In this document: positions 1-64,000 of the stretch, piece by piece | Numbering within the stretch: position 1 is the first letter of the stretch | Layout: every line of letters starts with the position of its first letter | Assembly: GCA_965197585.1 (NCBI GenBank) | Contig: OZ240215.1 | Coordinates: 1,216,001 to 1,280,000, forward strand | Source: Dehalococcoidia bacterium | Lineage (GTDB): Bacteria; Chloroflexota; Dehalococcoidia; Plut-88900 | Length of the DNA stretch: 64,000 nucleotides | Direction: 5' to 3' | Translations under genes and position numbers: made by a program | The notes under the pieces: generated by a model | Database searches by the model: none | Told to the model about the DNA's origin: nothing | The model's input: the letters and a program-made list of their open reading frames with translations, nothing else

Positions 1-3
1 GCA

Positions 4-264
4 TTGTTTTTCATCTTTGCCTTTGGTGTGCTCGGAGTCTTCATCGCCGATACCCTTCTCTGCCCAGAGGGCACGGGTGTCCGATTCTGGGACGGATGCC
101 TTTACGATGTCCTCGGCTTCGGTGTTGGGGGTGGGGTGATTGGATTTGCCGCCTTTGTCTATCTCCTTCGACTCCTTTCCTTACGTCGCGACAACCCCAC
201 CGCCCTTCATATATTGCTCAGACAATTTCTAAAATCTAACGTCACCCATCGGGAGGCCCAATGA
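4..264 (+). CDS. Probable small membrane protein, possibly 5'-truncated by the window edge
   Basis: Two hydrophobic stretches; its TGA overlaps the ATG of the next gene (ATGA coupling). Confidence 0.35.
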   Translation: MFFIFAFGVLGVFIADTLLCPEGTGVRFWDGCLYDVLGFGVGGGVIGFAAFVYLLRLLSLRRDNPTALHILLRQFLKSNVTHREAQ

Positions 265-1205
265 AGTTTCCAAAAGAGTCCTATCTGCTTCCCCTCGGCC
301 TTGCCGCCGCCGGAATAGGCTTCGAAGTTGTCCGACGCGCTGCCTCGGCCGCAGCCGCCTACGTCCCCAACGCCGAGGCCGCTTCCGCCACCGTGGAGTC
401 GCGCCCTTCCATCTGGAGCCTTGCACTGCCTATTCAGCCCCGCATCGCCATCGTCGAGCTTTTCGGCGCAATTCAGGGCGGCGCCAAGGTCGGCGAGTCC
501 GTTCGCCTTATTGATACCCTCAAGACCGACAAGCGTGTCCGCGCCGTCATCATCGAGATCGATTCCCCCGGCGGCTCCGCCCCCGCCTCCGAGTACCTCT
601 ACGGAGCCGTGTCTCGCCTGGCTGCCAGGAAACCCGTAATCGCCTTTGTCAGAGGCGTGGGTGCTTCCGGGTCGTATATGGTCGCCTGTGGGGCCACCAA
701 GATCATCGCACTTCCCAGCTCCATCATCGGCTCCATTGGCGTGATTTCCATCGGCCCCGTGGCCAAAGACCTGCTCAAGCGCATCGGTATCGACGTGACC
801 GTTTCCAAGAGCGGGCCCTACAAGGACATGGGCGCCCTTTACCGCGACCCGACCAATGAAGAGTTGCAGAAGCGGGACGAGCTGATTGGCCAGTTCTTCG
901 ACAATTTCGTCGACTTGGTCGCCAGGTCCCGTGGCATGTCCCGGGACAACGTCCTCAAATACGCCACCGGCGAGGTCTTCACCGGCAGAAGGGCCGCCGA
1001 GTACCGCCTCATCGACGAAGTCGCCGACATGGACCGGGCAATCGAGCTCGCATCAGAGCTCGGCGAGGTTCCCCCCAAGGTCGTCTACGCCCGACCCAGA
1101 AGGCCCCTCTTCCAAAAACTCTTCTCCCGAGTCGGCTCCTCCTTCGCTGAAGAAATCGCCGAATCCGTCGAATCTCGCCTGGGCGGCTACGTCCACTACC
1201 GCTAA
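261..1205 (+). CDS. sppA: Signal peptide peptidase SppA (S49 family, short form)
   Basis: IDSPGGS, ASGSY (catalytic Ser), GSIGV, SGPYKD (catalytic Lys) and GEVFTG motifs; N-terminal anchor; GGAGG RBS. Confidence 0.9.
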   Translation: MKFPKESYLLPLGLAAAGIGFEVVRRAASAAAAYVPNAEAASATVESRPSIWSLALPIQPRIAIVELFGAIQGGAKVGESVRLIDTLKTDKRVRAVIIEIDSPGGSAPASEYLYGAVSRLAARKPVIAFVRGVGASGSYMVACGATKIIALPSSIIGSIGVISIGPVAKDLLKRIGIDVTVSKSGPYKDMGALYRDPTNEELQKRDELIGQFFDNFVDLVARSRGMSRDNVLKYATGEVFTGRRAAEYRLIDEVADMDRAIELASELGEVPPKVVYARPRRPLFQKLFSRVGSSFAEEIAESVESRLGGYVHYR

Positions 1206-1338
1206 CCCACCCGTGCCCCAACATACGGCTCATCCTCGGGGGAGGGATTCCGCTCGCCCTGTCGAAGATGGAACATCCGCCCGTGGAGGATCCACCTTAG
1301 GCGGGAGGCACTCAAAAGGTCGAGAGGGCGCATTCCCC

Positions 1339-2964
1339 CTACCCCTCACCCACATACAACTCCGTCTCCGGGAAGAACGCCCGCCACCCGAACCAGAAGC
1401 TGGTCCGGCCCGCAATCCGCGCCAGTTCGTCACCGCTGCCATCCAGTGCTTCCAGGCTCGCGTCTCCCACCAGCCACTCTACTCCGTTCTCATCCACCAG
1501 CGTCGTTCTTCCCTCCTCGCCGAGAAGGCTGACGAACCTCGCCCCCGCGCGCTCATATGCCACAACGGCTTTTGTCCCCGGATTCCCCACAAGCACTAGT
1601 TCGGTCCCACCGACTTCATCGTTCACCAACCCTTCACTGCCCACAACCTCCACCGGATAAGCCTTTCCTTTCCCGCCTATTTCAATTCCGTATACAACAT
1701 CCTTCACTTGCAAACGCTCGTCATACTCCCCGACCGGGAACCACAGTTCCTCACTCCCGAAGTAGTCCGTGTACGCCGCCCCGAACTCCCCTTCCGACGA
1801 GTAGTTGCGCGGGTATCCCGTGTTTATGTCTAGTGCCAGTGTGTCGGGGTGAGCCGCTAGCCAATCGCCCCACGTGGTCAGAGTCACCGGCCGTATATTC
1901 AGCCGCACTCCCGAGTCGACCAGCGACCCCGTCACTGGCACGCCGGTGAACTGGTTCCACAGGCCGCCGGTGGTCAGGTCGTACATCAGCTTGTTGCTGA
2001 AATACAGAAGGCCGGAGCTGCGGAACACGTACATGTCGCCGTCCACGTCAGTGTCGTACAGAATCCCGGACCCGCAGAGAGTGCAGTAGGCAAGCGCCAC
2101 CGGCACCCCACCCACCACGTCGTTCGCCATTTCGTGCCAGTTCATTATCCGCAACGGATAGGCCCTTGCATCTCCGTTTATGGACACCCCGAAGACGCGG
2201 TCAGTGGTTTCCAGGTAGGCCGCCTCATCCCCCTCGACCATCGCCGGGTTCACCAGTGACGGAATCGATCTCGACGACCCATCGTCCTGTAACACCCCGC
2301 CCCACACCAAGAACCGCAGGTCCAGATCTATCGTCGCAGGGTCTATAAGTTCGCCGTCATCCGAGGTGAAATAGCTCCTGAACGGGGGATCGATATCGCT
2401 CAGCAAGTCCACCTTCCACCGAAAATAGCCCTCCGGCAGCTGTAAGTCGGGTTGTTGAGCCAGCCATTCGACCCATGCCTTGCTATCGTATTCGAAACTC
2501 TGGCCCGAGAGCTGTTGCATTACGGGAATTACCTGCTCCGCGTTGAAGAGCAATTCATTACGGGTCAACGGCACCTGGATAAAGTCCGTCAGCACAGCAA
2601 CAAACGCCGGGTCCCCCGAATCCGCGATCTCCCGAAGAGCGGTCTGAGCGGTAATGTTTCCGGGGTCGCTCACCCGGTCCTGGCTCAGCCGGTGAAGCAG
2701 GTCCACCATCCCGCTCTCACCCGCCTCCGCCTGCACGGTGGGATCGGGTTCCGAGGTCGCAGGCGTCTCCGTTTCACCAGTCGGGGCTTCCGTAACCCCG
2801 GGGCTCGACACCGCCACCGGTGTCAGCTCTACAACAGGGGTTGGCTCCTCGTCCTCCCCTCCTCCCCCACACCCCGCAATCACCCCCAGCGACGCCAGCA
2901 TGACCACGGCGACACCTACGGCCAGGAACATCGGTTTTCGGATACGACGAAGATGATTGAACAT
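1339..2964 (-). CDS. DUF3179-domain lipoprotein
   Basis: Lipobox IAGC; acidic Pro/Thr linker; RAYPLRIMNWHEMAND, YCTLCGSG, SGLLYFSNKLMYD and FWFGWRAFFPET motifs typical of DUF3179. Start moved to the ATG at 2964. Confidence 0.8.
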   Translation of the reverse strand: MFNHLRRIRKPMFLAVGVAVVMLASLGVIAGCGGGGEDEEPTPVVELTPVAVSSPGVTEAPTGETETPATSEPDPTVQAEAGESGMVDLLHRLSQDRVSDPGNITAQTALREIADSGDPAFVAVLTDFIQVPLTRNELLFNAEQVIPVMQQLSGQSFEYDSKAWVEWLAQQPDLQLPEGYFRWKVDLLSDIDPPFRSYFTSDDGELIDPATIDLDLRFLVWGGVLQDDGSSRSIPSLVNPAMVEGDEAAYLETTDRVFGVSINGDARAYPLRIMNWHEMANDVVGGVPVALAYCTLCGSGILYDTDVDGDMYVFRSSGLLYFSNKLMYDLTTGGLWNQFTGVPVTGSLVDSGVRLNIRPVTLTTWGDWLAAHPDTLALDINTGYPRNYSSEGEFGAAYTDYFGSEELWFPVGEYDERLQVKDVVYGIEIGGKGKAYPVEVVGSEGLVNDEVGGTELVLVGNPGTKAVVAYERAGARFVSLLGEEGRTTLVDENGVEWLVGDASLEALDGSGDELARIAGRTSFWFGWRAFFPETELYVGEG

Positions 2965-3038
2965 CAATAGGACACCGCCTGCTTGAAAGTTCGGGCGCGC
3001 TAGTCTAACACCCCCCTCCCCCATGTGACACGAACCCC

Positions 3039-3067
3039 TTGCCACGTGCGCCTGTATGCCTTATCAT
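3039..3067 (+). promoter_or_regulatory. Sigma70-type promoter TTGCCA-17-TATCAT, followed by a possible LexA-like box (AGAACatttATTCG, 3071-3084)
   Basis: Canonical 17-nt spacing; AAGGAGGA RBS at 3088-3095 ahead of ATG 3106. Confidence 0.5.
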
Positions 3068-3105
3068 TACAGAACATTTATTCGAATAAGGAGGATCATA
3101 ACCCT

Positions 3106-3414
3106 ATGCCCAGTGGAGGACCCCGCCCCGGAGCGGGCGCACCTAGAGGAAACCGAAACCGCCTGCGACACGGCCTTGCATCCAAATACGTCCAGGAAAC
3201 CCTCCTTCCCGCCCTCGCCCCCTATCCCGACCTCTATCGCTGGTTTTTGAACTTCCAGCGCAACGCCCGCCGCAGCAAGAAGGCCCAACGCGGCTCATCC
3301 GCCTCCATCATCGAAACTCTCATCTTCATCTCCGAACTCCCCGCCAATCATCCCCGCCGACGCTCTGCCCTTCAGGCCCTTAACCACAAACTGCAACGCG
3401 CCCTGAGCTTTTAA
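3106..3414 (+). CDS. Small basic hypothetical protein with a GGxRPGAGAPxGNxNxLxHG motif (resembles phage terminase small-subunit-like N-termini)
   Basis: Strong RBS and promoter; MPSGGPRPGAGAPRGNRNRLRHGL; 102 aa. Confidence 0.6.
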   Translation: MPSGGPRPGAGAPRGNRNRLRHGLASKYVQETLLPALAPYPDLYRWFLNFQRNARRSKKAQRGSSASIIETLIFISELPANHPRRRSALQALNHKLQRALSF

Positions 3415-3551
3415 CCCCCTCCATCCCTCTCCTTCCCCACTACGCTTATGTCAATCTCCACCACCCATCCCCCCACTCAAAAACCGCTCTGCCGCCTTTT
3501 ATTTTCCTTTCAGGCGTCATTCAATCAAAACAGCTACGAATTCAATCGAGC

Positions 3552-3656
3552 TTCAATCAAGTCCAATCATCCTTCAATCAAGTCTAATCATCCTTCAATC
3601 AAGTCTAATCATCCTTCAATCAAGTCCAATCGTCCCTCAATCAAGTCCAATCATCC
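3552..3656. repeat. Tandem repeat, 5 x 21 bp (TTCAATCAAGTCYAATCATCC)
   Basis: Units start at 3552, 3573, 3594, 3615 and 3636; no spacers. Confidence 0.95.
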
Positions 3657-3840
3657 CCCATCGCACCCAATCCCATGTCAACCGATGGTCAATCCGACTC
3701 AATCGTTGCCAACCCTTCAGCCCCCGATATTCCCGCTCTTGGCGTATCCCTCTCCCGTGCCTTAAGATAACCGCACACTGAGAGCCCTCAACCCACTAAC
3801 TAACGCCCCCGCCAAACCCGACCAACACAAACACAACGAC

Positions 3841-4275
3841 ATGCTAGCCACAACACCTCACCGCCTCCAGGTCGCAGGGACCAGGTTGGTCAAAGGCATC
3901 ATATTTTTGGTACTCGGATTCCTTGTGGGCGCAATTGCCGGGGCGCTTTCGGGCGCAGTTCTGGGCGCTCTATTGGCCCTCGTCCTGGGCGGCTCTGTAG
4001 AAGTGCTGCGGGTCGCCGCAGCAGTGGCGGTCATAGGCATGCTCGTCGGCATCTTGGCCGGCATCCTGACCATCTTGATGACGAGCTTGGGAATCGGCGT
4101 TAAGTACCTCATTGCCGCGGTCGCCACTGTAATCGGCGCAGTCGTGGGCGGTTTCCTCGGCGGCTTTGAAGGGGCAGGCATCTTCGCTGTAGTCGGCGCA
4201 TCCACCGGCGGACTCTTCATCATCGCCCTCCGCCTCGACCCCCGCACCCGCCCCACCCCCACCCCCGGACCTTGA
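3841..4275 (+). CDS. Gly-rich (glycine-zipper-like) multi-pass membrane protein
   Basis: About four hydrophobic helices with GxxxG repeats. Confidence 0.65.
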   Translation: MLATTPHRLQVAGTRLVKGIIFLVLGFLVGAIAGALSGAVLGALLALVLGGSVEVLRVAAAVAVIGMLVGILAGILTILMTSLGIGVKYLIAAVATVIGAVVGGFLGGFEGAGIFAVVGASTGGLFIIALRLDPRTRPTPTPGP

Positions 4276-4352
4276 AACACTATCATTATGTCTAGTAACA
4301 CCACCCAAATGCCCCTACCCCCACACCATTCGAAGGGCACTCCTTTGGCCAT

Positions 4353-4396
4353 GTCATTCCGAGGCTCCGCGAGGAATCTAGGACTTGCCCACTCAC
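4353..4396 (+). repeat. REP-like palindrome family A (GTCATTCCGAGGCTCCGCGAGGAATC), empty IS481 target
   Basis: Near-identical to 34193-34236 and to the sequence reconstituted around both IS481 copies. Confidence 0.85.
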
Positions 4397-4460
4397 GTTT
4401 CTCAGCCCCACGCTCCCCTCATAATGCCCACCCCACCAATCCCCGAAAGGCGGTAACACC

Positions 4461-5597
4461 ATGACAGCCCAGGTTATCGACGTAGACGGCCACATCCTCG
4501 AGCCCTCTTCCCTCTGGTCCGACAACATCGCACCCGAATTCAAGTCCCGCGCCCTCCGCATCGAGATCGACGAGGAGGGCCTCGAGTACTGGAGCTTCGA
4601 TGGAAGGGCGATCAGCACCTACTCCAAGGGCCGAAGCGCCAACGTCGCCGCCATAGGCACGACCCGCGAGTGGCGCAAGGAGCACGTCTTCGATAAGCGC
4701 GACATCACCTGGGAACAGGCCCTCGCCCGTGTCCCCGGCGCCTGGGACCCCGACGAGCGGGTCAAGATGATGACCGCCGAAGGCATCGACATGAGCATCC
4801 TATACCCCACTCTCGGCCTCGCCTTTGCCCGTATGGAAGATGCCAAGCTCTCCGCCGCCTACTGCAGCGTCTACAACGACTGGATCGTCGACTTCTGCTC
4901 AGCCCACCCCGACCGCCTTATGCCCGCTCTCACCCTCCCCTGGCACGACGTCGACCTCAGCGTCCGGGAGATGCAGCGCTTCTCCGGCCTCGAAAAGAAG
5001 GCCGTTCAGGCCCCCTCTGGCCCCGCCAAGGACATTTCCTTCGGCGCAACCCACTGGGACGCCCTGTGGGCCGAGCACCAGGAACAGGGCATTCCCGTAT
5101 CCCTCCACGTCGGCTCCGCCGGCACTTCCGCATCCAAGCTGCTGCACCCGGAGATTAAGCACCCGTCATGGTGGACCTTCACCGTAGAGTCCACCGAGCT
5201 TATGAACAGCTTCTGCAGCTTCTTCCAGGGCACGGTATTCGACAGGTTCCCCGACCTCAAGATCCTCATCCTCGAATCGGGCTGCCTCTGGATGCCCTAC
5301 TTCCTCGAAAGAATGGACGAGACCTTTGAGCTCATCGGCTTCACCACCGACTTGAAGAACAAGCCCAGCGATTACTTCAACGAACGAGGCTGGATTTCCA
5401 TGGAACCCGACGACGAACTCGGCGCCGCCACGGCCAAGCTAATGGGCGCCGATAGGCTCGTCTGGGCTTTCGACTACCCCCACAGCGATTCCTGCGAGGA
5501 ACCCGTAGCAAGACTGAAGGAGAGCCTCAGCGAGCTTCCCCCCGAGGACCAGGCCAAGGTGATGGGCCTCAACGTTCGGGAGATCTACGGACTATAG
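4461..5597 (+). CDS. Amidohydrolase_2 family metal-dependent hydrolase/decarboxylase
   Basis: IDVDGHILEP, LHVG, ILESGCLW and DYPHSD motifs. Confidence 0.88.
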   Translation: MTAQVIDVDGHILEPSSLWSDNIAPEFKSRALRIEIDEEGLEYWSFDGRAISTYSKGRSANVAAIGTTREWRKEHVFDKRDITWEQALARVPGAWDPDERVKMMTAEGIDMSILYPTLGLAFARMEDAKLSAAYCSVYNDWIVDFCSAHPDRLMPALTLPWHDVDLSVREMQRFSGLEKKAVQAPSGPAKDISFGATHWDALWAEHQEQGIPVSLHVGSAGTSASKLLHPEIKHPSWWTFTVESTELMNSFCSFFQGTVFDRFPDLKILILESGCLWMPYFLERMDETFELIGFTTDLKNKPSDYFNERGWISMEPDDELGAATAKLMGADRLVWAFDYPHSDSCEEPVARLKESLSELPPEDQAKVMGLNVREIYGL

Positions 5598-6841
5598 CTC
5601 TTCCGCCTGAATCCGTTTGCGGTCACAAGGACCCCGGACACGGCTATTGCCGCCGAGAACGAGCAGGTGATGATCATCGCCAGCCGCAAGTCTCCGGTCG
5701 AGTCCTGTAGAAAGCCCGTAAGGGCCGGGCCGATAGCCCCTCCGGCAAGTAGGCATGTCTCAATGAAGCCTATGCCTACGGCAATGTCCCGTGCCCCGAA
5801 ACCTGGCAGCCTGTAGGGCAGCGTCCAGACGAAGGGGACCAGGGAAAACCCGACTCCGTGCATGAGAGCGAAAACGATAAGTAACGGCATGTTCCCCGTC
5901 CAGGCCATCCCCACCGAGCCCACACAGACCAATGTCCCCAATACCGCGATAGATGGGCCCATAAAGTCCCTGTGAGCCCACTTCGCCACGAAATACCCGA
6001 CAACCACGCTCCCGGTGCCCTCTACCATCGCCGCCATCGCGAACATTTGCCCGGACGTCTTGACGGGAAAGCCATATTCTTCCAGCAGCAGTGTGGGCCA
6101 AAAGGTTATTAGGGAGCTCCATGTCAGGTTCAGCCCCATCATCCCCAGCCCCACCACCCACAAAACACGGTGCCGCCCGAGCGTCTTGCCTAAGTTGAGG
6201 GACTCTTTACCCCCCAGTGCCGCCGACGCCGCCGCTCCCTGACGTCGGCCCTGCACCGCCCACGCAATTGTGAACACGAATATCGGCAGTGAGCTTATCA
6301 GGATGACCAGTCTCCAATTGTTGTCCAGCCATTCGAGAACAAAGGGAAGAAGCCCCAGGGCCATCAAAGCTGCGATTCCGTAGGTCCCGTTGAACAAGCC
6401 ATTGGCGAAGATGATCTCGCGCCTCGGGAACCACTGGTTTATGAGCAGCGTACGCGCCGGGTGCATCGCCGCGGCAGCCTGCCCGAACAGCCACCGGCTT
6501 ACCAGCAATATTGCAAACACCGGCGCCCATGCCTGCCCGACCCCGAACACGCTCATGGCAACAAGCGCCCCCAGCAGGACTATCCTCCCGCTGTACCGCG
6601 ACAGCACGATACTCAACGGCAGCGCCAATACGAGGTTCCCGAACAGCGCCGACGACCCCAACAAACCCTGCATGGTAGGAGAAAGTCCAAGGTCTTTGGA
6701 GATGGAGGGAAGCATGACGCCCAAAGAGAGGACAAACAGGACGACAGTCCCATTGGCAAGCCCCAGGTGAGTTAAGACCACCCACCGAAACCCGATCTTC
6801 TCCTCAGTCTCTACGCCGAGACCCTGTGAATCTACAGTCAT
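5585..6841 (-). CDS. MFS transporter
   Basis: About 12 TM segments; SRYSGR motif-A-like loop; WFPRRE. Confidence 0.88.
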   Translation of the reverse strand: MTVDSQGLGVETEEKIGFRWVVLTHLGLANGTVVLFVLSLGVMLPSISKDLGLSPTMQGLLGSSALFGNLVLALPLSIVLSRYSGRIVLLGALVAMSVFGVGQAWAPVFAILLVSRWLFGQAAAAMHPARTLLINQWFPRREIIFANGLFNGTYGIAALMALGLLPFVLEWLDNNWRLVILISSLPIFVFTIAWAVQGRRQGAAASAALGGKESLNLGKTLGRHRVLWVVGLGMMGLNLTWSSLITFWPTLLLEEYGFPVKTSGQMFAMAAMVEGTGSVVVGYFVAKWAHRDFMGPSIAVLGTLVCVGSVGMAWTGNMPLLIVFALMHGVGFSLVPFVWTLPYRLPGFGARDIAVGIGFIETCLLAGGAIGPALTGFLQDSTGDLRLAMIITCSFSAAIAVSGVLVTANGFRRKSYSP

Positions 6842-6981
6842 TACTCGCTTTCTCTATCTCCTCTCCCCCAACAAGCCCCAGATACCCCGAGGTGCGCGCC
6901 TCGCAAACCGCCCATCCCTAAGCGCCAATGCAGTGTCCTGTCCCCTCTCCCTAGATGTGACCTTTGCATAACTGTCATTCC

Positions 6982-8037
6982 TGTAAGTGTTAGGTAATTC
7001 GTTGACAGATTGGTATAAGAGGCCAACACCAATCTGGAGGCGAGAATGCGAGACAATAGCAAGGACCTCACCCTTGAGCGGAACTACATTCAGAAGTGGC
7101 GGTTCCTCATCCATGAGTATCAACTGGTCAAGGCAGGGAAGCATCCCCGTTTCCGCTTCGCCCAGGACTTCTACTCCTTCCACGGCACTAGCCGTCAGAC
7201 CTTCGCCAAGTACTACAACCGGTTCCTCCTTTCCCCCTCCGACAACGCCTTCCTCCCCCGTAAGCGGGGTCCCGGGTGGAAGTCCCGCCGCACCCTGCCC
7301 TACATTGAGCAGAAGGTCATCAACGAGCGCCTTAACGGTACCAACCGTTACGAGATCTATGCCATACTCAAACCCATCCTTAAACACAACACCCCTAAGC
7401 CCTCCACCATCTACGCCATCACCAGACGCCACGGTTTCAATAGGCTCACAAAGCCGATGCAGCAGTCGAAGCGCAAGATCATCAAGACCCGGGCAGGAGA
7501 GCTGGGCCACCTGGACAGCCACTACCTCAGCCGGGATACCATCGTGGGCACCAAGCACCGCTACTACCTGGTGGGCCTCATCGACGCCTACACCCGTCTG
7601 GCCTGGGCCGAAGTGGTCGGAGACATCAAGAGTCTCTCCGTTATGTTTGCTACTCTGAAGTCCATCAATTTCCTTAACGTGGAGTACGGCATCCAATTCG
7701 AGGCCATCCTCACCGACAACGGCCCCGAGATGGCCTCCCCAAGGAACACCGAGGGCCACCCCATGGAACGGATGCTCAATGAGCTGGGCATAAAGCACCG
7801 CTACACCCGCCCTTATAGGCCCCAGACCAACGGGAAGATAGAGCGGTTCTGGAGAACCTTGAACGAGGACCTGCTGGAGGGGACAACCTTCGAATCGGTC
7901 TCGGAACTGAAGGACGAGCTTCAGCAATACCTGATCTACTACAATACTCAGAGACCCCACCAGGCAATGGACGGAAAGACCCCTTTGGAGACCCTTAAAT
8001 CCACCTAATTCTGTCAACGAATTACCTGACATCCACA
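6982..8037 (+). mobile_element. IS481-family insertion sequence, copy 1 (1056 bp)
   Basis: TGT...ACA ends; 28-bp imperfect TIR (24/28 match, core AGGTAATTCGTTGACAGA); 5-bp ATTCC duplication at 6977-6981 and 8038-8042. Confidence 0.92.
7046..8008 (+). CDS. IS481-family DDE transposase (integrase core)
   Basis: GELGHLD, IDAYTR, LTDNGPE, RPYRPQTNGKIERFWRT and YYNTQRPHQAMDGKTP motifs. Confidence 0.93.
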   Translation: MRDNSKDLTLERNYIQKWRFLIHEYQLVKAGKHPRFRFAQDFYSFHGTSRQTFAKYYNRFLLSPSDNAFLPRKRGPGWKSRRTLPYIEQKVINERLNGTNRYEIYAILKPILKHNTPKPSTIYAITRRHGFNRLTKPMQQSKRKIIKTRAGELGHLDSHYLSRDTIVGTKHRYYLVGLIDAYTRLAWAEVVGDIKSLSVMFATLKSINFLNVEYGIQFEAILTDNGPEMASPRNTEGHPMERMLNELGIKHRYTRPYRPQTNGKIERFWRTLNEDLLEGTTFESVSELKDELQQYLIYYNTQRPHQAMDGKTPLETLKST

Positions 8038-8389
8038 ATTCCGAGGCTCCGCGAGGAATCTGGGGCGAGGGACTCAGGATTGGATAACATGTCTCGTATT
8101 GCCAATATGTTCCAGCATAGGGAGTTACGCAAAGGTCTCTCGATGGGCGAGGGCTAGGGCCGTAGGCTCGCTGAGGAGAGTGAGGGTGATCTCCCTTTCC
8201 GCTCCTATCCTTCCTCTTCCCCGTAGAAGTAATCCTCGTTGTTGCCCTGCACCAAGGCGTGACCCCTCGCATAACCGTCATTCTGGCCCCCGAGCCGGAA
8301 TCCATCCCCTCCCCGTAGAGGCAACGCTCGTGGTTGCTACAGCTCGGGGGGCGGGCTCACAAAGCACACCCTGCCCCCTCTCCCTTGGC

Positions 8390-8532
8390 GTGACCCTTGC
8401 ATAACTTGTGACAGAAGGGCCGCTCGTGCTGTCGCAGATCCGCCGAGGCGGGAGACCCGTCGAAGTATGAGCGGGGGGGGACGCCGATCAGAATAGCAAA
8501 TGGGGCTTGTTATGCAGTTACGCAAAGGACCC
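8390..8532. mobile_element. MITE family D copy 2, carrying a family B repeat with a ~20-nt insert
   Basis: GTGACCCTTGCATAACT ... AGTTACGCAAAGGACCC between CCCTCTCCC-TTGGC and TCGAT-GAAAGAGGGTGAGGGTGA. Confidence 0.65.
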
Positions 8533-8626
8533 TCGATGAAAGAGGGTGAGGGTGATATCAGATGACAAGTGAAGAGTGCACCTGTATTGATGAAGTTAGC
8601 GGTGTTAGTGCGCAGTTGCTCAAGCC

Positions 8627-9391
8627 CTACCCAGCCAACCCACACACGAGAATCTGGTGATTGTCCCCCGACTCAAATGTCTTTGACTCGAAATCACCAT
8701 ACTTGGCACGCACCTCGAACCCGTTGTACTTGAGCAAAGCCTCCAGCTCCAGCGGGAAGTACATCCGAATGCTGATATGCTCGCTCGGCTGCTCTTCCAC
8801 GCAGGGCAGCGAGTAATGGAGAGTCAGGTGCTGGACCTGGGTCGCGGTATCGTAGACGCTGCTGAAGTCTACCCGCACTATTCCATCGCCGTTGGGGTGT
8901 TCGTATTCTAGGAAGGGCGACCTCTCCCCCTCCCCCCGATTCAGAATCTCCATCGAGGGGTTGTATAGCTCCATTATGAACAGGCCTCCCGGCGATAGAT
9001 GCTCCTTCACCCGAGACAGGCACCCCTCCAGGTCCTCAATTGTCAGCATACGGGAGATGCTCTGGGAAGGGCAGATAATAAGCGGGAACGTCTTCCCAAG
9101 CGAGAAGTACCGCATGTCTGCCTTCACCCACTCGACGTCGAGCCCCCCCTCCTCGGAGTTCCTCCCCGCCTGCTCAAGCATCGACTCCGCCAGGTCGATT
9201 CCCATCACCTCAAACCCTTCACGGGCCAGCGGCATCGCTATCCTTCCCGTCCCGCAAGCCAATTCCAGGATCGGCCCGCCGTAACGCCTCGCCTGCCCGA
9301 CCCAGAAATCCACGTCTTCCGTAAAGTTACTGTAAGCCAGATCGTAGTGCCGACCGTCCAGGTAGGTGCGTTGTAAGTTGCTGGAGCTCAT
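8627..9391 (-). CDS. Class I SAM-dependent methyltransferase
   Basis: ILELACGTGR, GIDLA and ADMR motifs. Confidence 0.88.
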   Translation of the reverse strand: MSSSNLQRTYLDGRHYDLAYSNFTEDVDFWVGQARRYGGPILELACGTGRIAMPLAREGFEVMGIDLAESMLEQAGRNSEEGGLDVEWVKADMRYFSLGKTFPLIICPSQSISRMLTIEDLEGCLSRVKEHLSPGGLFIMELYNPSMEILNRGEGERSPFLEYEHPNGDGIVRVDFSSVYDTATQVQHLTLHYSLPCVEEQPSEHISIRMYFPLELEALLKYNGFEVRAKYGDFESKTFESGDNHQILVCGLAG

Positions 9392-9400
9392 CAGTGCGGT

Positions 9401-10651
9401 CTACCCCGGAACACTTACATCCTGCGCCTCAGCGAAGAAGTCGATCCGCGCCTGCTCGTCGAGAGCCCTGTCAGGCCCGAGGTAGAACGCGTGGAGGTGA
9501 CCAAAGGGGTCCAGCTTCATCTTGGGCACCACCCGTGAGCGCAGGTCCCGAGACTTCGGGTCCATCAGCAGATGGGACGTCCAGACCTCGAAAGTGTGGT
9601 TGATCGCATAGAACGCATCATGGGCGGCTGCATACGAGTGGCCCGCCTGCTCCCAGTCCTGATTCGAGACCAAAGCATCTTTCAATAACCGGGCATCTCG
9701 TAGGCTAGTTGAAAGCCCTTGTCCCCAGGTCGGGTCCCCCGTCGAGGCCGCATCCCCGATTAACGCAATGCCGTCCTTAAAGGGGTGATCGACCCACGCG
9801 TGGGCACCGTCAAACGTGGCAAGAGGCCCCGCAGGCCTCGCCCCCGAGAATACGTCCTCCGGCGCTCCCGTCGACAGAAACCCTTCTATGAAGTGTTCCC
9901 CGTCCTTCGCGCCGCTGAGTCTATAGCCGGCATCCCATCGATGGCACAAGTAAGCCCGTACCCGACCCCGGCCCTGTGGAAACAGTATGGCAGCCAGTCC
10001 CGCATTCGGGTTGGCCCAGTGGTGCGCCGCGTCATCAGCTACTCCCATGTCGTCGAAGAGCAGTCCGGCCACCAGGTTGGATTCCGGGTCCTTGTTCACC
10101 TGAAAGCCGCCCAACGCCCGGGTCTGCGAGGCCCGGCCATCCGCCCCCACCAGCATCCGGCAATTCACCTTCTCGGAGACCTCCCCATCGACTCGCACCG
10201 TCAGTACCCCTCCCTCCCTATCCAGCCCCTTGACCCGTGTCCCTCGCACCACCCTGACCTCTGCCGCCAACGCCGCGTCCATTAGGCTCTTCTGCAGTGT
10301 CGGGTGGTAGAACGTCAACGCCGATACCCCAGCTCCCGTGTCATTCACGAGGTCGCCGTGGAACATCCGCTTCGGGCCTCCGTACATGTCCAGCCAGAGG
10401 ATCCGATGTCCCCCCGCCCCGACTATGTCGTCGTAGATTCCCAACGCTTTCGTCTCGACCACGCCCCACGGGAAGATGAACTCCCCCCTGACCCTGTCCC
10501 TGAACTCCGTGGTCGCCTCGACTAGCAGTACGCCGTATCCGGCTCTCGCCATGGAAACAGCGAGACTCGCCCCTGCGATTCCCGCCCCGGCTACTACCAG
10601 GTCGTAAGTGTTCCCTCTCTTGTCTTTATTACCGTTATGTACAGTAGCCAT
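9401..10651 (-). CDS. FAD-dependent monooxygenase/oxidoreductase (group A, FAD_binding_3-like)
   Basis: GAGIAG, VGADG and LIGDAA..DPTWGQG fingerprints; start set at ATG 10651, overlapping the upstream stop. Confidence 0.85.
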   Translation of the reverse strand: MATVHNGNKDKRGNTYDLVVAGAGIAGASLAVSMARAGYGVLLVEATTEFRDRVRGEFIFPWGVVETKALGIYDDIVGAGGHRILWLDMYGGPKRMFHGDLVNDTGAGVSALTFYHPTLQKSLMDAALAAEVRVVRGTRVKGLDREGGVLTVRVDGEVSEKVNCRMLVGADGRASQTRALGGFQVNKDPESNLVAGLLFDDMGVADDAAHHWANPNAGLAAILFPQGRGRVRAYLCHRWDAGYRLSGAKDGEHFIEGFLSTGAPEDVFSGARPAGPLATFDGAHAWVDHPFKDGIALIGDAASTGDPTWGQGLSTSLRDARLLKDALVSNQDWEQAGHSYAAAHDAFYAINHTFEVWTSHLLMDPKSRDLRSRVVPKMKLDPFGHLHAFYLGPDRALDEQARIDFFAEAQDVSVPG

Positions 10652-13600
10652 TCCTAAGGTCCTGTTCCCGTATGTCCTCGTCACGCAGGGTCGGGTCTCC
10701 GTATCCCCCACCCCCTGCGGCGTAGCAAAGTATCGTGTCTCCCGGCTTAACCGGCACCCTCGTCTCCTTCGAACGGAGCACCCTCTCCCCGCCGTCTTCC
10801 GACACGATGCTGTATCGATGCGCCCAACCGGGTCTGCCTCCCAGCAGCCCGAAAGGCGGGTTAACGATTCCGTCCCCCGCAGTGTTCATCCTGGCTCCGG
10901 GTTCCCCCTCATAGACAAGCTCCACCACGCTCCCGAGACCGCCCCTCCACCGCCCATCGCCCCCGGAATCGGGCAGCAGTTCGTAGCGGGGTATGAAGAA
11001 GGGGAACCGCTCCTCGGTGACCTCCACGCTGGGGCTCCTGATGCCCCCCGCCACGTTGATCTCCCCGACGTTCGACCAGCCGTCGAACCCATCTGATGCC
11101 CCGCCTCCCCCGCGCCCGAGGAAGAAGTGCCAGATGAACCTCCTGCCGGTCTTGGGGTCTTCGCCCGTAATCGCGTACCTCAGTCGGCGGGAGAACCCTG
11201 CAGTCACTGCGTCGGGCACGGCATTTACCATGGCCCGGAAGACCGCCTCGACTATCTCTTCGCCGCAGTGGTTGGTGCTCATCGTCACCGGGGCCGGCGG
11301 GTTCGGGTTCACGATCAGCCCCTTCGGTGCAATGACGGTGATGGGTCTCATCGACCCCTCGTTCCTCGCCACGTCAAAAGGAGCCATATACATCAGCGAT
11401 ACATGGGCAAGTGAGCGGGTGTTCGCGTAGGCACTGTTGATAAAGCCCGTGACCTGTTTGCTCGACTCGCTCAGGTCGATGGTCATTTTGTCCCCGGCAA
11501 TCGTCACCGTGGCCCGGATCGGCACCATCTTCGCATCGAAACCGTCGTCATCGATGAACGATTCACCCTTGTACACGCCGTCGGGCCAGTTGGAGATCAT
11601 TTCCCTCACCTGCACCTCGGTCCCGTGCAGGATCTCATCCACTGCCCGGCTAAGCCCCTCTGCGCCATATCGTTCCAGCATGGCAATGATCCGCCGAGCC
11701 GCTATCCTCACCGACCCAAACTGCGCCTGAAAGTCCCCGAGAAAGTTCTCCGGATGACGCACGTTCGCCGAAAGCATCTGCAGCACGTCGTCTCTGGCAA
11801 CTCCCTTCTCGATCAGCTTCAGGGGTGGTATGCGTATACCCTCCTGGTATATCTCACTGGCCGAGGGGTTATACCCCCCGTGGGTCGCCCCGCCGACATC
11901 GCTGTGATGGGCGCGGTTTACGGCGAAGAACCGGAGTTTGCCATCGTAGAAGATCGGTTGGATGACAGTAATGTCGGGTATATGGCTTCCCCCGAAATAG
12001 GGATCGTTCAGGGCGAACATGTCCCCATCGTATATCCGGTCTCCGAAGTACTGCTTGACCGCCGCCCCAGCCAGGGGCAACGCGCTTATGTGGACCGGAA
12101 TTCCCTCGCCCTGGGCCACGAGCTGACAGTCGGCATCAATTATCGCCGTCGAAAAGTCTCTGCTGGAGTTCAGGATCTGCGACATCGACGTCCGAATCAT
12201 TACCTCAGCCATCTCCAGCGCAATAGTGTTCAACCGACTCTCAACCACGGCCACGGTAATCGGATCGGGCTTGCCACCCTTGTCGGTCTCAATCTCGTCC
12301 TCTTCTATCGCCACCTGCATTCTCATGCCGCCATAGCCATCGGCTATCGCTGTATCCCCTGCCTGTAGCAATATCGTCGTGAAGTTCGACTCGACGATCA
12401 CCGGCCCCTCCATCTCCCACGAGGCAGGCATTTTGTCCATGTCATAGACTGGGACATCCGCCCACCCGCCGAGATATACGCTCCGCTTACCCTTAAGCGC
12501 GTCCTCTAGCCTTCCCTTGCCCTCAGACTTGGGCAAATCCACCGGGTCAAGGGCCCCGAACACCGACGCCCGTAGCGTCACCAGCCTGACCTCCTGGTCC
12601 GACTGCTGATAGGAGTACAGCTCCTGGTACCGCCTGTGAAGGTTCGCCGACAACTGTTCCAATATCGCCGAGTCATCCTGCGACAGGTCAGGCACCGGCA
12701 CGTTGACCTCAAATATCTGGTCCAGGTACCGCATGTCCGCAGACACCGACACGCTGATATCCTCGTCCGACACACCCTGCTCCCGCAGCCTGGTCATGCC
12801 CCTCTCTCCCATCTCCGCCGATAACCGGCGCACCTCTCCCAGGTCTATGCTGTCCAGGCTGACCGGGTGCGACAGGGAGAAGTCGTACCGGAGGTCTGTC
12901 GAGAGCATTCCGTAGGCAGACTGCACCGGCGCCGTGGATGGCACGTATATCCTTTCGATGTGCAGCTGACGGGCCATCTCGCTTACGTGCAGCCCCGCCG
13001 ACCCCCCGAAGGCCAGCAGTGAGAAGTCCCGGGGATCGACCCCCCTTCTCGCCGCCAGCAGCCGTATCCCCTCCGCCATGTTCGTCGATACAACTTGATG
13101 TACTCCGAACGCAGCCTCCACCGTCGACATCCCCAGCCCGGCAAGTTCCTTATCTAATGCCTCTTCCGCCTTGGCCCTGTCCAACGACTCCCGTCCCCCC
13201 AGGAAATTCGTCGCCGAAAGAAACCCGAGTACAAGGTTGGAGTCCGCTACCGTTGGCTTGTCGCCGCCCTTGCCGTAGCAGGCAGGCCCGGGCTCTGCGC
13301 CCGCGCTCTCCGGCCCGACCCTCAGAATCCCCCCGGGATCAACCCGCGCTATGCTGCCGCCCCCCGCCCCCAGGGTGTGAATGTCGATCATCGGTACCGC
13401 TATCTTCCACCCCGCCTCGAACTGCTCCGTCGTCACGTGGGGAACGCCGTCTTCTATCAGGGATATGTCGGTGCTGGTGCCTCCCATGTCGAACCCGATA
13501 AGGTTGGCTTCGCCCACCAGGTCGCCGTAGCTCTTGGCCCCGGCCACCCCACCCGCCGGCCCCGACAGGATCGCCTTGACCGCCTGGTTCTTCGCATCAT

Positions 13601-14354
13601 CGATGGGTGTCACGCCGCCGTTGGACTGCATTATCAGGATATCGTTGGAATCGCTGAACGCAGCCAGCCGCTCATTTAGACGGGTCAAGTACCTTCCGAA
13701 GACCGGCCCGACATACGAGTTGACCACCGTCGTGCTCAACCTGTCGAACTCCTTGATCTGCGGCAGGATTTCGTGCGAAAGCGACGTGTATAGCCCCGGT
13801 GCCAGTTCCTCGATTATCTCGCCCACCCGCCGTTCGTGCTCCGGGTTGAGATACGAAAATAGGAAGCAAACCGCCAGCCCCTCGACCCCCTCTTCCAGCA
13901 TTCCTTTCACCGCCACCGCCACCGCCGCCTCATCCAATTCGGTCTTTATCGATCCATCCGCCCGAGTACGCTCCGGCACTCCGATCCGCAGGTAGCGAGG
14001 CACCAGGGCCTCCATCTGCTTCATCCTCAGGTTGTACCGGTCCTCTTTCATCCCCTCCCGCATCTCCAGCAGGTCCCGGAACCCGCCCGTGGTGATCAGC
14101 CCCACCTTGGCCCCTTTCCGCTCGACCAGCGTGTTGGTGGCAACAGTGGTGCCGTGAATGATCATCGACGTGCCGGACAGCAGTTCGGTAATCCCCAACC
14201 CATAGTCTTGGGCCACGTCCAGAAGGCCGTTCATGACGCCCTCGGAGGGGTCCTGGGGAGTGGAGGGGGTCTTGTACAACCGGGGCGCTTCTCCCGGCCT
14301 CGTGACCACCAGGTCGGTGAAAGTGCCCCCTACGTCGATTCCAATTTTGAACAT
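10635..14354 (-). CDS. Fused hydantoinase A/B (5-oxoprolinase/acetone-carboxylase-like ATP-dependent amidohydrolase)
   Basis: GIDVGGTFTD, HGTTVATN, SGPAGG, DMGGTSTD and GAGGGS (A part); NDPYFGGSHIPD, HHSDVGG and GGGGYGDP (B part). Confidence 0.92.
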   Translation of the reverse strand: MFKIGIDVGGTFTDLVVTRPGEAPRLYKTPSTPQDPSEGVMNGLLDVAQDYGLGITELLSGTSMIIHGTTVATNTLVERKGAKVGLITTGGFRDLLEMREGMKEDRYNLRMKQMEALVPRYLRIGVPERTRADGSIKTELDEAAVAVAVKGMLEEGVEGLAVCFLFSYLNPEHERRVGEIIEELAPGLYTSLSHEILPQIKEFDRLSTTVVNSYVGPVFGRYLTRLNERLAAFSDSNDILIMQSNGGVTPIDDAKNQAVKAILSGPAGGVAGAKSYGDLVGEANLIGFDMGGTSTDISLIEDGVPHVTTEQFEAGWKIAVPMIDIHTLGAGGGSIARVDPGGILRVGPESAGAEPGPACYGKGGDKPTVADSNLVLGFLSATNFLGGRESLDRAKAEEALDKELAGLGMSTVEAAFGVHQVVSTNMAEGIRLLAARRGVDPRDFSLLAFGGSAGLHVSEMARQLHIERIYVPSTAPVQSAYGMLSTDLRYDFSLSHPVSLDSIDLGEVRRLSAEMGERGMTRLREQGVSDEDISVSVSADMRYLDQIFEVNVPVPDLSQDDSAILEQLSANLHRRYQELYSYQQSDQEVRLVTLRASVFGALDPVDLPKSEGKGRLEDALKGKRSVYLGGWADVPVYDMDKMPASWEMEGPVIVESNFTTILLQAGDTAIADGYGGMRMQVAIEEDEIETDKGGKPDPITVAVVESRLNTIALEMAEVMIRTSMSQILNSSRDFSTAIIDADCQLVAQGEGIPVHISALPLAGAAVKQYFGDRIYDGDMFALNDPYFGGSHIPDITVIQPIFYDGKLRFFAVNRAHHSDVGGATHGGYNPSASEIYQEGIRIPPLKLIEKGVARDDVLQMLSANVRHPENFLGDFQAQFGSVRIAARRIIAMLERYGAEGLSRAVDEILHGTEVQVREMISNWPDGVYKGESFIDDDGFDAKMVPIRATVTIAGDKMTIDLSESSKQVTGFINSAYANTRSLAHVSLMYMAPFDVARNEGSMRPITVIAPKGLIVNPNPPAPVTMSTNHCGEEIVEAVFRAMVNAVPDAVTAGFSRRLRYAITGEDPKTGRRFIWHFFLGRGGGGASDGFDGWSNVGEINVAGGIRSPSVEVTEERFPFFIPRYELLPDSGGDGRWRGGLGSVVELVYEGEPGARMNTAGDGIVNPPFGLLGGRPGWAHRYSIVSEDGGERVLRSKETRVPVKPGDTILCYAAGGGGYGDPTLRDEDIREQDLRNGYCT

Positions 14355-14445
14355 GTCTAGTCCTTGCCCGGCGTGCTGGATTTCGGGGTATTATTACCCG
14401 TCAGCCCGATTTGTTCAATCGACTACCACACCCCTCGACATCCGA

Positions 14446-15492
14446 ATGAAACCCCAGCAACCCACAAAGGAAGCCGCCTGGCATAAGCTGGTCGACTACA
14501 TTCTCGGCTATCAGGCCACCTGGATCACCGATATCGGCCTGAAGGCCGGGCTATTCAAGGCCATCTCCGAGGCAGATTCCCTCGGTACGACCGAAAACGC
14601 CCTTGCCGAGACCCTTGGCTTCTCGCCCCGCTATGTCGGCATCTGGTGCCGCGCCGCCTACGCCTTCGAGATGTTGGACTGGGATGAGGCCTCTGGGTAT
14701 CGACTCGCTCCCCACATGGACTCCCTCCTCCTGAATCCCACCGACCCCCTTTTCCTCGGAGGCAGGATCCAGTTCAACGCCGCCCTCCACCAGGACTTTC
14801 ACGCTTTCCCCAAATACCTGCCCTCAGGCGGCGTATGGCCCAGAAGCGAGCACGATCCCTGGCTCCTCGAAGCTCTGAAGAACATGACCAAGCCCGACTA
14901 CGCCGTCATCACCGACACTGTCCTCCCGCAAGTCATGAATACTGAAGACCCGGCGGAAGTGGACATCGACATCCTGGACGTGGGCTCCGGGGCAGGATAC
15001 GGCGTCGTGCACTATGTAAAGCGTTTCCCCAAGGCCCGAGTCCTGGGCATCGAATACGACGCCCCCAGCGCAGCCCTCGCGGTCAAAACTCTCGCCGAGT
15101 CCAACTCCGGCGACCGCGCACGAGTCTTACAAGCCGACGCCAATTTAATGGACTACGACTCCGCTTTCGACGTGGTCACCATGAACGTCACTCTCCACGA
15201 GGTCGGGGGCCCCGACTCTTACCGTAACGTCCTATCCCGCGCCCACCGAGCCCTGCATCCCGGGGGCGTCATCGTCGTATCCGAACTTCCTTATCCCGAT
15301 TCACCAAAGGACTACCGTGGCAACCCCGCATACCAGATGATGGCCGGCGTCCAGCTCCACGAAGCCCTGGTCGGCTGCGGTATGATTACCCAGGGCGAGC
15401 TGCGGAGCCTTCTAAACTCCGCAGGCTTCCGGTACGTCAAAGCCCCGGAACATCCCCTCCCCACCCGCTTCATACTTACAGGCAGAAAATGA
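14446..15492 (+). CDS. SAM-dependent methyltransferase with an N-terminal winged-helix-like domain
   Basis: ILDVGSGAGYG motif; N-terminal GLKAGLF...LAETLG...RYV..W segment. Start moved to ATG 14446. Confidence 0.82.
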   Translation: MKPQQPTKEAAWHKLVDYILGYQATWITDIGLKAGLFKAISEADSLGTTENALAETLGFSPRYVGIWCRAAYAFEMLDWDEASGYRLAPHMDSLLLNPTDPLFLGGRIQFNAALHQDFHAFPKYLPSGGVWPRSEHDPWLLEALKNMTKPDYAVITDTVLPQVMNTEDPAEVDIDILDVGSGAGYGVVHYVKRFPKARVLGIEYDAPSAALAVKTLAESNSGDRARVLQADANLMDYDSAFDVVTMNVTLHEVGGPDSYRNVLSRAHRALHPGGVIVVSELPYPDSPKDYRGNPAYQMMAGVQLHEALVGCGMITQGELRSLLNSAGFRYVKAPEHPLPTRFILTGRK

Positions 15493-15520
15493 TCGTAGTT
15501 GCATCGCCTAGGAGGATGAC

Positions 15521-16399
15521 ATGGATTTCGGAGTAGTCTTTCCACAAACGGAGATCGGCCCGGACCCTGAGGACGCCAAGGAGCTAATCCAGGCCACCGA
15601 GCAGATGGGCTTCGAGGGCCTGGTCGTATATGACCACGTCCTCGGCGCCAACACGGACTTCTACAAGAACAGCGGCATCAACTTCTTCTACGACATAGAC
15701 AGCAACTTCCACGAAATTTTCGTGCTCCTGGGTTGGGCCGCCGCCATCACCCAGCGCATCAAGCTCATCACCGGCATAGTCATCCTGCCTCAGCGTCAAA
15801 CTACCTTGGTAGCCAAGCAAGCGGCAGCAATAGATGTATTGAGTGGTGGCCGTCTGGTGCTCGGCATAGCAGTTGGTTGGAACCCCGTAGAGTTCGAGGC
15901 CCTCGGCGAGGATTTCCACAACCGCGGCAAGCGCATCGAGGAGCAGATCGACGTGATGCGGGCCCTCTGGACAAAGAAGGTCGTCAACTACCAGGGCCGT
16001 TGGCACACTATCAGGCAGGCAGGCCTCAAACCCTTCCCTGTACAGCAACCCATCCCGCTATGGATCGGGGGCGACTCCAATCCCGTTTTGAAGCGGACCG
16101 GCCGTCTTGGCGACGGCTGGTTCCCTACCACCGACCAACCCGGCAACGCCAGGCAGAAGATCCAAGTGATCCACGAGGCAGTTCGAGAGGCAGGCCGAGA
16201 CCCCTCAGACATCACCATCGCCGTCCAGATCAACCTCGAAGCCGTCCCCATGACAGACGTCGCCGACTACGTCAGAGGCTGGCAGGAAATCGGCGCCTCA
16301 AAATTCTACCTTGACACTATGAACTGCGGCCTGGACTCCGTAGCCAAGCACCTGGACGCCTTCAGGGAGTACAACGAAATCACCTCCGCCCTCCCCTAA
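15521..16399 (+). CDS. LLM-class, probably F420-dependent oxidoreductase
   Basis: YDHVLG, LVAKQAAAIDVLSGGRLVLG, PLWIGG and GDGW motifs; AGGAGG RBS. Confidence 0.88.
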   Translation: MDFGVVFPQTEIGPDPEDAKELIQATEQMGFEGLVVYDHVLGANTDFYKNSGINFFYDIDSNFHEIFVLLGWAAAITQRIKLITGIVILPQRQTTLVAKQAAAIDVLSGGRLVLGIAVGWNPVEFEALGEDFHNRGKRIEEQIDVMRALWTKKVVNYQGRWHTIRQAGLKPFPVQQPIPLWIGGDSNPVLKRTGRLGDGWFPTTDQPGNARQKIQVIHEAVREAGRDPSDITIAVQINLEAVPMTDVADYVRGWQEIGASKFYLDTMNCGLDSVAKHLDAFREYNEITSALP

Positions 16400-16433
16400 T
16401 CCCCCCCCCACCCTCCCCTAACCCCCCCACATC

Positions 16434-16558
16434 CGTCATTCCGGCCCCCGAGCCGGAATCCGTCCTATCTCCCCGCCATTCCCGTGCCCCGACACGGGAA
16501 TCCATTCGCTGGGGCTGAGGGGCCGCTCGTGCTGAGCCCCGTGGAAGTATGAGCCGGG
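16434..16558. repeat. Cluster of REP-like palindromes: two family A, one family B (CCGCTCGTGCTGAG..GAAGTATGAGC)
   Basis: CGTCATTCCGGCCCCCGAGCCGGAATCC, CCATTCCCGTGCCCCGACACGGGAATCC and a B unit. Confidence 0.75.
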
Positions 16559-16591
16559 CGGTGCCCACGCCAATACCCCACCCCACCCCCG

Positions 16592-16620
16592 TTGACGCCA
16601 CCCAACCCCAAAGCTACACT
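16592..16620 (+). promoter_or_regulatory. Sigma70-type promoter TTGACG-17-TACACT
   Basis: Consensus-like hexamers with 17-nt spacing upstream of ATG 16679. Confidence 0.6.
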
Positions 16621-16678
16621 CCTCCTGGACATAGCAGCCAGTCAAGACCACTCACAACCCAAACCCCTGAGACCTCAA

Positions 16679-17812
16679 ATGCGCTTTGACATCACCCTCT
16701 ACACCCACGTCGGCGAGACCTACCCGTGGGAAAAGATAGTCGACGAGGCCGAAACCCAGGTCAAATTCGCCGACCAGGCCGGCTTCACCACCTTCTGGAT
16801 GGCCGAGCACCACTTCGCATGGGACGGCTGGTACAATTCCGCTCCCAACCCCATCCTCATGGGCACAAAGCTGTCCCGCCTCAGCGACAGGCTCAGGTTC
16901 GGACAGTGCGGAGTTGTACTACCAGACTGGCACCCCCTCCGCATCGCCGAGGACATCGCCCTCATGGACCAGTTCACCAAGGGCCGCGTGGACTTCGGCA
17001 TCGCCCGGGGCATAGATACCCGGGCCTCCATTCAGTTCAACCTCAACGCCGACAGGCGTAACCAGGAGTCCAACTACGCCCTCTTCTCCGAGTCCCTGGA
17101 CGTCATCATCGGCGCCTGGACACAGGACGCCTTCAGCCACGAAGGCAGATTCTACAAGTTCCCCGTCCCCGGCTGGATAGAGTCCAACCCCATGGTCCAA
17201 AATCCTGACTACCACGCCCCCAACGGCGAGCTGAAGGCCATGGGGGTCTTCCCAAAGCCCTTCCAGAAACCCCACCCCCCTATCTGGCAAATGGCCGACT
17301 CCCCCGGCTCCCACAGATTCGCTGGAAGCCGGGGCATGGGGGTCTTTTGCCAGTCCATATCCATCGGTAAGATTAAGGAGGCCTGGACCACCCACAACGA
17401 GGCGCTGTCTCAGTCCCAGAACCGCGAAGTCCCATTCGGAGAGAAACTCTGCATCGTCAGACCAACCTACGTCGCCGAGACCTATGAGCAGGCCATCGCC
17501 GACGTGAGTTGGGGCTCAAAGCAACTCGGCGCCTGGTACTCCCACAACCCCGTCAAAGCCTACTCCGCCATGGCAACCGAAGATGAGCTCGATCCCGGAG
17601 ACTTCGACCTCCCCTGGCTCGACTTCCAGCTCAAGCACGGCCTCGTCTGCGTCGGCACCCCAGAAACCATCTCCGAGCAGATCGAGAATCTCCAAAGCTC
17701 GGTTAACTGCGGACACATGGCCCTCTTCCTCAACTTCCCCGGCCTCACCTTCGAAAAGACCATGCGAAGCCTCACCCTTTTCGCCGAACAGGTAATGCCC
17801 AGGTTTCTCTAG
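16679..17812 (+). CDS. LLM-class flavin-dependent monooxygenase, tandem paralog 1
   Basis: WMAEHHF, HPLRIAEDIALMDQFTKGRVDFGIARG and PKPFQKPHPPIW motifs; MRFD start shared with the paralogs. Confidence 0.9.
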   Translation: MRFDITLYTHVGETYPWEKIVDEAETQVKFADQAGFTTFWMAEHHFAWDGWYNSAPNPILMGTKLSRLSDRLRFGQCGVVLPDWHPLRIAEDIALMDQFTKGRVDFGIARGIDTRASIQFNLNADRRNQESNYALFSESLDVIIGAWTQDAFSHEGRFYKFPVPGWIESNPMVQNPDYHAPNGELKAMGVFPKPFQKPHPPIWQMADSPGSHRFAGSRGMGVFCQSISIGKIKEAWTTHNEALSQSQNREVPFGEKLCIVRPTYVAETYEQAIADVSWGSKQLGAWYSHNPVKAYSAMATEDELDPGDFDLPWLDFQLKHGLVCVGTPETISEQIENLQSSVNCGHMALFLNFPGLTFEKTMRSLTLFAEQVMPRFL

Positions 17813-17905
17813 TTACCTAACCCCACCCCCTCCGTCAGTCCTTGCCAAAACCCTTCTCCGAAAGGGCGGACGTGGTCTCCAGTCCCCTCTCCCCTCTCCC
17901 ACAAC

Positions 17906-18028
17906 GGGACCTTTGCATAACCCGCGCCGGAGGGGCCAGGGCCGCTCGTGTTGAGGCTCTCGAAGTATGAGCGGGGGGAGGGAGGTAAGATGATCTGGAT
18001 GGCACCACAAGCGTGATCAGCAGTTACG
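17906..18028. mobile_element. MITE family D copy 3 (right end truncated), containing a family B repeat
   Basis: GGGACCTTTGCATAACC start; body closely matches 24106-24231. Confidence 0.6.
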
Positions 18029-18125
18029 GAGTGGCCCTGATTCAGAGGAAGCCACCCATGGTATATAATCACCGCGGCGGCACCCTGCATAAACATCAAC
18101 GCACACTCGACTCGGGAGACTAGGT

Positions 18126-19256
18126 ATGCGGTTCGACTCCACTCCTTACTACCATGTCGGCGAGGATTACGATTGGGAGACCCTCGTTGACGAGATGCGG
18201 GAAGAGGTCCGGCTCATGGACCAGGGCGGATTCACCGGCACCTGGCTCGCCGAGCACCACTTCCACTGGGACGGCTGGTACCGCGCCTCCCCCAACCCCA
18301 TCCTCCTCGGAGCCGACCTGGTCAGCGAAAGCGACCGGCTTCGCGTCGGCCAATGTGGCACCATCCTCCCCGACTGGAACCCCATCCGCGTCGCCGAGGA
18401 CATCGCCCTTCTCGACCAACTCACAAGAGGCCGGGTCGATTTCGGCGTGGCCCGAGGCATTAACAATCGTGCCACCATCCAATTCCGAGAGGAAGCCGAC
18501 CGCCGAAACGAACAGCACCGCGCTCTCTTCAATGAAACCCTTGAGGTCATTCTCGGTGCCTGGCGGAACGATGCCTTCTCATACAAGGGTGAGTTCTTCA
18601 CCTACCCCGCTCCCGGCTGGCAGGAGACCAATCCCTTGGGCCGCGACTCCAGGTTTCACAGCGAAACCGGCGAGCTCAAGGCCCTGGGGCTCACCCCGAA
18701 ACCCTTCCAGCGGCCCCACCCCCCCGTTTTCAACATGGTTGAGTCCTCCAGCTCCCACGCCTACTCGGCCCGGATGGGCATTGGAGCCATGTGCTTCTCG
18801 ATCTCCCACGGGCGCATCAACGACGCCTGGCGGGCCTACAACAACGCCGCCTCGGAGGCAGCGGGCCACGATGTCCCCTACGGGCAAAACCTGGCCGTAA
18901 TGCGCCCCACCTATATAGCCGACACCTACGAACAGGCGGTCGCCGACGCCCGGGAAGGCACAAACCTACTCGCCTCCTGGATAACCACCGACCCCGACAA
19001 AGTCCGCAAGATAATGGTCAGCGAAGAGGAGCTGGAAGAAGGCGACCTGGACTTGGACTGGTTCGACTTCCAGCTCAAGCACGACCTCATCCTCGTCGGC
19101 TCCCCCGACACCGTCTCCGAGCAGATCGAGCGTCTGGAGACCGAGACCGGATGCCCCCACCTCGCATTCTTCCTCAACATCCCGCTCCTATCCTTCCAAC
19201 AGGTCATGCACTCCTTGGACTTGGCCTCTTCGAAAGTGATTCCCCGGTTCGCCTAG
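18126..19256 (+). CDS. LLM-class flavin-dependent monooxygenase, tandem paralog 2
   Basis: WLAEHHF, RVAEDIALLDQLTRGRVDFG and PKPFQRPHPP motifs. Confidence 0.9.
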   Translation: MRFDSTPYYHVGEDYDWETLVDEMREEVRLMDQGGFTGTWLAEHHFHWDGWYRASPNPILLGADLVSESDRLRVGQCGTILPDWNPIRVAEDIALLDQLTRGRVDFGVARGINNRATIQFREEADRRNEQHRALFNETLEVILGAWRNDAFSYKGEFFTYPAPGWQETNPLGRDSRFHSETGELKALGLTPKPFQRPHPPVFNMVESSSSHAYSARMGIGAMCFSISHGRINDAWRAYNNAASEAAGHDVPYGQNLAVMRPTYIADTYEQAVADAREGTNLLASWITTDPDKVRKIMVSEEELEEGDLDLDWFDFQLKHDLILVGSPDTVSEQIERLETETGCPHLAFFLNIPLLSFQQVMHSLDLASSKVIPRFA

Positions 19257-19259
19257 CTT

Positions 19260-20393
19260 ATGAGATTCGACAGCACACCCTACTATCACGTCGGCGAGGA
19301 CTATTCCTGGCAGACCTTGGTCCGCGAGATGCGGGAAGAGGTCCGTCTCATGGACCAAGGAGGCTTTACCGGTCTCTGGCTTGCCGAGCACCATTTCGCC
19401 TGGGATGGCTGGTACCGTGCCCCGACCGACCCCATCCTGGTCGGCGCTGACCTCATTGCCGAAAGCGACAGGATGCGTGTCGGCCAGTGCGGCACCATCA
19501 TCCCCGACTGGAACCCCATCCGCGTCGCCGAGGACATAGCCATCCTCGACCAGCTGACCAAGGGCCGCGTCGACTTCGGCGCAGGGCGGGGAATCAACAC
19601 CCGCTCCACCATCCAGTTCTTCAAAGAAGCCGACCGCCGCGACCCCGAGCGCAACCGTGCCCTCTTCCGAGAAGCCCTCGAAATCATAGTCAGGGCGCTG
19701 GAAAACGACGCCTTCTCCTACAAGGGCGAGTTCTACACTTACCCGACACCCGGCTGGTATGAGTCCAACCCCCTGGTCCGGGACCCTAAGTACCACGCCG
19801 ATGACGGTGAGTTGATCGCCCTCGGCGTCACTCCCCGCCCCTACCAACAACCCCGACCCCCGGTCTACATCATGGCTGAAACCGTCGGCTCCTTCGGTTA
19901 CGCGGGAGAGAAGGGCTACAGCGCCATGTGCGCCTCCCTGTCCCCCGGTAGAATCAACGAGGCCTTCGCCGCCCACAACAAGGCCGCCGCCCAGAGGCTT
20001 GGGCGCCCCGTCCCTACCGGCGAGGGCGTCGCCGTCATGCGCCCAACCTTCCTCGCCGAGACCTACGAAGAGGCCGTGCAGGCCGTTCGTCCCGGGGCAA
20101 ATCGACTCGCTGCGTGGTCCTCCGTAAACCCCCACAAGGCGCGGCAGGCCACCCTAATCGAAGAGGAGATGGAAGAAGGAGACCTGGATTCCGACTGGTT
20201 CGACTTCCAGCTCAAGCACGACCTGATCATGGTCGGCTCACCTGACTCGGTATCCGAGCAGATTGAGCGCATCCAATCCAAAACCGGCTGCCAGCACATC
20301 GCCCTTTTCCTCAACTTCCCCGGCCTCTCTTTCCAACAGGTCATGAAGTCCCTACACCTCTTCTCCGACCGCATCATCCCCAAATTTTCCTAA
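19260..20393 (+). CDS. LLM-class flavin-dependent monooxygenase, tandem paralog 3
   Basis: Same motifs; starts 3 bp after the paralog 2 stop. Confidence 0.9.
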   Translation: MRFDSTPYYHVGEDYSWQTLVREMREEVRLMDQGGFTGLWLAEHHFAWDGWYRAPTDPILVGADLIAESDRMRVGQCGTIIPDWNPIRVAEDIAILDQLTKGRVDFGAGRGINTRSTIQFFKEADRRDPERNRALFREALEIIVRALENDAFSYKGEFYTYPTPGWYESNPLVRDPKYHADDGELIALGVTPRPYQQPRPPVYIMAETVGSFGYAGEKGYSAMCASLSPGRINEAFAAHNKAAAQRLGRPVPTGEGVAVMRPTFLAETYEEAVQAVRPGANRLAAWSSVNPHKARQATLIEEEMEEGDLDSDWFDFQLKHDLIMVGSPDSVSEQIERIQSKTGCQHIALFLNFPGLSFQQVMKSLHLFSDRIIPKFS

Positions 20394-20401
20394 CAAACAA
20401 T

Positions 20402-20440
20402 CCCCTCTCCCTTGACGGGAGAGGGCTAGGGTGAGGGTGA
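20402..20440. repeat. Intact palindrome family C (CCCTCTCCC-TTGAC-GGGAGAGGG-CTAGGGTGAGGGTGA), empty MITE target
   Basis: Perfect 9-bp stem with a 5-nt loop; split versions occur at 6942/8140, 8375/8533 and 26725/26872. Confidence 0.85.
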
Positions 20441-20489
20441 TTCGGACTCTTCAAAGATCATCCACCCCACACCAGGCACGAGGTGACAA

Positions 20490-21623
20490 ATGAGGTTCGA
20501 TTGCACGCCCTACTACCACGTGGGAGAGCAGTATTCCTGGGACACCCTGATGGACGAGATGCACCAGGAGGTTAAGCTCATCGACCAGGGAGGCTTCACA
20601 GGCCTGTGGCTCGCCGAGCACCACTTCGCCTGGGACGGCTGGTACCGCGCCTCCCCCAACCCCATTCTCATGGGCGCGGGCCTGATCAAGAACAGCGACC
20701 ACCTCAGGATCGGCCAGTGCGGTACCATCCTCCCCGACTGGCATCCCTTGCGCGTCGCCGAGGACATTGCCCTGCTGGATAACTTCACCGACGGACGCGT
20801 CGACTTCGGCATCGCCCGTGGCTTCGACACCCGCGCCTCCGCCCAGTTCAGCTCCGCTGGAGACCGCCGCAACCCCAAGCTCAACGCCGAGTTCTTCAAC
20901 GAGGCCCTCGACGTCATCATAGACGCCTGGAAACAGGAAGCTTTCCAATATCAGGGCAACCACTTTACTTTCCCTGAACCCGGCTGGCACGAACCCAACG
21001 AATGGGTCCGAGATCCCCGTTATCACGCCGCCGATGGCGAGATGGTCGCCCTCGGCGTACACCCCAAGCCTGTCCAGAAACCCCACCCACCCATCTTTCA
21101 GATGTCAACCTCCAACAGTTCCCACGAGTTGGCCGGCAGACGAGGCATATCCACAATGTGCCAGACTGTCTCCCTCGGCAAGATAAGGGAAATCTGGAAC
21201 ACATATTACGACGCCGCTAAGGAAGCGAGAGGCGAAGAGAACAACTTCGGCGACAAGCTCTCCGTGATGATCGCCACCTACGTCGCCGACACCATGGAAG
21301 AAGCCTTGGAAGCCGTCAGGCCTGGTGCCAATATGCTGGGCGTGTGGAACAAGCGGGACCCGATGAAGGCCTCCAGAGACTCGTTTGTAGAGGGCGAAAT
21401 AGAAGACGGCGACTTAGACCTGGACTGGTTCGACTTCCAGAGGAAGCACGACCTCATAATGGTCGGCACCCCGGACTCGGTAGCCGAGCAGATCGAACGC
21501 TACCGTACCGAGCTGAACTGCCAGCACATCGCCCTCTTCCTGAATTTCCCGGGTCTAAGCTTCCAGCAGGTGATGCGAAGCCTCACCCTCTTCACCGAGC
21601 AGGTCATACCCCGGTTCAACTAA
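20490..21623 (+). CDS. LLM-class flavin-dependent monooxygenase, tandem paralog 4
   Basis: Same motifs; GAGGTG RBS. Confidence 0.9.
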   Translation: MRFDCTPYYHVGEQYSWDTLMDEMHQEVKLIDQGGFTGLWLAEHHFAWDGWYRASPNPILMGAGLIKNSDHLRIGQCGTILPDWHPLRVAEDIALLDNFTDGRVDFGIARGFDTRASAQFSSAGDRRNPKLNAEFFNEALDVIIDAWKQEAFQYQGNHFTFPEPGWHEPNEWVRDPRYHAADGEMVALGVHPKPVQKPHPPIFQMSTSNSSHELAGRRGISTMCQTVSLGKIREIWNTYYDAAKEARGEENNFGDKLSVMIATYVADTMEEALEAVRPGANMLGVWNKRDPMKASRDSFVEGEIEDGDLDLDWFDFQRKHDLIMVGTPDSVAEQIERYRTELNCQHIALFLNFPGLSFQQVMRSLTLFTEQVIPRFN

Positions 21624-21656
21624 GCCCATTGACCCCACCCCTCACAGGAGTAACCC

Positions 21657-22286
21657 ATGATCGGCATTGTCCCCCGAGAAATCGACGACTACGCCTTCGA
21701 CCACACCACCCCCCTCCCCCCCGTCATGGAGGAACTCAGAAAGGCGACCTACGACTCGGCTCCCGACGCCGAAATGCTCTCCGACCGGCTCATTGGCACC
21801 CTACTCCAGACTCTCATCCGAGTTTCCGGGGCCAAACGCGCACTGGAAATTGGCACCTTCACGGGATTCAGCGCCCTCATGATGGCCCACGCTCTCCCGG
21901 AGGATGGTGAACTCATAACCTGCGATATAGCCCCTCGATCCCTGGCCCGCGAGTTCTTCGCCAAGACACCCCACGGCAAGAAGATCGACCTAAGAGTCGG
22001 CCCCGCCCTCGACACCATCGACACCCTCCAAGGCCCCTTCGACCTCGTCTTCATCGATGCCGACAAGACCAACTACCTGAACTATTATGTAAAATGCATC
22101 GACCTGCTGTCACCCAGAGGCGTGATCGCAGTGGACAACACCCTGTGGGGAGGGAAGGTTTTGGACCCGAAAGATGAGAGCGATAAGGCCATAGACGCCT
22201 TGAACGACTACGTTACCAATGACCCTCGGGTCAACAACGTCCTGCTAACCCTGCGGGATGGCCTGATGCTCGCCTTCCCGGCTTAG
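21657..22286 (+). CDS. Caffeoyl-CoA/catechol-type O-methyltransferase (Methyltransf_3)
   Basis: LEIGTFTGFS, FDLVFIDADKTNY, VDNTLWGG and RDGL motifs. Confidence 0.9.
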   Translation: MIGIVPREIDDYAFDHTTPLPPVMEELRKATYDSAPDAEMLSDRLIGTLLQTLIRVSGAKRALEIGTFTGFSALMMAHALPEDGELITCDIAPRSLAREFFAKTPHGKKIDLRVGPALDTIDTLQGPFDLVFIDADKTNYLNYYVKCIDLLSPRGVIAVDNTLWGGKVLDPKDESDKAIDALNDYVTNDPRVNNVLLTLRDGLMLAFPA

Positions 22287-22294
22287 GCCCGGCC

Positions 22295-22675
22295 TTAGAC
22301 CCTGCGCCGACGCCGGACCCCGAACCACTCCACGGCAAAATACATTCCGAACGCCAGGAAAATCGATACGCCAAAATAGGTAAGCCCGTTCGACACGTCA
22401 AGTATTGCATTTACCAGGCTTATCACCCCCAGGAACGCCAGTATCAACAGGCGCCATTCCCTCCAATTTATCAGCGACAGCCCGAAGCCTATCGTCCCCG
22501 TTATTATCGCAATAGACACCGGGAACAGAAGAAGAAACCCTACCCGCTCCCGTGTCTCGTCATCCAGGTCGGGCCGGTCCTGGAACGCGGTGACGATCAT
22601 AATCATAATCACCGCAATCCCTAGCGCGACTAAGAACGAATAAGTTACGTCGATAAGTTGACGCCGCGCACCCAT
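22295..22675 (-). CDS. Hypothetical 4-TM membrane protein
   Basis: Hydrophobic helices with a basic C-terminal tail. Confidence 0.6.
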   Translation of the reverse strand: MGARRQLIDVTYSFLVALGIAVIMIMIVTAFQDRPDLDDETRERVGFLLLFPVSIAIITGTIGFGLSLINWREWRLLILAFLGVISLVNAILDVSNGLTYFGVSIFLAFGMYFAVEWFGVRRRRRV

Positions 22676-23013
22676 GACCCAATATCCCCCAATTCCCCGG
22701 CGGTCTCTTTGATGTTCCGGAAGGGCGACCGTGGCGCTTCCAAGAGGTTCTGCTGATTATACGACTGTCGGCAAACGGGACGCATTGTTTCCCAACGTTG
22801 CCCCTGCTCCACCCGCTGGCTAAGCCCTTAAATACACCTTAAGTAAGAGTCTTTGGGAAATGCGTAACAATGCATTCTGGTAGTTGCATTTATCTTTTGT
22901 ATGGTAGAATGCTCCCCAACTTCGGTATCCCCGAAAGGGCGTGGTAAACGTCTACTTCCGGTCTGGAATGGGGATCACGAAGCACGAGATACTTGGCCCT
23001 GGAGGACCTGTTC

Positions 23014-23277
23014 ATGAACATTTTCGTAGGCAACCTTCCCTATAGTCTGACCGACGAGGAGTTGAAAGAAGCTTTCGACCCTTTCGGCGCTGTCGATTCG
23101 GCACGCGTGATCACCGATCCCTATTCCGGCCGCTCACGCGGTTTCGGTTTCGTCGAGATGACTGACGAGCGCGAAGGTGAAGCTGCGGTTCAAGGCCTGA
23201 ATGGTAAAGAGCTCAAAGGCAGACCCCTTACCGTAGACCGGGCCCGACCCAAAGAGCCCCGCCGCCCCCGCTGGTAG
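23014..23277 (+). CDS. RRM-domain RNA-binding protein (Rbp-type)
   Basis: RNP2 IFVGNL and RNP1 RGFGFVEM; GGAGG RBS; extended -10 TGGTAGAAT at 22902-22910. Confidence 0.92.
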   Translation: MNIFVGNLPYSLTDEELKEAFDPFGAVDSARVITDPYSGRSRGFGFVEMTDEREGEAAVQGLNGKELKGRPLTVDRARPKEPRRPRW

Positions 23278-23462
23278 CCACGGTCGCAAGGCCATAGGCC
23301 CCCTCCCGATCGGTAACTTCTAAGCCCCCCAACCCAACTCTTCGGGCCCCTCGTTACCCATAGGTCAAACCGGGCTTTTTTACCTGCTGGCTCTACGCGG
23401 GATCTTTTGTATCCTAATCCTGATTTGACCCTATAAACTTGCAGGCAGGGGATAATCAGCTT

Positions 23463-24077
23463 ATGACTAGAACCGGGACATCTACTCTAGACATCCGACC
23501 CCTGACCCCCGACCTGTTGGACAGCATGCGGACCGTCCTCAGGGGAAGCTGGGGCAGTACCTGCTGGTGCATGTTCCCCCGGATCACCGGTACCCAATGG
23601 AAGAAACTCCCCGGCGAAGGGTCCGGCTCTTAGCGCCGCCGTGCAGCTATGGAAGACCTGGCCCGACGCTCTTACGCTCCGGGCCTCTTAGCCTTCCAGG
23701 GAGAAGACCCCGTGGGCTGGGTTGCCGTCGCCCCCGGAGCGAGCTTGCCCGCATCGAGAAGTCCCGGGCCACACCTCCGGTTGACGATCAGGATGTTTGG
23801 GTTATCCCTTGCGTGACCGTCCACAGGAATGCACGTGGCCAGGGAGTCGCCGTGGCCCTAATTCGGGCAGCGGCACAATATGCATTCCAGCACGGCGCTC
23901 CTGTCGTAGAAGCCTACCCCCCGGGCCGGAAACGAGCGCACCGGCGCCGACAACATCTTCTTCGGAACCGAGCCCCTTTTCAAACGCGCCGGCTTCGAGA
24001 TCGTCCGCGGAACCCTCCCCGACCGCCCCCGCAACTGGCTTCCTCGCCTCGCAATGCGCTTCAAACCGTTGCAGTAG
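23463..24077 (+). pseudogene. GNAT-family acetyltransferase pseudogene
   Basis: Reconstructs to ..CWCMFPR..GLLA..PVGWVAVAPRSE..CVTVHRNARGQGVAVALI..VEAYP..GTEPLFKRAGF; in-frame TAG at 23631-23633 and two C-run frameshifts (~23731, ~23917). Confidence 0.8.
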
Positions 24078-24105
24078 CCACCCCCAAGGTGGACAATGCA
24101 CTAAG

Positions 24106-24231
24106 GAAACCTCTGCCTGCCGGAGGGGCCGGGGCTGCTCGTGCTGAGGCTCTCGAAGTATGAGCGGGGGGAGGGACGTCAGGTAACCTGGATGGCACCA
24201 CTAGCGTGATCAGCATTTACGCAAAGATATC
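24106..24231. mobile_element. MITE family D copy 4 (degenerate ends)
   Basis: Body matches copies 3 and 5; ends TTACGCAAAGATATC followed by TCGAT-GGG. Confidence 0.55.
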
Positions 24232-24344
24232 TCGATGGGTCGGAGATGCGCCGAGGCGCGAGAGGGCTGAGGCCGTAGTCTCGCCGAGCAGGGTCAGGGT
24301 GATACTGGCTTGCAAAAGACCCCAGCCCGAAGGAGGGCACCGCA

Positions 24345-25490
24345 ATGGCTAAGGACGGTTTCAAGGTCATCGACAGCGACATGCACGTCATGGAGCCAGC
24401 CTACCTCTGGCAGACCTACATCTCCCCCGAGTTCCGGGACCTCGCCCCCGTCGGCGCGGAAGAGTACTTCATGGACCTCCGCCTCAAGCACGACGGCCGA
24501 GTCATCGCCCGCAACCAGGACAACTTCGCCGACGAAGGGGAAATGTACGTAGATCTGGCGAAGCGCTACGGCAGGTTTGACGAGTTCCTGTCCTTCCAGG
24601 ACCGGGGCTGGGGTCCCGACACCCAGGTCGAGGCCATGGACGCCGAGGGGATAGACTTGGCTTTGCTTTTCCCTTCCATGGGCCTCTTCGCCCACGCCAA
24701 GGTCTACGACGATGATCAGCTCGCCGCTGCCATATCCCGTGCCTACAACGACTGGCTCGCCGAGTTCTGCCAAGGCAACTCCAGGAGGATGTTCGGTGCG
24801 GGCATGGTCCCTGCCCAGAATATAGACGCCGCCGTTTCAGAGACCCGGCGCGTTGCCCAGGACTTCGGCTTCAAGGGCGTATTCCTCCGCCCCAACCCCG
24901 TCCAGGGCCGCAACTGGAACCACCCCTACTATGACCCTCTTTGGGCCGAGTGCCAGGCTTTCGATCTCGCCGTCGGGTTCCACGAAGGCACCCCCTGTGA
25001 GCTTCCCGTGGCTATGGGAGAGCGTTTCGACGGCCACCACGAAAACCTTTGGACTACCGAGCACCTGGCCGCCCACCCCATCGAGCAGATGTACGCCTGT
25101 CTCGCGATTATCATGGGGGGCGTCACCCAGAGATTTCCAACTCTAAGGTTCGCTTTCCTGGAAGGGAATTGCAGCTGGTCGCCGTTCTGGATCTGGCGCA
25201 TGGACGAGCACTACGAGCACCGGGAGTCGATTCTAAAGGAAAAGTTGCCCCTCATGCCCTCCGAGTACTTCAAACGCCAGTGCTTCACCTCCGTCGAGGC
25301 CGACGAAGCGCCCGGCAAGTATGCCATCGACTGGCTTGGCGACAACAACATCGTCTTCTCCACCGACTACCCCCACCCCGACAGCCGCTATCCCAAGTCC
25401 GTAGAAATGCTCCTCACTCTCGATTTCCCCCACGACAGCATGCGAAAGATCCTCTGGGACAACTGCGCCCGCCTCTACGGCCTGTCCTGA
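24345..25490 (+). CDS. Amidohydrolase_2 family protein
   Basis: IDSDMHVMEP, FHEG, FLEGNCSW and TDYPHPD motifs; AGGAGG RBS. Confidence 0.88.
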   Translation: MAKDGFKVIDSDMHVMEPAYLWQTYISPEFRDLAPVGAEEYFMDLRLKHDGRVIARNQDNFADEGEMYVDLAKRYGRFDEFLSFQDRGWGPDTQVEAMDAEGIDLALLFPSMGLFAHAKVYDDDQLAAAISRAYNDWLAEFCQGNSRRMFGAGMVPAQNIDAAVSETRRVAQDFGFKGVFLRPNPVQGRNWNHPYYDPLWAECQAFDLAVGFHEGTPCELPVAMGERFDGHHENLWTTEHLAAHPIEQMYACLAIIMGGVTQRFPTLRFAFLEGNCSWSPFWIWRMDEHYEHRESILKEKLPLMPSEYFKRQCFTSVEADEAPGKYAIDWLGDNNIVFSTDYPHPDSRYPKSVEMLLTLDFPHDSMRKILWDNCARLYGLS

Positions 25491-25568
25491 GGTGGGGACG
25501 CTCGTGCTGTCGCAGATCCGCCGAGGTGGGAGCCCGTCGAAGTATGAGCGGGAGGCCAGGGTCTGCCC

Positions 25569-26489
25569 TCAAGCCCCGTCTCTCGTTTCTAACTCCACCC
25601 CCGACACCCGCGCCCAATAATTCACCGACTCAACCAGGTCCTTGTGCCCCAGCCCCGCCACCCGAGCCATCTGGTATAGCTGCACGCCCAGGTCGTTGAT
25701 GGGGGTGGGCACCCCTTCCTCCCTGCTCCATTCGCTGGTCAGCTTCAAGTCCTTGTACTGCAGATCTACCGAGAATCCCGGTTCGAAATCACCCCGCTCG
25801 ATTCTCGGCCGGACGTAATTCTGCATGAAATAGCAGTCAGCATCCGTCTCATCGAACACATCCATAAGGGTCTTGGCATCTATGCCCACCGCCGCCCCGA
25901 GAGCAAACGCCTCCGCCGAGATCAAGTTGACCATCCCACTAACGAAGTTGCTCAGCAGTTTCACCTTCGTCCCCGTCCCCGCCTCCCCCAGAAAGAAAAA
26001 CTTCTCGCCAAGAGCTTCCATCACAGGTCTTGCCCTTTCGAACGCCTCCCGATCCCCGCTCACCATGAAGGTTACGTTGGCCGCCTTTGCCCCGTCCGTC
26101 CCCGCCCCACCCGGCTGCCCCCCGCTTATTGGAGAGTCTAGGTAGTCCACACCTCGCTCCTTCGCCCGAGCGTGCATGTCAATCGCCGTCTTCGGATCGA
26201 TGGTGCTCAGGTCTACGATGACCGTCCCAAGCCGGGCCCCCTCTAACAAGCCATCCTTCCCATCTACCGCCGTCCTCACCGCCTCTGGGTTCGGCAGCGC
26301 CAGCAACACCACCTCCGACAACCTCGCCAAGTCCGCCCCACTCTCGGAAGCAAGAACCCCCAGCTTCTCTACTCCCGTCATCCGCTCCCGAACGCTGTCA
26401 TACACGTAGATCGGCCCGAAAGCCCTTGTCAGGTTGGCAGCGTATATCCGCCCGATAACTCCCAGCCCTACCAGTCCTATCTTTGGCAT
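25569..26489 (-). CDS. NAD(P)-dependent beta-hydroxyacid dehydrogenase (3-hydroxyisobutyrate dehydrogenase family)
   Basis: GLVGLGVIG, DLSTI, DSPISGG, KLLSN and KDL motifs. Confidence 0.88.
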   Translation of the reverse strand: MPKIGLVGLGVIGRIYAANLTRAFGPIYVYDSVRERMTGVEKLGVLASESGADLARLSEVVLLALPNPEAVRTAVDGKDGLLEGARLGTVIVDLSTIDPKTAIDMHARAKERGVDYLDSPISGGQPGGAGTDGAKAANVTFMVSGDREAFERARPVMEALGEKFFFLGEAGTGTKVKLLSNFVSGMVNLISAEAFALGAAVGIDAKTLMDVFDETDADCYFMQNYVRPRIERGDFEPGFSVDLQYKDLKLTSEWSREEGVPTPINDLGVQLYQMARVAGLGHKDLVESVNYWARVSGVELETRDGA

Positions 26490-26739
26490 CGTTTCACCTC
26501 TCCAGCAAAAGCCCGCATTTTTCTTCCCGTGTGAAACCCTTGAATAACCGTCATTCCCGCTCCCGAGTCGGCCTCCTTATCCCCACGGGCGGGGCATTCC
26601 GTTCGCCCTGCCTAAGATGCTGCAAGTGCTTCTTTGGCGTGCGCCGAGGCGTGAGCAGAGTCGAAGCCTTTCCTGAGGCTCCCGAAGGGTATCCCAAGAA
26701 TTGAATGATGTGCGAGCGTTCCATCCCCTCTCCCTTGAT

Positions 26740-26871
26740 GAGATCTTTGTCTAACCTCCCGCGGTGGGGCCGGGGCCGCTCGTGCTGAGGCTCTCGAAGT
26801 ATGAGCGGGGGGTGGAGGTCACGTGATCTGGACAGTACTGCAGAAGCAACCTGTAGTTGTGCAAAGGTCTC
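26740..26871. mobile_element. MITE family D copy 5, in the loop of palindrome C
   Basis: CCCTCTCCC-TTGAT-[GAGATCTTTG...GCAAAGGTCTC]-TTGAC-GGGAGAGGG. Confidence 0.75.
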
Positions 26872-26995
26872 TTGACGGGAGAGGGCTAGGGTCCAAGACT
26901 CGCTGAGGAGAACGACGGTGAATTCTACAAAGCCACTCACGCACCTTATGTAACGAAGCTCCTCCCGGACCCACCCATCGACGCATTATGTCGAA

Positions 26996-28132
26996 TCACC
27001 CAAGCTGATACAGCTCGACCGCGTTCTCTCCCAGTATCTTTCGGAACTCCGCGTCAGGAAGGGGGGCAAGGTTCTTCTTCAACTGCGCCACGGTCCCCAT
27101 CTCCGCGTCGGAGTGGGGGTAATCGGAAGCCCAGAGGAACCGGTCGGCCCCGAGAAGCTGCATCATTGTCAGGCCTATCTTCTCGCTGGGCTCCATGGAT
27201 ATCCAGCATTGTCGATTGAAGTATTCGCTCGGCTTAAGTTGCATCGAAGTCTCGAAGCCGTACCTCTCGAAATACTCGTCCATCCGCTCCAGCCAGTAGG
27301 CCAGCCAGCCGCAACCTGCCTCCAGTGCGATCACCTGAAGGTTCGGGAACCTGTCGAAGAGGCCTCCCTGGAACAGCGAGGTCATCGAGTCCACCACAAA
27401 CTCCGCTGCCGTGACGAACCACCACCACCAAGACGCCTTCCAGGGATGCGGGTAGAAGTAGTCGCCGCCAAACCGGGTGCCGCCCCCGTGAACGTGTACC
27501 CCGACAGGCAACCCGAGGCTTTCGGCTTCCTCCCATATTGGATCGAACGGTGGCTCACCGTACGGCGACCCGTTCCTCGGCGGAAATGCAAGGAGCATTA
27601 GCCCCTTCGCCCCCAGCCCCGCCACCCGCCTGGTCTCCGCTACCGCCTGCTCCACGTCCATGAAGGACACGTGGGCTATCGGCACTAGTCGGCTGGGATC
27701 GGTGCTGCAGAAGTCGATCAGCCAGTCGTTGTACACCCGGCAGTGGGCCGCCACCAGATCGGCGTCATCACTGGAACTCTCCCAGTCCAGACCTAACGAC
27801 GGGTAGAACAACGCAATATCGATCCCCTCTTCGTCCATAACCTTGAGCCTCTCATCCGGCACCCATGCCCCCGGGACCATCGAGTCCCGGTAGTGCACTT
27901 TCCCCGCCAGGTAGTCCTCCATCGGCTTGTCCACAGCGCCGTACACCGACACCGTGCCCACCGGCCTCGTATCGTCCAGCCATATGTTGTCCATAACCGG
28001 GTGCTCGACCCCCGCATCGTCCTCCACCAGTTTATATGCCCGGTCCCGATACTCCGGTTCCAGCTTATTTTCGAAAAGGTCGGGTGGCTCCATGATGTGC
28101 CCATCCACGTCGACGGCTATGTAGTCCTTCAT
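26996..28132 (-). CDS. Amidohydrolase_2 family protein
   Basis: VDVDGHIMEP, ALEAGCGW and SDYPHSD motifs; paralog of 4461-5597. Confidence 0.88.
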   Translation of the reverse strand: MKDYIAVDVDGHIMEPPDLFENKLEPEYRDRAYKLVEDDAGVEHPVMDNIWLDDTRPVGTVSVYGAVDKPMEDYLAGKVHYRDSMVPGAWVPDERLKVMDEEGIDIALFYPSLGLDWESSSDDADLVAAHCRVYNDWLIDFCSTDPSRLVPIAHVSFMDVEQAVAETRRVAGLGAKGLMLLAFPPRNGSPYGEPPFDPIWEEAESLGLPVGVHVHGGGTRFGGDYFYPHPWKASWWWWFVTAAEFVVDSMTSLFQGGLFDRFPNLQVIALEAGCGWLAYWLERMDEYFERYGFETSMQLKPSEYFNRQCWISMEPSEKIGLTMMQLLGADRFLWASDYPHSDAEMGTVAQLKKNLAPLPDAEFRKILGENAVELYQLG

Positions 28133-28277
28133 ATTCTTCTTACACCCTTTCAGTTATGGCTTGTGTTCCGTGGTCCTCCACCCCATAGGGGCAACCGGCT
28201 GGTCAGCCCTGCCCATATACAGCCGGATACGCTAAGCGAATCCACTTGGAGAGTCAATACAGCGCACCGCTCCACGT

Positions 28278-28306
28278 TTGCCGTATGCCGTGCCCGACTG
28301 TATAAT
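28278..28306 (+). promoter_or_regulatory. Sigma70-type promoter TTGCCG-17-TATAAT
   Basis: Perfect -10 hexamer with 17-nt spacing upstream of ATG 28379. Confidence 0.65.
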
Positions 28307-28378
28307 CCACTGAACAGAGCCCCGGCTAGCGACCCTTGCGCCAGGGCTCTTGTTACGAAATCCCGGCCTAGAGGCTTC

Positions 28379-31300
28379 ATGTACTTCGACCTGAGACTGT
28401 TCCAGCTAACGCAGGGCGTTCGGCTCCGTATCTTTCTTTCCACAGTGCTGGGGCTTATTGCCGTTGGGGCCGGGGTTGCGGGTCTCGCCATCTTCGGCAT
28501 AGTCATCGCCCGGGTCTTTCGCGGACAAGCCGAGTATTCTTCCCTTGCTTTTCCCATGATCGGCGTCGCTATCCTCATTGGCGTCCGGGGAGTATTCCAA
28601 TACCTGCAGAACAGCTACGCCCACCACACTTCCAACATCGTCAAGATCAAGATTCGTGAGAATCTTTACCAGCACTGCCTAGCCCTTGGCCCGGGTCACT
28701 TCGACCAGCGACGCACCGGTGGCGTGATCCTCACCCTCGGCGATGGCGTCGAGGGACTGGAGACCTTCTTCGGCCAATACCTCCCACAGATCATCATTGC
28801 CGCCGTCGCCCCGATTCTCATCTTCGTATTCATGGCCATCCTGGACCTGCCCATCGCTCTTATCTTCCTCGGCTTCGCCCTCTTCACCCTCGTCGCCCCG
28901 GCGGTCTTCCACAGCTGGAACCAGAAGAGCAGCATGCACCGCTACCGCTCCTACGGCTCCCTGGGCGCCGACTTCCTGGACGGTGTGCAGGGTCTTGCCA
29001 CCCTGAAGGCCTACGGCCAAAGTGGCCGACACGGCGATCGGCTGGCGGACAAGGCCCGTGCCCTTTATCGAAGCACTATGGGTGTCCTCGCCGCCAACAT
29101 AGCCACCGGCGGCGTTACCGTGCTGGGAATCTCTGCCGGTGCAGCCGTCGCCCTCGGCGTGGGAGCAGCCCGAGTCAGCGCCGGCGACATGGAGATTCGA
29201 ACTCTCCTGATCGTCATGATGTTCGGCGTCGAGGTCTTCAGGCCTCTCCGGGAACTGACCCAGCTCTATCACAAGGGCATGATCGCAAGTGCAGCCGCGC
29301 AGAGCATCTTCAACCTAATGGCAGAGCCCGTCGAGATCGAAGGCTCCCAGGCCGCACCCACTCCCGACACCCCTCAGACCGCTCCCCTCGCCGCCGAAAT
29401 CCGCTTCGAAAACGTTACCTTCGGCTACAATCAGGGCCGGGGCAACGCCCTTGAGGACGTATCATTCACCCTGGGCAAGAGTGAAAAGCTCGGTGTGGCG
29501 GGGCCAAGTGGCGCAGGAAAATCGACCCTCGTCTGGCTGGCATATCGCTTCTTCGATCCTCAGAAGGGCCGCATCCTCCTCGGCGGAGAGGACTTGAAAA
29601 CCCTTCCCCTCGAACGAATCCGAGAGCAGATCGCCGTCGTCACCCAGGACACCTACCTGTTTCATGGTACCGTCGCCGACAACCTCAGGTTCGGCAAGGG
29701 CGACGCTACTCAGAAAGAGCTGGAAGCCGCCGCCCGAGCCGCCAATGCCCACGAGTTCATCTCCGAGCTTCCCCAGGGCTACGACACCTATGTGGGTGAG
29801 AGGGCCATCCGCCTCTCAGGTGGGCAGCGGCAGCGTATCGCCATCGCTCGGGCCCTCTTGAAGGATGCCCCAATCCTTATCCTCGACGAGGCCCTGTCCA
29901 GCGTGGACGCCGAGAACGAGGCCGTCATCCAGGAAGCCCTGGACCGCCTCATGCAGGGTCGTACCACCCTGATAATCGCACACCGACTCTCCAGCATCGT
30001 CGGCGCCGACCGTATCCTGGTATTGGAAGACAGCCATCTAGTCGAAGTAGGTTCCCACGACGAGCTTATCGCCGCCGACGGTATCTACGCCCGGCTCATG
30101 GCCGACCAGCAGACCGCCGGGTTTGCCTCCCGCCCGGCAAATATCCCCACCGTAGACCAGCTCACCAGCGCCGTCGTTGGCCTAGCCTCCCCACCCCACG
30201 AGGAAGAACCCATCCCTGCGCCGGCCGCTCTTGAGGATTCCTACCCGATGGGCGCGTTCACAATCCTCCGGAGGTTGATGACCCTCATCGTCCCCTGGTG
30301 GAAACAGCAGACCGTCACTTTCCTCTTGGGCATAGCCCATCACGGCTCCATAATCGGCCTTGGCGTGATCAGCGCGTTGCTGGTCGGCGAGGTGTTCCGG
30401 GGCGGGGACCTGACCCTATACCTCATCCTCCTCGCGGTCTTTGCCCCGCTTACCGCATTCTTCACATGGGCCGAGGGCTGGCTCGCCCACGACCTCGCCT
30501 ACAGGCTCCTCGCCGAGATGCGTATCGACATGTACCGCAAGATGGACGCCATCGCCCCCGCCTATCTGGTTAAACGCAGGTCTGGGGACATCGTAGGTGT
30601 CGTCGGCGGAGACATCGAGAAGATCGAGTATTTCTTCGCCCACACCATCAGCCCGGCCTTCGTGGCCTTTGTCGTGCCCCTTGCCGTCCTCATCACCCTT
30701 GCCCTCATCTCCTGGCCTCTGGCAATTGTTCTCTTGCCTTTCCTCCTAGCCGTCGCAATCCGACCCTTCTACGACCAGACTACCAACGAACGTCTCGGCG
30801 ACGAGGTGCTGAGCAAGCTCGGCGGCATCCATGCCCAGATGGTCGATAACATCCAGGGAATGCGGGAGATATCAGCCTTCGGCCAGGGCCCCGCTAGGAC
30901 CGGCGACATCCGAGAACGGGGTTGGGACTTCGCAGGGAGCCAGCTCAAGTTCAAGAAGGCCCAGGAGTCCCAGACCTCCTTCATAGAATCGATCACAGGT
31001 CTCGGGGGTCTGGCAGTGCTGGCAATGGGCGCATGGCTCGTTCTGGAAGGCAGAATGGACCGACCTGACCTGCCTCTAGCCGCCCTCCTTGCCCTATCAA
31101 CCTTCTCTCCCGTGTCGGACCTCGCCCGCACCGGCAAGGACCTCATGGAGACCCTCGCCGCAGGCCGCCGGGTCTTCGCCGTCCACGATGAACCTATGTC
31201 CGTCCAGGACGGCCCCGGGGTAGCCGCACCCGGAGAGGTAGCAGTGCCCACAGCGCCCTTGGTCCGCTTCGACGGTACTTCCTTCTCTTACGGTCCGGGC

Positions 31301-32023
31301 CTTTCCCAGGCCATCTCCGATCTCAGCTTCACCATTGAGCCCGGTCAAACCGTTGCCCTTGTCGGAAGGTCGGGGGCGGGTAAAAGCACCTGCGCCTATC
31401 TCCTAATGCGCTTTTGGGATCCTCAGTCCGGCGAGGTCTCCCTGGGCAATCACAACCTTAAGGAATTCCGGCTCGACCCCCTGCGAGACAGCATCGCCTT
31501 CGTCACCCAGGACACCTATCTCTTCAACGCCAGCATCGGGGACAACATCGCCTTGGGCAAATTCGGGGCTTCCCAGGAAGAGATTGAGGAAGCCGCCCAG
31601 CAGGCCAATGCTCACGGCTTCATATCCTCCTTCCCCGAAGGCTATGACACCATGGTCGGCGAGCGGGGAATGCAGCTTTCCGGCGGTCAGCGCCAGCGCA
31701 TTTCCATCGCCCGGGCCCTCTTAAAGAACGCCCCAGTCCTCATCCTCGACGAGGCTACCTCTCACCTCGACGCTGTCAGCGAGCATCAGGTGCGTCAAGC
31801 CCTCAACCTCCTCATGTCCGGCAGAAGCACAGTAATCATCGCCCACCGGCTCTCCACAGTCCGAGACGCCGACAAGCTGATAGTCCTGGACCGTGGCCGC
31901 AAGGTTGAAGAGGGCAGCCACGACGAATTAATGGAGCGAAACGGCCTCTACGCCCAACTGGTCGCCGCCCAGATGGTTAGCTCCGCACCCCGCCCCACCC
32001 AACCCACCCCCGAACCCTCCTAA
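28379..32023 (+). CDS. Full-length fused ABC exporter (TMD-NBD-TMD-NBD; CydDC/YbtPQ-like halves)
   Basis: Two Walker A motifs (GPSGAGKS, GRSGAGKS), two LSGGQRQR signatures, two LILDEA motifs and two AHRLS motifs; start set at MYFDLRLF. Confidence 0.9.
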   Translation: MYFDLRLFQLTQGVRLRIFLSTVLGLIAVGAGVAGLAIFGIVIARVFRGQAEYSSLAFPMIGVAILIGVRGVFQYLQNSYAHHTSNIVKIKIRENLYQHCLALGPGHFDQRRTGGVILTLGDGVEGLETFFGQYLPQIIIAAVAPILIFVFMAILDLPIALIFLGFALFTLVAPAVFHSWNQKSSMHRYRSYGSLGADFLDGVQGLATLKAYGQSGRHGDRLADKARALYRSTMGVLAANIATGGVTVLGISAGAAVALGVGAARVSAGDMEIRTLLIVMMFGVEVFRPLRELTQLYHKGMIASAAAQSIFNLMAEPVEIEGSQAAPTPDTPQTAPLAAEIRFENVTFGYNQGRGNALEDVSFTLGKSEKLGVAGPSGAGKSTLVWLAYRFFDPQKGRILLGGEDLKTLPLERIREQIAVVTQDTYLFHGTVADNLRFGKGDATQKELEAAARAANAHEFISELPQGYDTYVGERAIRLSGGQRQRIAIARALLKDAPILILDEALSSVDAENEAVIQEALDRLMQGRTTLIIAHRLSSIVGADRILVLEDSHLVEVGSHDELIAADGIYARLMADQQTAGFASRPANIPTVDQLTSAVVGLASPPHEEEPIPAPAALEDSYPMGAFTILRRLMTLIVPWWKQQTVTFLLGIAHHGSIIGLGVISALLVGEVFRGGDLTLYLILLAVFAPLTAFFTWAEGWLAHDLAYRLLAEMRIDMYRKMDAIAPAYLVKRRSGDIVGVVGGDIEKIEYFFAHTISPAFVAFVVPLAVLITLALISWPLAIVLLPFLLAVAIRPFYDQTTNERLGDEVLSKLGGIHAQMVDNIQGMREISAFGQGPARTGDIRERGWDFAGSQLKFKKAQESQTSFIESITGLGGLAVLAMGAWLVLEGRMDRPDLPLAALLALSTFSPVSDLARTGKDLMETLAAGRRVFAVHDEPMSVQDGPGVAAPGEVAVPTAPLVRFDGTSFSYGPGLSQAISDLSFTIEPGQTVALVGRSGAGKSTCAYLLMRFWDPQSGEVSLGNHNLKEFRLDPLRDSIAFVTQDTYLFNASIGDNIALGKFGASQEEIEEAAQQANAHGFISSFPEGYDTMVGERGMQLSGGQRQRISIARALLKNAPVLILDEATSHLDAVSEHQVRQALNLLMSGRSTVIIAHRLSTVRDADKLIVLDRGRKVEEGSHDELMERNGLYAQLVAAQMVSSAPRPTQPTPEPS

Positions 32024-32219
32024 CCCACCGCGCCTCCCTCTCCAACCTCGTCATTCCGGCCGCCGAGGCGTGAATCCATCCTTGGGGAGGGGCCGCTCAT
32101 CCTGAGCTTGCTGTAAGTCCGCTGAGGCGGATCGAAGGGTCGAGCGGGGGTGGTCCACACATTGCCGATCCGTCGCGTCCGCCCCTCCCCCACTCCAACC
32201 CCCTTAACCCTGTCATTCC

Positions 32220-33275
32220 TGTAAGTGTTAGGTAATTCGTTGACAGATTGGTATAAGAGGCCAACACCAATCTGGAGGCGAGAATGCGAGACAATAGCAA
32301 GGACCTCACCCTTGAGCGGAACTACATTCAGAAGTGGCGGTTCCTCATCCATGAGTATCAACTGGTCAAGGCAGGGAAGCATCCCCGTTTCCGCTTCGCC
32401 CAGGACTTCTACTCCTTCCACGGCACTAGCCGTCAGACCTTCGCCAAGTACTACAACCGGTTCCTCCTCTCCCCCTCCGACAACGCCTTCCTCCCCCGTA
32501 AGCGGGGCCCCGGGTGGAAGTCCCGCCGCACCCTGCCCTACATCGAGCAGAAGGTCATCAACGAGCGCCTTAACGGTACCAACCGTTACGAGATCTATGC
32601 CATACTCAAACCCATCCTTAAACACAACACCCCTAAGCCCTCCACCATCTACGCCATCACCAGACGCCACGGTTTCAATAGGCTCACAAAGCCGATGCAG
32701 CAGTCGAAGCGCAAGATCATCAAGACCCGGGCAGGAGAGCTGGGCCACCTGGACAGCCACTACCTCAGCCGGGATACCATCGTGGGCACCAAGCACCGCT
32801 ACTACCTGGTGGGCCTCATCGACGCCTACACCCGTCTGGCCTGGGCCGAAGTGGTCGGAGACATCAAGAGTCTCTCCGTTATGTTTGCTACTCTGAAGTC
32901 CATCAATTTCCTTAACGTGGAGTACGGCATCCAATTCGAGGCCATCCTCACCGACAACGGCCCCGAGATGGCCTCCCCAAGGAACACCGAGGGCCACCCC
33001 ATGGAACGGATGCTCAATGAGCTGGGCATAAAGCACCGCTACACCCGACCCTATAGGCCCCAGACCAACGGGAAGATAGAGCGGTTCTGGAGAACCTTGA
33101 ACGAGGACCTGCTGGAGGGGACAACCTTCGAATCGGTCTCGGAACTGAAGGACGAGCTTCAGCAGTACCTGATCTACTACAATACTCAACGACCCCACCA
33201 GGCAATGGACGGAAAGACCCCTTTGGAGACCCTTAAATCCACCTAATTCTGTCAACGAATTACCTGACATCCACA
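32220..33275 (+). mobile_element. IS481-family insertion sequence, copy 2 (1056 bp)
   Basis: Same TIRs as copy 1; ATTCC duplication at 32215-32219 and 33276-33280 inside a family A repeat. Confidence 0.92.
32284..33246 (+). CDS. IS481-family transposase, protein identical to copy 1
   Basis: 320 aa; same DDE motifs. Confidence 0.93.
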   Translation: MRDNSKDLTLERNYIQKWRFLIHEYQLVKAGKHPRFRFAQDFYSFHGTSRQTFAKYYNRFLLSPSDNAFLPRKRGPGWKSRRTLPYIEQKVINERLNGTNRYEIYAILKPILKHNTPKPSTIYAITRRHGFNRLTKPMQQSKRKIIKTRAGELGHLDSHYLSRDTIVGTKHRYYLVGLIDAYTRLAWAEVVGDIKSLSVMFATLKSINFLNVEYGIQFEAILTDNGPEMASPRNTEGHPMERMLNELGIKHRYTRPYRPQTNGKIERFWRTLNEDLLEGTTFESVSELKDELQQYLIYYNTQRPHQAMDGKTPLETLKST

Positions 33276-33353
33276 ATTCCGATGCCCCGCGAGGAATCTA
33301 GGACTTGTCCTCTCACGCCCTTCCTAGTCTTCCTTCCCCTCCCCCCTGGTAAC

Positions 33354-33394
33354 GACATATCAGCAATGTTGCAAGGCAACATTGCTGATATGTC
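33354..33394. repeat. Perfect palindrome with 19-bp arms and a 3-nt loop
   Basis: GACATATCAGCAATGTTGC-AAG-GCAACATTGCTGATATGTC. Confidence 0.9.
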
Positions 33395-33694
33395 AATAAA
33401 ACAGGGCGGGTGGGCGGGACTCAATATATCCCTGAGGGTGGGAGGGGCCTCTCCCAAATGTGACACGAACCCATTGACCAAAGCAAAACACTTGTACTAT
33501 ATTCACCCTCGACTGGCCCGTCACTCACCTAAACCCAAGGAGGAACCACAACACAGGGGGAATCCCAGCCCCGGCCCCCGAGGACTCAACGTCCCAGCCC
33601 ATCCCAAAGGGCGACCCACACGCTGCCCCACGGCTCAAGCGAAAGCCGCCATCTCCTCATCCAAAGGCCCCGGCTCACCCTTCCCCCACCAACC

Positions 33695-34098
33695 AGGCGA
33701 TGGAAGGTCCGTAGACTATACGCGGCAAGCCCTGTCCAGGGGCCCCTGCCGATACAACGCTCCCCTCATCAGGAGCGTATACCTCGCCCTCACAGGCGAA
33801 TACGCTGACCCCGCCAATGGCCGGGCTCAGATACAGGGCCATTGAGCCCATAACCGACTCCCCCGCCGACGCCTTCGGAGAGGCACGCGCACCCCTCGGC
33901 GGCTCCGAGTCCCGCTCCCATCCCTCTGCATGATCGAGCACTTCTGGTGGTCGGGATGCCCCACACCGAGAATCCCTCGGGTCCCCTCCACATCCTCTCA
34001 GAAGCTACGGGCTGTCCTGTGCGGGCAGTCGACGCCCACAGGCACTGGCACAGGCCTAACCGCCTCCCTGCCCAACACTCTCGGACCTTCCATCGCCT
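33695..34098. other. ~400-nt element bounded by a perfect 17-bp inverted repeat (structured RNA or non-autonomous element)
   Basis: AGGCGATGGAAGGTCCG (33695-33711) and CGGACCTTCCATCGCCT (34082-34098), with internal hairpins. Confidence 0.45.
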
Positions 34099-34192
34099 TC
34101 CCTCCCCACATCAAACAAAAATCCAGAGTCCCAACTCCCAATCGAAGATCCGCCGCAGGAGGACTGAATAACCGACGGCCTTCCGCTCCCCT

Positions 34193-34236
34193 GTCATTCC
34201 GAGGCTCCGCGAGGAATCAAGGACTTGCCCACCCAC
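34193..34236 (+). repeat. REP-like palindrome family A, empty IS481 target
   Basis: GTCATTCCGAGGCTCCGCGAGGAATCAAGGACTTGCCC. Confidence 0.85.
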
Positions 34237-34261
34237 ATCCTTCATAGCCTTCCCCCACCCC

Positions 34262-35329
34262 CTATCCCGGGAAATGCGGCATCACCTCCCTCGCGAACAA
34301 CCGCATCGAGCTCCGAGTCTTCCGTGCGTCCATCCCCCCAATCTGCATCCACGCCAATATGTGCGTGGCCCCGCGCGCCTGGTCCTCTTCCACCGCACGG
34401 CACACGTCATCGGGCGTCCCGACCATGAACGGTTTGCCCAGGAAATGCACCTTCCCCGACTCTGCAAGGTCGGGTAGGTCCTCCGCACTCGGCAGCGGCA
34501 GCATCCCGAACATCTCCCCCGACATAGAATCAAATATGCCCGCCTCCGTATACTTGGGCAGATAGCCGCGCATCTGCGCCAGGGCATGAGGGGCGTAGTC
34601 CCTCCACGCCTGCTCCTTCGTCTCCCCGACATAGCAGTTCCGTATAACATTCCTGAAATACTGTCCCGGGTCCCTGCCGTACTTTCTCAACGCCCGCTCG
34701 TACGGCCCGAGCATATTCGCATCCCGGGGCCCGGTCAGGTGGCAGCCGTACCTCGCCGCCCGATCTATTGCCGGCGGTATCTCATCCCCCACCGGCCTCT
34801 TCTCCGCCGCAACCCATATAGGCGGGTGAGGCTTCTGCACGGGGCGGGGCAGCATCGTCACGCCATCGAAGTGAAAGTGGCGGCCCTTGAAAGTGAAGTT
34901 CTCTTCCGTGAACAACCCAATAATCGACTGCAAGCCCTCCTCCATCCTCCGTCCCCGCTCACTCCTCGGCACGTCCAGCGTATCGAATTCCGTCTTCTCG
35001 TACCCGACCCCCAGGCCCAGGTCGAACCGCCCATTGGACAGCACGTCCACCATCGCCGCGTTCTCCGCAATGATCAGCGGATGGTGCAAAGGCAAGATGC
35101 TGATGTTCGTCCCGATCCTTATCCGACTGGTCCTTGCGGCCATCGCTGCGCAGAGGATGAAGGGGTTGGGTGGGTACTGGGCGTCGAAGTGGTGCTCGGC
35201 GGTCCACACCTGGTCGAAACCCAGGTCCTCTGCCAGCTCGGTGAGCTCCAATACTTGCTGGTAGTTCTCAGTGTCGGGAGTGCGGAACTCGGCCGGGTTC
35301 TCTGCGAAAAAGAACAGTCCAAACTTCAT
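34262..35329 (-). CDS. LLM-class flavin-dependent oxidoreductase
   Basis: MKFGLF, WTAEHHF, DVLSNGRFDLGLGVG and PRPVQKPHPPIW motifs. Confidence 0.9.
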   Translation of the reverse strand: MKFGLFFFAENPAEFRTPDTENYQQVLELTELAEDLGFDQVWTAEHHFDAQYPPNPFILCAAMAARTSRIRIGTNISILPLHHPLIIAENAAMVDVLSNGRFDLGLGVGYEKTEFDTLDVPRSERGRRMEEGLQSIIGLFTEENFTFKGRHFHFDGVTMLPRPVQKPHPPIWVAAEKRPVGDEIPPAIDRAARYGCHLTGPRDANMLGPYERALRKYGRDPGQYFRNVIRNCYVGETKEQAWRDYAPHALAQMRGYLPKYTEAGIFDSMSGEMFGMLPLPSAEDLPDLAESGKVHFLGKPFMVGTPDDVCRAVEEDQARGATHILAWMQIGGMDARKTRSSMRLFAREVMPHFPG

Positions 35330-35398
35330 ACTAGGTCCTCCGTCCCGAGATCGATTCAGGCCTGCTTAAGCCTGCTCTCCGAAGAATAGCAGACAACC

Positions 35399-36637
35399 TC
35401 ATCTCACCCTCCGGATCCCGGACTGTGTCACCACCGTAAGGAGCACCACCCCCAAGAAAGCTATGCTGCTATATGTCACCGCCCTCTGCACTCCAATCCA
35501 CTCCGCTAAGCCACCCATGTACAGCATGCCCAACGGCAATGATCCAATCGCCATTGCCACCGCCCCCATCGACCGACCCCTCATCTCCGGCGACGAAACT
35601 GTCGTCGCTATGGTGGTCTGCATCGTCGTGAACCCCGACTGCCCTAGCCCGGCAAATAGCAAAGGCAGAAGAGCCAGCCAGTAGATCGGGGCAAAGCTGA
35701 ACAACAGTACCCCCACACCTAATATCAACGATCCTATTATGAAAATCTCTCCCCTGTATCTCATACTCCCCAACGCCGCAATGACCACCGCCCCAATCAT
35801 AGAGCCCATGCCATCCATCCCGCTCATGAATCCCAACCCCGTCCCCCCGACCCCGTAGACGTCCCGCGCGAAAACGGGATGCAGTTGTATGTGAGGAAAC
35901 ACCAGCGTGTTGGCCGCCAGGGTGATTATCAATAACCCCCTCATGGCCCCATTGCGCCACACATACTTCAACCCAAGGACAATGCCTTTCACCATGGGCT
36001 CTCGATTGGTGTCCTCTTGCCTCGGCGAGGGCACCGGGACCCTGATTACGAACAGCAGTCCCAGCAGCACCGATACCGCGATGAAGAAGTAGGCCTCCCC
36101 CGGTCCCGCTACGTCCAGCATCCACCCCGCCACCCACCTCCCCACCATCGCCGAACCCATCCACGAGGCCACATTTATCGCCATGGCATTCACCACGACT
36201 TTTTCGGGGACAACATCTCGGATTATCGAATGCCTGACCGGGTAATCGATAGCCCAGGCAATGCCGATCAAAAACGCACCCAGGTACATCTGCCACAGGT
36301 TCAGCAAGTCCAGGAACAGCGTGACTCCCATCCCCGCCGATAGCACGAAGTTCAGGAACTGCGCCCCCATCAGCATCCGCTTGCGTGGCCACCTGTCTGC
36401 TTGGGCCCCAGCTACGAAGCCCAGCGTCCCCATCGGCAGCAACCGAAACGCCCCGACCAGCGCCACCAGGAACGGCGAGTCCGTACGTTCCAGCACCACC
36501 CACCCAAGAATGATGTAGTCCATCCAGAACGGCAGATGCCAGAGCTGGCTGACAAACCACAGCTTCCTCCAATCCCGGTGCTCCAGCGATCTGAGAGCTC
36601 GGGAGCGGGTTAACCAGCCGGACCGGTTCTGCTGCAC
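35399..36637 (-). CDS. MFS transporter (MFS_3/DHA3-like)
   Basis: GAQADRWPRKR motif A, PEMRGR, about 12 TM segments. Confidence 0.88.
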   Translation of the reverse strand: MQQNRSGWLTRSRALRSLEHRDWRKLWFVSQLWHLPFWMDYIILGWVVLERTDSPFLVALVGAFRLLPMGTLGFVAGAQADRWPRKRMLMGAQFLNFVLSAGMGVTLFLDLLNLWQMYLGAFLIGIAWAIDYPVRHSIIRDVVPEKVVVNAMAINVASWMGSAMVGRWVAGWMLDVAGPGEAYFFIAVSVLLGLLFVIRVPVPSPRQEDTNREPMVKGIVLGLKYVWRNGAMRGLLIITLAANTLVFPHIQLHPVFARDVYGVGGTGLGFMSGMDGMGSMIGAVVIAALGSMRYRGEIFIIGSLILGVGVLLFSFAPIYWLALLPLLFAGLGQSGFTTMQTTIATTVSSPEMRGRSMGAVAMAIGSLPLGMLYMGGLAEWIGVQRAVTYSSIAFLGVVLLTVVTQSGIRRVR

Positions 36638-36762
36638 GCTGCTTCTGCCTCGGCGCGAGAGTATCTGTGGCTAAGATTGCGCATGAGACGGGTAGGTCTC
36701 ATAAGAAAGGGCGGTTGCCGTATTCTATAGGAAGCCCCTGCCCTATCCAAATCACGCAGGGT

Positions 36763-36791
36763 TTGACCCTTCACCCGACTACACCTATCAT
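36763..36791 (+). promoter_or_regulatory. Sigma70-type promoter TTGACC-17-TATCAT
   Basis: Consensus-like hexamers with 17-nt spacing. Confidence 0.55.
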
Positions 36792-36825
36792 CTGAGAGCC
36801 CCGCCCCTTGCCCTCCTACCCGCTT

Positions 36826-38301
36826 ATGGACTGGCGACAACACTACCGAGAAAACCTGGTCACCTCTGACGAAGCTGTCTCTACCATCGCCTCCGGCGAC
36901 GGAGTGACGGTTTCCGTCAACCCCCATCCTAACCTTCTCTTGGACGCCCTCGCCGCCCGTCGAGATGAGTTGCGAGGCGTGAAGCTCCACCTTCTGGGGC
37001 CTCACTACGACCCTGGCTGGCTCCAACCCGGCTGGGAGGACTCCTTCCCAATCACCATCATGTTCTATCTCGGTGACGTCGCCCGACCCGCCCACGACCA
37101 GCGTTACGTCGACTTCCAGCCCATGCTCCTCTCCACCGCCATGAAACCCTTCGACGAGGATGCCCGCCAGCCCCATGCCGTCGACTACCTGCTCATCGTC
37201 GTCTCCCCACCCGACGATAACGGCTTCTGCAGCTTCGGCGCCGAGCTTTGGGACAAACGCAGCGTCGCCAAGTACGCAACCCACGTCTTCGCCGAGGTCG
37301 ACGAAAACCAGGTCAGGACCTACGGCTCCAACTACATCCACGTTTCGGAAATCGACCGATTCGTTGAGCATACGCCTCCTGCCCTATCCATCGAAGCAGG
37401 ACAGAAGCTCCTGGATATCCTCCCCGAGGGCGAGCTCAGATCAGAGCTCGAGAGAATCTCACCGCTTATGTCTGAAGTACAGAGACAGGAGGCCATCCCC
37501 ACTCTGATGCGCGCCAACATCTCCCAGGTTCGCGGCTGGGCCCGCTGGGCAGGTTGGGTCCCTCCTCCTGAGCCAATACTCAAGATTGCCGAATACGTCC
37601 ACGGCCTCGTCCACGACGGAGATTCCGTTCAGATCGGCGTCGGCACTCCAGGCGTCTACCTTCCGGGCCTGGGCGTATTCGACGACAAGAAAGACCTCGG
37701 CTGGCACGCCGAGATGTCGGCGCCCGGCATCCTCTCTCTCGTCGAAAGGGGCATCGTCAACGGCAGCCGAAAGACCATTCACCAGGGCAAAACCGTCTTT
37801 TCCGGCCTGATGGGCAGCACCCCCGCCGAGGTAGAGTTCGCCAACCAGAACCCCCTCGTGGAGCTCTGGGACGCCGACCACATCCTCGACATGCGAAACA
37901 TCGCTTCCAACCCCAACCACGTCGCCATCAACAACGCCATTTCCATTGACCTGACCGGCCAGATCAACTCCGAGACCCTGTTCGGTGGCAGGCTCTACAA
38001 CGGCACCGGCGGCCAGCCCGAGCTCCACATCGGGGCTGTCCTTTCCGAAGGGGGCCGAGCCATCACCCTCCTAACCTCCACGGCTCTAGGAGGCGCAGTG
38101 TCCAAGATCGTCGCCCAGCACGAAGAAGGCGCCGCTATTACCATTCCTCGCACCTTTGCCGACTACGTGGTCACCGAGTACGGGGTCGCCCGGCTCCTCG
38201 GCAAGTCGCAACGAGAGCGTGCCCGGGAACTCATCAGCATAGCCCACCCCGACTTTCGCCCCGAGTTGGAGAGGGCCGCCCATCAGTTGTATTATCCCTA
38301 A
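36826..38301 (+). CDS. Acetyl-CoA hydrolase/4-hydroxybutyrate CoA-transferase family protein
   Basis: VSPPDDNGFCSFG, QIGVG, HAEM, IDLTGQIN, GTGGQ, DYVVTEYG and IAHPDFR motifs. Confidence 0.9.
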   Translation: MDWRQHYRENLVTSDEAVSTIASGDGVTVSVNPHPNLLLDALAARRDELRGVKLHLLGPHYDPGWLQPGWEDSFPITIMFYLGDVARPAHDQRYVDFQPMLLSTAMKPFDEDARQPHAVDYLLIVVSPPDDNGFCSFGAELWDKRSVAKYATHVFAEVDENQVRTYGSNYIHVSEIDRFVEHTPPALSIEAGQKLLDILPEGELRSELERISPLMSEVQRQEAIPTLMRANISQVRGWARWAGWVPPPEPILKIAEYVHGLVHDGDSVQIGVGTPGVYLPGLGVFDDKKDLGWHAEMSAPGILSLVERGIVNGSRKTIHQGKTVFSGLMGSTPAEVEFANQNPLVELWDADHILDMRNIASNPNHVAINNAISIDLTGQINSETLFGGRLYNGTGGQPELHIGAVLSEGGRAITLLTSTALGGAVSKIVAQHEEGAAITIPRTFADYVVTEYGVARLLGKSQRERARELISIAHPDFRPELERAAHQLYYP

Positions 38302-38316
38302 CGAGGTGAACCATCC

Positions 38317-39372
38317 ATGAAATTCGGCATCTTCTACCAGATCCCCTGTCTAGCCGGCCAGAACGCTCCCGACAGATACCGCGAAGTCCTCTATCAGATC
38401 GAACTCGCCGAAGACCTCGGCTTCGACTCCGTCTGGCTGGGAGAACTCCACTTCGATGCCGCCCTCGGCATCATGCCCAACATTAACATCATGGCCGCCT
38501 CAATAGCCCAGCGTACATCCCGGATGCGCATCGGCCTCGGCGTCAGCATCATCCCCATGCACGACCCCCTTCTCAACGCCGAGGAAGCGGCTATGGTCGA
38601 TAACCTGAGCGATGGCCGGCTGGAATTCGGCGTGGGCCGCGGCGTTCTCACCTTCTACGACCCATTCCACATCAACCCCCAGGCAAGCCGCGAGCGTTAC
38701 GCCGAGGCCCTGGACATCATCGTCGGGGCCTGGACACAGGACGGGTTCTCCTACGAAGGTAAGCATTTCCAGGTGCGCGAAGCTTCCCTGGTCCCCAAGC
38801 CCGTACAGCAGCCCCACCCACCCCTCACCGTCGCCGCCAGCGGCAGCCAGGGCGTTTTCGATATCGCGGCCAAGCGAGGCATGGGTGTGATGGCTGGACT
38901 CTTTCTCACTCCCATGGAAACCCTCAAGGATCGTGCCGCAACCTATCGCCAGGTCGAGTCCGACGCCGGCCTCCCTCCCAAGCCCGATTTCATGAAAATC
39001 CTTCAACCCACCTTCGTCTCGGAGACGACCGCAGACGCTCAGGAAGCCACCAGGGCCAGTGTCGACCAATACTTCGACGCCTTGAAAATCAACCTGGACT
39101 CCCCTGCAGGTGACAGGATCATAGAAGCCGTCCCCGAGTACAGCCACTTCAAAGAGGCCCGTGACGAGCATTCTCATGAGCAAATCGTCAAAAAGGGCAC
39201 GGACCTCTACCTCACCCCCGACAAGACCACCGAAAGGCTCAACTGGTTCAAGTCCGAGCTACCCGTCGGCGAGATGCTTCACTGGTTCGAAATGGGCGGC
39301 CTCGTCCCCCACGAAAAGATCGTCGACTCCATGAAGCTATTCGCCAAGGAAGTCATCCCCAACTTCCGTTAA
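38317..39372 (+). CDS. LLM-class flavin-dependent oxidoreductase
   Basis: MKFGIF, WLGELHF, DNLSDGRLEFGVGRG and PKPVQQPHPP motifs. Confidence 0.9.
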   Translation: MKFGIFYQIPCLAGQNAPDRYREVLYQIELAEDLGFDSVWLGELHFDAALGIMPNINIMAASIAQRTSRMRIGLGVSIIPMHDPLLNAEEAAMVDNLSDGRLEFGVGRGVLTFYDPFHINPQASRERYAEALDIIVGAWTQDGFSYEGKHFQVREASLVPKPVQQPHPPLTVAASGSQGVFDIAAKRGMGVMAGLFLTPMETLKDRAATYRQVESDAGLPPKPDFMKILQPTFVSETTADAQEATRASVDQYFDALKINLDSPAGDRIIEAVPEYSHFKEARDEHSHEQIVKKGTDLYLTPDKTTERLNWFKSELPVGEMLHWFEMGGLVPHEKIVDSMKLFAKEVIPNFR

Positions 39373-39497
39373 ATGGAAAGCACCTACCCGCTCGCCTTGT
39401 CGCAGATCCGCCGAGCGGAAGCCTGCTGAAAGTGCGCCTCTGGGGAATCGAAGGGTTTATCGAACGAGTGTCAGCACCTAACGTCCAAAGGCGGTGA

Positions 39498-40724
39498 TTG
39501 ACCATCCTTCAAGACGCCGATAACTTCAAGGGCCGGTGGATCGTAGTCGGCACCCTCACCTCGGGTGTGGCTATGGCCCTGACCTCCATATTCGTCATCG
39601 GCCTGCTCCTCCCGGACATGAGCGAGGACCTGGGCCTTTCACCAATCCAGAAGGGTTGGCTTGGCGCCTCCGTGGTCTTCGGCAACCTCTTCCTCGCCAT
39701 TCCCCTAAACCTCTGGCTCTCCCGTTACAGGCCCTGGCGCGTAGCGTTCATAACATTCCTGGGAATCGGCGGCTTCACACTCCTCCAGGCCTTCTCCCCG
39801 AATTTCGGCATACTGATTATTGGGCGCGTTGGGCTGGGGCTCAGCTTCATCGCCAATCAGTCCCCAAGGGCGCTGATAATCCAGCAGTGGTCCCCTCCCG
39901 GCAAAGTGCACGTCACCACGGGCGTCGTCTTCGCCGCCATCGACATCATCATGGGCGTCATTTTCTTCCTGACTCCCGTGCTCAACAGCGCCCTCGGCGG
40001 CTGGCGACCGGTTCTCATGGTCATGGGTGGGATAGGGTTAACGACCGCCGTGGCCTGGACCATGCTCGGAAGAGAAAGAGAGATTGGCGAATACCGAACG
40101 CGGCTGGAGTCTCAGCAGGAAAACCCCTTGCTCTCGGTCCTTAGATACAAGCAATTGTGGTTGATGGGTTTGGGCATGTGCGCTGTCTCCGTCGGCGGCT
40201 CCGCTTTCGAACACTTCTGGCCCACCCATGCAGAGGAAGGCCTGTTGGTCTCCAATAATGTCCCCGGAGCGGTTTTTGGCCTCAGCCTGTTCGGCGCTGG
40301 CGCCGCGGTCTACCTCTTCATCGTCATACCCTTCTTCTCCAGGTTCCGCACCACTGCCCTTGCCCTCTCCGGGTTCTCCACCGCCGCCGTCAACGCCGGA
40401 CTCCTGTTCTTCACCTCTCCAATCTTCCTCATCCTCCTATCCATCCCCAGGGGCGTGGCCAACCTCTACTTCCCTCTGCTGATGATCATGGTCTACCAGC
40501 TTCCCGGCATCCGCCCGCGAGAAGTCGCCGTGGGCATCGCGTTCATGCAGACCTCAATCTGGTTGGGTAATGCAATTGGGCCGCTTATCGTGGGTTACGT
40601 ACAGGACGCCACAGACGACCTCCGCCTCGCCCTCCTCTGCATCGCCTTTACGGGCACCCTTCTAATGCCCGTCGCGCTCGCCCTACACGGCCTCCGAAAC
40701 CCCACTCAAGAAGCTACGGCCTGA
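39498..40724 (+). CDS. MFS transporter, paralog of 5585-6841
   Basis: About 12 TM segments; shared LGLSP..G.LG.S..FGNL and PY/VY.LPG...R..AVG segments. Confidence 0.85.
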   Translation: MTILQDADNFKGRWIVVGTLTSGVAMALTSIFVIGLLLPDMSEDLGLSPIQKGWLGASVVFGNLFLAIPLNLWLSRYRPWRVAFITFLGIGGFTLLQAFSPNFGILIIGRVGLGLSFIANQSPRALIIQQWSPPGKVHVTTGVVFAAIDIIMGVIFFLTPVLNSALGGWRPVLMVMGGIGLTTAVAWTMLGREREIGEYRTRLESQQENPLLSVLRYKQLWLMGLGMCAVSVGGSAFEHFWPTHAEEGLLVSNNVPGAVFGLSLFGAGAAVYLFIVIPFFSRFRTTALALSGFSTAAVNAGLLFFTSPIFLILLSIPRGVANLYFPLLMIMVYQLPGIRPREVAVGIAFMQTSIWLGNAIGPLIVGYVQDATDDLRLALLCIAFTGTLLMPVALALHGLRNPTQEATA

Positions 40725-40742
40725 CTAGTTCGAGCCTTTATG

Positions 40743-42350
40743 TCAAACCGCCAAGGCCATTCCATCGGAGCCCGGGTCCGCCCCACCCGTCCACACTCCA
40801 TCGTCTATACGAATCCCGTGCACCCACGCAAAGGCGTAAGACACAGGCCAACGCACCACTTCGTACCCCTGCGCCTCCAGCTCGTTGGTAACGAACCTCG
40901 GTATCCGATTGCTCACGTCAATGGGATTGCTCGTCGCAGAGAACCGTGCCGCCGACACCGCGTCCGACATCGACATCTCGAAGTCCAGCACGTTCATCAA
41001 GACCTGCAATACCCCCATCGTGATCTGCGTGCCGCCCGGCGCTCCTATCACCACGTATGGCTCGCCGCCGCGGAAGACTATTGACGGGCACATCGACGAA
41101 AAGCGGCTCTTGCCCGGCGCTAGACTCCCCGCCCGACCGGGCCGAGGGTCGAACACCGCCATGCACCCGTTGTACATGAACCCCAACCCCTCCGTAATCG
41201 CCCCTGACGGCATCCCCAGTGAGTGCGTCATGGTGAACAGGTTCCCTTCCTCGTCGGCCACGCACACCTGGGTCGTACTCTTGGATTCCACCGCCTCTTT
41301 CATCCTCTCCACCACCCCCCTCTCGCCCCTCTCTATCGCCGCCGCCAATTCCCGAGCATAGTCCTTGGACGTGAGCCGGGACACGGGAACTTCTACAAAG
41401 GCAGGGTCCCCGACATGGGCGTCCTTGTCCGCCGTGGCCCGTTTCATTGCCTCGGTTACCACCCTAACGTACTCCGCCGAGTTGTGCCCCATTCCCATAA
41501 CGTCGAAGTTCTCCAGGATGTTCAGCATCTCCAGCAGCACGACGCCCCCGCCCGGCGGCTGGTTTGTCACCACGTCAAATCCCCGATACGTCCCTCGAAG
41601 AGGCTCGCAATACGTGGTCCGGTATTCGGCCAGGTCCTGCGCCGAAATCAGCCCACCATTAGCATCCATGTCCTCGACTATCCGAGAAGCGATGTCCCCC
41701 AAGTAGAAGTCGTCAGGCCCTACCTTGGCCAACTGCTCCAACGTTGCCGTCATGTCCGGGTTGTCCAGCCGCTCCCCGACCTTTTTCAAAGACCCATCGC
41801 CATTAAAGTAAACCCGCCTCCCAGTCTCCGTGAGCTTCAGCCGCTCCACGGGGCTAGTCCTGCCAAACCGCTCGTCATTGGTCCACCAGTTGTACATGTG
41901 AGGCCGGACCACAACCCCTTCCCTGGCGTGGGCGATGGCTGGAGCCAGAATCTCCGCCCACGGCATGCGCCCCCAGGCTTCATGTGCCTCAGCATATGCC
42001 TTAAGGCTTCCCGGCACTGTGACCGACTGGTATCCGAGGTCATTCACATTACCTTTAAGGATGAACCCAAAACCGTCCCGCGCCTCACCCTCGATCAGGT
42101 CCTCCCACATGTCGGGCCTCGTGGCCCGTGGCGACTTGCCGTGAAAGTCGATGCACTTGTGCACCCCCAGGCCCGGCAGATACGCCTGTAGACTCCCGAA
42201 CCCGGCGATCCCCGTCATCTGAGGATCGACCACCCCCTGCACGAATGCACACGCTATTCCGGCGTCAATGGCGTTGCCGCCCTCTTTCAATACCATGGCC
42301 CCGGCCTCCACGGCCTCGGGCTGGGGAGCTACTATCATCCCTCGGGTCAT
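40743..42350 (-). CDS. ggt: Gamma-glutamyltransferase
   Basis: GGNAIDA, VTVPG, STTQVCVAD (nucleophile Thr), SSMCP, GAPGG and GGADP motifs. Confidence 0.9.
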   Translation of the reverse strand: MTRGMIVAPQPEAVEAGAMVLKEGGNAIDAGIACAFVQGVVDPQMTGIAGFGSLQAYLPGLGVHKCIDFHGKSPRATRPDMWEDLIEGEARDGFGFILKGNVNDLGYQSVTVPGSLKAYAEAHEAWGRMPWAEILAPAIAHAREGVVVRPHMYNWWTNDERFGRTSPVERLKLTETGRRVYFNGDGSLKKVGERLDNPDMTATLEQLAKVGPDDFYLGDIASRIVEDMDANGGLISAQDLAEYRTTYCEPLRGTYRGFDVVTNQPPGGGVVLLEMLNILENFDVMGMGHNSAEYVRVVTEAMKRATADKDAHVGDPAFVEVPVSRLTSKDYARELAAAIERGERGVVERMKEAVESKSTTQVCVADEEGNLFTMTHSLGMPSGAITEGLGFMYNGCMAVFDPRPGRAGSLAPGKSRFSSMCPSIVFRGGEPYVVIGAPGGTQITMGVLQVLMNVLDFEMSMSDAVSAARFSATSNPIDVSNRIPRFVTNELEAQGYEVVRWPVSYAFAWVHGIRIDDGVWTGGADPGSDGMALAV

Positions 42351-42366
42351 TCGAATGCCTCCATTT

Positions 42367-42825
42367 TCAACTTCGCGCCCACCGAGCAAGGGCCTTCCCC
42401 GGCGACGCGACCTCTTCTATCGACGTGTAGTAGTAGTCCTGCCACTCCTCCTGCGGCATCCCGGTGAACAACATCAAATTTAGGGGATATTCGCCACTGT
42501 CGCTCGCGCTCCGGAAGTCGTCCCGGAACAGAAATGTAGGCTTCTTCAAAGCAATCGCCATGCCCAGTTCTACCATGACTCCCTCGTCCGGTGGAACTCC
42601 GTTGACCACCGCAAATATCCCATCCGACTCCACAACGTCCCGATAGTCCGCCTGCCCTATCTTGTACGCCCATCCCGCCACCGCAAAGTCCACCTGGTTG
42701 TTCCGGGCGAAAGGCTCCCAGACTTCCAGTCCCAAGTCCTCCAGCGCAGCCACCAGCTCAGGCAATAGCAGCGTCTTCTGCTGTGCTGAAAACCCGTAAG
42801 GGTTGGCTAGGTATATCTTCTTCAT
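42367..42825 (-). CDS. Nucleoside 2-deoxyribosyltransferase-like protein
   Basis: IYLANP, DEGVMVELGMA..LKKP and NLML motifs. Confidence 0.85.
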   Translation of the reverse strand: MKKIYLANPYGFSAQQKTLLLPELVAALEDLGLEVWEPFARNNQVDFAVAGWAYKIGQADYRDVVESDGIFAVVNGVPPDEGVMVELGMAIALKKPTFLFRDDFRSASDSGEYPLNLMLFTGMPQEEWQDYYYTSIEEVASPGKALARWARS

Positions 42826-43235
42826 CTCCGCGCTTCCCGGTCGGCGGCCCTCCACAACGAAATCGCCTCAAATATCAGCACTACCAGGGCAATGGATATC
42901 AGGTAGTCCCACAATGCGAAGACAGGGTCCCTGTCTGGGTCCATCTTGACCATGTACTGCAGCAGATATCGGATATTCACCATCGCCACCAGGGCAGTGA
43001 TTACGTCCCTCGGCAATTTTGCCAGATTAGATCCACCATTTCTGTGAATCCGCAGAGAATCGAGCACGTTGGCCAAGACAACCAGCCCGAGCACCACCAT
43101 CACCCCCGGGTCGGCGGCATAGTCGAAGATAACGTGCGCCGCATCCTCATCGAAGACGAACACAATCGTGGCTGCCAAAAGCAACGCCGCCGCGATAACG
43201 CACAGGATCGCCAGTCCCTTACGCCAATAGGTCAT
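42822..43235 (-). CDS. Hypothetical 4-TM membrane protein
   Basis: Hydrophobic helices; ATGA overlap with the downstream gene. Confidence 0.6.
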   Translation of the reverse strand: MTYWRKGLAILCVIAAALLLAATIVFVFDEDAAHVIFDYAADPGVMVVLGLVVLANVLDSLRIHRNGGSNLAKLPRDVITALVAMVNIRYLLQYMVKMDPDRDPVFALWDYLISIALVVLIFEAISLWRAADREARR

Positions 43236-43359
43236 TTCAACGCCTCCTCCAGGGCCCCCGACACGGAGCCCGTTCTTGAGAATTGAGGCCAGTATAGGGT
43301 CTTTACCTACTCGGCGAAAGTGGAATACCCTTCCCCCGAACTAACCGCTAGGAGGCCCG

Positions 43360-46329
43360 ATGCAAGGCCGTATCGAATTACCCCGATCTACAAACCACCC
43401 CTTCGACTTGGCCAGGACCCTAGACGGGTCGCAGGACTTTCGCTGGCAATCCCTTGGCGGCGGCTGGTATTCCGGGGTGCTCAGCGGCAACCTCGTACAC
43501 CTCCGTCAGAACGGCGACACCCTCGAATACCGTGCCCATACCAACCTCGACACCCTCCTCACCTCCTACTTTCGCCTCGACGAGGACATGGACACCGTCT
43601 ACTCCACCCTCTCTTCCCTCGACCCATATATCGCCACCCTCGCCAACGCATACCCTCACCTCCGCCTCCTCCGCCAACCCGACCCCTGGGAATGCACCGT
43701 CTCCTACATCTGCTCCGCCAACAATAACGTGCCGCGTATTAAGCATATGGTGGAAGGCATTGCACAGAAGCTCGGGAGACGTTTGGACCTGCATGGCGAC
43801 ATTCGCTACACCTTCCCCACCCCCGAGGCAGTGCTCGAAGCCGGCCCCGACCCCCTGCGAGAAATGCGCCTGGGCCTCGACCGACACAACAAGATATTCG
43901 AGGCCGCTCAGCGTGTCTGCATGGGCGAGCTTGACCTTCAGCGACTCGCACAACTCGACACGTCCTACATTGCAGCGAAACGCCAGCTTATGCAGTGCCG
44001 AGGCATAGGCCCCAAAATCGCCGACTGCATAGCTCTTTTCTACCTCAACAAGCTCGAAGCTTTTCCTGTCGACACGCACGTTAAAAAGGCCGCTGCTCGG
44101 CACTTCTTCGCATCCCGAGCTCCTCCCACTGACCGACACTTGGTCACGTGGGCCCAGGACTACTTCGGCGTTAACGCTGGTTACGCTAATCAGCTCCTGT
44201 TCCAGTCCCAGTGGGGAGCAGTGGCCCCTATCAACAGTGGACAGCAAATATCAGGTGCTAAACTGTCCCCTGTATCCCCCCGCCCCACTCCCCAGGAGGT
44301 CAAAACTTTGCCTGCCCAAGATTCTCTTCAACTCCGCCTTCAGATAAAAACCCGAGAGCCCTTCGCCGAAGGTCTCGCGTTCGGAGATACCGGCGCCTAT
44401 GAAAAGATTGTCGGCCGAGCCTCCTTCGCCGTAGACCCCGACTCCCCCGCCTACTCCCCCGTTGTCGATATCCAGTACACACCCCGCAACCCCGAGGGCC
44501 TCGTCGAGTTCTCCACCGACTTCTTCATCCTCAAACCTGCAGACATGTCCCGTGGTAACCGCCGCCTCGTCTACGATGTCAACAACCGCGGCACCAAGCT
44601 CCTCGTCCATTTCCTGAATGATGCTCCGCTTACTGACAACCCGTCCACGCCGGAGCACGCGGGAAACGGCTTTCTAATGAGGCGCGGCTATACAGTCCTC
44701 TGGTCGGGCTGGCAGGGAGACATCCTCCCTCGCGATGACCTCATGTCTATGGATCTGCCGGTCGCATCCATGAACGGGGCTCCAATCACTGGTCCAGTCC
44801 GTGTCGAGCTCTCACCCGGCGACGAAATCACCAAGCTGGGCCCCGAGGCAGCCCGCTGTATGCCCCTCAGTGGAAACGCTTATACGAATAGCTACCCCCC
44901 TGCCTCCCTGGACACCTCCAATGCCGTCTTCACTTTTCGAGAGTACGAGACCGACCCCCGAATCCCCTTCCACCCCGACGCCTGGCAATTCGCCAAACTC
45001 GACTCCTCCGGCAAAGTCGTACCATCCCCTACTGACGTCTATCTCCCACAAGGTTTCAAGCCAGGCTGGATATATGAGATTGTCTACACAGCCAAAGACC
45101 CACGAGTCATGGGCCTGGGCTTCACCGGCGTCCGAGACCTGATCTCCTTCTTGACAAACGCCGACACCGATTCGGAAGGCGCTCCGAACCCTGTCCGGGA
45201 TAACGACGCCGGTATCGAGAAGGCCTACGGCTGGGGCTGCTCGCAGAGTGCGCGCTTTCTGCGGGAGTTCGTATACCGGGGCTTCAATGAAGACACTCAG
45301 GGCAGGCAGGTCTTCGCCGGTATTTCTCCCTTCGTATCGGGCGGAGGGCGGGTATTTGTTAACTATCGATTCTCGCAGCCGGGCCGGTACCCGAGACAGC
45401 ACTACGACCACCTTTACCCCTCCGACCAGTTCCCCCACGCCTATCCCACCACCACCGACTCCCTGACAGGCAGAACGGATGGCATCCTCAAACGCCCGGA
45501 GACCGACCCCCTGGTCATCCACACCCAGTCCGCCTCCGAGTATTGGCAGCGTCGCGGCTCCCTCGTCCACACCGACTCCCTCGGCAACGACTTACCCGAC
45601 CACCAACACTCCCGCGTCTACCTCTTCGCCTCCGCAGAACACAGCCCCGACCATATCAACGGCCCCATCTACGACCAGTTCAAGCACCCGTCTAACCCTC
45701 TCAACGTCACGGCTCTCCTCCGAGCCATGATAGACAACCTTGATAACTGGGCTACGGCTGGCACTCCCCCACCCGACAGCCGTGTCCCAACCCGCGAAGC
45801 TGAGACCGGCGTTCCCGCAGAAGTCTCCAATGCTCGATTCCCCGCCATCCCCAACGTCCAGGCGCCGTCCAACCCAAACCGGCTCTTCGTCCAGGACCAC
45901 GGCCCCGATTTCGATCAGGGAGTGCTGTCTGTGGAACCCCCAGTCGAAGACAAGGGCAAGGAATATACGGTGTTGGTACCACATGTGGATGCCGACGGAA
46001 ACGACGTTCCCGGTATCAGAGGCCCGGAGCTCGAGGTCCCGCTTGCAACTTATACCGGCTGGAACTTCAGACCGGCGGGCGCTGCTGAGAAGGCGATGGC
46101 CGCAGTAAACGGCAGCTATCTGCCCTTCACCAAGACCCGTACGGAGCGACTGGAAAAAGGTGACCCACGTCCATCCATCGAAGAGCGCTACGGCTCCCGA
46201 GCCCGCTACGTAAAGTTGGTTGCCCTGGCCTCACAGAGGCTGGTGGAGCAGCGGCTTATCCTCGAGGAGGACGCCGACCGGTTCGTTGAACAGGCGATGG
46301 TGGAGCCCGCCTTCGACGAAATAGGCTAG
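43360..46329 (+). CDS. 8-oxoguanine DNA glycosylase (OGG1-like, ~aa 1-290) in frame with an alpha/beta-hydrolase-domain protein (probable internal TTG start at 44308)
   Basis: GSQDFRW, QPDPWEC..YICSANNN, HhH GIGPKIADC and PVDTH motifs; then YDVNNRG, SGWQGD, WGCSQSARFLR, EYWQR and LATYTGWN motifs. Confidence 0.8.
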   Translation: MQGRIELPRSTNHPFDLARTLDGSQDFRWQSLGGGWYSGVLSGNLVHLRQNGDTLEYRAHTNLDTLLTSYFRLDEDMDTVYSTLSSLDPYIATLANAYPHLRLLRQPDPWECTVSYICSANNNVPRIKHMVEGIAQKLGRRLDLHGDIRYTFPTPEAVLEAGPDPLREMRLGLDRHNKIFEAAQRVCMGELDLQRLAQLDTSYIAAKRQLMQCRGIGPKIADCIALFYLNKLEAFPVDTHVKKAAARHFFASRAPPTDRHLVTWAQDYFGVNAGYANQLLFQSQWGAVAPINSGQQISGAKLSPVSPRPTPQEVKTLPAQDSLQLRLQIKTREPFAEGLAFGDTGAYEKIVGRASFAVDPDSPAYSPVVDIQYTPRNPEGLVEFSTDFFILKPADMSRGNRRLVYDVNNRGTKLLVHFLNDAPLTDNPSTPEHAGNGFLMRRGYTVLWSGWQGDILPRDDLMSMDLPVASMNGAPITGPVRVELSPGDEITKLGPEAARCMPLSGNAYTNSYPPASLDTSNAVFTFREYETDPRIPFHPDAWQFAKLDSSGKVVPSPTDVYLPQGFKPGWIYEIVYTAKDPRVMGLGFTGVRDLISFLTNADTDSEGAPNPVRDNDAGIEKAYGWGCSQSARFLREFVYRGFNEDTQGRQVFAGISPFVSGGGRVFVNYRFSQPGRYPRQHYDHLYPSDQFPHAYPTTTDSLTGRTDGILKRPETDPLVIHTQSASEYWQRRGSLVHTDSLGNDLPDHQHSRVYLFASAEHSPDHINGPIYDQFKHPSNPLNVTALLRAMIDNLDNWATAGTPPPDSRVPTREAETGVPAEVSNARFPAIPNVQAPSNPNRLFVQDHGPDFDQGVLSVEPPVEDKGKEYTVLVPHVDADGNDVPGIRGPELEVPLATYTGWNFRPAGAAEKAMAAVNGSYLPFTKTRTERLEKGDPRPSIEERYGSRARYVKLVALASQRLVEQRLILEEDADRFVEQAMVEPAFDEIG

Positions 46330-47300
46330 CCTACGCTTAATCTGTCCAGTGCCTTGAGCACCGGGGCTAGCTCTTCGGTTGTCTTCGGAGTGGTCGGGTC
46401 CAGACAAATCTGTATGTGAGATATGCCCTCGCGCTCGTAATTGAGTAATTCCTCGGCAATCGCTTCAGGAGAGCCCGAAAGGGGCTTCAAAGGAGCTTGC
46501 CCCACCAGCTGGTCGCTCGGAAGGCGGTCCCACCACGGGTCGGCATTGGCGTCGGCCATCAGTACGGCGTGGCTGCGCTCCAAAGTCGCCGGGTCCCGAC
46601 CCTGCTCCCGGCAAGCTTCATCGACAATCGGGCGCATTCTTTTCGCCCCTTCGACGCTGTTGAGCGTATCGTCGTAGTAGGCGTTCCACATATCGGCGTA
46701 TTTGGCCGTCAAGGCCATCATCCGTGGCCTGCTCGCCCCCATCAATATCGGAGGCCCCCCGGCCCGAGGCCCCAGCGGACGAAGCTCGCACTCCCTTGCG
46801 CTGTGAAACTTGCCTTCAAAGTCTATCTGGCCGTTCTTGAGCAGGCCGTGGACTATCTGGATCGCCTCTTCGAAACGGCCCACCTTGTAGTCAAATGGAA
46901 ACCCGTAGGAGTCATACTCGAACTTGTGGTACCCGGACCCCACACCCAGGATCAGCCTCCCACCGCTGATCTCCTCGACAGTGGAAGCCATCTTGGCAAG
47001 AAGGGCCGGATTTCGCCAACCCATAGCCAGCACCAATGTCCCTAGCTCCACGCGATTGGTGGTCGCCGCCAACGCCGAGAGGAGTGACCAGACTTCCCAC
47101 ACGCCTCGGGCCTGGTCTTCGCCGTCCAGCAGGTAAATGAGGTGGTCTACAAGCCAAATCGAGTCAAAGCCAACATCTTCAGCCAGAGCAGCGATTTCCC
47201 TGAGCTCTTTCCAATTGCTCATCCCCGGCCCTCGGAGGCCCTCCGTCTGGGGCAGCATCAACCCGACCTTCAATGTCCTCGAACCGCTTGCAACCGTCAT
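46326..47300 (-). CDS. LLM-class (possibly F420-dependent) oxidoreductase
   Basis: GFDSIWLVDH and RNPALLAKMASTVEEISGGRLILGVGSG motifs. Confidence 0.88.
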   Translation of the reverse strand: MTVASGSRTLKVGLMLPQTEGLRGPGMSNWKELREIAALAEDVGFDSIWLVDHLIYLLDGEDQARGVWEVWSLLSALAATTNRVELGTLVLAMGWRNPALLAKMASTVEEISGGRLILGVGSGYHKFEYDSYGFPFDYKVGRFEEAIQIVHGLLKNGQIDFEGKFHSARECELRPLGPRAGGPPILMGASRPRMMALTAKYADMWNAYYDDTLNSVEGAKRMRPIVDEACREQGRDPATLERSHAVLMADANADPWWDRLPSDQLVGQAPLKPLSGSPEAIAEELLNYEREGISHIQICLDPTTPKTTEELAPVLKALDRLSVG

Positions 47301-47452
47301 GTTTCACTCCTTGGACTATTTTGGGGATCCATTCCCCGAATGGTCGTTCACAACCCCTGGCGTACGAGGAAATTATATACTTGTGCGGGCTCCCGGCCAC
47401 CCGGGGGTGCCATTTTTCGGCGTCCCGGCGTGGCCTTACGTTCACCGTAACA

Positions 47453-47869
47453 ATGTCCTACAACTTCCTCATACTGACTGTCTGCACTTCTTTGTTCGCT
47501 TTGCGCGTGCTTGGGCAAGCATTGGTAGTGACCCGAGCCCCCCGTTGGCTTCCTTCCAACGAGCACTGGTACTCGGGGCTTCTGCCCTACAGATTTCTGC
47601 TGCCGGCCCAATTGCTCTTTCTGGCGATCATGATAGCGATAGCTCTGGCAGTCTATCGGGACGACGCATTTTTTGCGACTGACGGCTGGGGCCGAGCTGC
47701 GCCAATTCTCGTTGTCATTTCCGGGGTCTACTTCGTGTCGATGGCCCTCCGCTACGTCCTGACTATGGCGCTGCGCCCCGAGCGCAGGTGGTTCAAACGC
47801 ACCATCCCGATCTGGTTCCACATGGTACTGGCAATTGCTCTTTGGGCATTCGCCGACTACTTGCGGTAG
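47453..47869 (+). CDS. Hypothetical 4-TM membrane protein
   Basis: RVLGQ..WLP...WYSGLLPY..LLPAQ and IPIWFHMVLA segments; converges on and overlaps the FMO end. Confidence 0.65.
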   Translation: MSYNFLILTVCTSLFALRVLGQALVVTRAPRWLPSNEHWYSGLLPYRFLLPAQLLFLAIMIAIALAVYRDDAFFATDGWGRAAPILVVISGVYFVSMALRYVLTMALRPERRWFKRTIPIWFHMVLAIALWAFADYLR

Positions 47870-48990
47870 TTGCTCGATGCAATAAATCGTGCCACCCGTT
47901 TCGCGTCAATGCGAATATTGTAGAGACCGCCTCGTCCATCGTAGTTATGGCCGATGAAATATAGCCCTGAATAGTTTGCGCTGCACACCCTGTCTCTCCG
48001 GTCGCCGAATCCACACTCATCTCTGGCCCCGTAAACACCCATCCATTCAATTGCCGCACGATAACCGGTCGCAAGTATCACCTGGTTCCCTGCCCACTCG
48101 GAAGCATCCGAAAAACGGACGCCGCTCTCGGTCATTTTAGCCACCCCGGGCTTCAACTTTATCCGACCTGCTTCAATATGGTCCAGAATCCCGCGGCCGA
48201 TCACCGGGACGTCCGGACAGTCATCCTTCATCTGTTTTCTCGGTAGCCCGGCCGACCCTGGCCTAAGTAAGCCGCCTATCAGTCCCATCCCGCCCACAAT
48301 TCCCCTTTGTGCGGGCTTGGGGACACATGACATCATCCAGCCGAAATACTGGGTCGGGATGCCCGCGATGCTCTTCGGGATAACATTGGCCCCCGACCGG
48401 ACGGAGACTGTTACTTCTATCCCAGCTTCAGCCATCTCCGATGCTATCTCCGACCCCGAGTTCCCAATCCCCACCACCAACGCTCGCCGCCCTTGCCGAT
48501 CATCAGGTCGCCGATATTCCGTGCTGTGAAATAGCTGTCCTCCATAGGACGACATCCCATCGAAGTCCGGGACCACGGGCGAAGTCATTATGCCGGTGGC
48601 AACGACCACGGATCTCGCTGCATACTCGCCCCGCGTCGTTTCGACGACCCACGCACCGTTGTCCTGCCTCAGTCCGGTCACTTCCGTGCAGGCCCGTATG
48701 GGCAATGTAAACCTGTCGGCGTATCTTGCGATGTAGGAGGTGAATTCTGAAAGGGCCGGGAACAGGGACGTTTGAGCCGGGAACGACATTCCTGGTAGTG
48801 CGCTAAGGTGCTTGCCTGTGTGCAACCTCAGGCCGTCGTAGACGTGCCCCCACATCCAGCCTGCCTGTCCTCCTCGTTCGAGCACTACGTTGGAAATGCC
48901 TCGCATTCCCAGCTGTTGAGACGTCGCAAGTCCGGCTGGCCCTCCTCCCACTACGACAACGTCGAAGCTCTCAGCAGGCATGGTCTTCAC
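47857..48990 (-). CDS. Class B flavin-containing monooxygenase (YUCCA/ArsO-like)
   Basis: GGGPAG, YDGLRLHT, ATG, FHSTEY (FMO motif), GIGNSG and LATGY motifs. Confidence 0.88.
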   Translation of the reverse strand: MKTMPAESFDVVVVGGGPAGLATSQQLGMRGISNVVLERGGQAGWMWGHVYDGLRLHTGKHLSALPGMSFPAQTSLFPALSEFTSYIARYADRFTLPIRACTEVTGLRQDNGAWVVETTRGEYAARSVVVATGIMTSPVVPDFDGMSSYGGQLFHSTEYRRPDDRQGRRALVVGIGNSGSEIASEMAEAGIEVTVSVRSGANVIPKSIAGIPTQYFGWMMSCVPKPAQRGIVGGMGLIGGLLRPGSAGLPRKQMKDDCPDVPVIGRGILDHIEAGRIKLKPGVAKMTESGVRFSDASEWAGNQVILATGYRAAIEWMGVYGARDECGFGDRRDRVCSANYSGLYFIGHNYDGRGGLYNIRIDAKRVARFIASSNYRK

Positions 48991-49035
48991 TTTACCTCGA
49001 CGCTTATTTTCACCCGGCGGGAAGTGTCCATAGGC

Positions 49036-50694
49036 TTAGATGTTCAACTCCTTCACCACTTCCCCGTTGTCTTCCCCATCCGGCAGCCCCAGTAGCTCAT
49101 CTTTGAACTGGATGTCCCTCACGGCCCGAGCCAGCTTGGCCTCGACTCGCCGAGTTGACCAACCCTCCGACATTACTTGAATGATTGGAGCATGCAGCCG
49201 CCCCGACTTCCTCTTCTGCTCATACTCGATGTTCAGCCCCGACAACCCATCATCGATGGCTCTACCAAGTCTAAGCGCCGCCTCATCGGCAACCGGGTGC
49301 TCCTTGAATTCCAACTGCAACGCATACCGGGACTCCTCCGCCCGGGCCACTGCACGGTAATATTCGACCTTAACACCCACAGATGTCTGTGCTTCCCCCA
49401 CAGCCTGGATCAACTGCGACACGTGCAGCTTTTCACCCTCCAGGTTCACCATGTCCCGGCCCTTTCGCAGGAACTCCAACATCGGCGTCCCGTTGTGGAA
49501 TCCCGATACCCGCACAACGTCGTTGATGTCATACCGGTATAGGCCGTTTGGCGAGGTGATCAGGACGTAGTAGCTCTCGCCGCTCTCCAGTTGCCCAACC
49601 GTCAGGACGCTTGGAGCGTTGCTTTCAATCTCACCCTCTGGGATGAACTCGTAGAAATTGGCGCCAAGGGTCGGGATGCCCCTACATCCATCATCCTCGA
49701 TAGGCAGGGTCACGTACGCCTCACTTGAAAGATACCCGATGTCCCGGAATGGCGTTCCCTGCTGGAACCATGGCCGCAGCCTGTCCACAGTCGATCCCAC
49801 GCTCCCTCCCTTCCAGCACCCGACCAACGCAAGCTCGGGCCAATAGCCTTCCGGCCTCAGCGAACCCGAATCAGCCACCATTATCTCCAACGCCCGAGCC
49901 CGCTTCGGGTTCGGCTTAAGATGGGCCTTAACTTCCTCCCGTACTTCCACCGAGATATCAAATTCTCTGGAAAGAGAGCCGTCGTGGATGTCCTTTATCA
50001 GCCGGTCATGGTACCTGTCCGCGGTCGTGATAAGACGCAGGATTGTGCTGGGGTTGGGCGTAGCCACCAAGGACACCCGCTGCTCGATTGCGAACCGCAT
50101 GATCGCGTAGTATTTCGCCTCAAAGTCCTTGATGGTGAACAAGGGGTATGGCACGGCGTAACGCCGGCGTATGACCCAGGACGCTTTCTTGTATATATTC
50201 CCGGAAGCCGACCCGAATGGAATGCCGCTCTCCGTATGGCCCTCTATGGCCGGACTCACAATCACCAGTGTCTTGTGATCGAGCACCTTGGGATGGTCCA
50301 CGAGACACCGGTATAGCCACAGCCGAGACAGCCGTTTGGACATGCGCCCCGTGGCCCGTGTCACGGGGATGGACTTAGGCTGTCCGGACGTACCGCTCGT
50401 CAGCGCGAACATATACGGATCTTCGGCGGTCAGGACGCCGCGTTCCCCTCTCTTCACCTTGTCGACCCACGGGCGGAATGACTCATAGTCAGCGATGGGC
50501 ACGCAGCCCTGGTAATCTTCCACCGACTGCATCCCCGAAAAACCGTGTTCCCTCCCGTACGCCGTGTCCCGGTTAGTTCTCAGGATACGTCGAAGGAGCT
50601 TCCACTGGGCTTCCTCCGGGTGCTTGGTGATACTCTCGAACCTGCTCCACGACCACCGCCCCTTCAGCCCAGACAATTGAGAGACGAAGGACAT
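49036..50694 (-). CDS. GH3-family acyl-acid-amido synthetase
   Basis: TSGTSGQPK (motif I), GYLSSE (motif II), GLYRYDIND (motif III), FYEFIP and GEKL motifs. Confidence 0.9.
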   Translation of the reverse strand: MSFVSQLSGLKGRWSWSRFESITKHPEEAQWKLLRRILRTNRDTAYGREHGFSGMQSVEDYQGCVPIADYESFRPWVDKVKRGERGVLTAEDPYMFALTSGTSGQPKSIPVTRATGRMSKRLSRLWLYRCLVDHPKVLDHKTLVIVSPAIEGHTESGIPFGSASGNIYKKASWVIRRRYAVPYPLFTIKDFEAKYYAIMRFAIEQRVSLVATPNPSTILRLITTADRYHDRLIKDIHDGSLSREFDISVEVREEVKAHLKPNPKRARALEIMVADSGSLRPEGYWPELALVGCWKGGSVGSTVDRLRPWFQQGTPFRDIGYLSSEAYVTLPIEDDGCRGIPTLGANFYEFIPEGEIESNAPSVLTVGQLESGESYYVLITSPNGLYRYDINDVVRVSGFHNGTPMLEFLRKGRDMVNLEGEKLHVSQLIQAVGEAQTSVGVKVEYYRAVARAEESRYALQLEFKEHPVADEAALRLGRAIDDGLSGLNIEYEQKRKSGRLHAPIIQVMSEGWSTRRVEAKLARAVRDIQFKDELLGLPDGEDNGEVVKELNI

Positions 50695-50696
50695 AT

Positions 50697-52577
50697 CTAG
50701 CCTCCGCCTTTCACCTTCACAATGTCGTCTGCGAGTCTTTCAAGGGTTTCGTCGTCAACCTCAACCCCCAGCCCGGCGCCCATCACCAGAGACCCTCGGC
50801 CCTCGTACCCAAACATCACCGGGTCCCGGGTGATATCTTCACTCAGCAGGTGTGTCCCGAACGAGCCTTCCACGTACTCTACTTCCTGTAAATGCGCCGC
50901 GAGATGCCGTCCCGCCGCCGACAACAGCGACGTCTCCCCAACTTGCGCCCCCACCTGCACCTTTACCCCTGACTCCAATCCAAGTTCCGCTATCCGCAAC
51001 GAAGAGATTAACCCTCCGCACTTCGAGACCCGGACGTTGAACACATCACATGCCTTTTCTCGGATAAGGTTGACGGCATCATCAAAGGTGACCAGCGATT
51101 CGTCGGCAATAACGTTAAGCCCGGTCTCTTGCCGGACGCGCCGCATGCCTTCCAGATCAGATGCTGCAACCGGTTGCTCAACTACAGTTATGTCAAACGT
51201 CCGTAGCTGATTCAAAGCCGAGACAGCTTCGCGCCCGGACCAGGCGCCATTGGCATCCACCCTGATTTTTACATCCTTCCCGACAACATCCCTGACCCCT
51301 CCCACCCTTTCCACGTCCTTCTCCACCCCGACTTTTACTTTAAGATTCGTAAACCCGGCTTGGATATACCGTTCCGCCGTGGCACGCGCTATGTGCGGGT
51401 CGGTCGCATCTATCAAACCGGTGTACATCACATGCCCTCTGACCGGCCCCAGCCATGAGGCAATAGACTCCCCGGAACGCTTGAAAGCCCAGTCCAGTAA
51501 GGCTAGCTCCAAAGCGCACATTGTTGTGTTCCAGGCCACAACATCAGAGCCCTTCGAAAGGCGTTCAGCCCACTCTTCCACGAAAGATCCAATCTGTTCC
51601 ACAGCCCCCACCCCCGAACCGAACTCCAGCTTCATCACCTCCGCCCCAATCCTGTCCTTCAGTGCTTCGACCACCCCGGCCACGTCCTCCCCGGTAACAT
51701 AGGCCCTCGGCAACCCCTCCCCGTACCCCCTCAACCCGTCCCTCCCCGTTAGCCGTACAACTACTGAATCGCTGGTCGAGCGGCTCGTCTTGGAGTGTAC
51801 GAAGGCTCGATTAAACGGGATATGCAGGGGAAATACTTCCAGGCTCACGATCCTGCTCGGCCCCTGCCTCCGACCCAGCTTGGTGCCTCTAGGAAAATAC
51901 CGTTTCAGCACAACGTTACGCACAAACGTCCTGCTCAGTATCTGTTCCACTTCATCGGGGCGGAAACCGTAGTAAGAAATGTAACCCTGAAGTGTTCGCT
52001 TCCCTTCCTCCGCATGACGAACGTCAACTTCCCCATGCAGTGTGAACCACTGCACCGCCTCCTCGGAAAGCCCGTAGTGCCCGGTCATCGACTCCGCTAT
52101 TCCGTCGCTCGCCCGAGACAGGAACAGCTCGAATGCAACGGTTTCCAGCAGCATCGAGAGTCCCAAGTCTCTGAGGCTCTCATACGGCACCCTCTCCGAC
52201 CCAAACTCCCGTCGAGCCTCGTCCGCCTCGGCATTGAGCCGTATTACGTCGGCTTCCGTAAACCCGACACCCCTGGCCAGGTCTATCAGCATCTCCGGGT
52301 GCGCCTTTTCTCCCTCGTCCAGCCCCATCTCCTCCATCAGGTTCCCCTTAACCATGTCCGCAGCGTCCCGTGGAGCCACGGCAAACAGAAACGACAATAT
52401 CTGCACAGAGTTGAGATGCGTGACGATGAAGTTACGGAAGAATTCGCGCAGGTCTCCTCGGGCCATATCGCCCGACAGTATGGCCTTAACGCGAGGGTCG
52501 GCTAGAGCCCCAGTCGCAGTTCCTTCCAGGGTTTTCTTTATTGTGGTCTCAATCGAACTATGTAATGTGTCTGGCAA
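50697..52577 (-). CDS. Fusion of a heme-oxygenase-like diiron oxidase (CADD/PqqC fold) and an enolase-superfamily (muconate-lactonizing-enzyme subgroup) domain
   Basis: N-terminal EEMG..EKAH, AFE and HGEVDVRH metal ligands; C-terminal GYGE, KVKVG, VDAN, VEQP, ADES and SKCGG motifs. Confidence 0.82.
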   Translation of the reverse strand: MPDTLHSSIETTIKKTLEGTATGALADPRVKAILSGDMARGDLREFFRNFIVTHLNSVQILSFLFAVAPRDAADMVKGNLMEEMGLDEGEKAHPEMLIDLARGVGFTEADVIRLNAEADEARREFGSERVPYESLRDLGLSMLLETVAFELFLSRASDGIAESMTGHYGLSEEAVQWFTLHGEVDVRHAEEGKRTLQGYISYYGFRPDEVEQILSRTFVRNVVLKRYFPRGTKLGRRQGPSRIVSLEVFPLHIPFNRAFVHSKTSRSTSDSVVVRLTGRDGLRGYGEGLPRAYVTGEDVAGVVEALKDRIGAEVMKLEFGSGVGAVEQIGSFVEEWAERLSKGSDVVAWNTTMCALELALLDWAFKRSGESIASWLGPVRGHVMYTGLIDATDPHIARATAERYIQAGFTNLKVKVGVEKDVERVGGVRDVVGKDVKIRVDANGAWSGREAVSALNQLRTFDITVVEQPVAASDLEGMRRVRQETGLNVIADESLVTFDDAVNLIREKACDVFNVRVSKCGGLISSLRIAELGLESGVKVQVGAQVGETSLLSAAGRHLAAHLQEVEYVEGSFGTHLLSEDITRDPVMFGYEGRGSLVMGAGLGVEVDDETLERLADDIVKVKGGG

Positions 52578-52600
52578 AGATGCTCACTTTCCTAATCGAC

Positions 52601-54811
52601 TCATGCGTCCGAAAGCTTCCCTTCCTGACGCAGGTGTAACCGGGCTAACTTCAATTCCTCGTAGTCAAACTCGTCCCCAAGCCGCTCTTTCACAGGCCCG
52701 AGCAAGGCGCTCCCGGACTCCCGGAACGCTTCTTCGATAACGCCCAGTCTTTCGGGCTCAGGGGTAACACGAGTGAGGTCCAACTGAATTCCCTGGTAGG
52801 CAATTCGTTCCATATGCCCAATAACGGTATTCTTGGCCAGACCCCGCTCGTTGGCTATCTGGTCGATTGACAGTCCTTGCGCCAGCATCTCTCTTGTAGT
52901 TTCGTGAGTGCCGCTCAAGGCTCCGTCGCGAGAATCTCCGTTTCGGTTTGCGCCTCCACTCCGAGGCGCCAGTGCCGGCAGTTCAACGCCCGTCGGCACT
53001 TCCACATTGTTCGCCTCAACATACTCCTTGATAACGCTGACGAATTCAGGGCCGTATTCCTGCAGCTTCACCTCCCCAACCCCGTGCATCCGAGAAAACT
53101 CCTCTTTGCTGCATGGGTAAGCTGCGGACATGTGGCGCAGGGATACATCGCCGAATACAACGTAAGGTGGGACGCCGCGTTCATCGGCCAGCCGCTTCCG
53201 CAATGCACGCAGCTCTTGAAAAAGGGCTTCATCGTATTTGAACGCATCGCCACCGGGCCTCGACCTAGTGGACCGTCTGTCCATTGACGGCTTGACCAGT
53301 GTTAGCGACTCCCGTTGCTTGAGGAATGCCCAGCCCTCGGGGGAGAGGGAAAGGGTAGGATAGTCCCCTTCGTTTCGAACCAGCAGTCCTTTCGCCTGAA
53401 TCTGGCCGAAGACCTCTTTGAGTTGACGCTTGCTGAAGTCTTTGACAATGCCGTAAACGCTCAATTGGTCGTGCCCCAATGCCAACACCCGCTTGTCCCG
53501 GCTCCCGACCAGCACGTCGATCACGTGGTTCGCCCCGAACCTCTCATCGGTCCGCACCACTGCCGAGAGTACTTTCTGAGCCACTTCCGTGGCGTCGAAT
53601 CTGTTGTCGGTATCGAGGCAGATATCACATGCCCCGCAGTCTTCCTCCTTCCATTCCTCTCCGAAATACCTGAGCAGGAATCGCCGTCGGCAGGTTGGAA
53701 GCTGGGCGTATTCCACCATCTTGTCCAGCTTCTGCTGGGCGTTGCGCCGCTCCCTCTCATCCTCCATCTGCCCGATGAAATACTCCTGTTTCACCCTGTC
53801 GCCAAGAGTGAAGAAAAGGACACAGTCGCTTGGCAGCCCGTCCCTCCCGGCCCGGCCCGTTTCCTGATAGTAACCCTCCACCGACTTCGGCAGATTGTGA
53901 TGGACGACCAGCCTCACATCCGGTTTGTCGATGCCCATGCCAAAAGCAATGGTGGCAACTATTATGGGAACCCTGTCACGGATGAAATCGTCCTGGGTCC
54001 GCCTCCGGAGCTCAGGCGTCAGTCCCGCATGGTATGGAAGGGCGGAAAAACCCTGGCCGTTCAACTGGCGCGCTAGGTCCTCGGTCTCCTGGCGCGAGAA
54101 GCAGTAAATGATGACCGACTCGTCCCGGTGCTTTTCAAGGAGTGAGATCAGCTCCCCCCAGGAGTCCGTCTTGGGCCGCACCGAGTAGCTGAGGTTCGCC
54201 CTGTTGAAGCTCGACAGGAACACCCGACCCCGCTCCAGCCCCAGCTGCTGGACGATGTCCTCCCGCACCTTCTCGGTGGCGGTGGCAGTCAGCGCAATCA
54301 CCGGCACCGACGGAAAGTCCCGCCTCAGGTCCAGCAGGTTGCGGTAATCCGGCCGGAACTCGTGGCCCCACTCGGAGATGCAGTGAGCCTCATCAATGGC
54401 GATTAAACTCAGGTCCACCTCTTGAAGAAACCGTCGAAACAGAGGCGCAGGAAGACGTTCGGGCGCCACGTACAGGAGCTTGACAAGACCGGCCCTCACA
54501 TCGCTCTGCACCCGGTCTATCTCTTTCCAGGACAGGGAGCTGTTGATAAACCGGGCGGCTATCCCATTGGCATTCAGCGCATCCACTTGGTCCTTCATCA
54601 GTGCGATGAGTGGAGAGACGACCAACGTGACCCCTTCGAATATCAATGCAGGCAGTTGATAACAGAGCGACTTCCCACCCCCTGTGGGCATCAGCGCAAG
54701 GCTGTCCCGACCGGCCAGCACATTGCCGATTATCTCGCCCTGCGGCGCCCAGAAGCTGTCATAGCCGAAGCGCGACCTCAGGACGGCAAGTGTATCGACA
54801 GTATCGTTCAT
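52601..54811 (-). CDS. recQ: ATP-dependent DNA helicase RecQ
   Basis: MPTGGGKSLCYQ, IDEAHCISEWGH, ALTATA, AFGMGID and YYQETGRAGRDG motifs; Zn-binding Cys, RQC, HRDC and C-terminal HTH domains. Start set at ATG 54811. Confidence 0.95.
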   Translation of the reverse strand: MNDTVDTLAVLRSRFGYDSFWAPQGEIIGNVLAGRDSLALMPTGGGKSLCYQLPALIFEGVTLVVSPLIALMKDQVDALNANGIAARFINSSLSWKEIDRVQSDVRAGLVKLLYVAPERLPAPLFRRFLQEVDLSLIAIDEAHCISEWGHEFRPDYRNLLDLRRDFPSVPVIALTATATEKVREDIVQQLGLERGRVFLSSFNRANLSYSVRPKTDSWGELISLLEKHRDESVIIYCFSRQETEDLARQLNGQGFSALPYHAGLTPELRRRTQDDFIRDRVPIIVATIAFGMGIDKPDVRLVVHHNLPKSVEGYYQETGRAGRDGLPSDCVLFFTLGDRVKQEYFIGQMEDERERRNAQQKLDKMVEYAQLPTCRRRFLLRYFGEEWKEEDCGACDICLDTDNRFDATEVAQKVLSAVVRTDERFGANHVIDVLVGSRDKRVLALGHDQLSVYGIVKDFSKRQLKEVFGQIQAKGLLVRNEGDYPTLSLSPEGWAFLKQRESLTLVKPSMDRRSTRSRPGGDAFKYDEALFQELRALRKRLADERGVPPYVVFGDVSLRHMSAAYPCSKEEFSRMHGVGEVKLQEYGPEFVSVIKEYVEANNVEVPTGVELPALAPRSGGANRNGDSRDGALSGTHETTREMLAQGLSIDQIANERGLAKNTVIGHMERIAYQGIQLDLTRVTPEPERLGVIEEAFRESGSALLGPVKERLGDEFDYEELKLARLHLRQEGKLSDA

Positions 54812-55055
54812 GGTGTGAGAAGCCCAACTCCCGAGGGCGACCAACGGGCCCGAGGTCATATTACCCTTAATGCAGAGCGGAAAGAAGCTTGGATGCCGGA
54901 ATGCACCACGTAGGTTCCGGTTGTGTGACAGCGTGATCGAGTAGTGGAAACCATCTCTTGAGTCCTGCCAGTCAACCCGACCTCCACACACTCACCCCTA
55001 TATAATACCGACAAGCAAGCATTGACCCCGCAAAAGTTAGTTAAGGCATTCAACA

Positions 55056-56318
55056 ATGCTCCAAGGCTCCTTGGATAAAGGCCCTGGCCCCCTCACCGGA
55101 GTAAGAGTCCTCGATTTCACCAGGGCTCTTGCAGGCCCCTTCTGTACCCGTCTCCTCTGCGACCTGGGAGCCGAGGTCATCAAGATCGAGCCCCCTCCCG
55201 GCGACCAGTCCCGAGACTTCATGTACGTAACCGAGGAGGGCATTAGCGGTTACTTCATGCAGCATAATGTCGGGAAAAAGGGCCTTTGCATCGACCTGCG
55301 CTTGCCATCCGGAATCGCGCTTGCGAAGGCACTGGCAGATCTCTCCGACGTAGTCGTCGAAAATTACAGACCTGGTGTCATGGGCCGCCTCGGGCTCGAC
55401 TACCCTACCCTTACCAAGACTAATCCCGGACTCGTGATGTGCTCCATATCGGGATACGGGCAGGAAGGCAGCTACGTCCATAGGCCCGCTGCCGATCACA
55501 CTGCCCAGGCCATGAGCGGCGTAGCACATCTCAACGGAGACCCCGATGGCCGCCCTCGACTCGTTGGGACCGCTGTAGGCGACACCGTAGGAGGTGCCCA
55601 TGCCTTCGGGGCAATCTGTGCCGCTCTATACAGGAGGGCTGTAACCCAAAAGGGCGAATACATAGACCTCTCCCTGGTCGACAGCCTGATTTGGCAAAAC
55701 GAGTGGGCCTTCGAGTATCGCCTCCTGAGCGGTGGCCGGGACCTCCCCAAGAAGAACAGACCCGTGGTCAACGTGCATGGCATCTACAAGGCACGGGACG
55801 GCTACATCACACTCGCCGCTGTCACTCAGGAAGGCTGGGAAAACCTGACGAGAGTCATGGAAAGGCCTGAATTGGCCTCCGACCCTCGATTCCTCACTCC
55901 ACGGGATAGAGAGCTACGCTGGAAAGACGTAGATCAAATCATCGAAGACTGGGTGATGACCTTCCCCTCGGCCCGAGCCGCCGTCCACGCTTTTACCGAC
56001 ATCGGAGGCCTCGTAGGCAGCGAAGTGCTCTCCGTCCCCGATGTGCTGGAAGACCCTCGCATGGAGGAAAGAGGCCTGTTAGCTGATGTGGTAGATCCAG
56101 TGCTGGGGCCTGTAAAGGTGCTCAACTCACCTTTCAAGTTCACCGACTCCATGTCCGGGCCTCGAGCCCACGCGCCCTTACGCGGTGAGCACACCGTCCC
56201 CGTCCTCCGAGGCTTGTTGGGACTGTCAAGGGAGCGAGTCCTGGAGCTGATGGGGGAAGGCGCTGTCATCATCGAAGATCGTGCCGTCGAAGGAGCCTTG
56301 CGAGACCTGGGCGTTTAA
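55056..56318 (+). CDS. Family III CoA-transferase (CaiB/BaiF)
   Basis: LAGPFC..LCDLGAEVIKIEPP, ENYRPG and SISGYGQ motifs. Confidence 0.9.
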   Translation: MLQGSLDKGPGPLTGVRVLDFTRALAGPFCTRLLCDLGAEVIKIEPPPGDQSRDFMYVTEEGISGYFMQHNVGKKGLCIDLRLPSGIALAKALADLSDVVVENYRPGVMGRLGLDYPTLTKTNPGLVMCSISGYGQEGSYVHRPAADHTAQAMSGVAHLNGDPDGRPRLVGTAVGDTVGGAHAFGAICAALYRRAVTQKGEYIDLSLVDSLIWQNEWAFEYRLLSGGRDLPKKNRPVVNVHGIYKARDGYITLAAVTQEGWENLTRVMERPELASDPRFLTPRDRELRWKDVDQIIEDWVMTFPSARAAVHAFTDIGGLVGSEVLSVPDVLEDPRMEERGLLADVVDPVLGPVKVLNSPFKFTDSMSGPRAHAPLRGEHTVPVLRGLLGLSRERVLELMGEGAVIIEDRAVEGALRDLGV

Positions 56319-56338
56319 TACCTTGAGCCGGAGGAGCC

Positions 56339-57556
56339 ATGAAACAAGAGAGCCCCGTCCAGGACGAAGAACGGGTTATCACCGACGAAATGCTGGCTTT
56401 GGCCCGCAGCCGCATCGGCGTCCCTATGAAGGTGCACGTTCCCTTCAATGAGTTCGTTACGGTGGACGCCATAAGGCACTTCGCCCACGGCACCGGCGAC
56501 GATAACCCCCTTTACTGCGACGGGAACTACGGTGCCAAGACCCGGTGGGGCAGCACGATTGCCCCTCCCCTCTTCTACAGAAGCACAGGCAACCCCGAGC
56601 CCCGAGAGTGGAGCAAGGAAGACAGTGTCAGGGCCCGTGACCCCCTCAGCGGCATACATTCCTGGTACGTGGGCGAGACCATCCACTGGCTCCGCCCCAT
56701 CTATCCCAGCGAACAGCTGTTCGCCCGCCGTTTTCGCCAGGACTTCCTCGAAAAACGAAGCTCCTTCACCGGCGGCCGAGCAGTTATCGAGGTGGTCCGA
56801 CAGGAGTTCAGAAACCAGCGCGGAGAATTGGTAGTAGTGGCAGACGAGAAAGAGTTCCGCGGAGGCCGGCAAAAGAAGTGGGGTGAGCGCACGAAATACG
56901 CCCACTATGAGCGCCAAAGCTACACGCCCGATGCCCTCGAAACCCTTGACAGCGCATACGACTCGGAAGCGAGAAGAGGTGGGTCTCCAAGATACTGGGA
57001 GGACGTCGTACAAGGTGAGGCATTGCCACCTTTGGTGAAGGGCCCCCTCATCGTCACCGATATGGTCAACTGGAAAATGGGTAGTGGCTTGGCCATGCTA
57101 TTCCACGGTGCCCACCGACTCGCCTATCAGTGGCGCAAAGCCCACCCCCGAGCCTATGTAACTAACGCCGACGGTATTCCCGACATAGCCGAATCGGTGC
57201 ACTGGGACGAGCATATTGCCCGGCTCACCGGAAACCCTTACCCCTACGACTTCGGCGAGCAAAGGGTGGCTTGGCTCACCCACCTCATCACGGAATGGAT
57301 GGGGGACGACGCTTGGCTCCTCTCTCTTGAAAGCCAAGTCCGCCGCTTTGTCTACATAGGCGACACGGTCTGGATAAGAGGTGAGGTGGCAGATAAGGAG
57401 GCCAGTGACGGCGAGCACCGGGTGACGATCAACGTAAAGGCAGAAGACCACCGGAATGAAGTAACCGCCATCGGCACTGCGACAGTCCTGCTCCCCTCCC
57501 GAGCCGAAGGCCCCGTGACCCTACCACCGAAACTAAATCTGGCCTCGGCAGGTTAG
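56339..57556 (+). CDS. MaoC/FAS1-like double hot-dog acyl-CoA dehydratase
   Basis: IRHFAHGTGDDNPLY, IAPP, WEDV..GE.LP, VHWD and L.TEWMGD motifs; GGAGG RBS. Confidence 0.8.
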   Translation: MKQESPVQDEERVITDEMLALARSRIGVPMKVHVPFNEFVTVDAIRHFAHGTGDDNPLYCDGNYGAKTRWGSTIAPPLFYRSTGNPEPREWSKEDSVRARDPLSGIHSWYVGETIHWLRPIYPSEQLFARRFRQDFLEKRSSFTGGRAVIEVVRQEFRNQRGELVVVADEKEFRGGRQKKWGERTKYAHYERQSYTPDALETLDSAYDSEARRGGSPRYWEDVVQGEALPPLVKGPLIVTDMVNWKMGSGLAMLFHGAHRLAYQWRKAHPRAYVTNADGIPDIAESVHWDEHIARLTGNPYPYDFGEQRVAWLTHLITEWMGDDAWLLSLESQVRRFVYIGDTVWIRGEVADKEASDGEHRVTINVKAEDHRNEVTAIGTATVLLPSRAEGPVTLPPKLNLASAG

Positions 57557-57596
57557 TCTGTAACCTGTCGGCGGCAGAAGGTTCTGCTGTGCGCCA

Positions 57597-59999
57597 TCAC
57601 GCCAGGACCCCTTCCGCCTGTAATCTTCTGACTTCTTCCTCAGACATTTTGAGCAGTCCACTGAAGACGTAGTCGTTGTCTTCACCAAAGCGGTGGCAGC
57701 GTTCTATCTGTGCGGGCGTTTCAGATAAATGGATGAAGGGCCCGGGGTACTCTACAGAGCCTATCTCCGGGTCATCGACGCTGGTGAAAAAACCCCGTGA
57801 GCGGAGATTGGGATCTTCGAAAACGCGTTTCCCATCCTGTACCATCCCCGCCGACACACCGGCCTTTTGTAGAATGTTCATTACTGTCTCGTGTGTCCGC
57901 TCCCGGGTCCACTCTTCTATCCATCGGTCCAACTCATCCTGGTTGGCATGCCGATCGGCCATATCCGCAAACCTCGCATCCCTACACCATGCGGGACTCC
58001 CCAACGCCCGACAAAGGCCTTCCCACTCCTCCTCACTGCCTACAGCAATGGCACACCAGGCATCACTGCCTTTGCACCGATATACACCGTGAGGAGCCAT
58101 CCACGCATGTCGATTGCCCAAAGGCTGGGATACTGTCCCGTTGATGAAATAGTCCAGGTACTCCGTTCCGAGCACAGCCGCCATTGCCTCAGTCTGGGCC
58201 AGTTCGATAAGTTGACCCTCGCCGGTGTGGTCCCTGTAGCGCAATGCAGCCATAATCGCGACGCTGCCCATCGCCGCGCTCAAATAATCGGGAGTCCAGA
58301 CCGGTGGGCCTGCGGGTTCAGGGTCGTCCGGGTAAGACCACAGGTGATATAGACCGGTGATGCTCATGGCAACCGACGCCATTCCCAGGTAATCTCGCTG
58401 GAATCCCGAGAGCCCGAATGCCGGGAGCCGAGCCATGATGATGTCTTTCCTCAGCGCTTTCAGCTCTTCGTAGCCTAAACCCCACCTCTCCATCACCCGG
58501 GGACTGAAGTTCTCCACCACGACATCGCAGAATGGCACAAGTCGTCGAATGACTTCCCGACCTTCCTCCGTCCCCATGTTGACCGTAACGCTTCTCTTGT
58601 TCCGGTTAACGTCGGCGAAGGTGACTTTCTGTTGAAGCACGACCTTCGGGTCCAAGTCCGCTCTGGCCCGACCCCTCTGCTGCCGTGCCTCCGACTCAAC
58701 CTTTATCACCTCCGCCCCATTCTCTCCCAAGACTTGCGTCAGCACCGGCCCTGCTATGGCAAAAGTGAAGTCCAGCACACGAATGCCTTGAAGTGGCGAA
58801 CTCTTTCCGGGCTTACCTGTCCGTCCCGCTTCAACCGAAGGGGACAGCATCGCCGTCTTGGTTGCCGAGAAATCAGTGAGCACATCTACGTTATGTTCAC
58901 CTAAGCCGGGTGCGGGAGCGAAGATCGCACCGGGAGTCTCACTCATCCTGAAGGGGCTGCACACCAACCTGCTTCTGCCCGACACCCGGTGCGCCACGTC
59001 AACGAAAAGGCTCCGTTCCAAAGCATATGGGTCCCGGGTGAACTCGTCAGGCCGGTTGATCGGGCCAATTGGGATCCGGTAGTCCTGTCCTTTTCGGAAC
59101 AGCTCGTCCTTGGTTAACCCCCTCATGAACTCCAGCACTTGGGGTTCTATGAATTCGAGGTTTGCATTGCGTACGTGTCGGTTCTCCCAAATCGGGTCCA
59201 TCAGGGCTTCCGGCCTGCCCATCCATTCGAGCAAGTTGTGCCAGTGCCCACGAGGAATGATTACAATGTGGCAGAAACCGTCGCTGCCAGGGTAAACCCC
59301 CTCCGGCATGCCTCCGCCCAAAGGGCCGCGGTTCCCCTCGCGTGCCAGAACGGCCCTATTGGCGCTGTAGTTCACCACTACGTGCTGCTGTGATGCACTC
59401 ACTTCTTGGCACGACAAATCCACCCGCTGCCCTAGGCCCGTGCTTTCCCGGTATCTCAAAGCCATCAGCATACCAAATGCAGCGTAGGTGGACGCCAATT
59501 GGTATGGCTGGTATTCCGGCTCCGTCAATGGCGCCCGTTCGGGCGAACCGCACAGGTACATTACGCCACCCATGGCCGATACCACGATGCTCGGCGCCTT
59601 GAAGCGGCTGTAGGGCCCATCCAGTCCGAATCCCGTGATCGACGCCACCACCAGGGCCGGGTTTTCTTTCCTCAGGCTCTCGTATTCGAAAGCCCCCTCC
59701 ACCGGGGTCTCGATTATGGCATCGGCGGTGCGGGCCAGTCCTCGGAATGTCTCCCTCCCTTGGCCCGTGGTCAGGTCCAGGGTGACACTCTTCTTGTTGG
59801 TGTTCAGGTGGAGGAAGCGCAGGCTTGCTTCATCTTCCGGAGCTCCGCGCCTGAACGGACCTATGCGCCTTGCCGGATCACCCCCAGGAGGCTCGACCCT
59901 TATAACTTCCGCACCTAGGTCGGCCAGCAGTCGTCCGCATAGCTGCCCCTGCACCCCTGCCAGATCCAGAATGCGTATTCCGCCTAGAGCCGTCTTCAT
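57597..59999 (-). CDS. Tandem two-domain family III CoA-transferase
   Basis: Two CaiB repeats (LLADLGAEVIRVEPP and AGP..GENGAEVIKVES; NTNKKS and NRNKRS). Start set at ATG 59999. Confidence 0.88.
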   Translation of the reverse strand: MKTALGGIRILDLAGVQGQLCGRLLADLGAEVIRVEPPGGDPARRIGPFRRGAPEDEASLRFLHLNTNKKSVTLDLTTGQGRETFRGLARTADAIIETPVEGAFEYESLRKENPALVVASITGFGLDGPYSRFKAPSIVVSAMGGVMYLCGSPERAPLTEPEYQPYQLASTYAAFGMLMALRYRESTGLGQRVDLSCQEVSASQQHVVVNYSANRAVLAREGNRGPLGGGMPEGVYPGSDGFCHIVIIPRGHWHNLLEWMGRPEALMDPIWENRHVRNANLEFIEPQVLEFMRGLTKDELFRKGQDYRIPIGPINRPDEFTRDPYALERSLFVDVAHRVSGRSRLVCSPFRMSETPGAIFAPAPGLGEHNVDVLTDFSATKTAMLSPSVEAGRTGKPGKSSPLQGIRVLDFTFAIAGPVLTQVLGENGAEVIKVESEARQQRGRARADLDPKVVLQQKVTFADVNRNKRSVTVNMGTEEGREVIRRLVPFCDVVVENFSPRVMERWGLGYEELKALRKDIIMARLPAFGLSGFQRDYLGMASVAMSITGLYHLWSYPDDPEPAGPPVWTPDYLSAAMGSVAIMAALRYRDHTGEGQLIELAQTEAMAAVLGTEYLDYFINGTVSQPLGNRHAWMAPHGVYRCKGSDAWCAIAVGSEEEWEGLCRALGSPAWCRDARFADMADRHANQDELDRWIEEWTRERTHETVMNILQKAGVSAGMVQDGKRVFEDPNLRSRGFFTSVDDPEIGSVEYPGPFIHLSETPAQIERCHRFGEDNDYVFSGLLKMSEEEVRRLQAEGVLA

Positions 60000-60021
60000 T
60001 CGCGCTTGTGAGTTGCTGTCC

Positions 60022-60483
60022 TCAGGCCTTCGTCCGATATCCGCCCGTGTAGTAATTCCACGAAAACAGTTTGGACACTTCGACTCGAACAAGGACAGGG
60101 TTAATGGACTGCTTTAGCGATTCCGAGTACCTGAGCCCTGCGTCAGGCCCAAGATACCTCACGCAAATGCGTTCAATGTACTCTCCAGCCTTGGACTCGG
60201 ATTCCTCCACCTCCCCCGAACCGTATATCGTGACCTGTCTGTAGGGATAGTGATCGTCGTCGATGAGAAACGACATCCTCACATCATTTTGGAGTGCCTT
60301 GCCCCTCGGAGCAGCCCTTCCGCAGAAAAAGAACAATTTGTCGTCTTCATACAGATACCAGGTGGCGACAAGATAAGGAAAACCGTCGGGGCTGTTCGAA
60401 GCTGCCCTGGCTACTCGTGGTTCATCCAAAAACCGCCATACTTCTTCGTCGGACATTTTCATAGCACTAGCCCTTTTACCCAC
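60022..60483 (-). CDS. Pyridoxamine-5'-phosphate-oxidase-family split-barrel flavin/F420-binding protein
   Basis: MSDEEVWRFL, DGFPY...WY and C-terminal SW pattern. Confidence 0.75.
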   Translation of the reverse strand: MGKRASAMKMSDEEVWRFLDEPRVARAASNSPDGFPYLVATWYLYEDDKLFFFCGRAAPRGKALQNDVRMSFLIDDDHYPYRQVTIYGSGEVEESESKAGEYIERICVRYLGPDAGLRYSESLKQSINPVLVRVEVSKLFSWNYYTGGYRTKA

Positions 60484-60584
60484 GTTGTCTTAAATACGCA
60501 CGTCATTCCCGACGCCGTGAACATTCTACAGAGGCCCGAGATTCGAGACTACGCAAAGCTCGCCCAGCCACTACCCGCGACTTA

Positions 60585-61523
60585 CTAGAAAATCGCCAGC
60601 GGATTAGCCGGAGACCCGGTGGCATTGTGGAATCTCAGGGGTGCCACAACCATCATGAACTCCCATCGATTCCGCCGCGCACACTCCGCAGCAAGGTCCT
60701 CTAAATTGGCGTTGTCAATGAGCCAAAGCCCCATGTGAGGTATAGCTATCGCATGATTCGGCGACCGGATGCCTTCGTAGCCTGAGGGCCAGACCTCGTT
60801 GGACTGGTCGCCGGCCAGCATGGCTATGTCCCGAGCCCGCCACCACGGTATGCACGACGCATGTGGCCCGGGCCTCGGATCATCCGACGCCGAAAGTTCC
60901 CCGGAATAGCACCGCGCCAAATGCCCCGTTCGAATCAGCAGCACATCCCCGGATTCCACCCTCACACCCTGGGCCTTCTCTGCCTCTTCCAGTTCCTCGG
61001 GGAAGATTGGTTCGGGGTCCATCAGCCACTTCATCCCCCGCAGCCTGGGTATGTCCAGAAGCACCCCTCTCGTAACGACCCCCTGGGCCAGAAGCTCTAT
61101 CGATTCCACCTCGGCCCCCGTGCCGCTCTTGACCAGGTTGGCCGGGAATCCGTTGTACATACGGCCTTCGGCAAAAATGTGGCAGAGAGCATCGACGTGC
61201 GTGATGGAGTTGCCGTGGTAGGCCACACCTATAAAGTCCCCCGATTCCTCAGCATTCGGGCCTGCCTCCCCGGTCTCCGTCATGTAATGGAGCACCTGGG
61301 ACATCGTTTCACCAGGCAGGTCCTTGGATATAGTCCAGGAGCAAGAAACGGACGTGCCGTCCTCCACAAGCCCCGCCGCCTGCCGACGCTTCTCATCGGT
61401 TACCAGGTTCAGCGTTCCCAGCTGGTCGTCGGCGCCCCATCTGCCCCAGTTGGAGCAGCTATCGGCATATCCCAGGACCTCTTCTTCTGTCGGCAATATT
61501 CGGCTGTTCATACTTATTTCCAA
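60585..61523 (-). CDS. Cyclase-family metal-dependent hydrolase (kynurenine formamidase-like)
   Basis: NWGRWGADDQLGTLN, HG..THVDALCH, RGVLLD, GDVLLIRTG and GSPANP motifs. Confidence 0.9.
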   Translation of the reverse strand: MEISMNSRILPTEEEVLGYADSCSNWGRWGADDQLGTLNLVTDEKRRQAAGLVEDGTSVSCSWTISKDLPGETMSQVLHYMTETGEAGPNAEESGDFIGVAYHGNSITHVDALCHIFAEGRMYNGFPANLVKSGTGAEVESIELLAQGVVTRGVLLDIPRLRGMKWLMDPEPIFPEELEEAEKAQGVRVESGDVLLIRTGHLARCYSGELSASDDPRPGPHASCIPWWRARDIAMLAGDQSNEVWPSGYEGIRSPNHAIAIPHMGLWLIDNANLEDLAAECARRNRWEFMMVVAPLRFHNATGSPANPLAIF

Positions 61524-61660
61524 GCTCCTGATAACCTATAGCTAACTTACGAGTCCCCGCAAGTCTTAACCTTTACGATACGGCACGTCAATCATTGTCC
61601 ATTAAGGACACTTGAACGGGCCCGGGACAGTGAGTGTTCGGACTTGCTTCCCACCGACCC

Positions 61661-62164
61661 CTAACCGAGCCTCATCATCTGGTCGGGGGTCATTAGCCAT
61701 TCGAGCCACCCGCACCGGGTACCGCCCAACGATTCCAGCCTGAGCTTACACAACGCGCCCTTCTTTAGACGGATTAACACAGTCGGCTCTCCACTCACGA
61801 CCATCGAGACAAAGCTGCTCAGGTGTGGCTCATGCCCGACAACCATCACGTTGTCCATCGACGCGTGTTTTGAAGCCAGTTCTCCCAAGAGCAGATACGG
61901 ATGCGCCTCCGGCACTAGGGCGTTGGATGTCACTAGCTCGCCGGGTCTTGGAAGGCCGTCTCTGACTATCTGCGCAGTCTGGGTGGCGCGTAGCAGTGGA
62001 CTGCTAATCATCAGGTCAAGAGACAGATCGAGGGCATTCAACCCCTTAACCTGTTGGGTCAGTTTAGTATTCCCGTGTTGCGTCAGCGGCCGTTCGTCGT
62101 CGTTCGGGTACTCGTGCCAATCTCGTTCGGCTGCGACGCCGTGTCTTAGTACGTACAAATCCAT
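61661..62164 (-). CDS. sixA: Phosphohistidine phosphatase SixA
   Basis: LRHG.A, RPLT, SSPLLRA.QTA and VGHEP motifs. Confidence 0.9.
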   Translation of the reverse strand: MDLYVLRHGVAAERDWHEYPNDDERPLTQHGNTKLTQQVKGLNALDLSLDLMISSPLLRATQTAQIVRDGLPRPGELVTSNALVPEAHPYLLLGELASKHASMDNVMVVGHEPHLSSFVSMVVSGEPTVLIRLKKGALCKLRLESLGGTRCGWLEWLMTPDQMMRLG

Positions 62165-62336
62165 GCTAGCTGGAAACCCTCCTAGCCTGGCGGACCAATG
62201 GTGCCCGAGTCCGGCGCAAAACGGTGCGGTTAAATCGTACAGCCTACAGATTATGTCGCCTATCAGCTACATCGAGCAGCATTATGTAACCAAGCCATAG
62301 CCAAAAGCAACAGCATCTCTGGACTAACGCCAACCC

Positions 62337-62365
62337 TTGACACTTCGCTCCCGTGCCAATATCCT
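62337..62365 (+). promoter_or_regulatory. Sigma70-type promoter TTGACA-17-TATCCT
   Basis: Perfect -35 hexamer with 17-nt spacing, just upstream of the riboswitch. Confidence 0.7.
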
Positions 62366-62392
62366 CATTTCCAAATCATAAGCACAAACCAC

Positions 62393-62561
62393 TCCCCGTT
62401 CAGGTGCCCATCCAGGGAGAATAGGGAAGGCGGTGAAAAACCGCCGCGGTAGCGCCACTGTAAGCGGGATTCGGAGTCGGAGTCCACTGTCGGTTAACCG
62501 ATGGGAAGGGCCCGGCACCCGAGATCCACCCCGCAAGCCAGGAGACCTGCCCGAACGGGAG
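62393..62561 (+). ncRNA. Cobalamin (AdoCbl) riboswitch
   Basis: AGGTG..AATAGGGAA-GGCGGTGAAAAACCGCC..GCCACTGTAA..CCACTG..GGGAAG..AAGCCAGGAGACCTGCC (B12 box), upstream of a btuC-like gene. Confidence 0.93.
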
Positions 62562-62629
62562 GTGACCACTCTCCGCATAAGAGAGGGTCCCTAGCGCGTT
62601 GGGCAAGAGTCCCGGACAGAGCGCAACAA

Positions 62630-62665
62630 GACCTCCTGCGGAGACCCGCAGGAGGTCGTTTTTTT
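62630..62665 (+). terminator. Intrinsic terminator/RBS-sequestering hairpin of the riboswitch expression platform
   Basis: GACCTCCTGCGG-AGAC-CCGCAGGAGGTC followed by G and T7; the 3' arm contains AGGAGG. Confidence 0.8.
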
Positions 62666-63740
62666 GAGAGCTCTCAGTCTAAGTACTCTGCGAATCTACC
62701 GCCAAACGGGCGTCGCCACCCGACTCGCGGTCGGCTCGTCAGTCCTCCTTCTCCTCGTCTTGGCAACCGCCCTTGCTTCACTGAGTCTCGGGCCCGTCAA
62801 CATACCCGTAGACCACGTCGCTTCAATTGTCCTGTCATATCTCGGACTCGATTTCGCGACGTTTGGACGCACGGAACAGCTTGTTATCGAGCAGATCAGG
62901 ATTCCAAGGATTCTGGTCGGGGCCCTTGTCGGCATGGCCTTGGGCGTCGCCGGTGCAACCATGCAAGGCCTATTCCGTAACCCAATGGCCGACCCCGGTA
63001 TCATCGGCGTCTCCGCAGGCGGCGCGGTGGGAGCAGTTGTAGCCATCGCCTCTGGGCTGGCCAGCCTCTTCTTCCTGGCCCTGCCCGCATTTGCATTCGT
63101 AGGCGCGGTCGCTGCCTCATTCCTGGTCTACGGCATCGCCGCCGTTGGTGGCCGCTTCTCTATGGCCACGCTGCTTCTTGCAGGAGTGGCCGTTAACGCA
63201 TTCCTGGGGGCCATTGTCTCCGCAATCATCATCCTCTTGCCAGATAACGCATCCCTCCGTGAGATATTGTTCTGGCTTGCAGGCGGCCTCGACTCCCGCT
63301 CCTGGGAGCACGTCCGTATCGCCGCTCCACTGATCCTCGGCGGGACGGCGGTAATAGTAATCATGGCACGAGACCTGAATCTGCTAACTCTCGGCGACGA
63401 TGAGGCTCGCTCCATGGGCGTCCGAGTCGGCCTCACCCGAGTCTCTCTTCTAACGGCTGCGGCCCTGGCAACGGGCGCGGCCGTAGCCGTGAGCGGGACG
63501 ATTGCCTTTGTTGGTCTCGTCACGCCCCACATTCTTCGCCTGGTCCTCGGCCCCGACCACCGGGTCCTGATTCCCATGAGCGCCCTTGGAGGTGCCGTGT
63601 TCGTCGTGCTGGCCGACACGGTTGCCAGGACCATCATCCAACCCGCCGAGTTTCGTGTTGGTGTCCTAACGGCATTTGTCGGGGCGCCCTTTTTCATTTT
63701 TCTGCTAATCAGGAACAAACGGCAGGTCTATTCATTGTGA
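62664..63740 (+). CDS. btuC: FecCD/BtuC-family ABC permease (cobalamin import)
   Basis: IRIPR, QGLFRNPMADPGIIGVSAG, EARSMGV, G.IAFVGL..PH and GAPFF motifs; under a B12 riboswitch. Confidence 0.85.
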   Translation: MRALSLSTLRIYRQTGVATRLAVGSSVLLLLVLATALASLSLGPVNIPVDHVASIVLSYLGLDFATFGRTEQLVIEQIRIPRILVGALVGMALGVAGATMQGLFRNPMADPGIIGVSAGGAVGAVVAIASGLASLFFLALPAFAFVGAVAASFLVYGIAAVGGRFSMATLLLAGVAVNAFLGAIVSAIIILLPDNASLREILFWLAGGLDSRSWEHVRIAAPLILGGTAVIVIMARDLNLLTLGDDEARSMGVRVGLTRVSLLTAAALATGAAVAVSGTIAFVGLVTPHILRLVLGPDHRVLIPMSALGGAVFVVLADTVARTIIQPAEFRVGVLTAFVGAPFFIFLLIRNKRQVYSL

Positions 63741-63771
63741 GATACGGCAATTAAAAGGAGCCCTTGTGTCC

Positions 63772-64000
63772 ATGAGAAAGCCTTGTGCCCTATTCATCCC
63801 CCTTGCGGTCATGCTGGTACTGGTCTTGGCGGCTTGTTCATCCGCAACGCCAACCCCTGCACCAACAACCGCGCCGACCACAATCCCAGTGTCGACACCC
63901 ATTCCCCCCACCACCCAGGCCCCAGCCCCGACAGAGGTTCCAACCGTGCCCTCGGCTCCGACCCCGCCAACGGCCCCTGCTCCTGTTCCTACCGCGCAGC
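63772..64000 (+). CDS. Lipoprotein with a Pro/Thr linker, probably the BtuF-like substrate-binding protein (3'-truncated)
   Basis: AAGGAG RBS; MRKPCALFIPLAVMLVLVLAAC lipobox; runs off the window end. Confidence 0.6.
   Translation, partial: MRKPCALFIPLAVMLVLVLAACSSATPTPAPTTAPTTIPVSTPIPPTTQAPAPTEVPTVPSAPTPPTAPAPVPTAQ

Follow-up and report, generated by a model that had tools for sequence, protein, structure and literature searches.

To our knowledge, few DDE transposases are target-specific, and the choice of site is loose for most insertion sequences of this fold. IS481 proper prefers a short CTAG-centred 6-bp site, which differs from the target of the element described here. The IS481 family is characterized by TGT..ACA inverted repeats, a length of about 1–1.5 kb and a short target duplication (ISfinder descriptions).

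Insertion sequences that target REPs were compiled by Tobes and Pareja (2006; PMC1525189) in five families, IS3 (IS1397, ISKpn1 and ISPsy8), IS110 (IS621, ISPa11, ISPpu9 and ISPpu10), IS4 (ISRm22), IS256 (ISRm5) and IS5 (ISNm1106). As with the present element, most or all of their copies occupy a fixed place in short extragenic palindromes, and the repeats were there before the element and are far more numerous than it. However, their transposases belong to other families, and the term IS481 occurs 0 times in the accessible part of that article (PMC1525189). The present element further differs from those described there in that its insertion bond lies at the outer foot of the stem beside a GTC tag, its host genome has no RAYT, and the same target is used across several phyla.

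In Pseudomonas fluorescens SBW25, an IS481-family element was found inserted at one REP position, and the authors suggested that REPs are its target (PMC11708052, mBio 2024). In the portion of that paper available, the element is described as about 1.3 kb long, with 49-bp inverted repeats, a 4-bp duplication and RAYT-type REPs/REPINs as its setting, in one species. The present element is set apart by these descriptions, since it is 1056 bp long, has ends of about 28 bp, a 5-bp duplication and another repeat type, and is represented by 108 copies in many lineages. The original prediction named REP targeting for the IS3 and IS110 families and not for an IS481-family element with this repeat type; with the SBW25 case already in print, the novelty is weaker than it had stated. 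The element is a clear new example of the known repeat-targeting habit of insertion sequences.

The NTS repeats of Neisseria, which are cut by Ssn nucleases, have the consensus CGTCATTCCCGCGMAVGCGGGAATCYRG (PMC11893778, Nat Commun 2025). The repeats hit in the genome studied here share with them only the foot, GTCATTCC, and the tail, GGAATC, and their stems differ. Targets in Bdellovibrionales, such as GTCATTCCCGCGAAGGCGGGAATC, almost equal the NTS consensus, and those in genomes G042 and G045 are near it. Like the NTS/SRM repeats as far as these are described in the accessible text (PMC11893778), the present repeats are oriented, abundant and found in several phyla. In contrast, the published degenerate SRM pattern matched 0/21 target sites here and shows no enrichment, with 32 matches in the genome versus 33 in a reversed-genome control. 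The term IS481 occurs 0 times in the available part of PMC11893778, and PMC5524665 contains a mere mention of the family.

The element and its transposase

Two copies of an IS481-like insertion sequence, each 1056 bp long, are present on the forward strand of the window, by which we mean the whole 64,000-nucleotide stretch of DNA that was analysed. Copy 1 occupies positions 6982–8037 and copy 2 positions 32220–33275; the ends were set by alignment of the two copies together with the 21 genomic copies. The two are 99.2% identical and lie in the same orientation, as had been predicted. The prediction that two copies are visible was right for the window and fell short for the genome, since the 3.43-Mb Chloroflexota genome carries 21 full-length copies. 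Identity to copy 1 is 100% for five copies (copy 1 counted), at least 99.2% for 16 and about 89% for three (n = 21), and the transposase frame of 319–320 aa is unbroken in 19 of the 21. Three 100%-identical copies have flanks that are merely 87–88% identical over about 215 bp, and these copies thus represent independent insertion events. The element is still active and has transposed recently.

The termini are imperfect inverted repeats of about 28 bp, reading TGTAAG... and ...CCACA. In copy 1, the left repeat (6982–7009) starts with TGT and pairs with the reverse complement of the right repeat (8010–8037), which finishes with ACA. The inner part of the left repeat, AATTCGTTGACA, is retained in most relatives. 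No solo ends or MITEs were found in this genome, all 42 of its end matches falling within the 21 full copies. In the plasmid collection, tblastn gave no match at E 1e-40, and no annotated named relative occurred there. None of the Logan public-read contigs listed over 6400–8600, which are short unitigs, bridged the element or an empty site, and no circle junction was seen among them. Many Logan contigs part from the window at 6972–6974, a few bases left of the element; nothing firm was drawn from this.

The transposase gene of copy 1 (7046–8008, forward strand) is one uninterrupted open reading frame of 320 aa, and that of copy 2 spans 32284–33246. The protein contains the Pfam domains rve_3, rve and rve_2. 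Residues D157, D224 and E266 do not vary in an alignment of 12 sequences; in a wider alignment of 48, each is either invariant or conserved at 90% or more. This wider alignment, which was used for the fold, omits L041 and L060, which have in-frame stops, and also L062, L064 and L066. In the structural model, a helical N-terminal part of two modules (residues 9–142) precedes an RNase H-like catalytic core, an arrangement like that of DNA-binding DDE transposases; the nearest structures are IstA, TnsB and retroviral integrases.

The best NCBIfam model is NF033577 (transpos_IS481), with 184.4 bits over model positions 18–283 of 284, compared with 82.6 for the IS3 model. Like IS481 of Bordetella and its family, the element has a single DDE (rve-type) frame without the programmed frameshift of IS3, TGT/ACA ends, a length of about 1 kb and a short, 5-bp duplication. 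Unlike the family, its transposase stays below the curated NF033577 cut-off of 224, and for this reason the element is called IS481-like. Membership of the IS481 family is thus a best-match assignment only.

A fixed bond in the genome and among relatives

Both copies in the window are preceded by GTCATTCC and followed by ATTCC, so that the predicted 5-bp duplication was borne out. Left of copy 1 the motif lies at 6974–6981, with its last five bases (6977–6981) forming the left copy of the duplication; left of copy 2 it lies at 32212–32219, with the duplication at 32215–32219. The right flank of copy 1 (8038–8059) consists of the ATTCC duplication (8038–8042) and the remaining A-type repeat, ATTCCGAGGCTCCGCGAGGAAT, and that of copy 2 (33276–33297) of ATTCC and the remaining repeat, ATTCCGATGCCCCGCGAGGAAT. 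After the right ATTCC, the flank that starts at 8038 reads GAGGCTCCGCGAGGAATCT and the one that starts at 33276 reads GATGCCCCGCGAGGAATCT. All four flanks are given on the forward strand.

Across the genome, GTCATTCC adjoins 20 of the 21 copies, and a perfect ATTCC duplication accompanies 19 of the 21. The insertion bond is GTC^ATTCC, at the 5' foot of a short hairpin repeat. Copies lie in both orientations within the repeat, 13 one way and seven the other (binomial p 0.26, n = 20). No simple before-and-after pair was found for an orthologous empty site of copy 1; its flanking genes are conserved in G005, G002 and G003, where the intergenic repeat content differs.

The same targeting is found in relatives whose transposases are 43–98% identical, from same-genus genomes, Nitrospirales, Bdellovibrionales, Gammaproteobacteria, Flavobacterium and others. 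The survey covered 108 copies from nine multi-copy genomes plus 20 single loci. A perfect 5-bp duplication flanks 91 of the 108 copies, and in 90 of these 91 scorable cases GTC stands immediately 5' of it on one strand, where 2.8 would be expected by chance. The duplications were ATTCC (58), ATCCT (9), ATCCC (8), ATTGC (6), ATTTC (6), ATTCT (2), CTTCC (1) and GCTCC (1), giving a clade-wide insertion site of YGTC^ATYCC. The two that do not start with AT (CTTCC in G003 and GCTCC in Flavobacterium) are both at the foot of a palindrome. Site-specific insertion at a single fixed bond of a REP-like repeat, as the original prediction proposed, is therefore supported by 20/21 copies here and 90/91 in relatives, and empty repeats also occur. 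Examination of the flanks of copies and homologues, which it had suggested, placed 20 of the 21 copies here in the same repeat context.

An exact downstream complement of the duplication is present at 57/91 sites and at 0/91 in the control. Of the 34 sites without one within 35 nt, four had their flanks clipped during extraction, and the remainder include tandem arrays and degenerate repeats. The 43%-identical relative L064 is inserted at GTC^ACCC(T/C), at the foot of a ACCCTGAA..TTCAGGGT stem. At L034 the stem reaches past the duplication, and the bond is still GTC^A.

The target in reverse (GGAATGACAG) has TGACAG in common with the inner inverted repeat here, as if it mimicked the ends of the element. 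This argument was dropped, because the inner repeat reads TAACA or TGATG in some of the lineages whose target is still GTCAT.

The repeats and their occupancy

The window contains nine occurrences of GTCATTCC against 2.5 expected, a number reached in 0/100 shuffles. Unoccupied A-type repeats stand at 4353–4377 (GTCATTCCGAGGCTCCGCGAGGAAT) and 34193–34217, both on the forward strand and both correctly foreseen. Their single-stranded folds, at -2.2 (z +0.74) and -2.3 kcal/mol (z +0.82), are no better than those of shuffled sequence. An unoccupied B-type repeat, GTCATTCCGGCCCCCGAGCCGGAAT, at 16435–16459 on the same strand, has a perfect 8-bp stem and folds at -8.5 kcal/mol (z -3.43). Empty strict repeats number 84 in this genome, and all nine same-genus genomes carry 84–206 repeats each, compared with 0–2 for a reversed-pattern control. 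The nine include three genomes in which the transposase was looked for and not detected (G004, G006 and G007). The repeats are independent of the element. Their orientation tracks the sign of GC skew.

No Rfam family covers the repeats, the sole match in the window being a cobalamin riboswitch. RAYT (Y1 transposase, PF01797) has no match in this genome, while six of 14 control genomes match, and the repeats here are not RAYT-type REPs. Flavobacterium G044 does have a Y1 gene, with GTCGCTCC/GTCGCCC-type hairpins on both sides, and one of the nine IS copies of that genome sits in a hairpin of this type.

Occupied sites are more frequent among A-type repeats (14/55) than among the strong-stem types B–F (3/40; Fisher p 0.03). 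Outside long open reading frames, GTCATTCC is occupied at 14/78 repeat-family sites versus 0/20 others (p 0.067, at low power), the genic and intergenic split having been made with crude stop-to-stop frames, of which those of 150 codons or longer cover about 90% of the genome. Only one of 97 non-family GTCATTCC sites is occupied, which fits selection against genic insertions but also a need for repeat context. Within this genome the motif and the hairpin are inseparable, as nearly all GTCATTCC outside long frames belongs to the repeat family. A-type hairpins that lack GTC were empty in 11/11 informative cases (p 0.24, at low power).

Proposed recognition of the target

We favour, at a probability of roughly 0.6, an active single-transposase IS481-like element that inserts at GTC^ATTCC, with the transposase reading the motif as duplex sequence and the hairpin mostly incidental. 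Integration would proceed by 5-bp staggered strand transfer at this one bond (YGTC^ATYCC in the wider clade), the motif being the conserved 5' foot of abundant short hairpin repeats already in the genome. The transposase itself, not a host factor, would read the motif, and in duplex DNA; the hairpin would mostly be where the motif happens to lie and where insertion is harmless. Transposition is probably of the copy-out/paste-in type assumed for IS3/IS481-like elements. The original prediction had left the choice between sequence- and hairpin-directed insertion undecided; the targeting held, and of the two options the evidence leans to sequence, because insertions occur without a hairpin, A-type repeats fold weakly and the bond stays fixed to GTC despite a longer stem. 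YGTC^ATYCC seems to be the main determinant, with the hairpin in second place: it is missing at some sites, and the repeat type that is preferred forms a poor one.

Recognition could instead be assisted by structure. The transposase would then bind both the GTC tag and the base of a hairpin, either an extruded one (or a cruciform) or one formed on single-stranded DNA at the replication fork, and the duplication would simply be the outer stem. In every hairpin type the duplication is indeed the first 5 nt of the 5' arm, and it co-varies with its complement across lineages and inside one Flavobacterium genome (ATTTC..GAAAT, ATCCT..AGGAT, GCTCC..GGAGC, ATTCC..GGAAT), as would also be expected from structure-guided recognition. 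The distant L064 likewise sits at a stem foot, and repeat orientation follows GC skew, as for elements that act on one strand. However, the repeat type most used is a poor hairpin and strong-stem types are less used, some insertions are found in degenerate repeats or tandem arrays where a complement is missing, and at L034 the bond ignores the longer stem. In the solved complexes that resemble the transposase model, DDE transposases of this fold use duplex targets, which also speaks against a folded substrate. We consider structure-assisted targeting rather unlikely, at clearly lower odds than the reading of duplex sequence. A marking of the site by the host is a good deal less probable still. 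Here a protein that binds or nicks the repeat, such as an Ssn-like GIY-YIG nuclease, would leave a bound or broken repeat for the element to enter. SsnA binds and cuts NTS, with which the repeats share foot and tail, as single-stranded DNA, and three bases upstream of the NTS palindrome matter for cleavage, according to the accessible description (PMC11893778); IS elements have also been suggested to enter breaks that are already present in the DNA (PMC11708052, in the part available). The genome has seven PF01541 (GIY-YIG) matches, among them two open frames that are 122 and 104 codons long, and one small frame lies about 107 bp from an IS-split repeat. Yet these small frames have no NCBIfam match and no informative PDB match that would place them in the Ssn family, and the SRM pattern misses every target site here. 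By the oligonucleotide description, moreover, Ssn cuts upstream of NTS and not at GTC^A (PMC11893778, as available), and a regular 5-bp duplication at one bond in 91/108 copies points to normal staggered strand transfer.

Two further explanations would remove targeting altogether, and both are contradicted. With so much of the genome in open frames, most random insertions would be genic, and a random or weakly biased element might survive only in harmless intergenic repeats; such selection cannot account for 20/21 copies that share their bond and their 5-bp duplication, or for the 90/91 across phyla. The reversed-pattern and shuffle controls are near zero. A separate IS481-like element of the same genus, with 14 copies in G008, is inserted in a different repeat, so permissive intergenic DNA alone does not explain the exact site, and we hold survivorship to be very improbable. 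Least credible of all is that the adjacent repeat half belongs to the element. A few copies (L031, L063, L052, L147 and L005 of G001) are flanked by inverted GTCATTCC..GGAATGAC and so resemble elements with longer inverted repeats, but these odd copies are matched by reciprocal ones (L140 and L147 within a single genome), as recombination between copies predicts. Seven of 20 copies here are reversed within the repeat, intact repeats abound in element-free genomes, and every end match in this genome belongs to a full copy; the 3' repeat half lies outside the element, as the original prediction required.

More tentatively, the relatives may form a clade of single-protein DDE transposases of about 320 aa, spread over at least six phylum-level lineages with a hard-wired target of about 9–10 bp (YGTC^ATYCC). 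Such a clade might have tracked pan-bacterial Ssn/NTS-type repeats as safe landing pads, and would read the GTC tag that the unrelated Ssn nucleases also read. If so, these elements would shape Ssn sites and, by splitting the repeat, inactivate them; every insertion comes between the GTC tag and the hairpin. The finding links a mobile element with the Ssn-type hairpin repeats, which were described only recently. For annotation, it explains the constant short context of these elements and the assembly breaks there. A small one-protein element with an exact bond and a cross-phylum target is a tractable system in which to study target reading by a DDE transposase and, in principle, a lead for site-directed integration. 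If recognition is autonomous and on duplex DNA, the element would represent a sequence-specific integrase of the transposase type that occurs in nature and works by protein alone.

The element and its copies in the genome

The genome is a single contig of 3,429,519 bp with 59% G+C. Homologous proteins and the closest relatives bear names that assign it to Chloroflexota, in the neighbourhood of MAGs labelled Dehalococcoidia. Two copies of a 1056-bp IS481-like insertion sequence lie in the window, copy 1 at 6982-8037 and copy 2 at 32220-33275. They are 99.2% identical, and their terminal inverted repeats, roughly 28 bp long and imperfect, start with TGT and finish with ACA. The only frame between the ends encodes the transposase (7046-8008 in copy 1, 320 aa). 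The targets are short hairpin repeats with the 5' foot GTC/ATTCC, the slash marking the insertion bond, which were sorted by stem into types A to F. Exactly as originally described, GTCATTCC precedes both window copies and ATTCC with the remainder of an A-type repeat follows them; the two empty A-type repeats claimed at 4353 and 34193 are present as well.

The spacer holding copy 1 (6879-8450) was compared with those of three same-genus genomes, G005, G002 and G003 (loci L162-L164). Besides the element, it contains here some 500 bp of various small repeats, and in G005 and G002 it is about 43 bp long. Since orthologous spacers differ in length and repeats, repeat content turns over quickly between species. 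Elsewhere in the window are a cobalamin riboswitch (62385-62568, plus strand; Rfam RF00174, 105.8 bits) and, at 16679-21539, a tandem series of four units, each about 1.1-1.4 kb long (62-80% mutual identity; families D1 and D2), which probably represents either paralogous genes in a row or a repetitive protein.

The transposase contains the Pfam integrase-core domains rve_3, rve and rve_2. Its top NCBI insertion-sequence model is transpos_IS481 (184 bits, model positions 18-283 of 284), followed by IS3 at 83 bits. The IS481 score does not reach the cut-off of 224, and the element is therefore termed IS481-like. Residues D157, D224 and E266 are conserved both among 12 aligned relatives and among 48. 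A structural model built from the 48-row alignment (mean pLDDT 85) places helical modules (residues 9-142) ahead of an RNase H-like core; among solved structures it comes closest to IstA of IS21 (E 1e-13), TnsB and retroviral integrases. The predicted fold is that of a conventional DDE transposase carrying DNA-binding modules at its N-terminus.

BLASTN identified 21 full-length copies in the genome and no solo ends, all 42 end matches falling within these copies. Sixteen are at least 99.2% identical, including five at 100% (copy 1 among them), two are at 96.5% and three at 88.9-89.7%; the transposase frame is unbroken in 19. A perfect ATTCC duplication flanks 19 copies; the copy at genome position 964286 has lost its left flank and the one at 1679032 has an extra C. 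When the flanks of all genome copies and of transposase relatives were collected, the repeat context proved common to nearly all, with GTCATTCC adjoining 20 of the 21 copies here. The end facing GTCATTCC is the left in 13 copies and the right in seven (p 0.26). The repeat half therefore lies outside the element, and the alternative that it is element sequence is ruled out. Flanks of three 100%-identical copies share only 87-88% identity across about 215 bp, which shows that these copies inserted independently, each into a member of a larger repeat, and did not arise by duplication of one segment.

Conservation of the target motif among relatives

Within the genus, the element occurs in G002, G003 and G008 (84% amino acid identity); G001 has it in pseudogene form. 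The 18 loci inspected first all share the motif, in either orientation, one of them with the variant repeat GTCCTTCC and a CTTCC duplication. A scan of GTDB genomes recovered relatives at 43-75% identity, with the same flanking pattern, in Dehalococcoidia, Nitrospirales, Coxiellaceae, other Gammaproteobacteria, Bacteroidota, Balneola, Bdellovibrionales, Alphaproteobacteria and others. Every copy was then fetched from five distant genomes. All 14 Nitrospirales copies lie at CTGTC followed by ATCCT, ATCCC or ATTCT, and all nine Flavobacterium copies at GTC followed by ATTTC, ATCCT, ATTCC or GCTCC. GTC/ATTCC was found at 12 of 14 copies in one Bdellovibrionales genome, the other two being reciprocal recombinants, and both copies in a second are at the motif. 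Four gammaproteobacterial copies could be scored, three at GTC/ATTGC and one at ATC/ATTGC; the ends of a fifth could not be set.

Overall, 91 of the 108 copies examined have a perfect 5-bp duplication; the other 17, comprising recombinants, ends misplaced by the script (e.g. loci L058 and L052) and decayed copies, were left out. GTC directly precedes the duplication in 90 of the 91, against a chance expectation of 2.8. Sites were oriented by GTC, so the logo is informative solely outside those three positions, where it shows Y at -4 (T 79%, C 20%), A at +1 and T at +2 (98-99%), Y at +3, C at +4 and +5 (87-88%), S at +6 and R at +7.

The target repeats

After removal of the element copies, GTCATTCC occurs 239 times in the genome, compared with 91 expected from base composition, and 101 of these precede a stem of 5 bp or more (ATTCC..GGAAT). 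The A type (GAKGCYCCGCGAGG) is the most frequent of several; in types B to F the stem is perfect and 8 bp long. Examples in the window are at 4353, 16435 and 34193. All nine same-genus genomes carry 84-206 strict repeats each (0-2 for a reversed-pattern control), including G004, G006 and G007, in which the transposase was not found. The target repeats are independent of the element. Hairpins with a GTCAT foot also exceed controls in the distant genomes G041 (422 vs 1), G042 (242 vs 46), G044, the Flavobacterium (230 vs 48), and G045 (131 vs 35), with a weak excess in G043 (65 vs 38). In G044 and G045 they are often paired in inverted orientation, some 50-75 bp from each other, and set in alternating arrays, resembling REPINs or BIMEs; G042 and G045 have 20-bp units with GTCATTCC arrayed head-to-tail.

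Repeat strand tracks the sign of GC skew in the genome, with 46 plus and five minus repeats under negative skew (1.0-2.6 Mb) and eight plus and 22 minus under positive skew (0.6-1.0 and 2.6-3.0 Mb). The pattern suggests a connection with the direction of replication or the orientation of genes. Strand also switches along the chromosome among the GTCATTCC hairpin repeats listed for G001, G004 and G008. A module of about 22 nt is nested before AATCC in many hairpin repeats of this genome (e.g. at 2227315, 2113513, 2295154 and 1395810, outside the window). It is a small hairpin itself (CTGTAAGTGCGCC..GGCGTG or CTGAAAGTCCGCC..GGCGGA) and is also present within another repeat type (CCGCTCACCCTGAGC..), as though a tiny insertion of its own.

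The available text of PMC11893778 defines the Neisseria NTS as CGTCATTCCCGCGMAVGCGGGAATCYRG and describes SsnA, a small GIY-YIG protein that binds and cuts it as single-stranded DNA, cleavage depending on three bases upstream of the palindrome and binding on the C after it; NTS-like motifs (SRM) accompany ssn genes in several phyla. Judged against that text, the NTS and the present repeats have the foot GTCATTCC and the tail GGAATC in common, and the element's Bdellovibrionales targets are nearly the NTS itself. In contrast, the degenerate SRM pattern given there matches 0 of the 21 target sites and is not enriched in the genome (32 vs 33 in the control). The sequences thus suggest resemblance rather than membership. 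Two small single-domain GIY-YIG frames, of 122 codons (2898680-2898892, minus strand) and 104 codons (3308410-3308616), are candidate Ssn-like nucleases; the former lies about 107 bp from an element copy (2897518-2898573) that split the neighbouring repeat. No Y1 (RAYT) gene is present in the genome. In the Flavobacterium, GTCGCTCC-type hairpins flank a Y1 gene; the element has hit this type once in that genome.

Recognition of the target

The original prediction of sequence- or hairpin-directed site-specific transposition is supported, and the mechanism leans to the former: the transposase recognises its target as sequence with a probability of about 0.6. That structure assists recognition is a less likely reading, to which the geometry of the sites lends some weight. 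The five duplicated bases always form the outer 5' arm. At 57 of the 91 sites (0 of 91 in a reversed control), and at four further Flavobacterium sites, the complement follows within 35 nt, and both non-AT duplications are still at palindrome feet. However, about a dozen motif sites, leaving aside those cut short in extraction, have no complement even at one mismatch; they lie in tandem arrays, in truncated repeats or in unrelated DNA. At locus L034 the stem extends further out, yet the bond is still after GTC. The main insertion target, the A type, folds as single-stranded DNA at only -2.2 to -2.3 kcal/mol, with 154 and 158 of 200 shuffles folding as well, whereas the B-type fold of -8.5 kcal/mol is equalled by 0 of 200; occupied sites nevertheless number 14 of 55 for the A type and three of 40 for types B to F (p 0.03).

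Occupancy in the genome is 19 of 142 family sites and one of 97 others (p 0.0005). Restricted to DNA outside frames of 150 codons or more, it is 14 of 78 and 0 of 20 (p 0.067), several of these 20 being degenerate family members; inside this genome, motif and hairpin are confounded. Selection alone was rejected as an explanation, as it cannot yield one single bond. A second IS481-like element, with 14 copies in G008, sits in a different palindromic repeat, which shows that the choice of site belongs to the element. A route to the site through a host factor is very improbable. The second element (about 1.3-1.4 kb, a 401-aa frame about 30% identical, ends TGTATAGACC) was found at G008 loci L171-L184, nearly all between CCCCCTCTCCCTTA and TAAGGGAGAGGGGG, and at 2983346 and 2803582 in the present genome.

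REP-targeting elements of the IS3, IS110, IS4, IS256 and IS5 families were compiled by Tobes and Pareja (PMC1525189), in whose available text the term 'IS481' is absent; it likewise has no occurrence in that of the Ssn paper (PMC11893778). REP targeting by an IS481-family element is already in print, according to the available part of PMC11708052, and within its family the present element has a precedent for targeting repeats. A literature search found no paper on its clade or on the GTC/ATTCC bond. The original observation is confirmed, and the element is a well-documented example in which the target is conserved from phylum to phylum.
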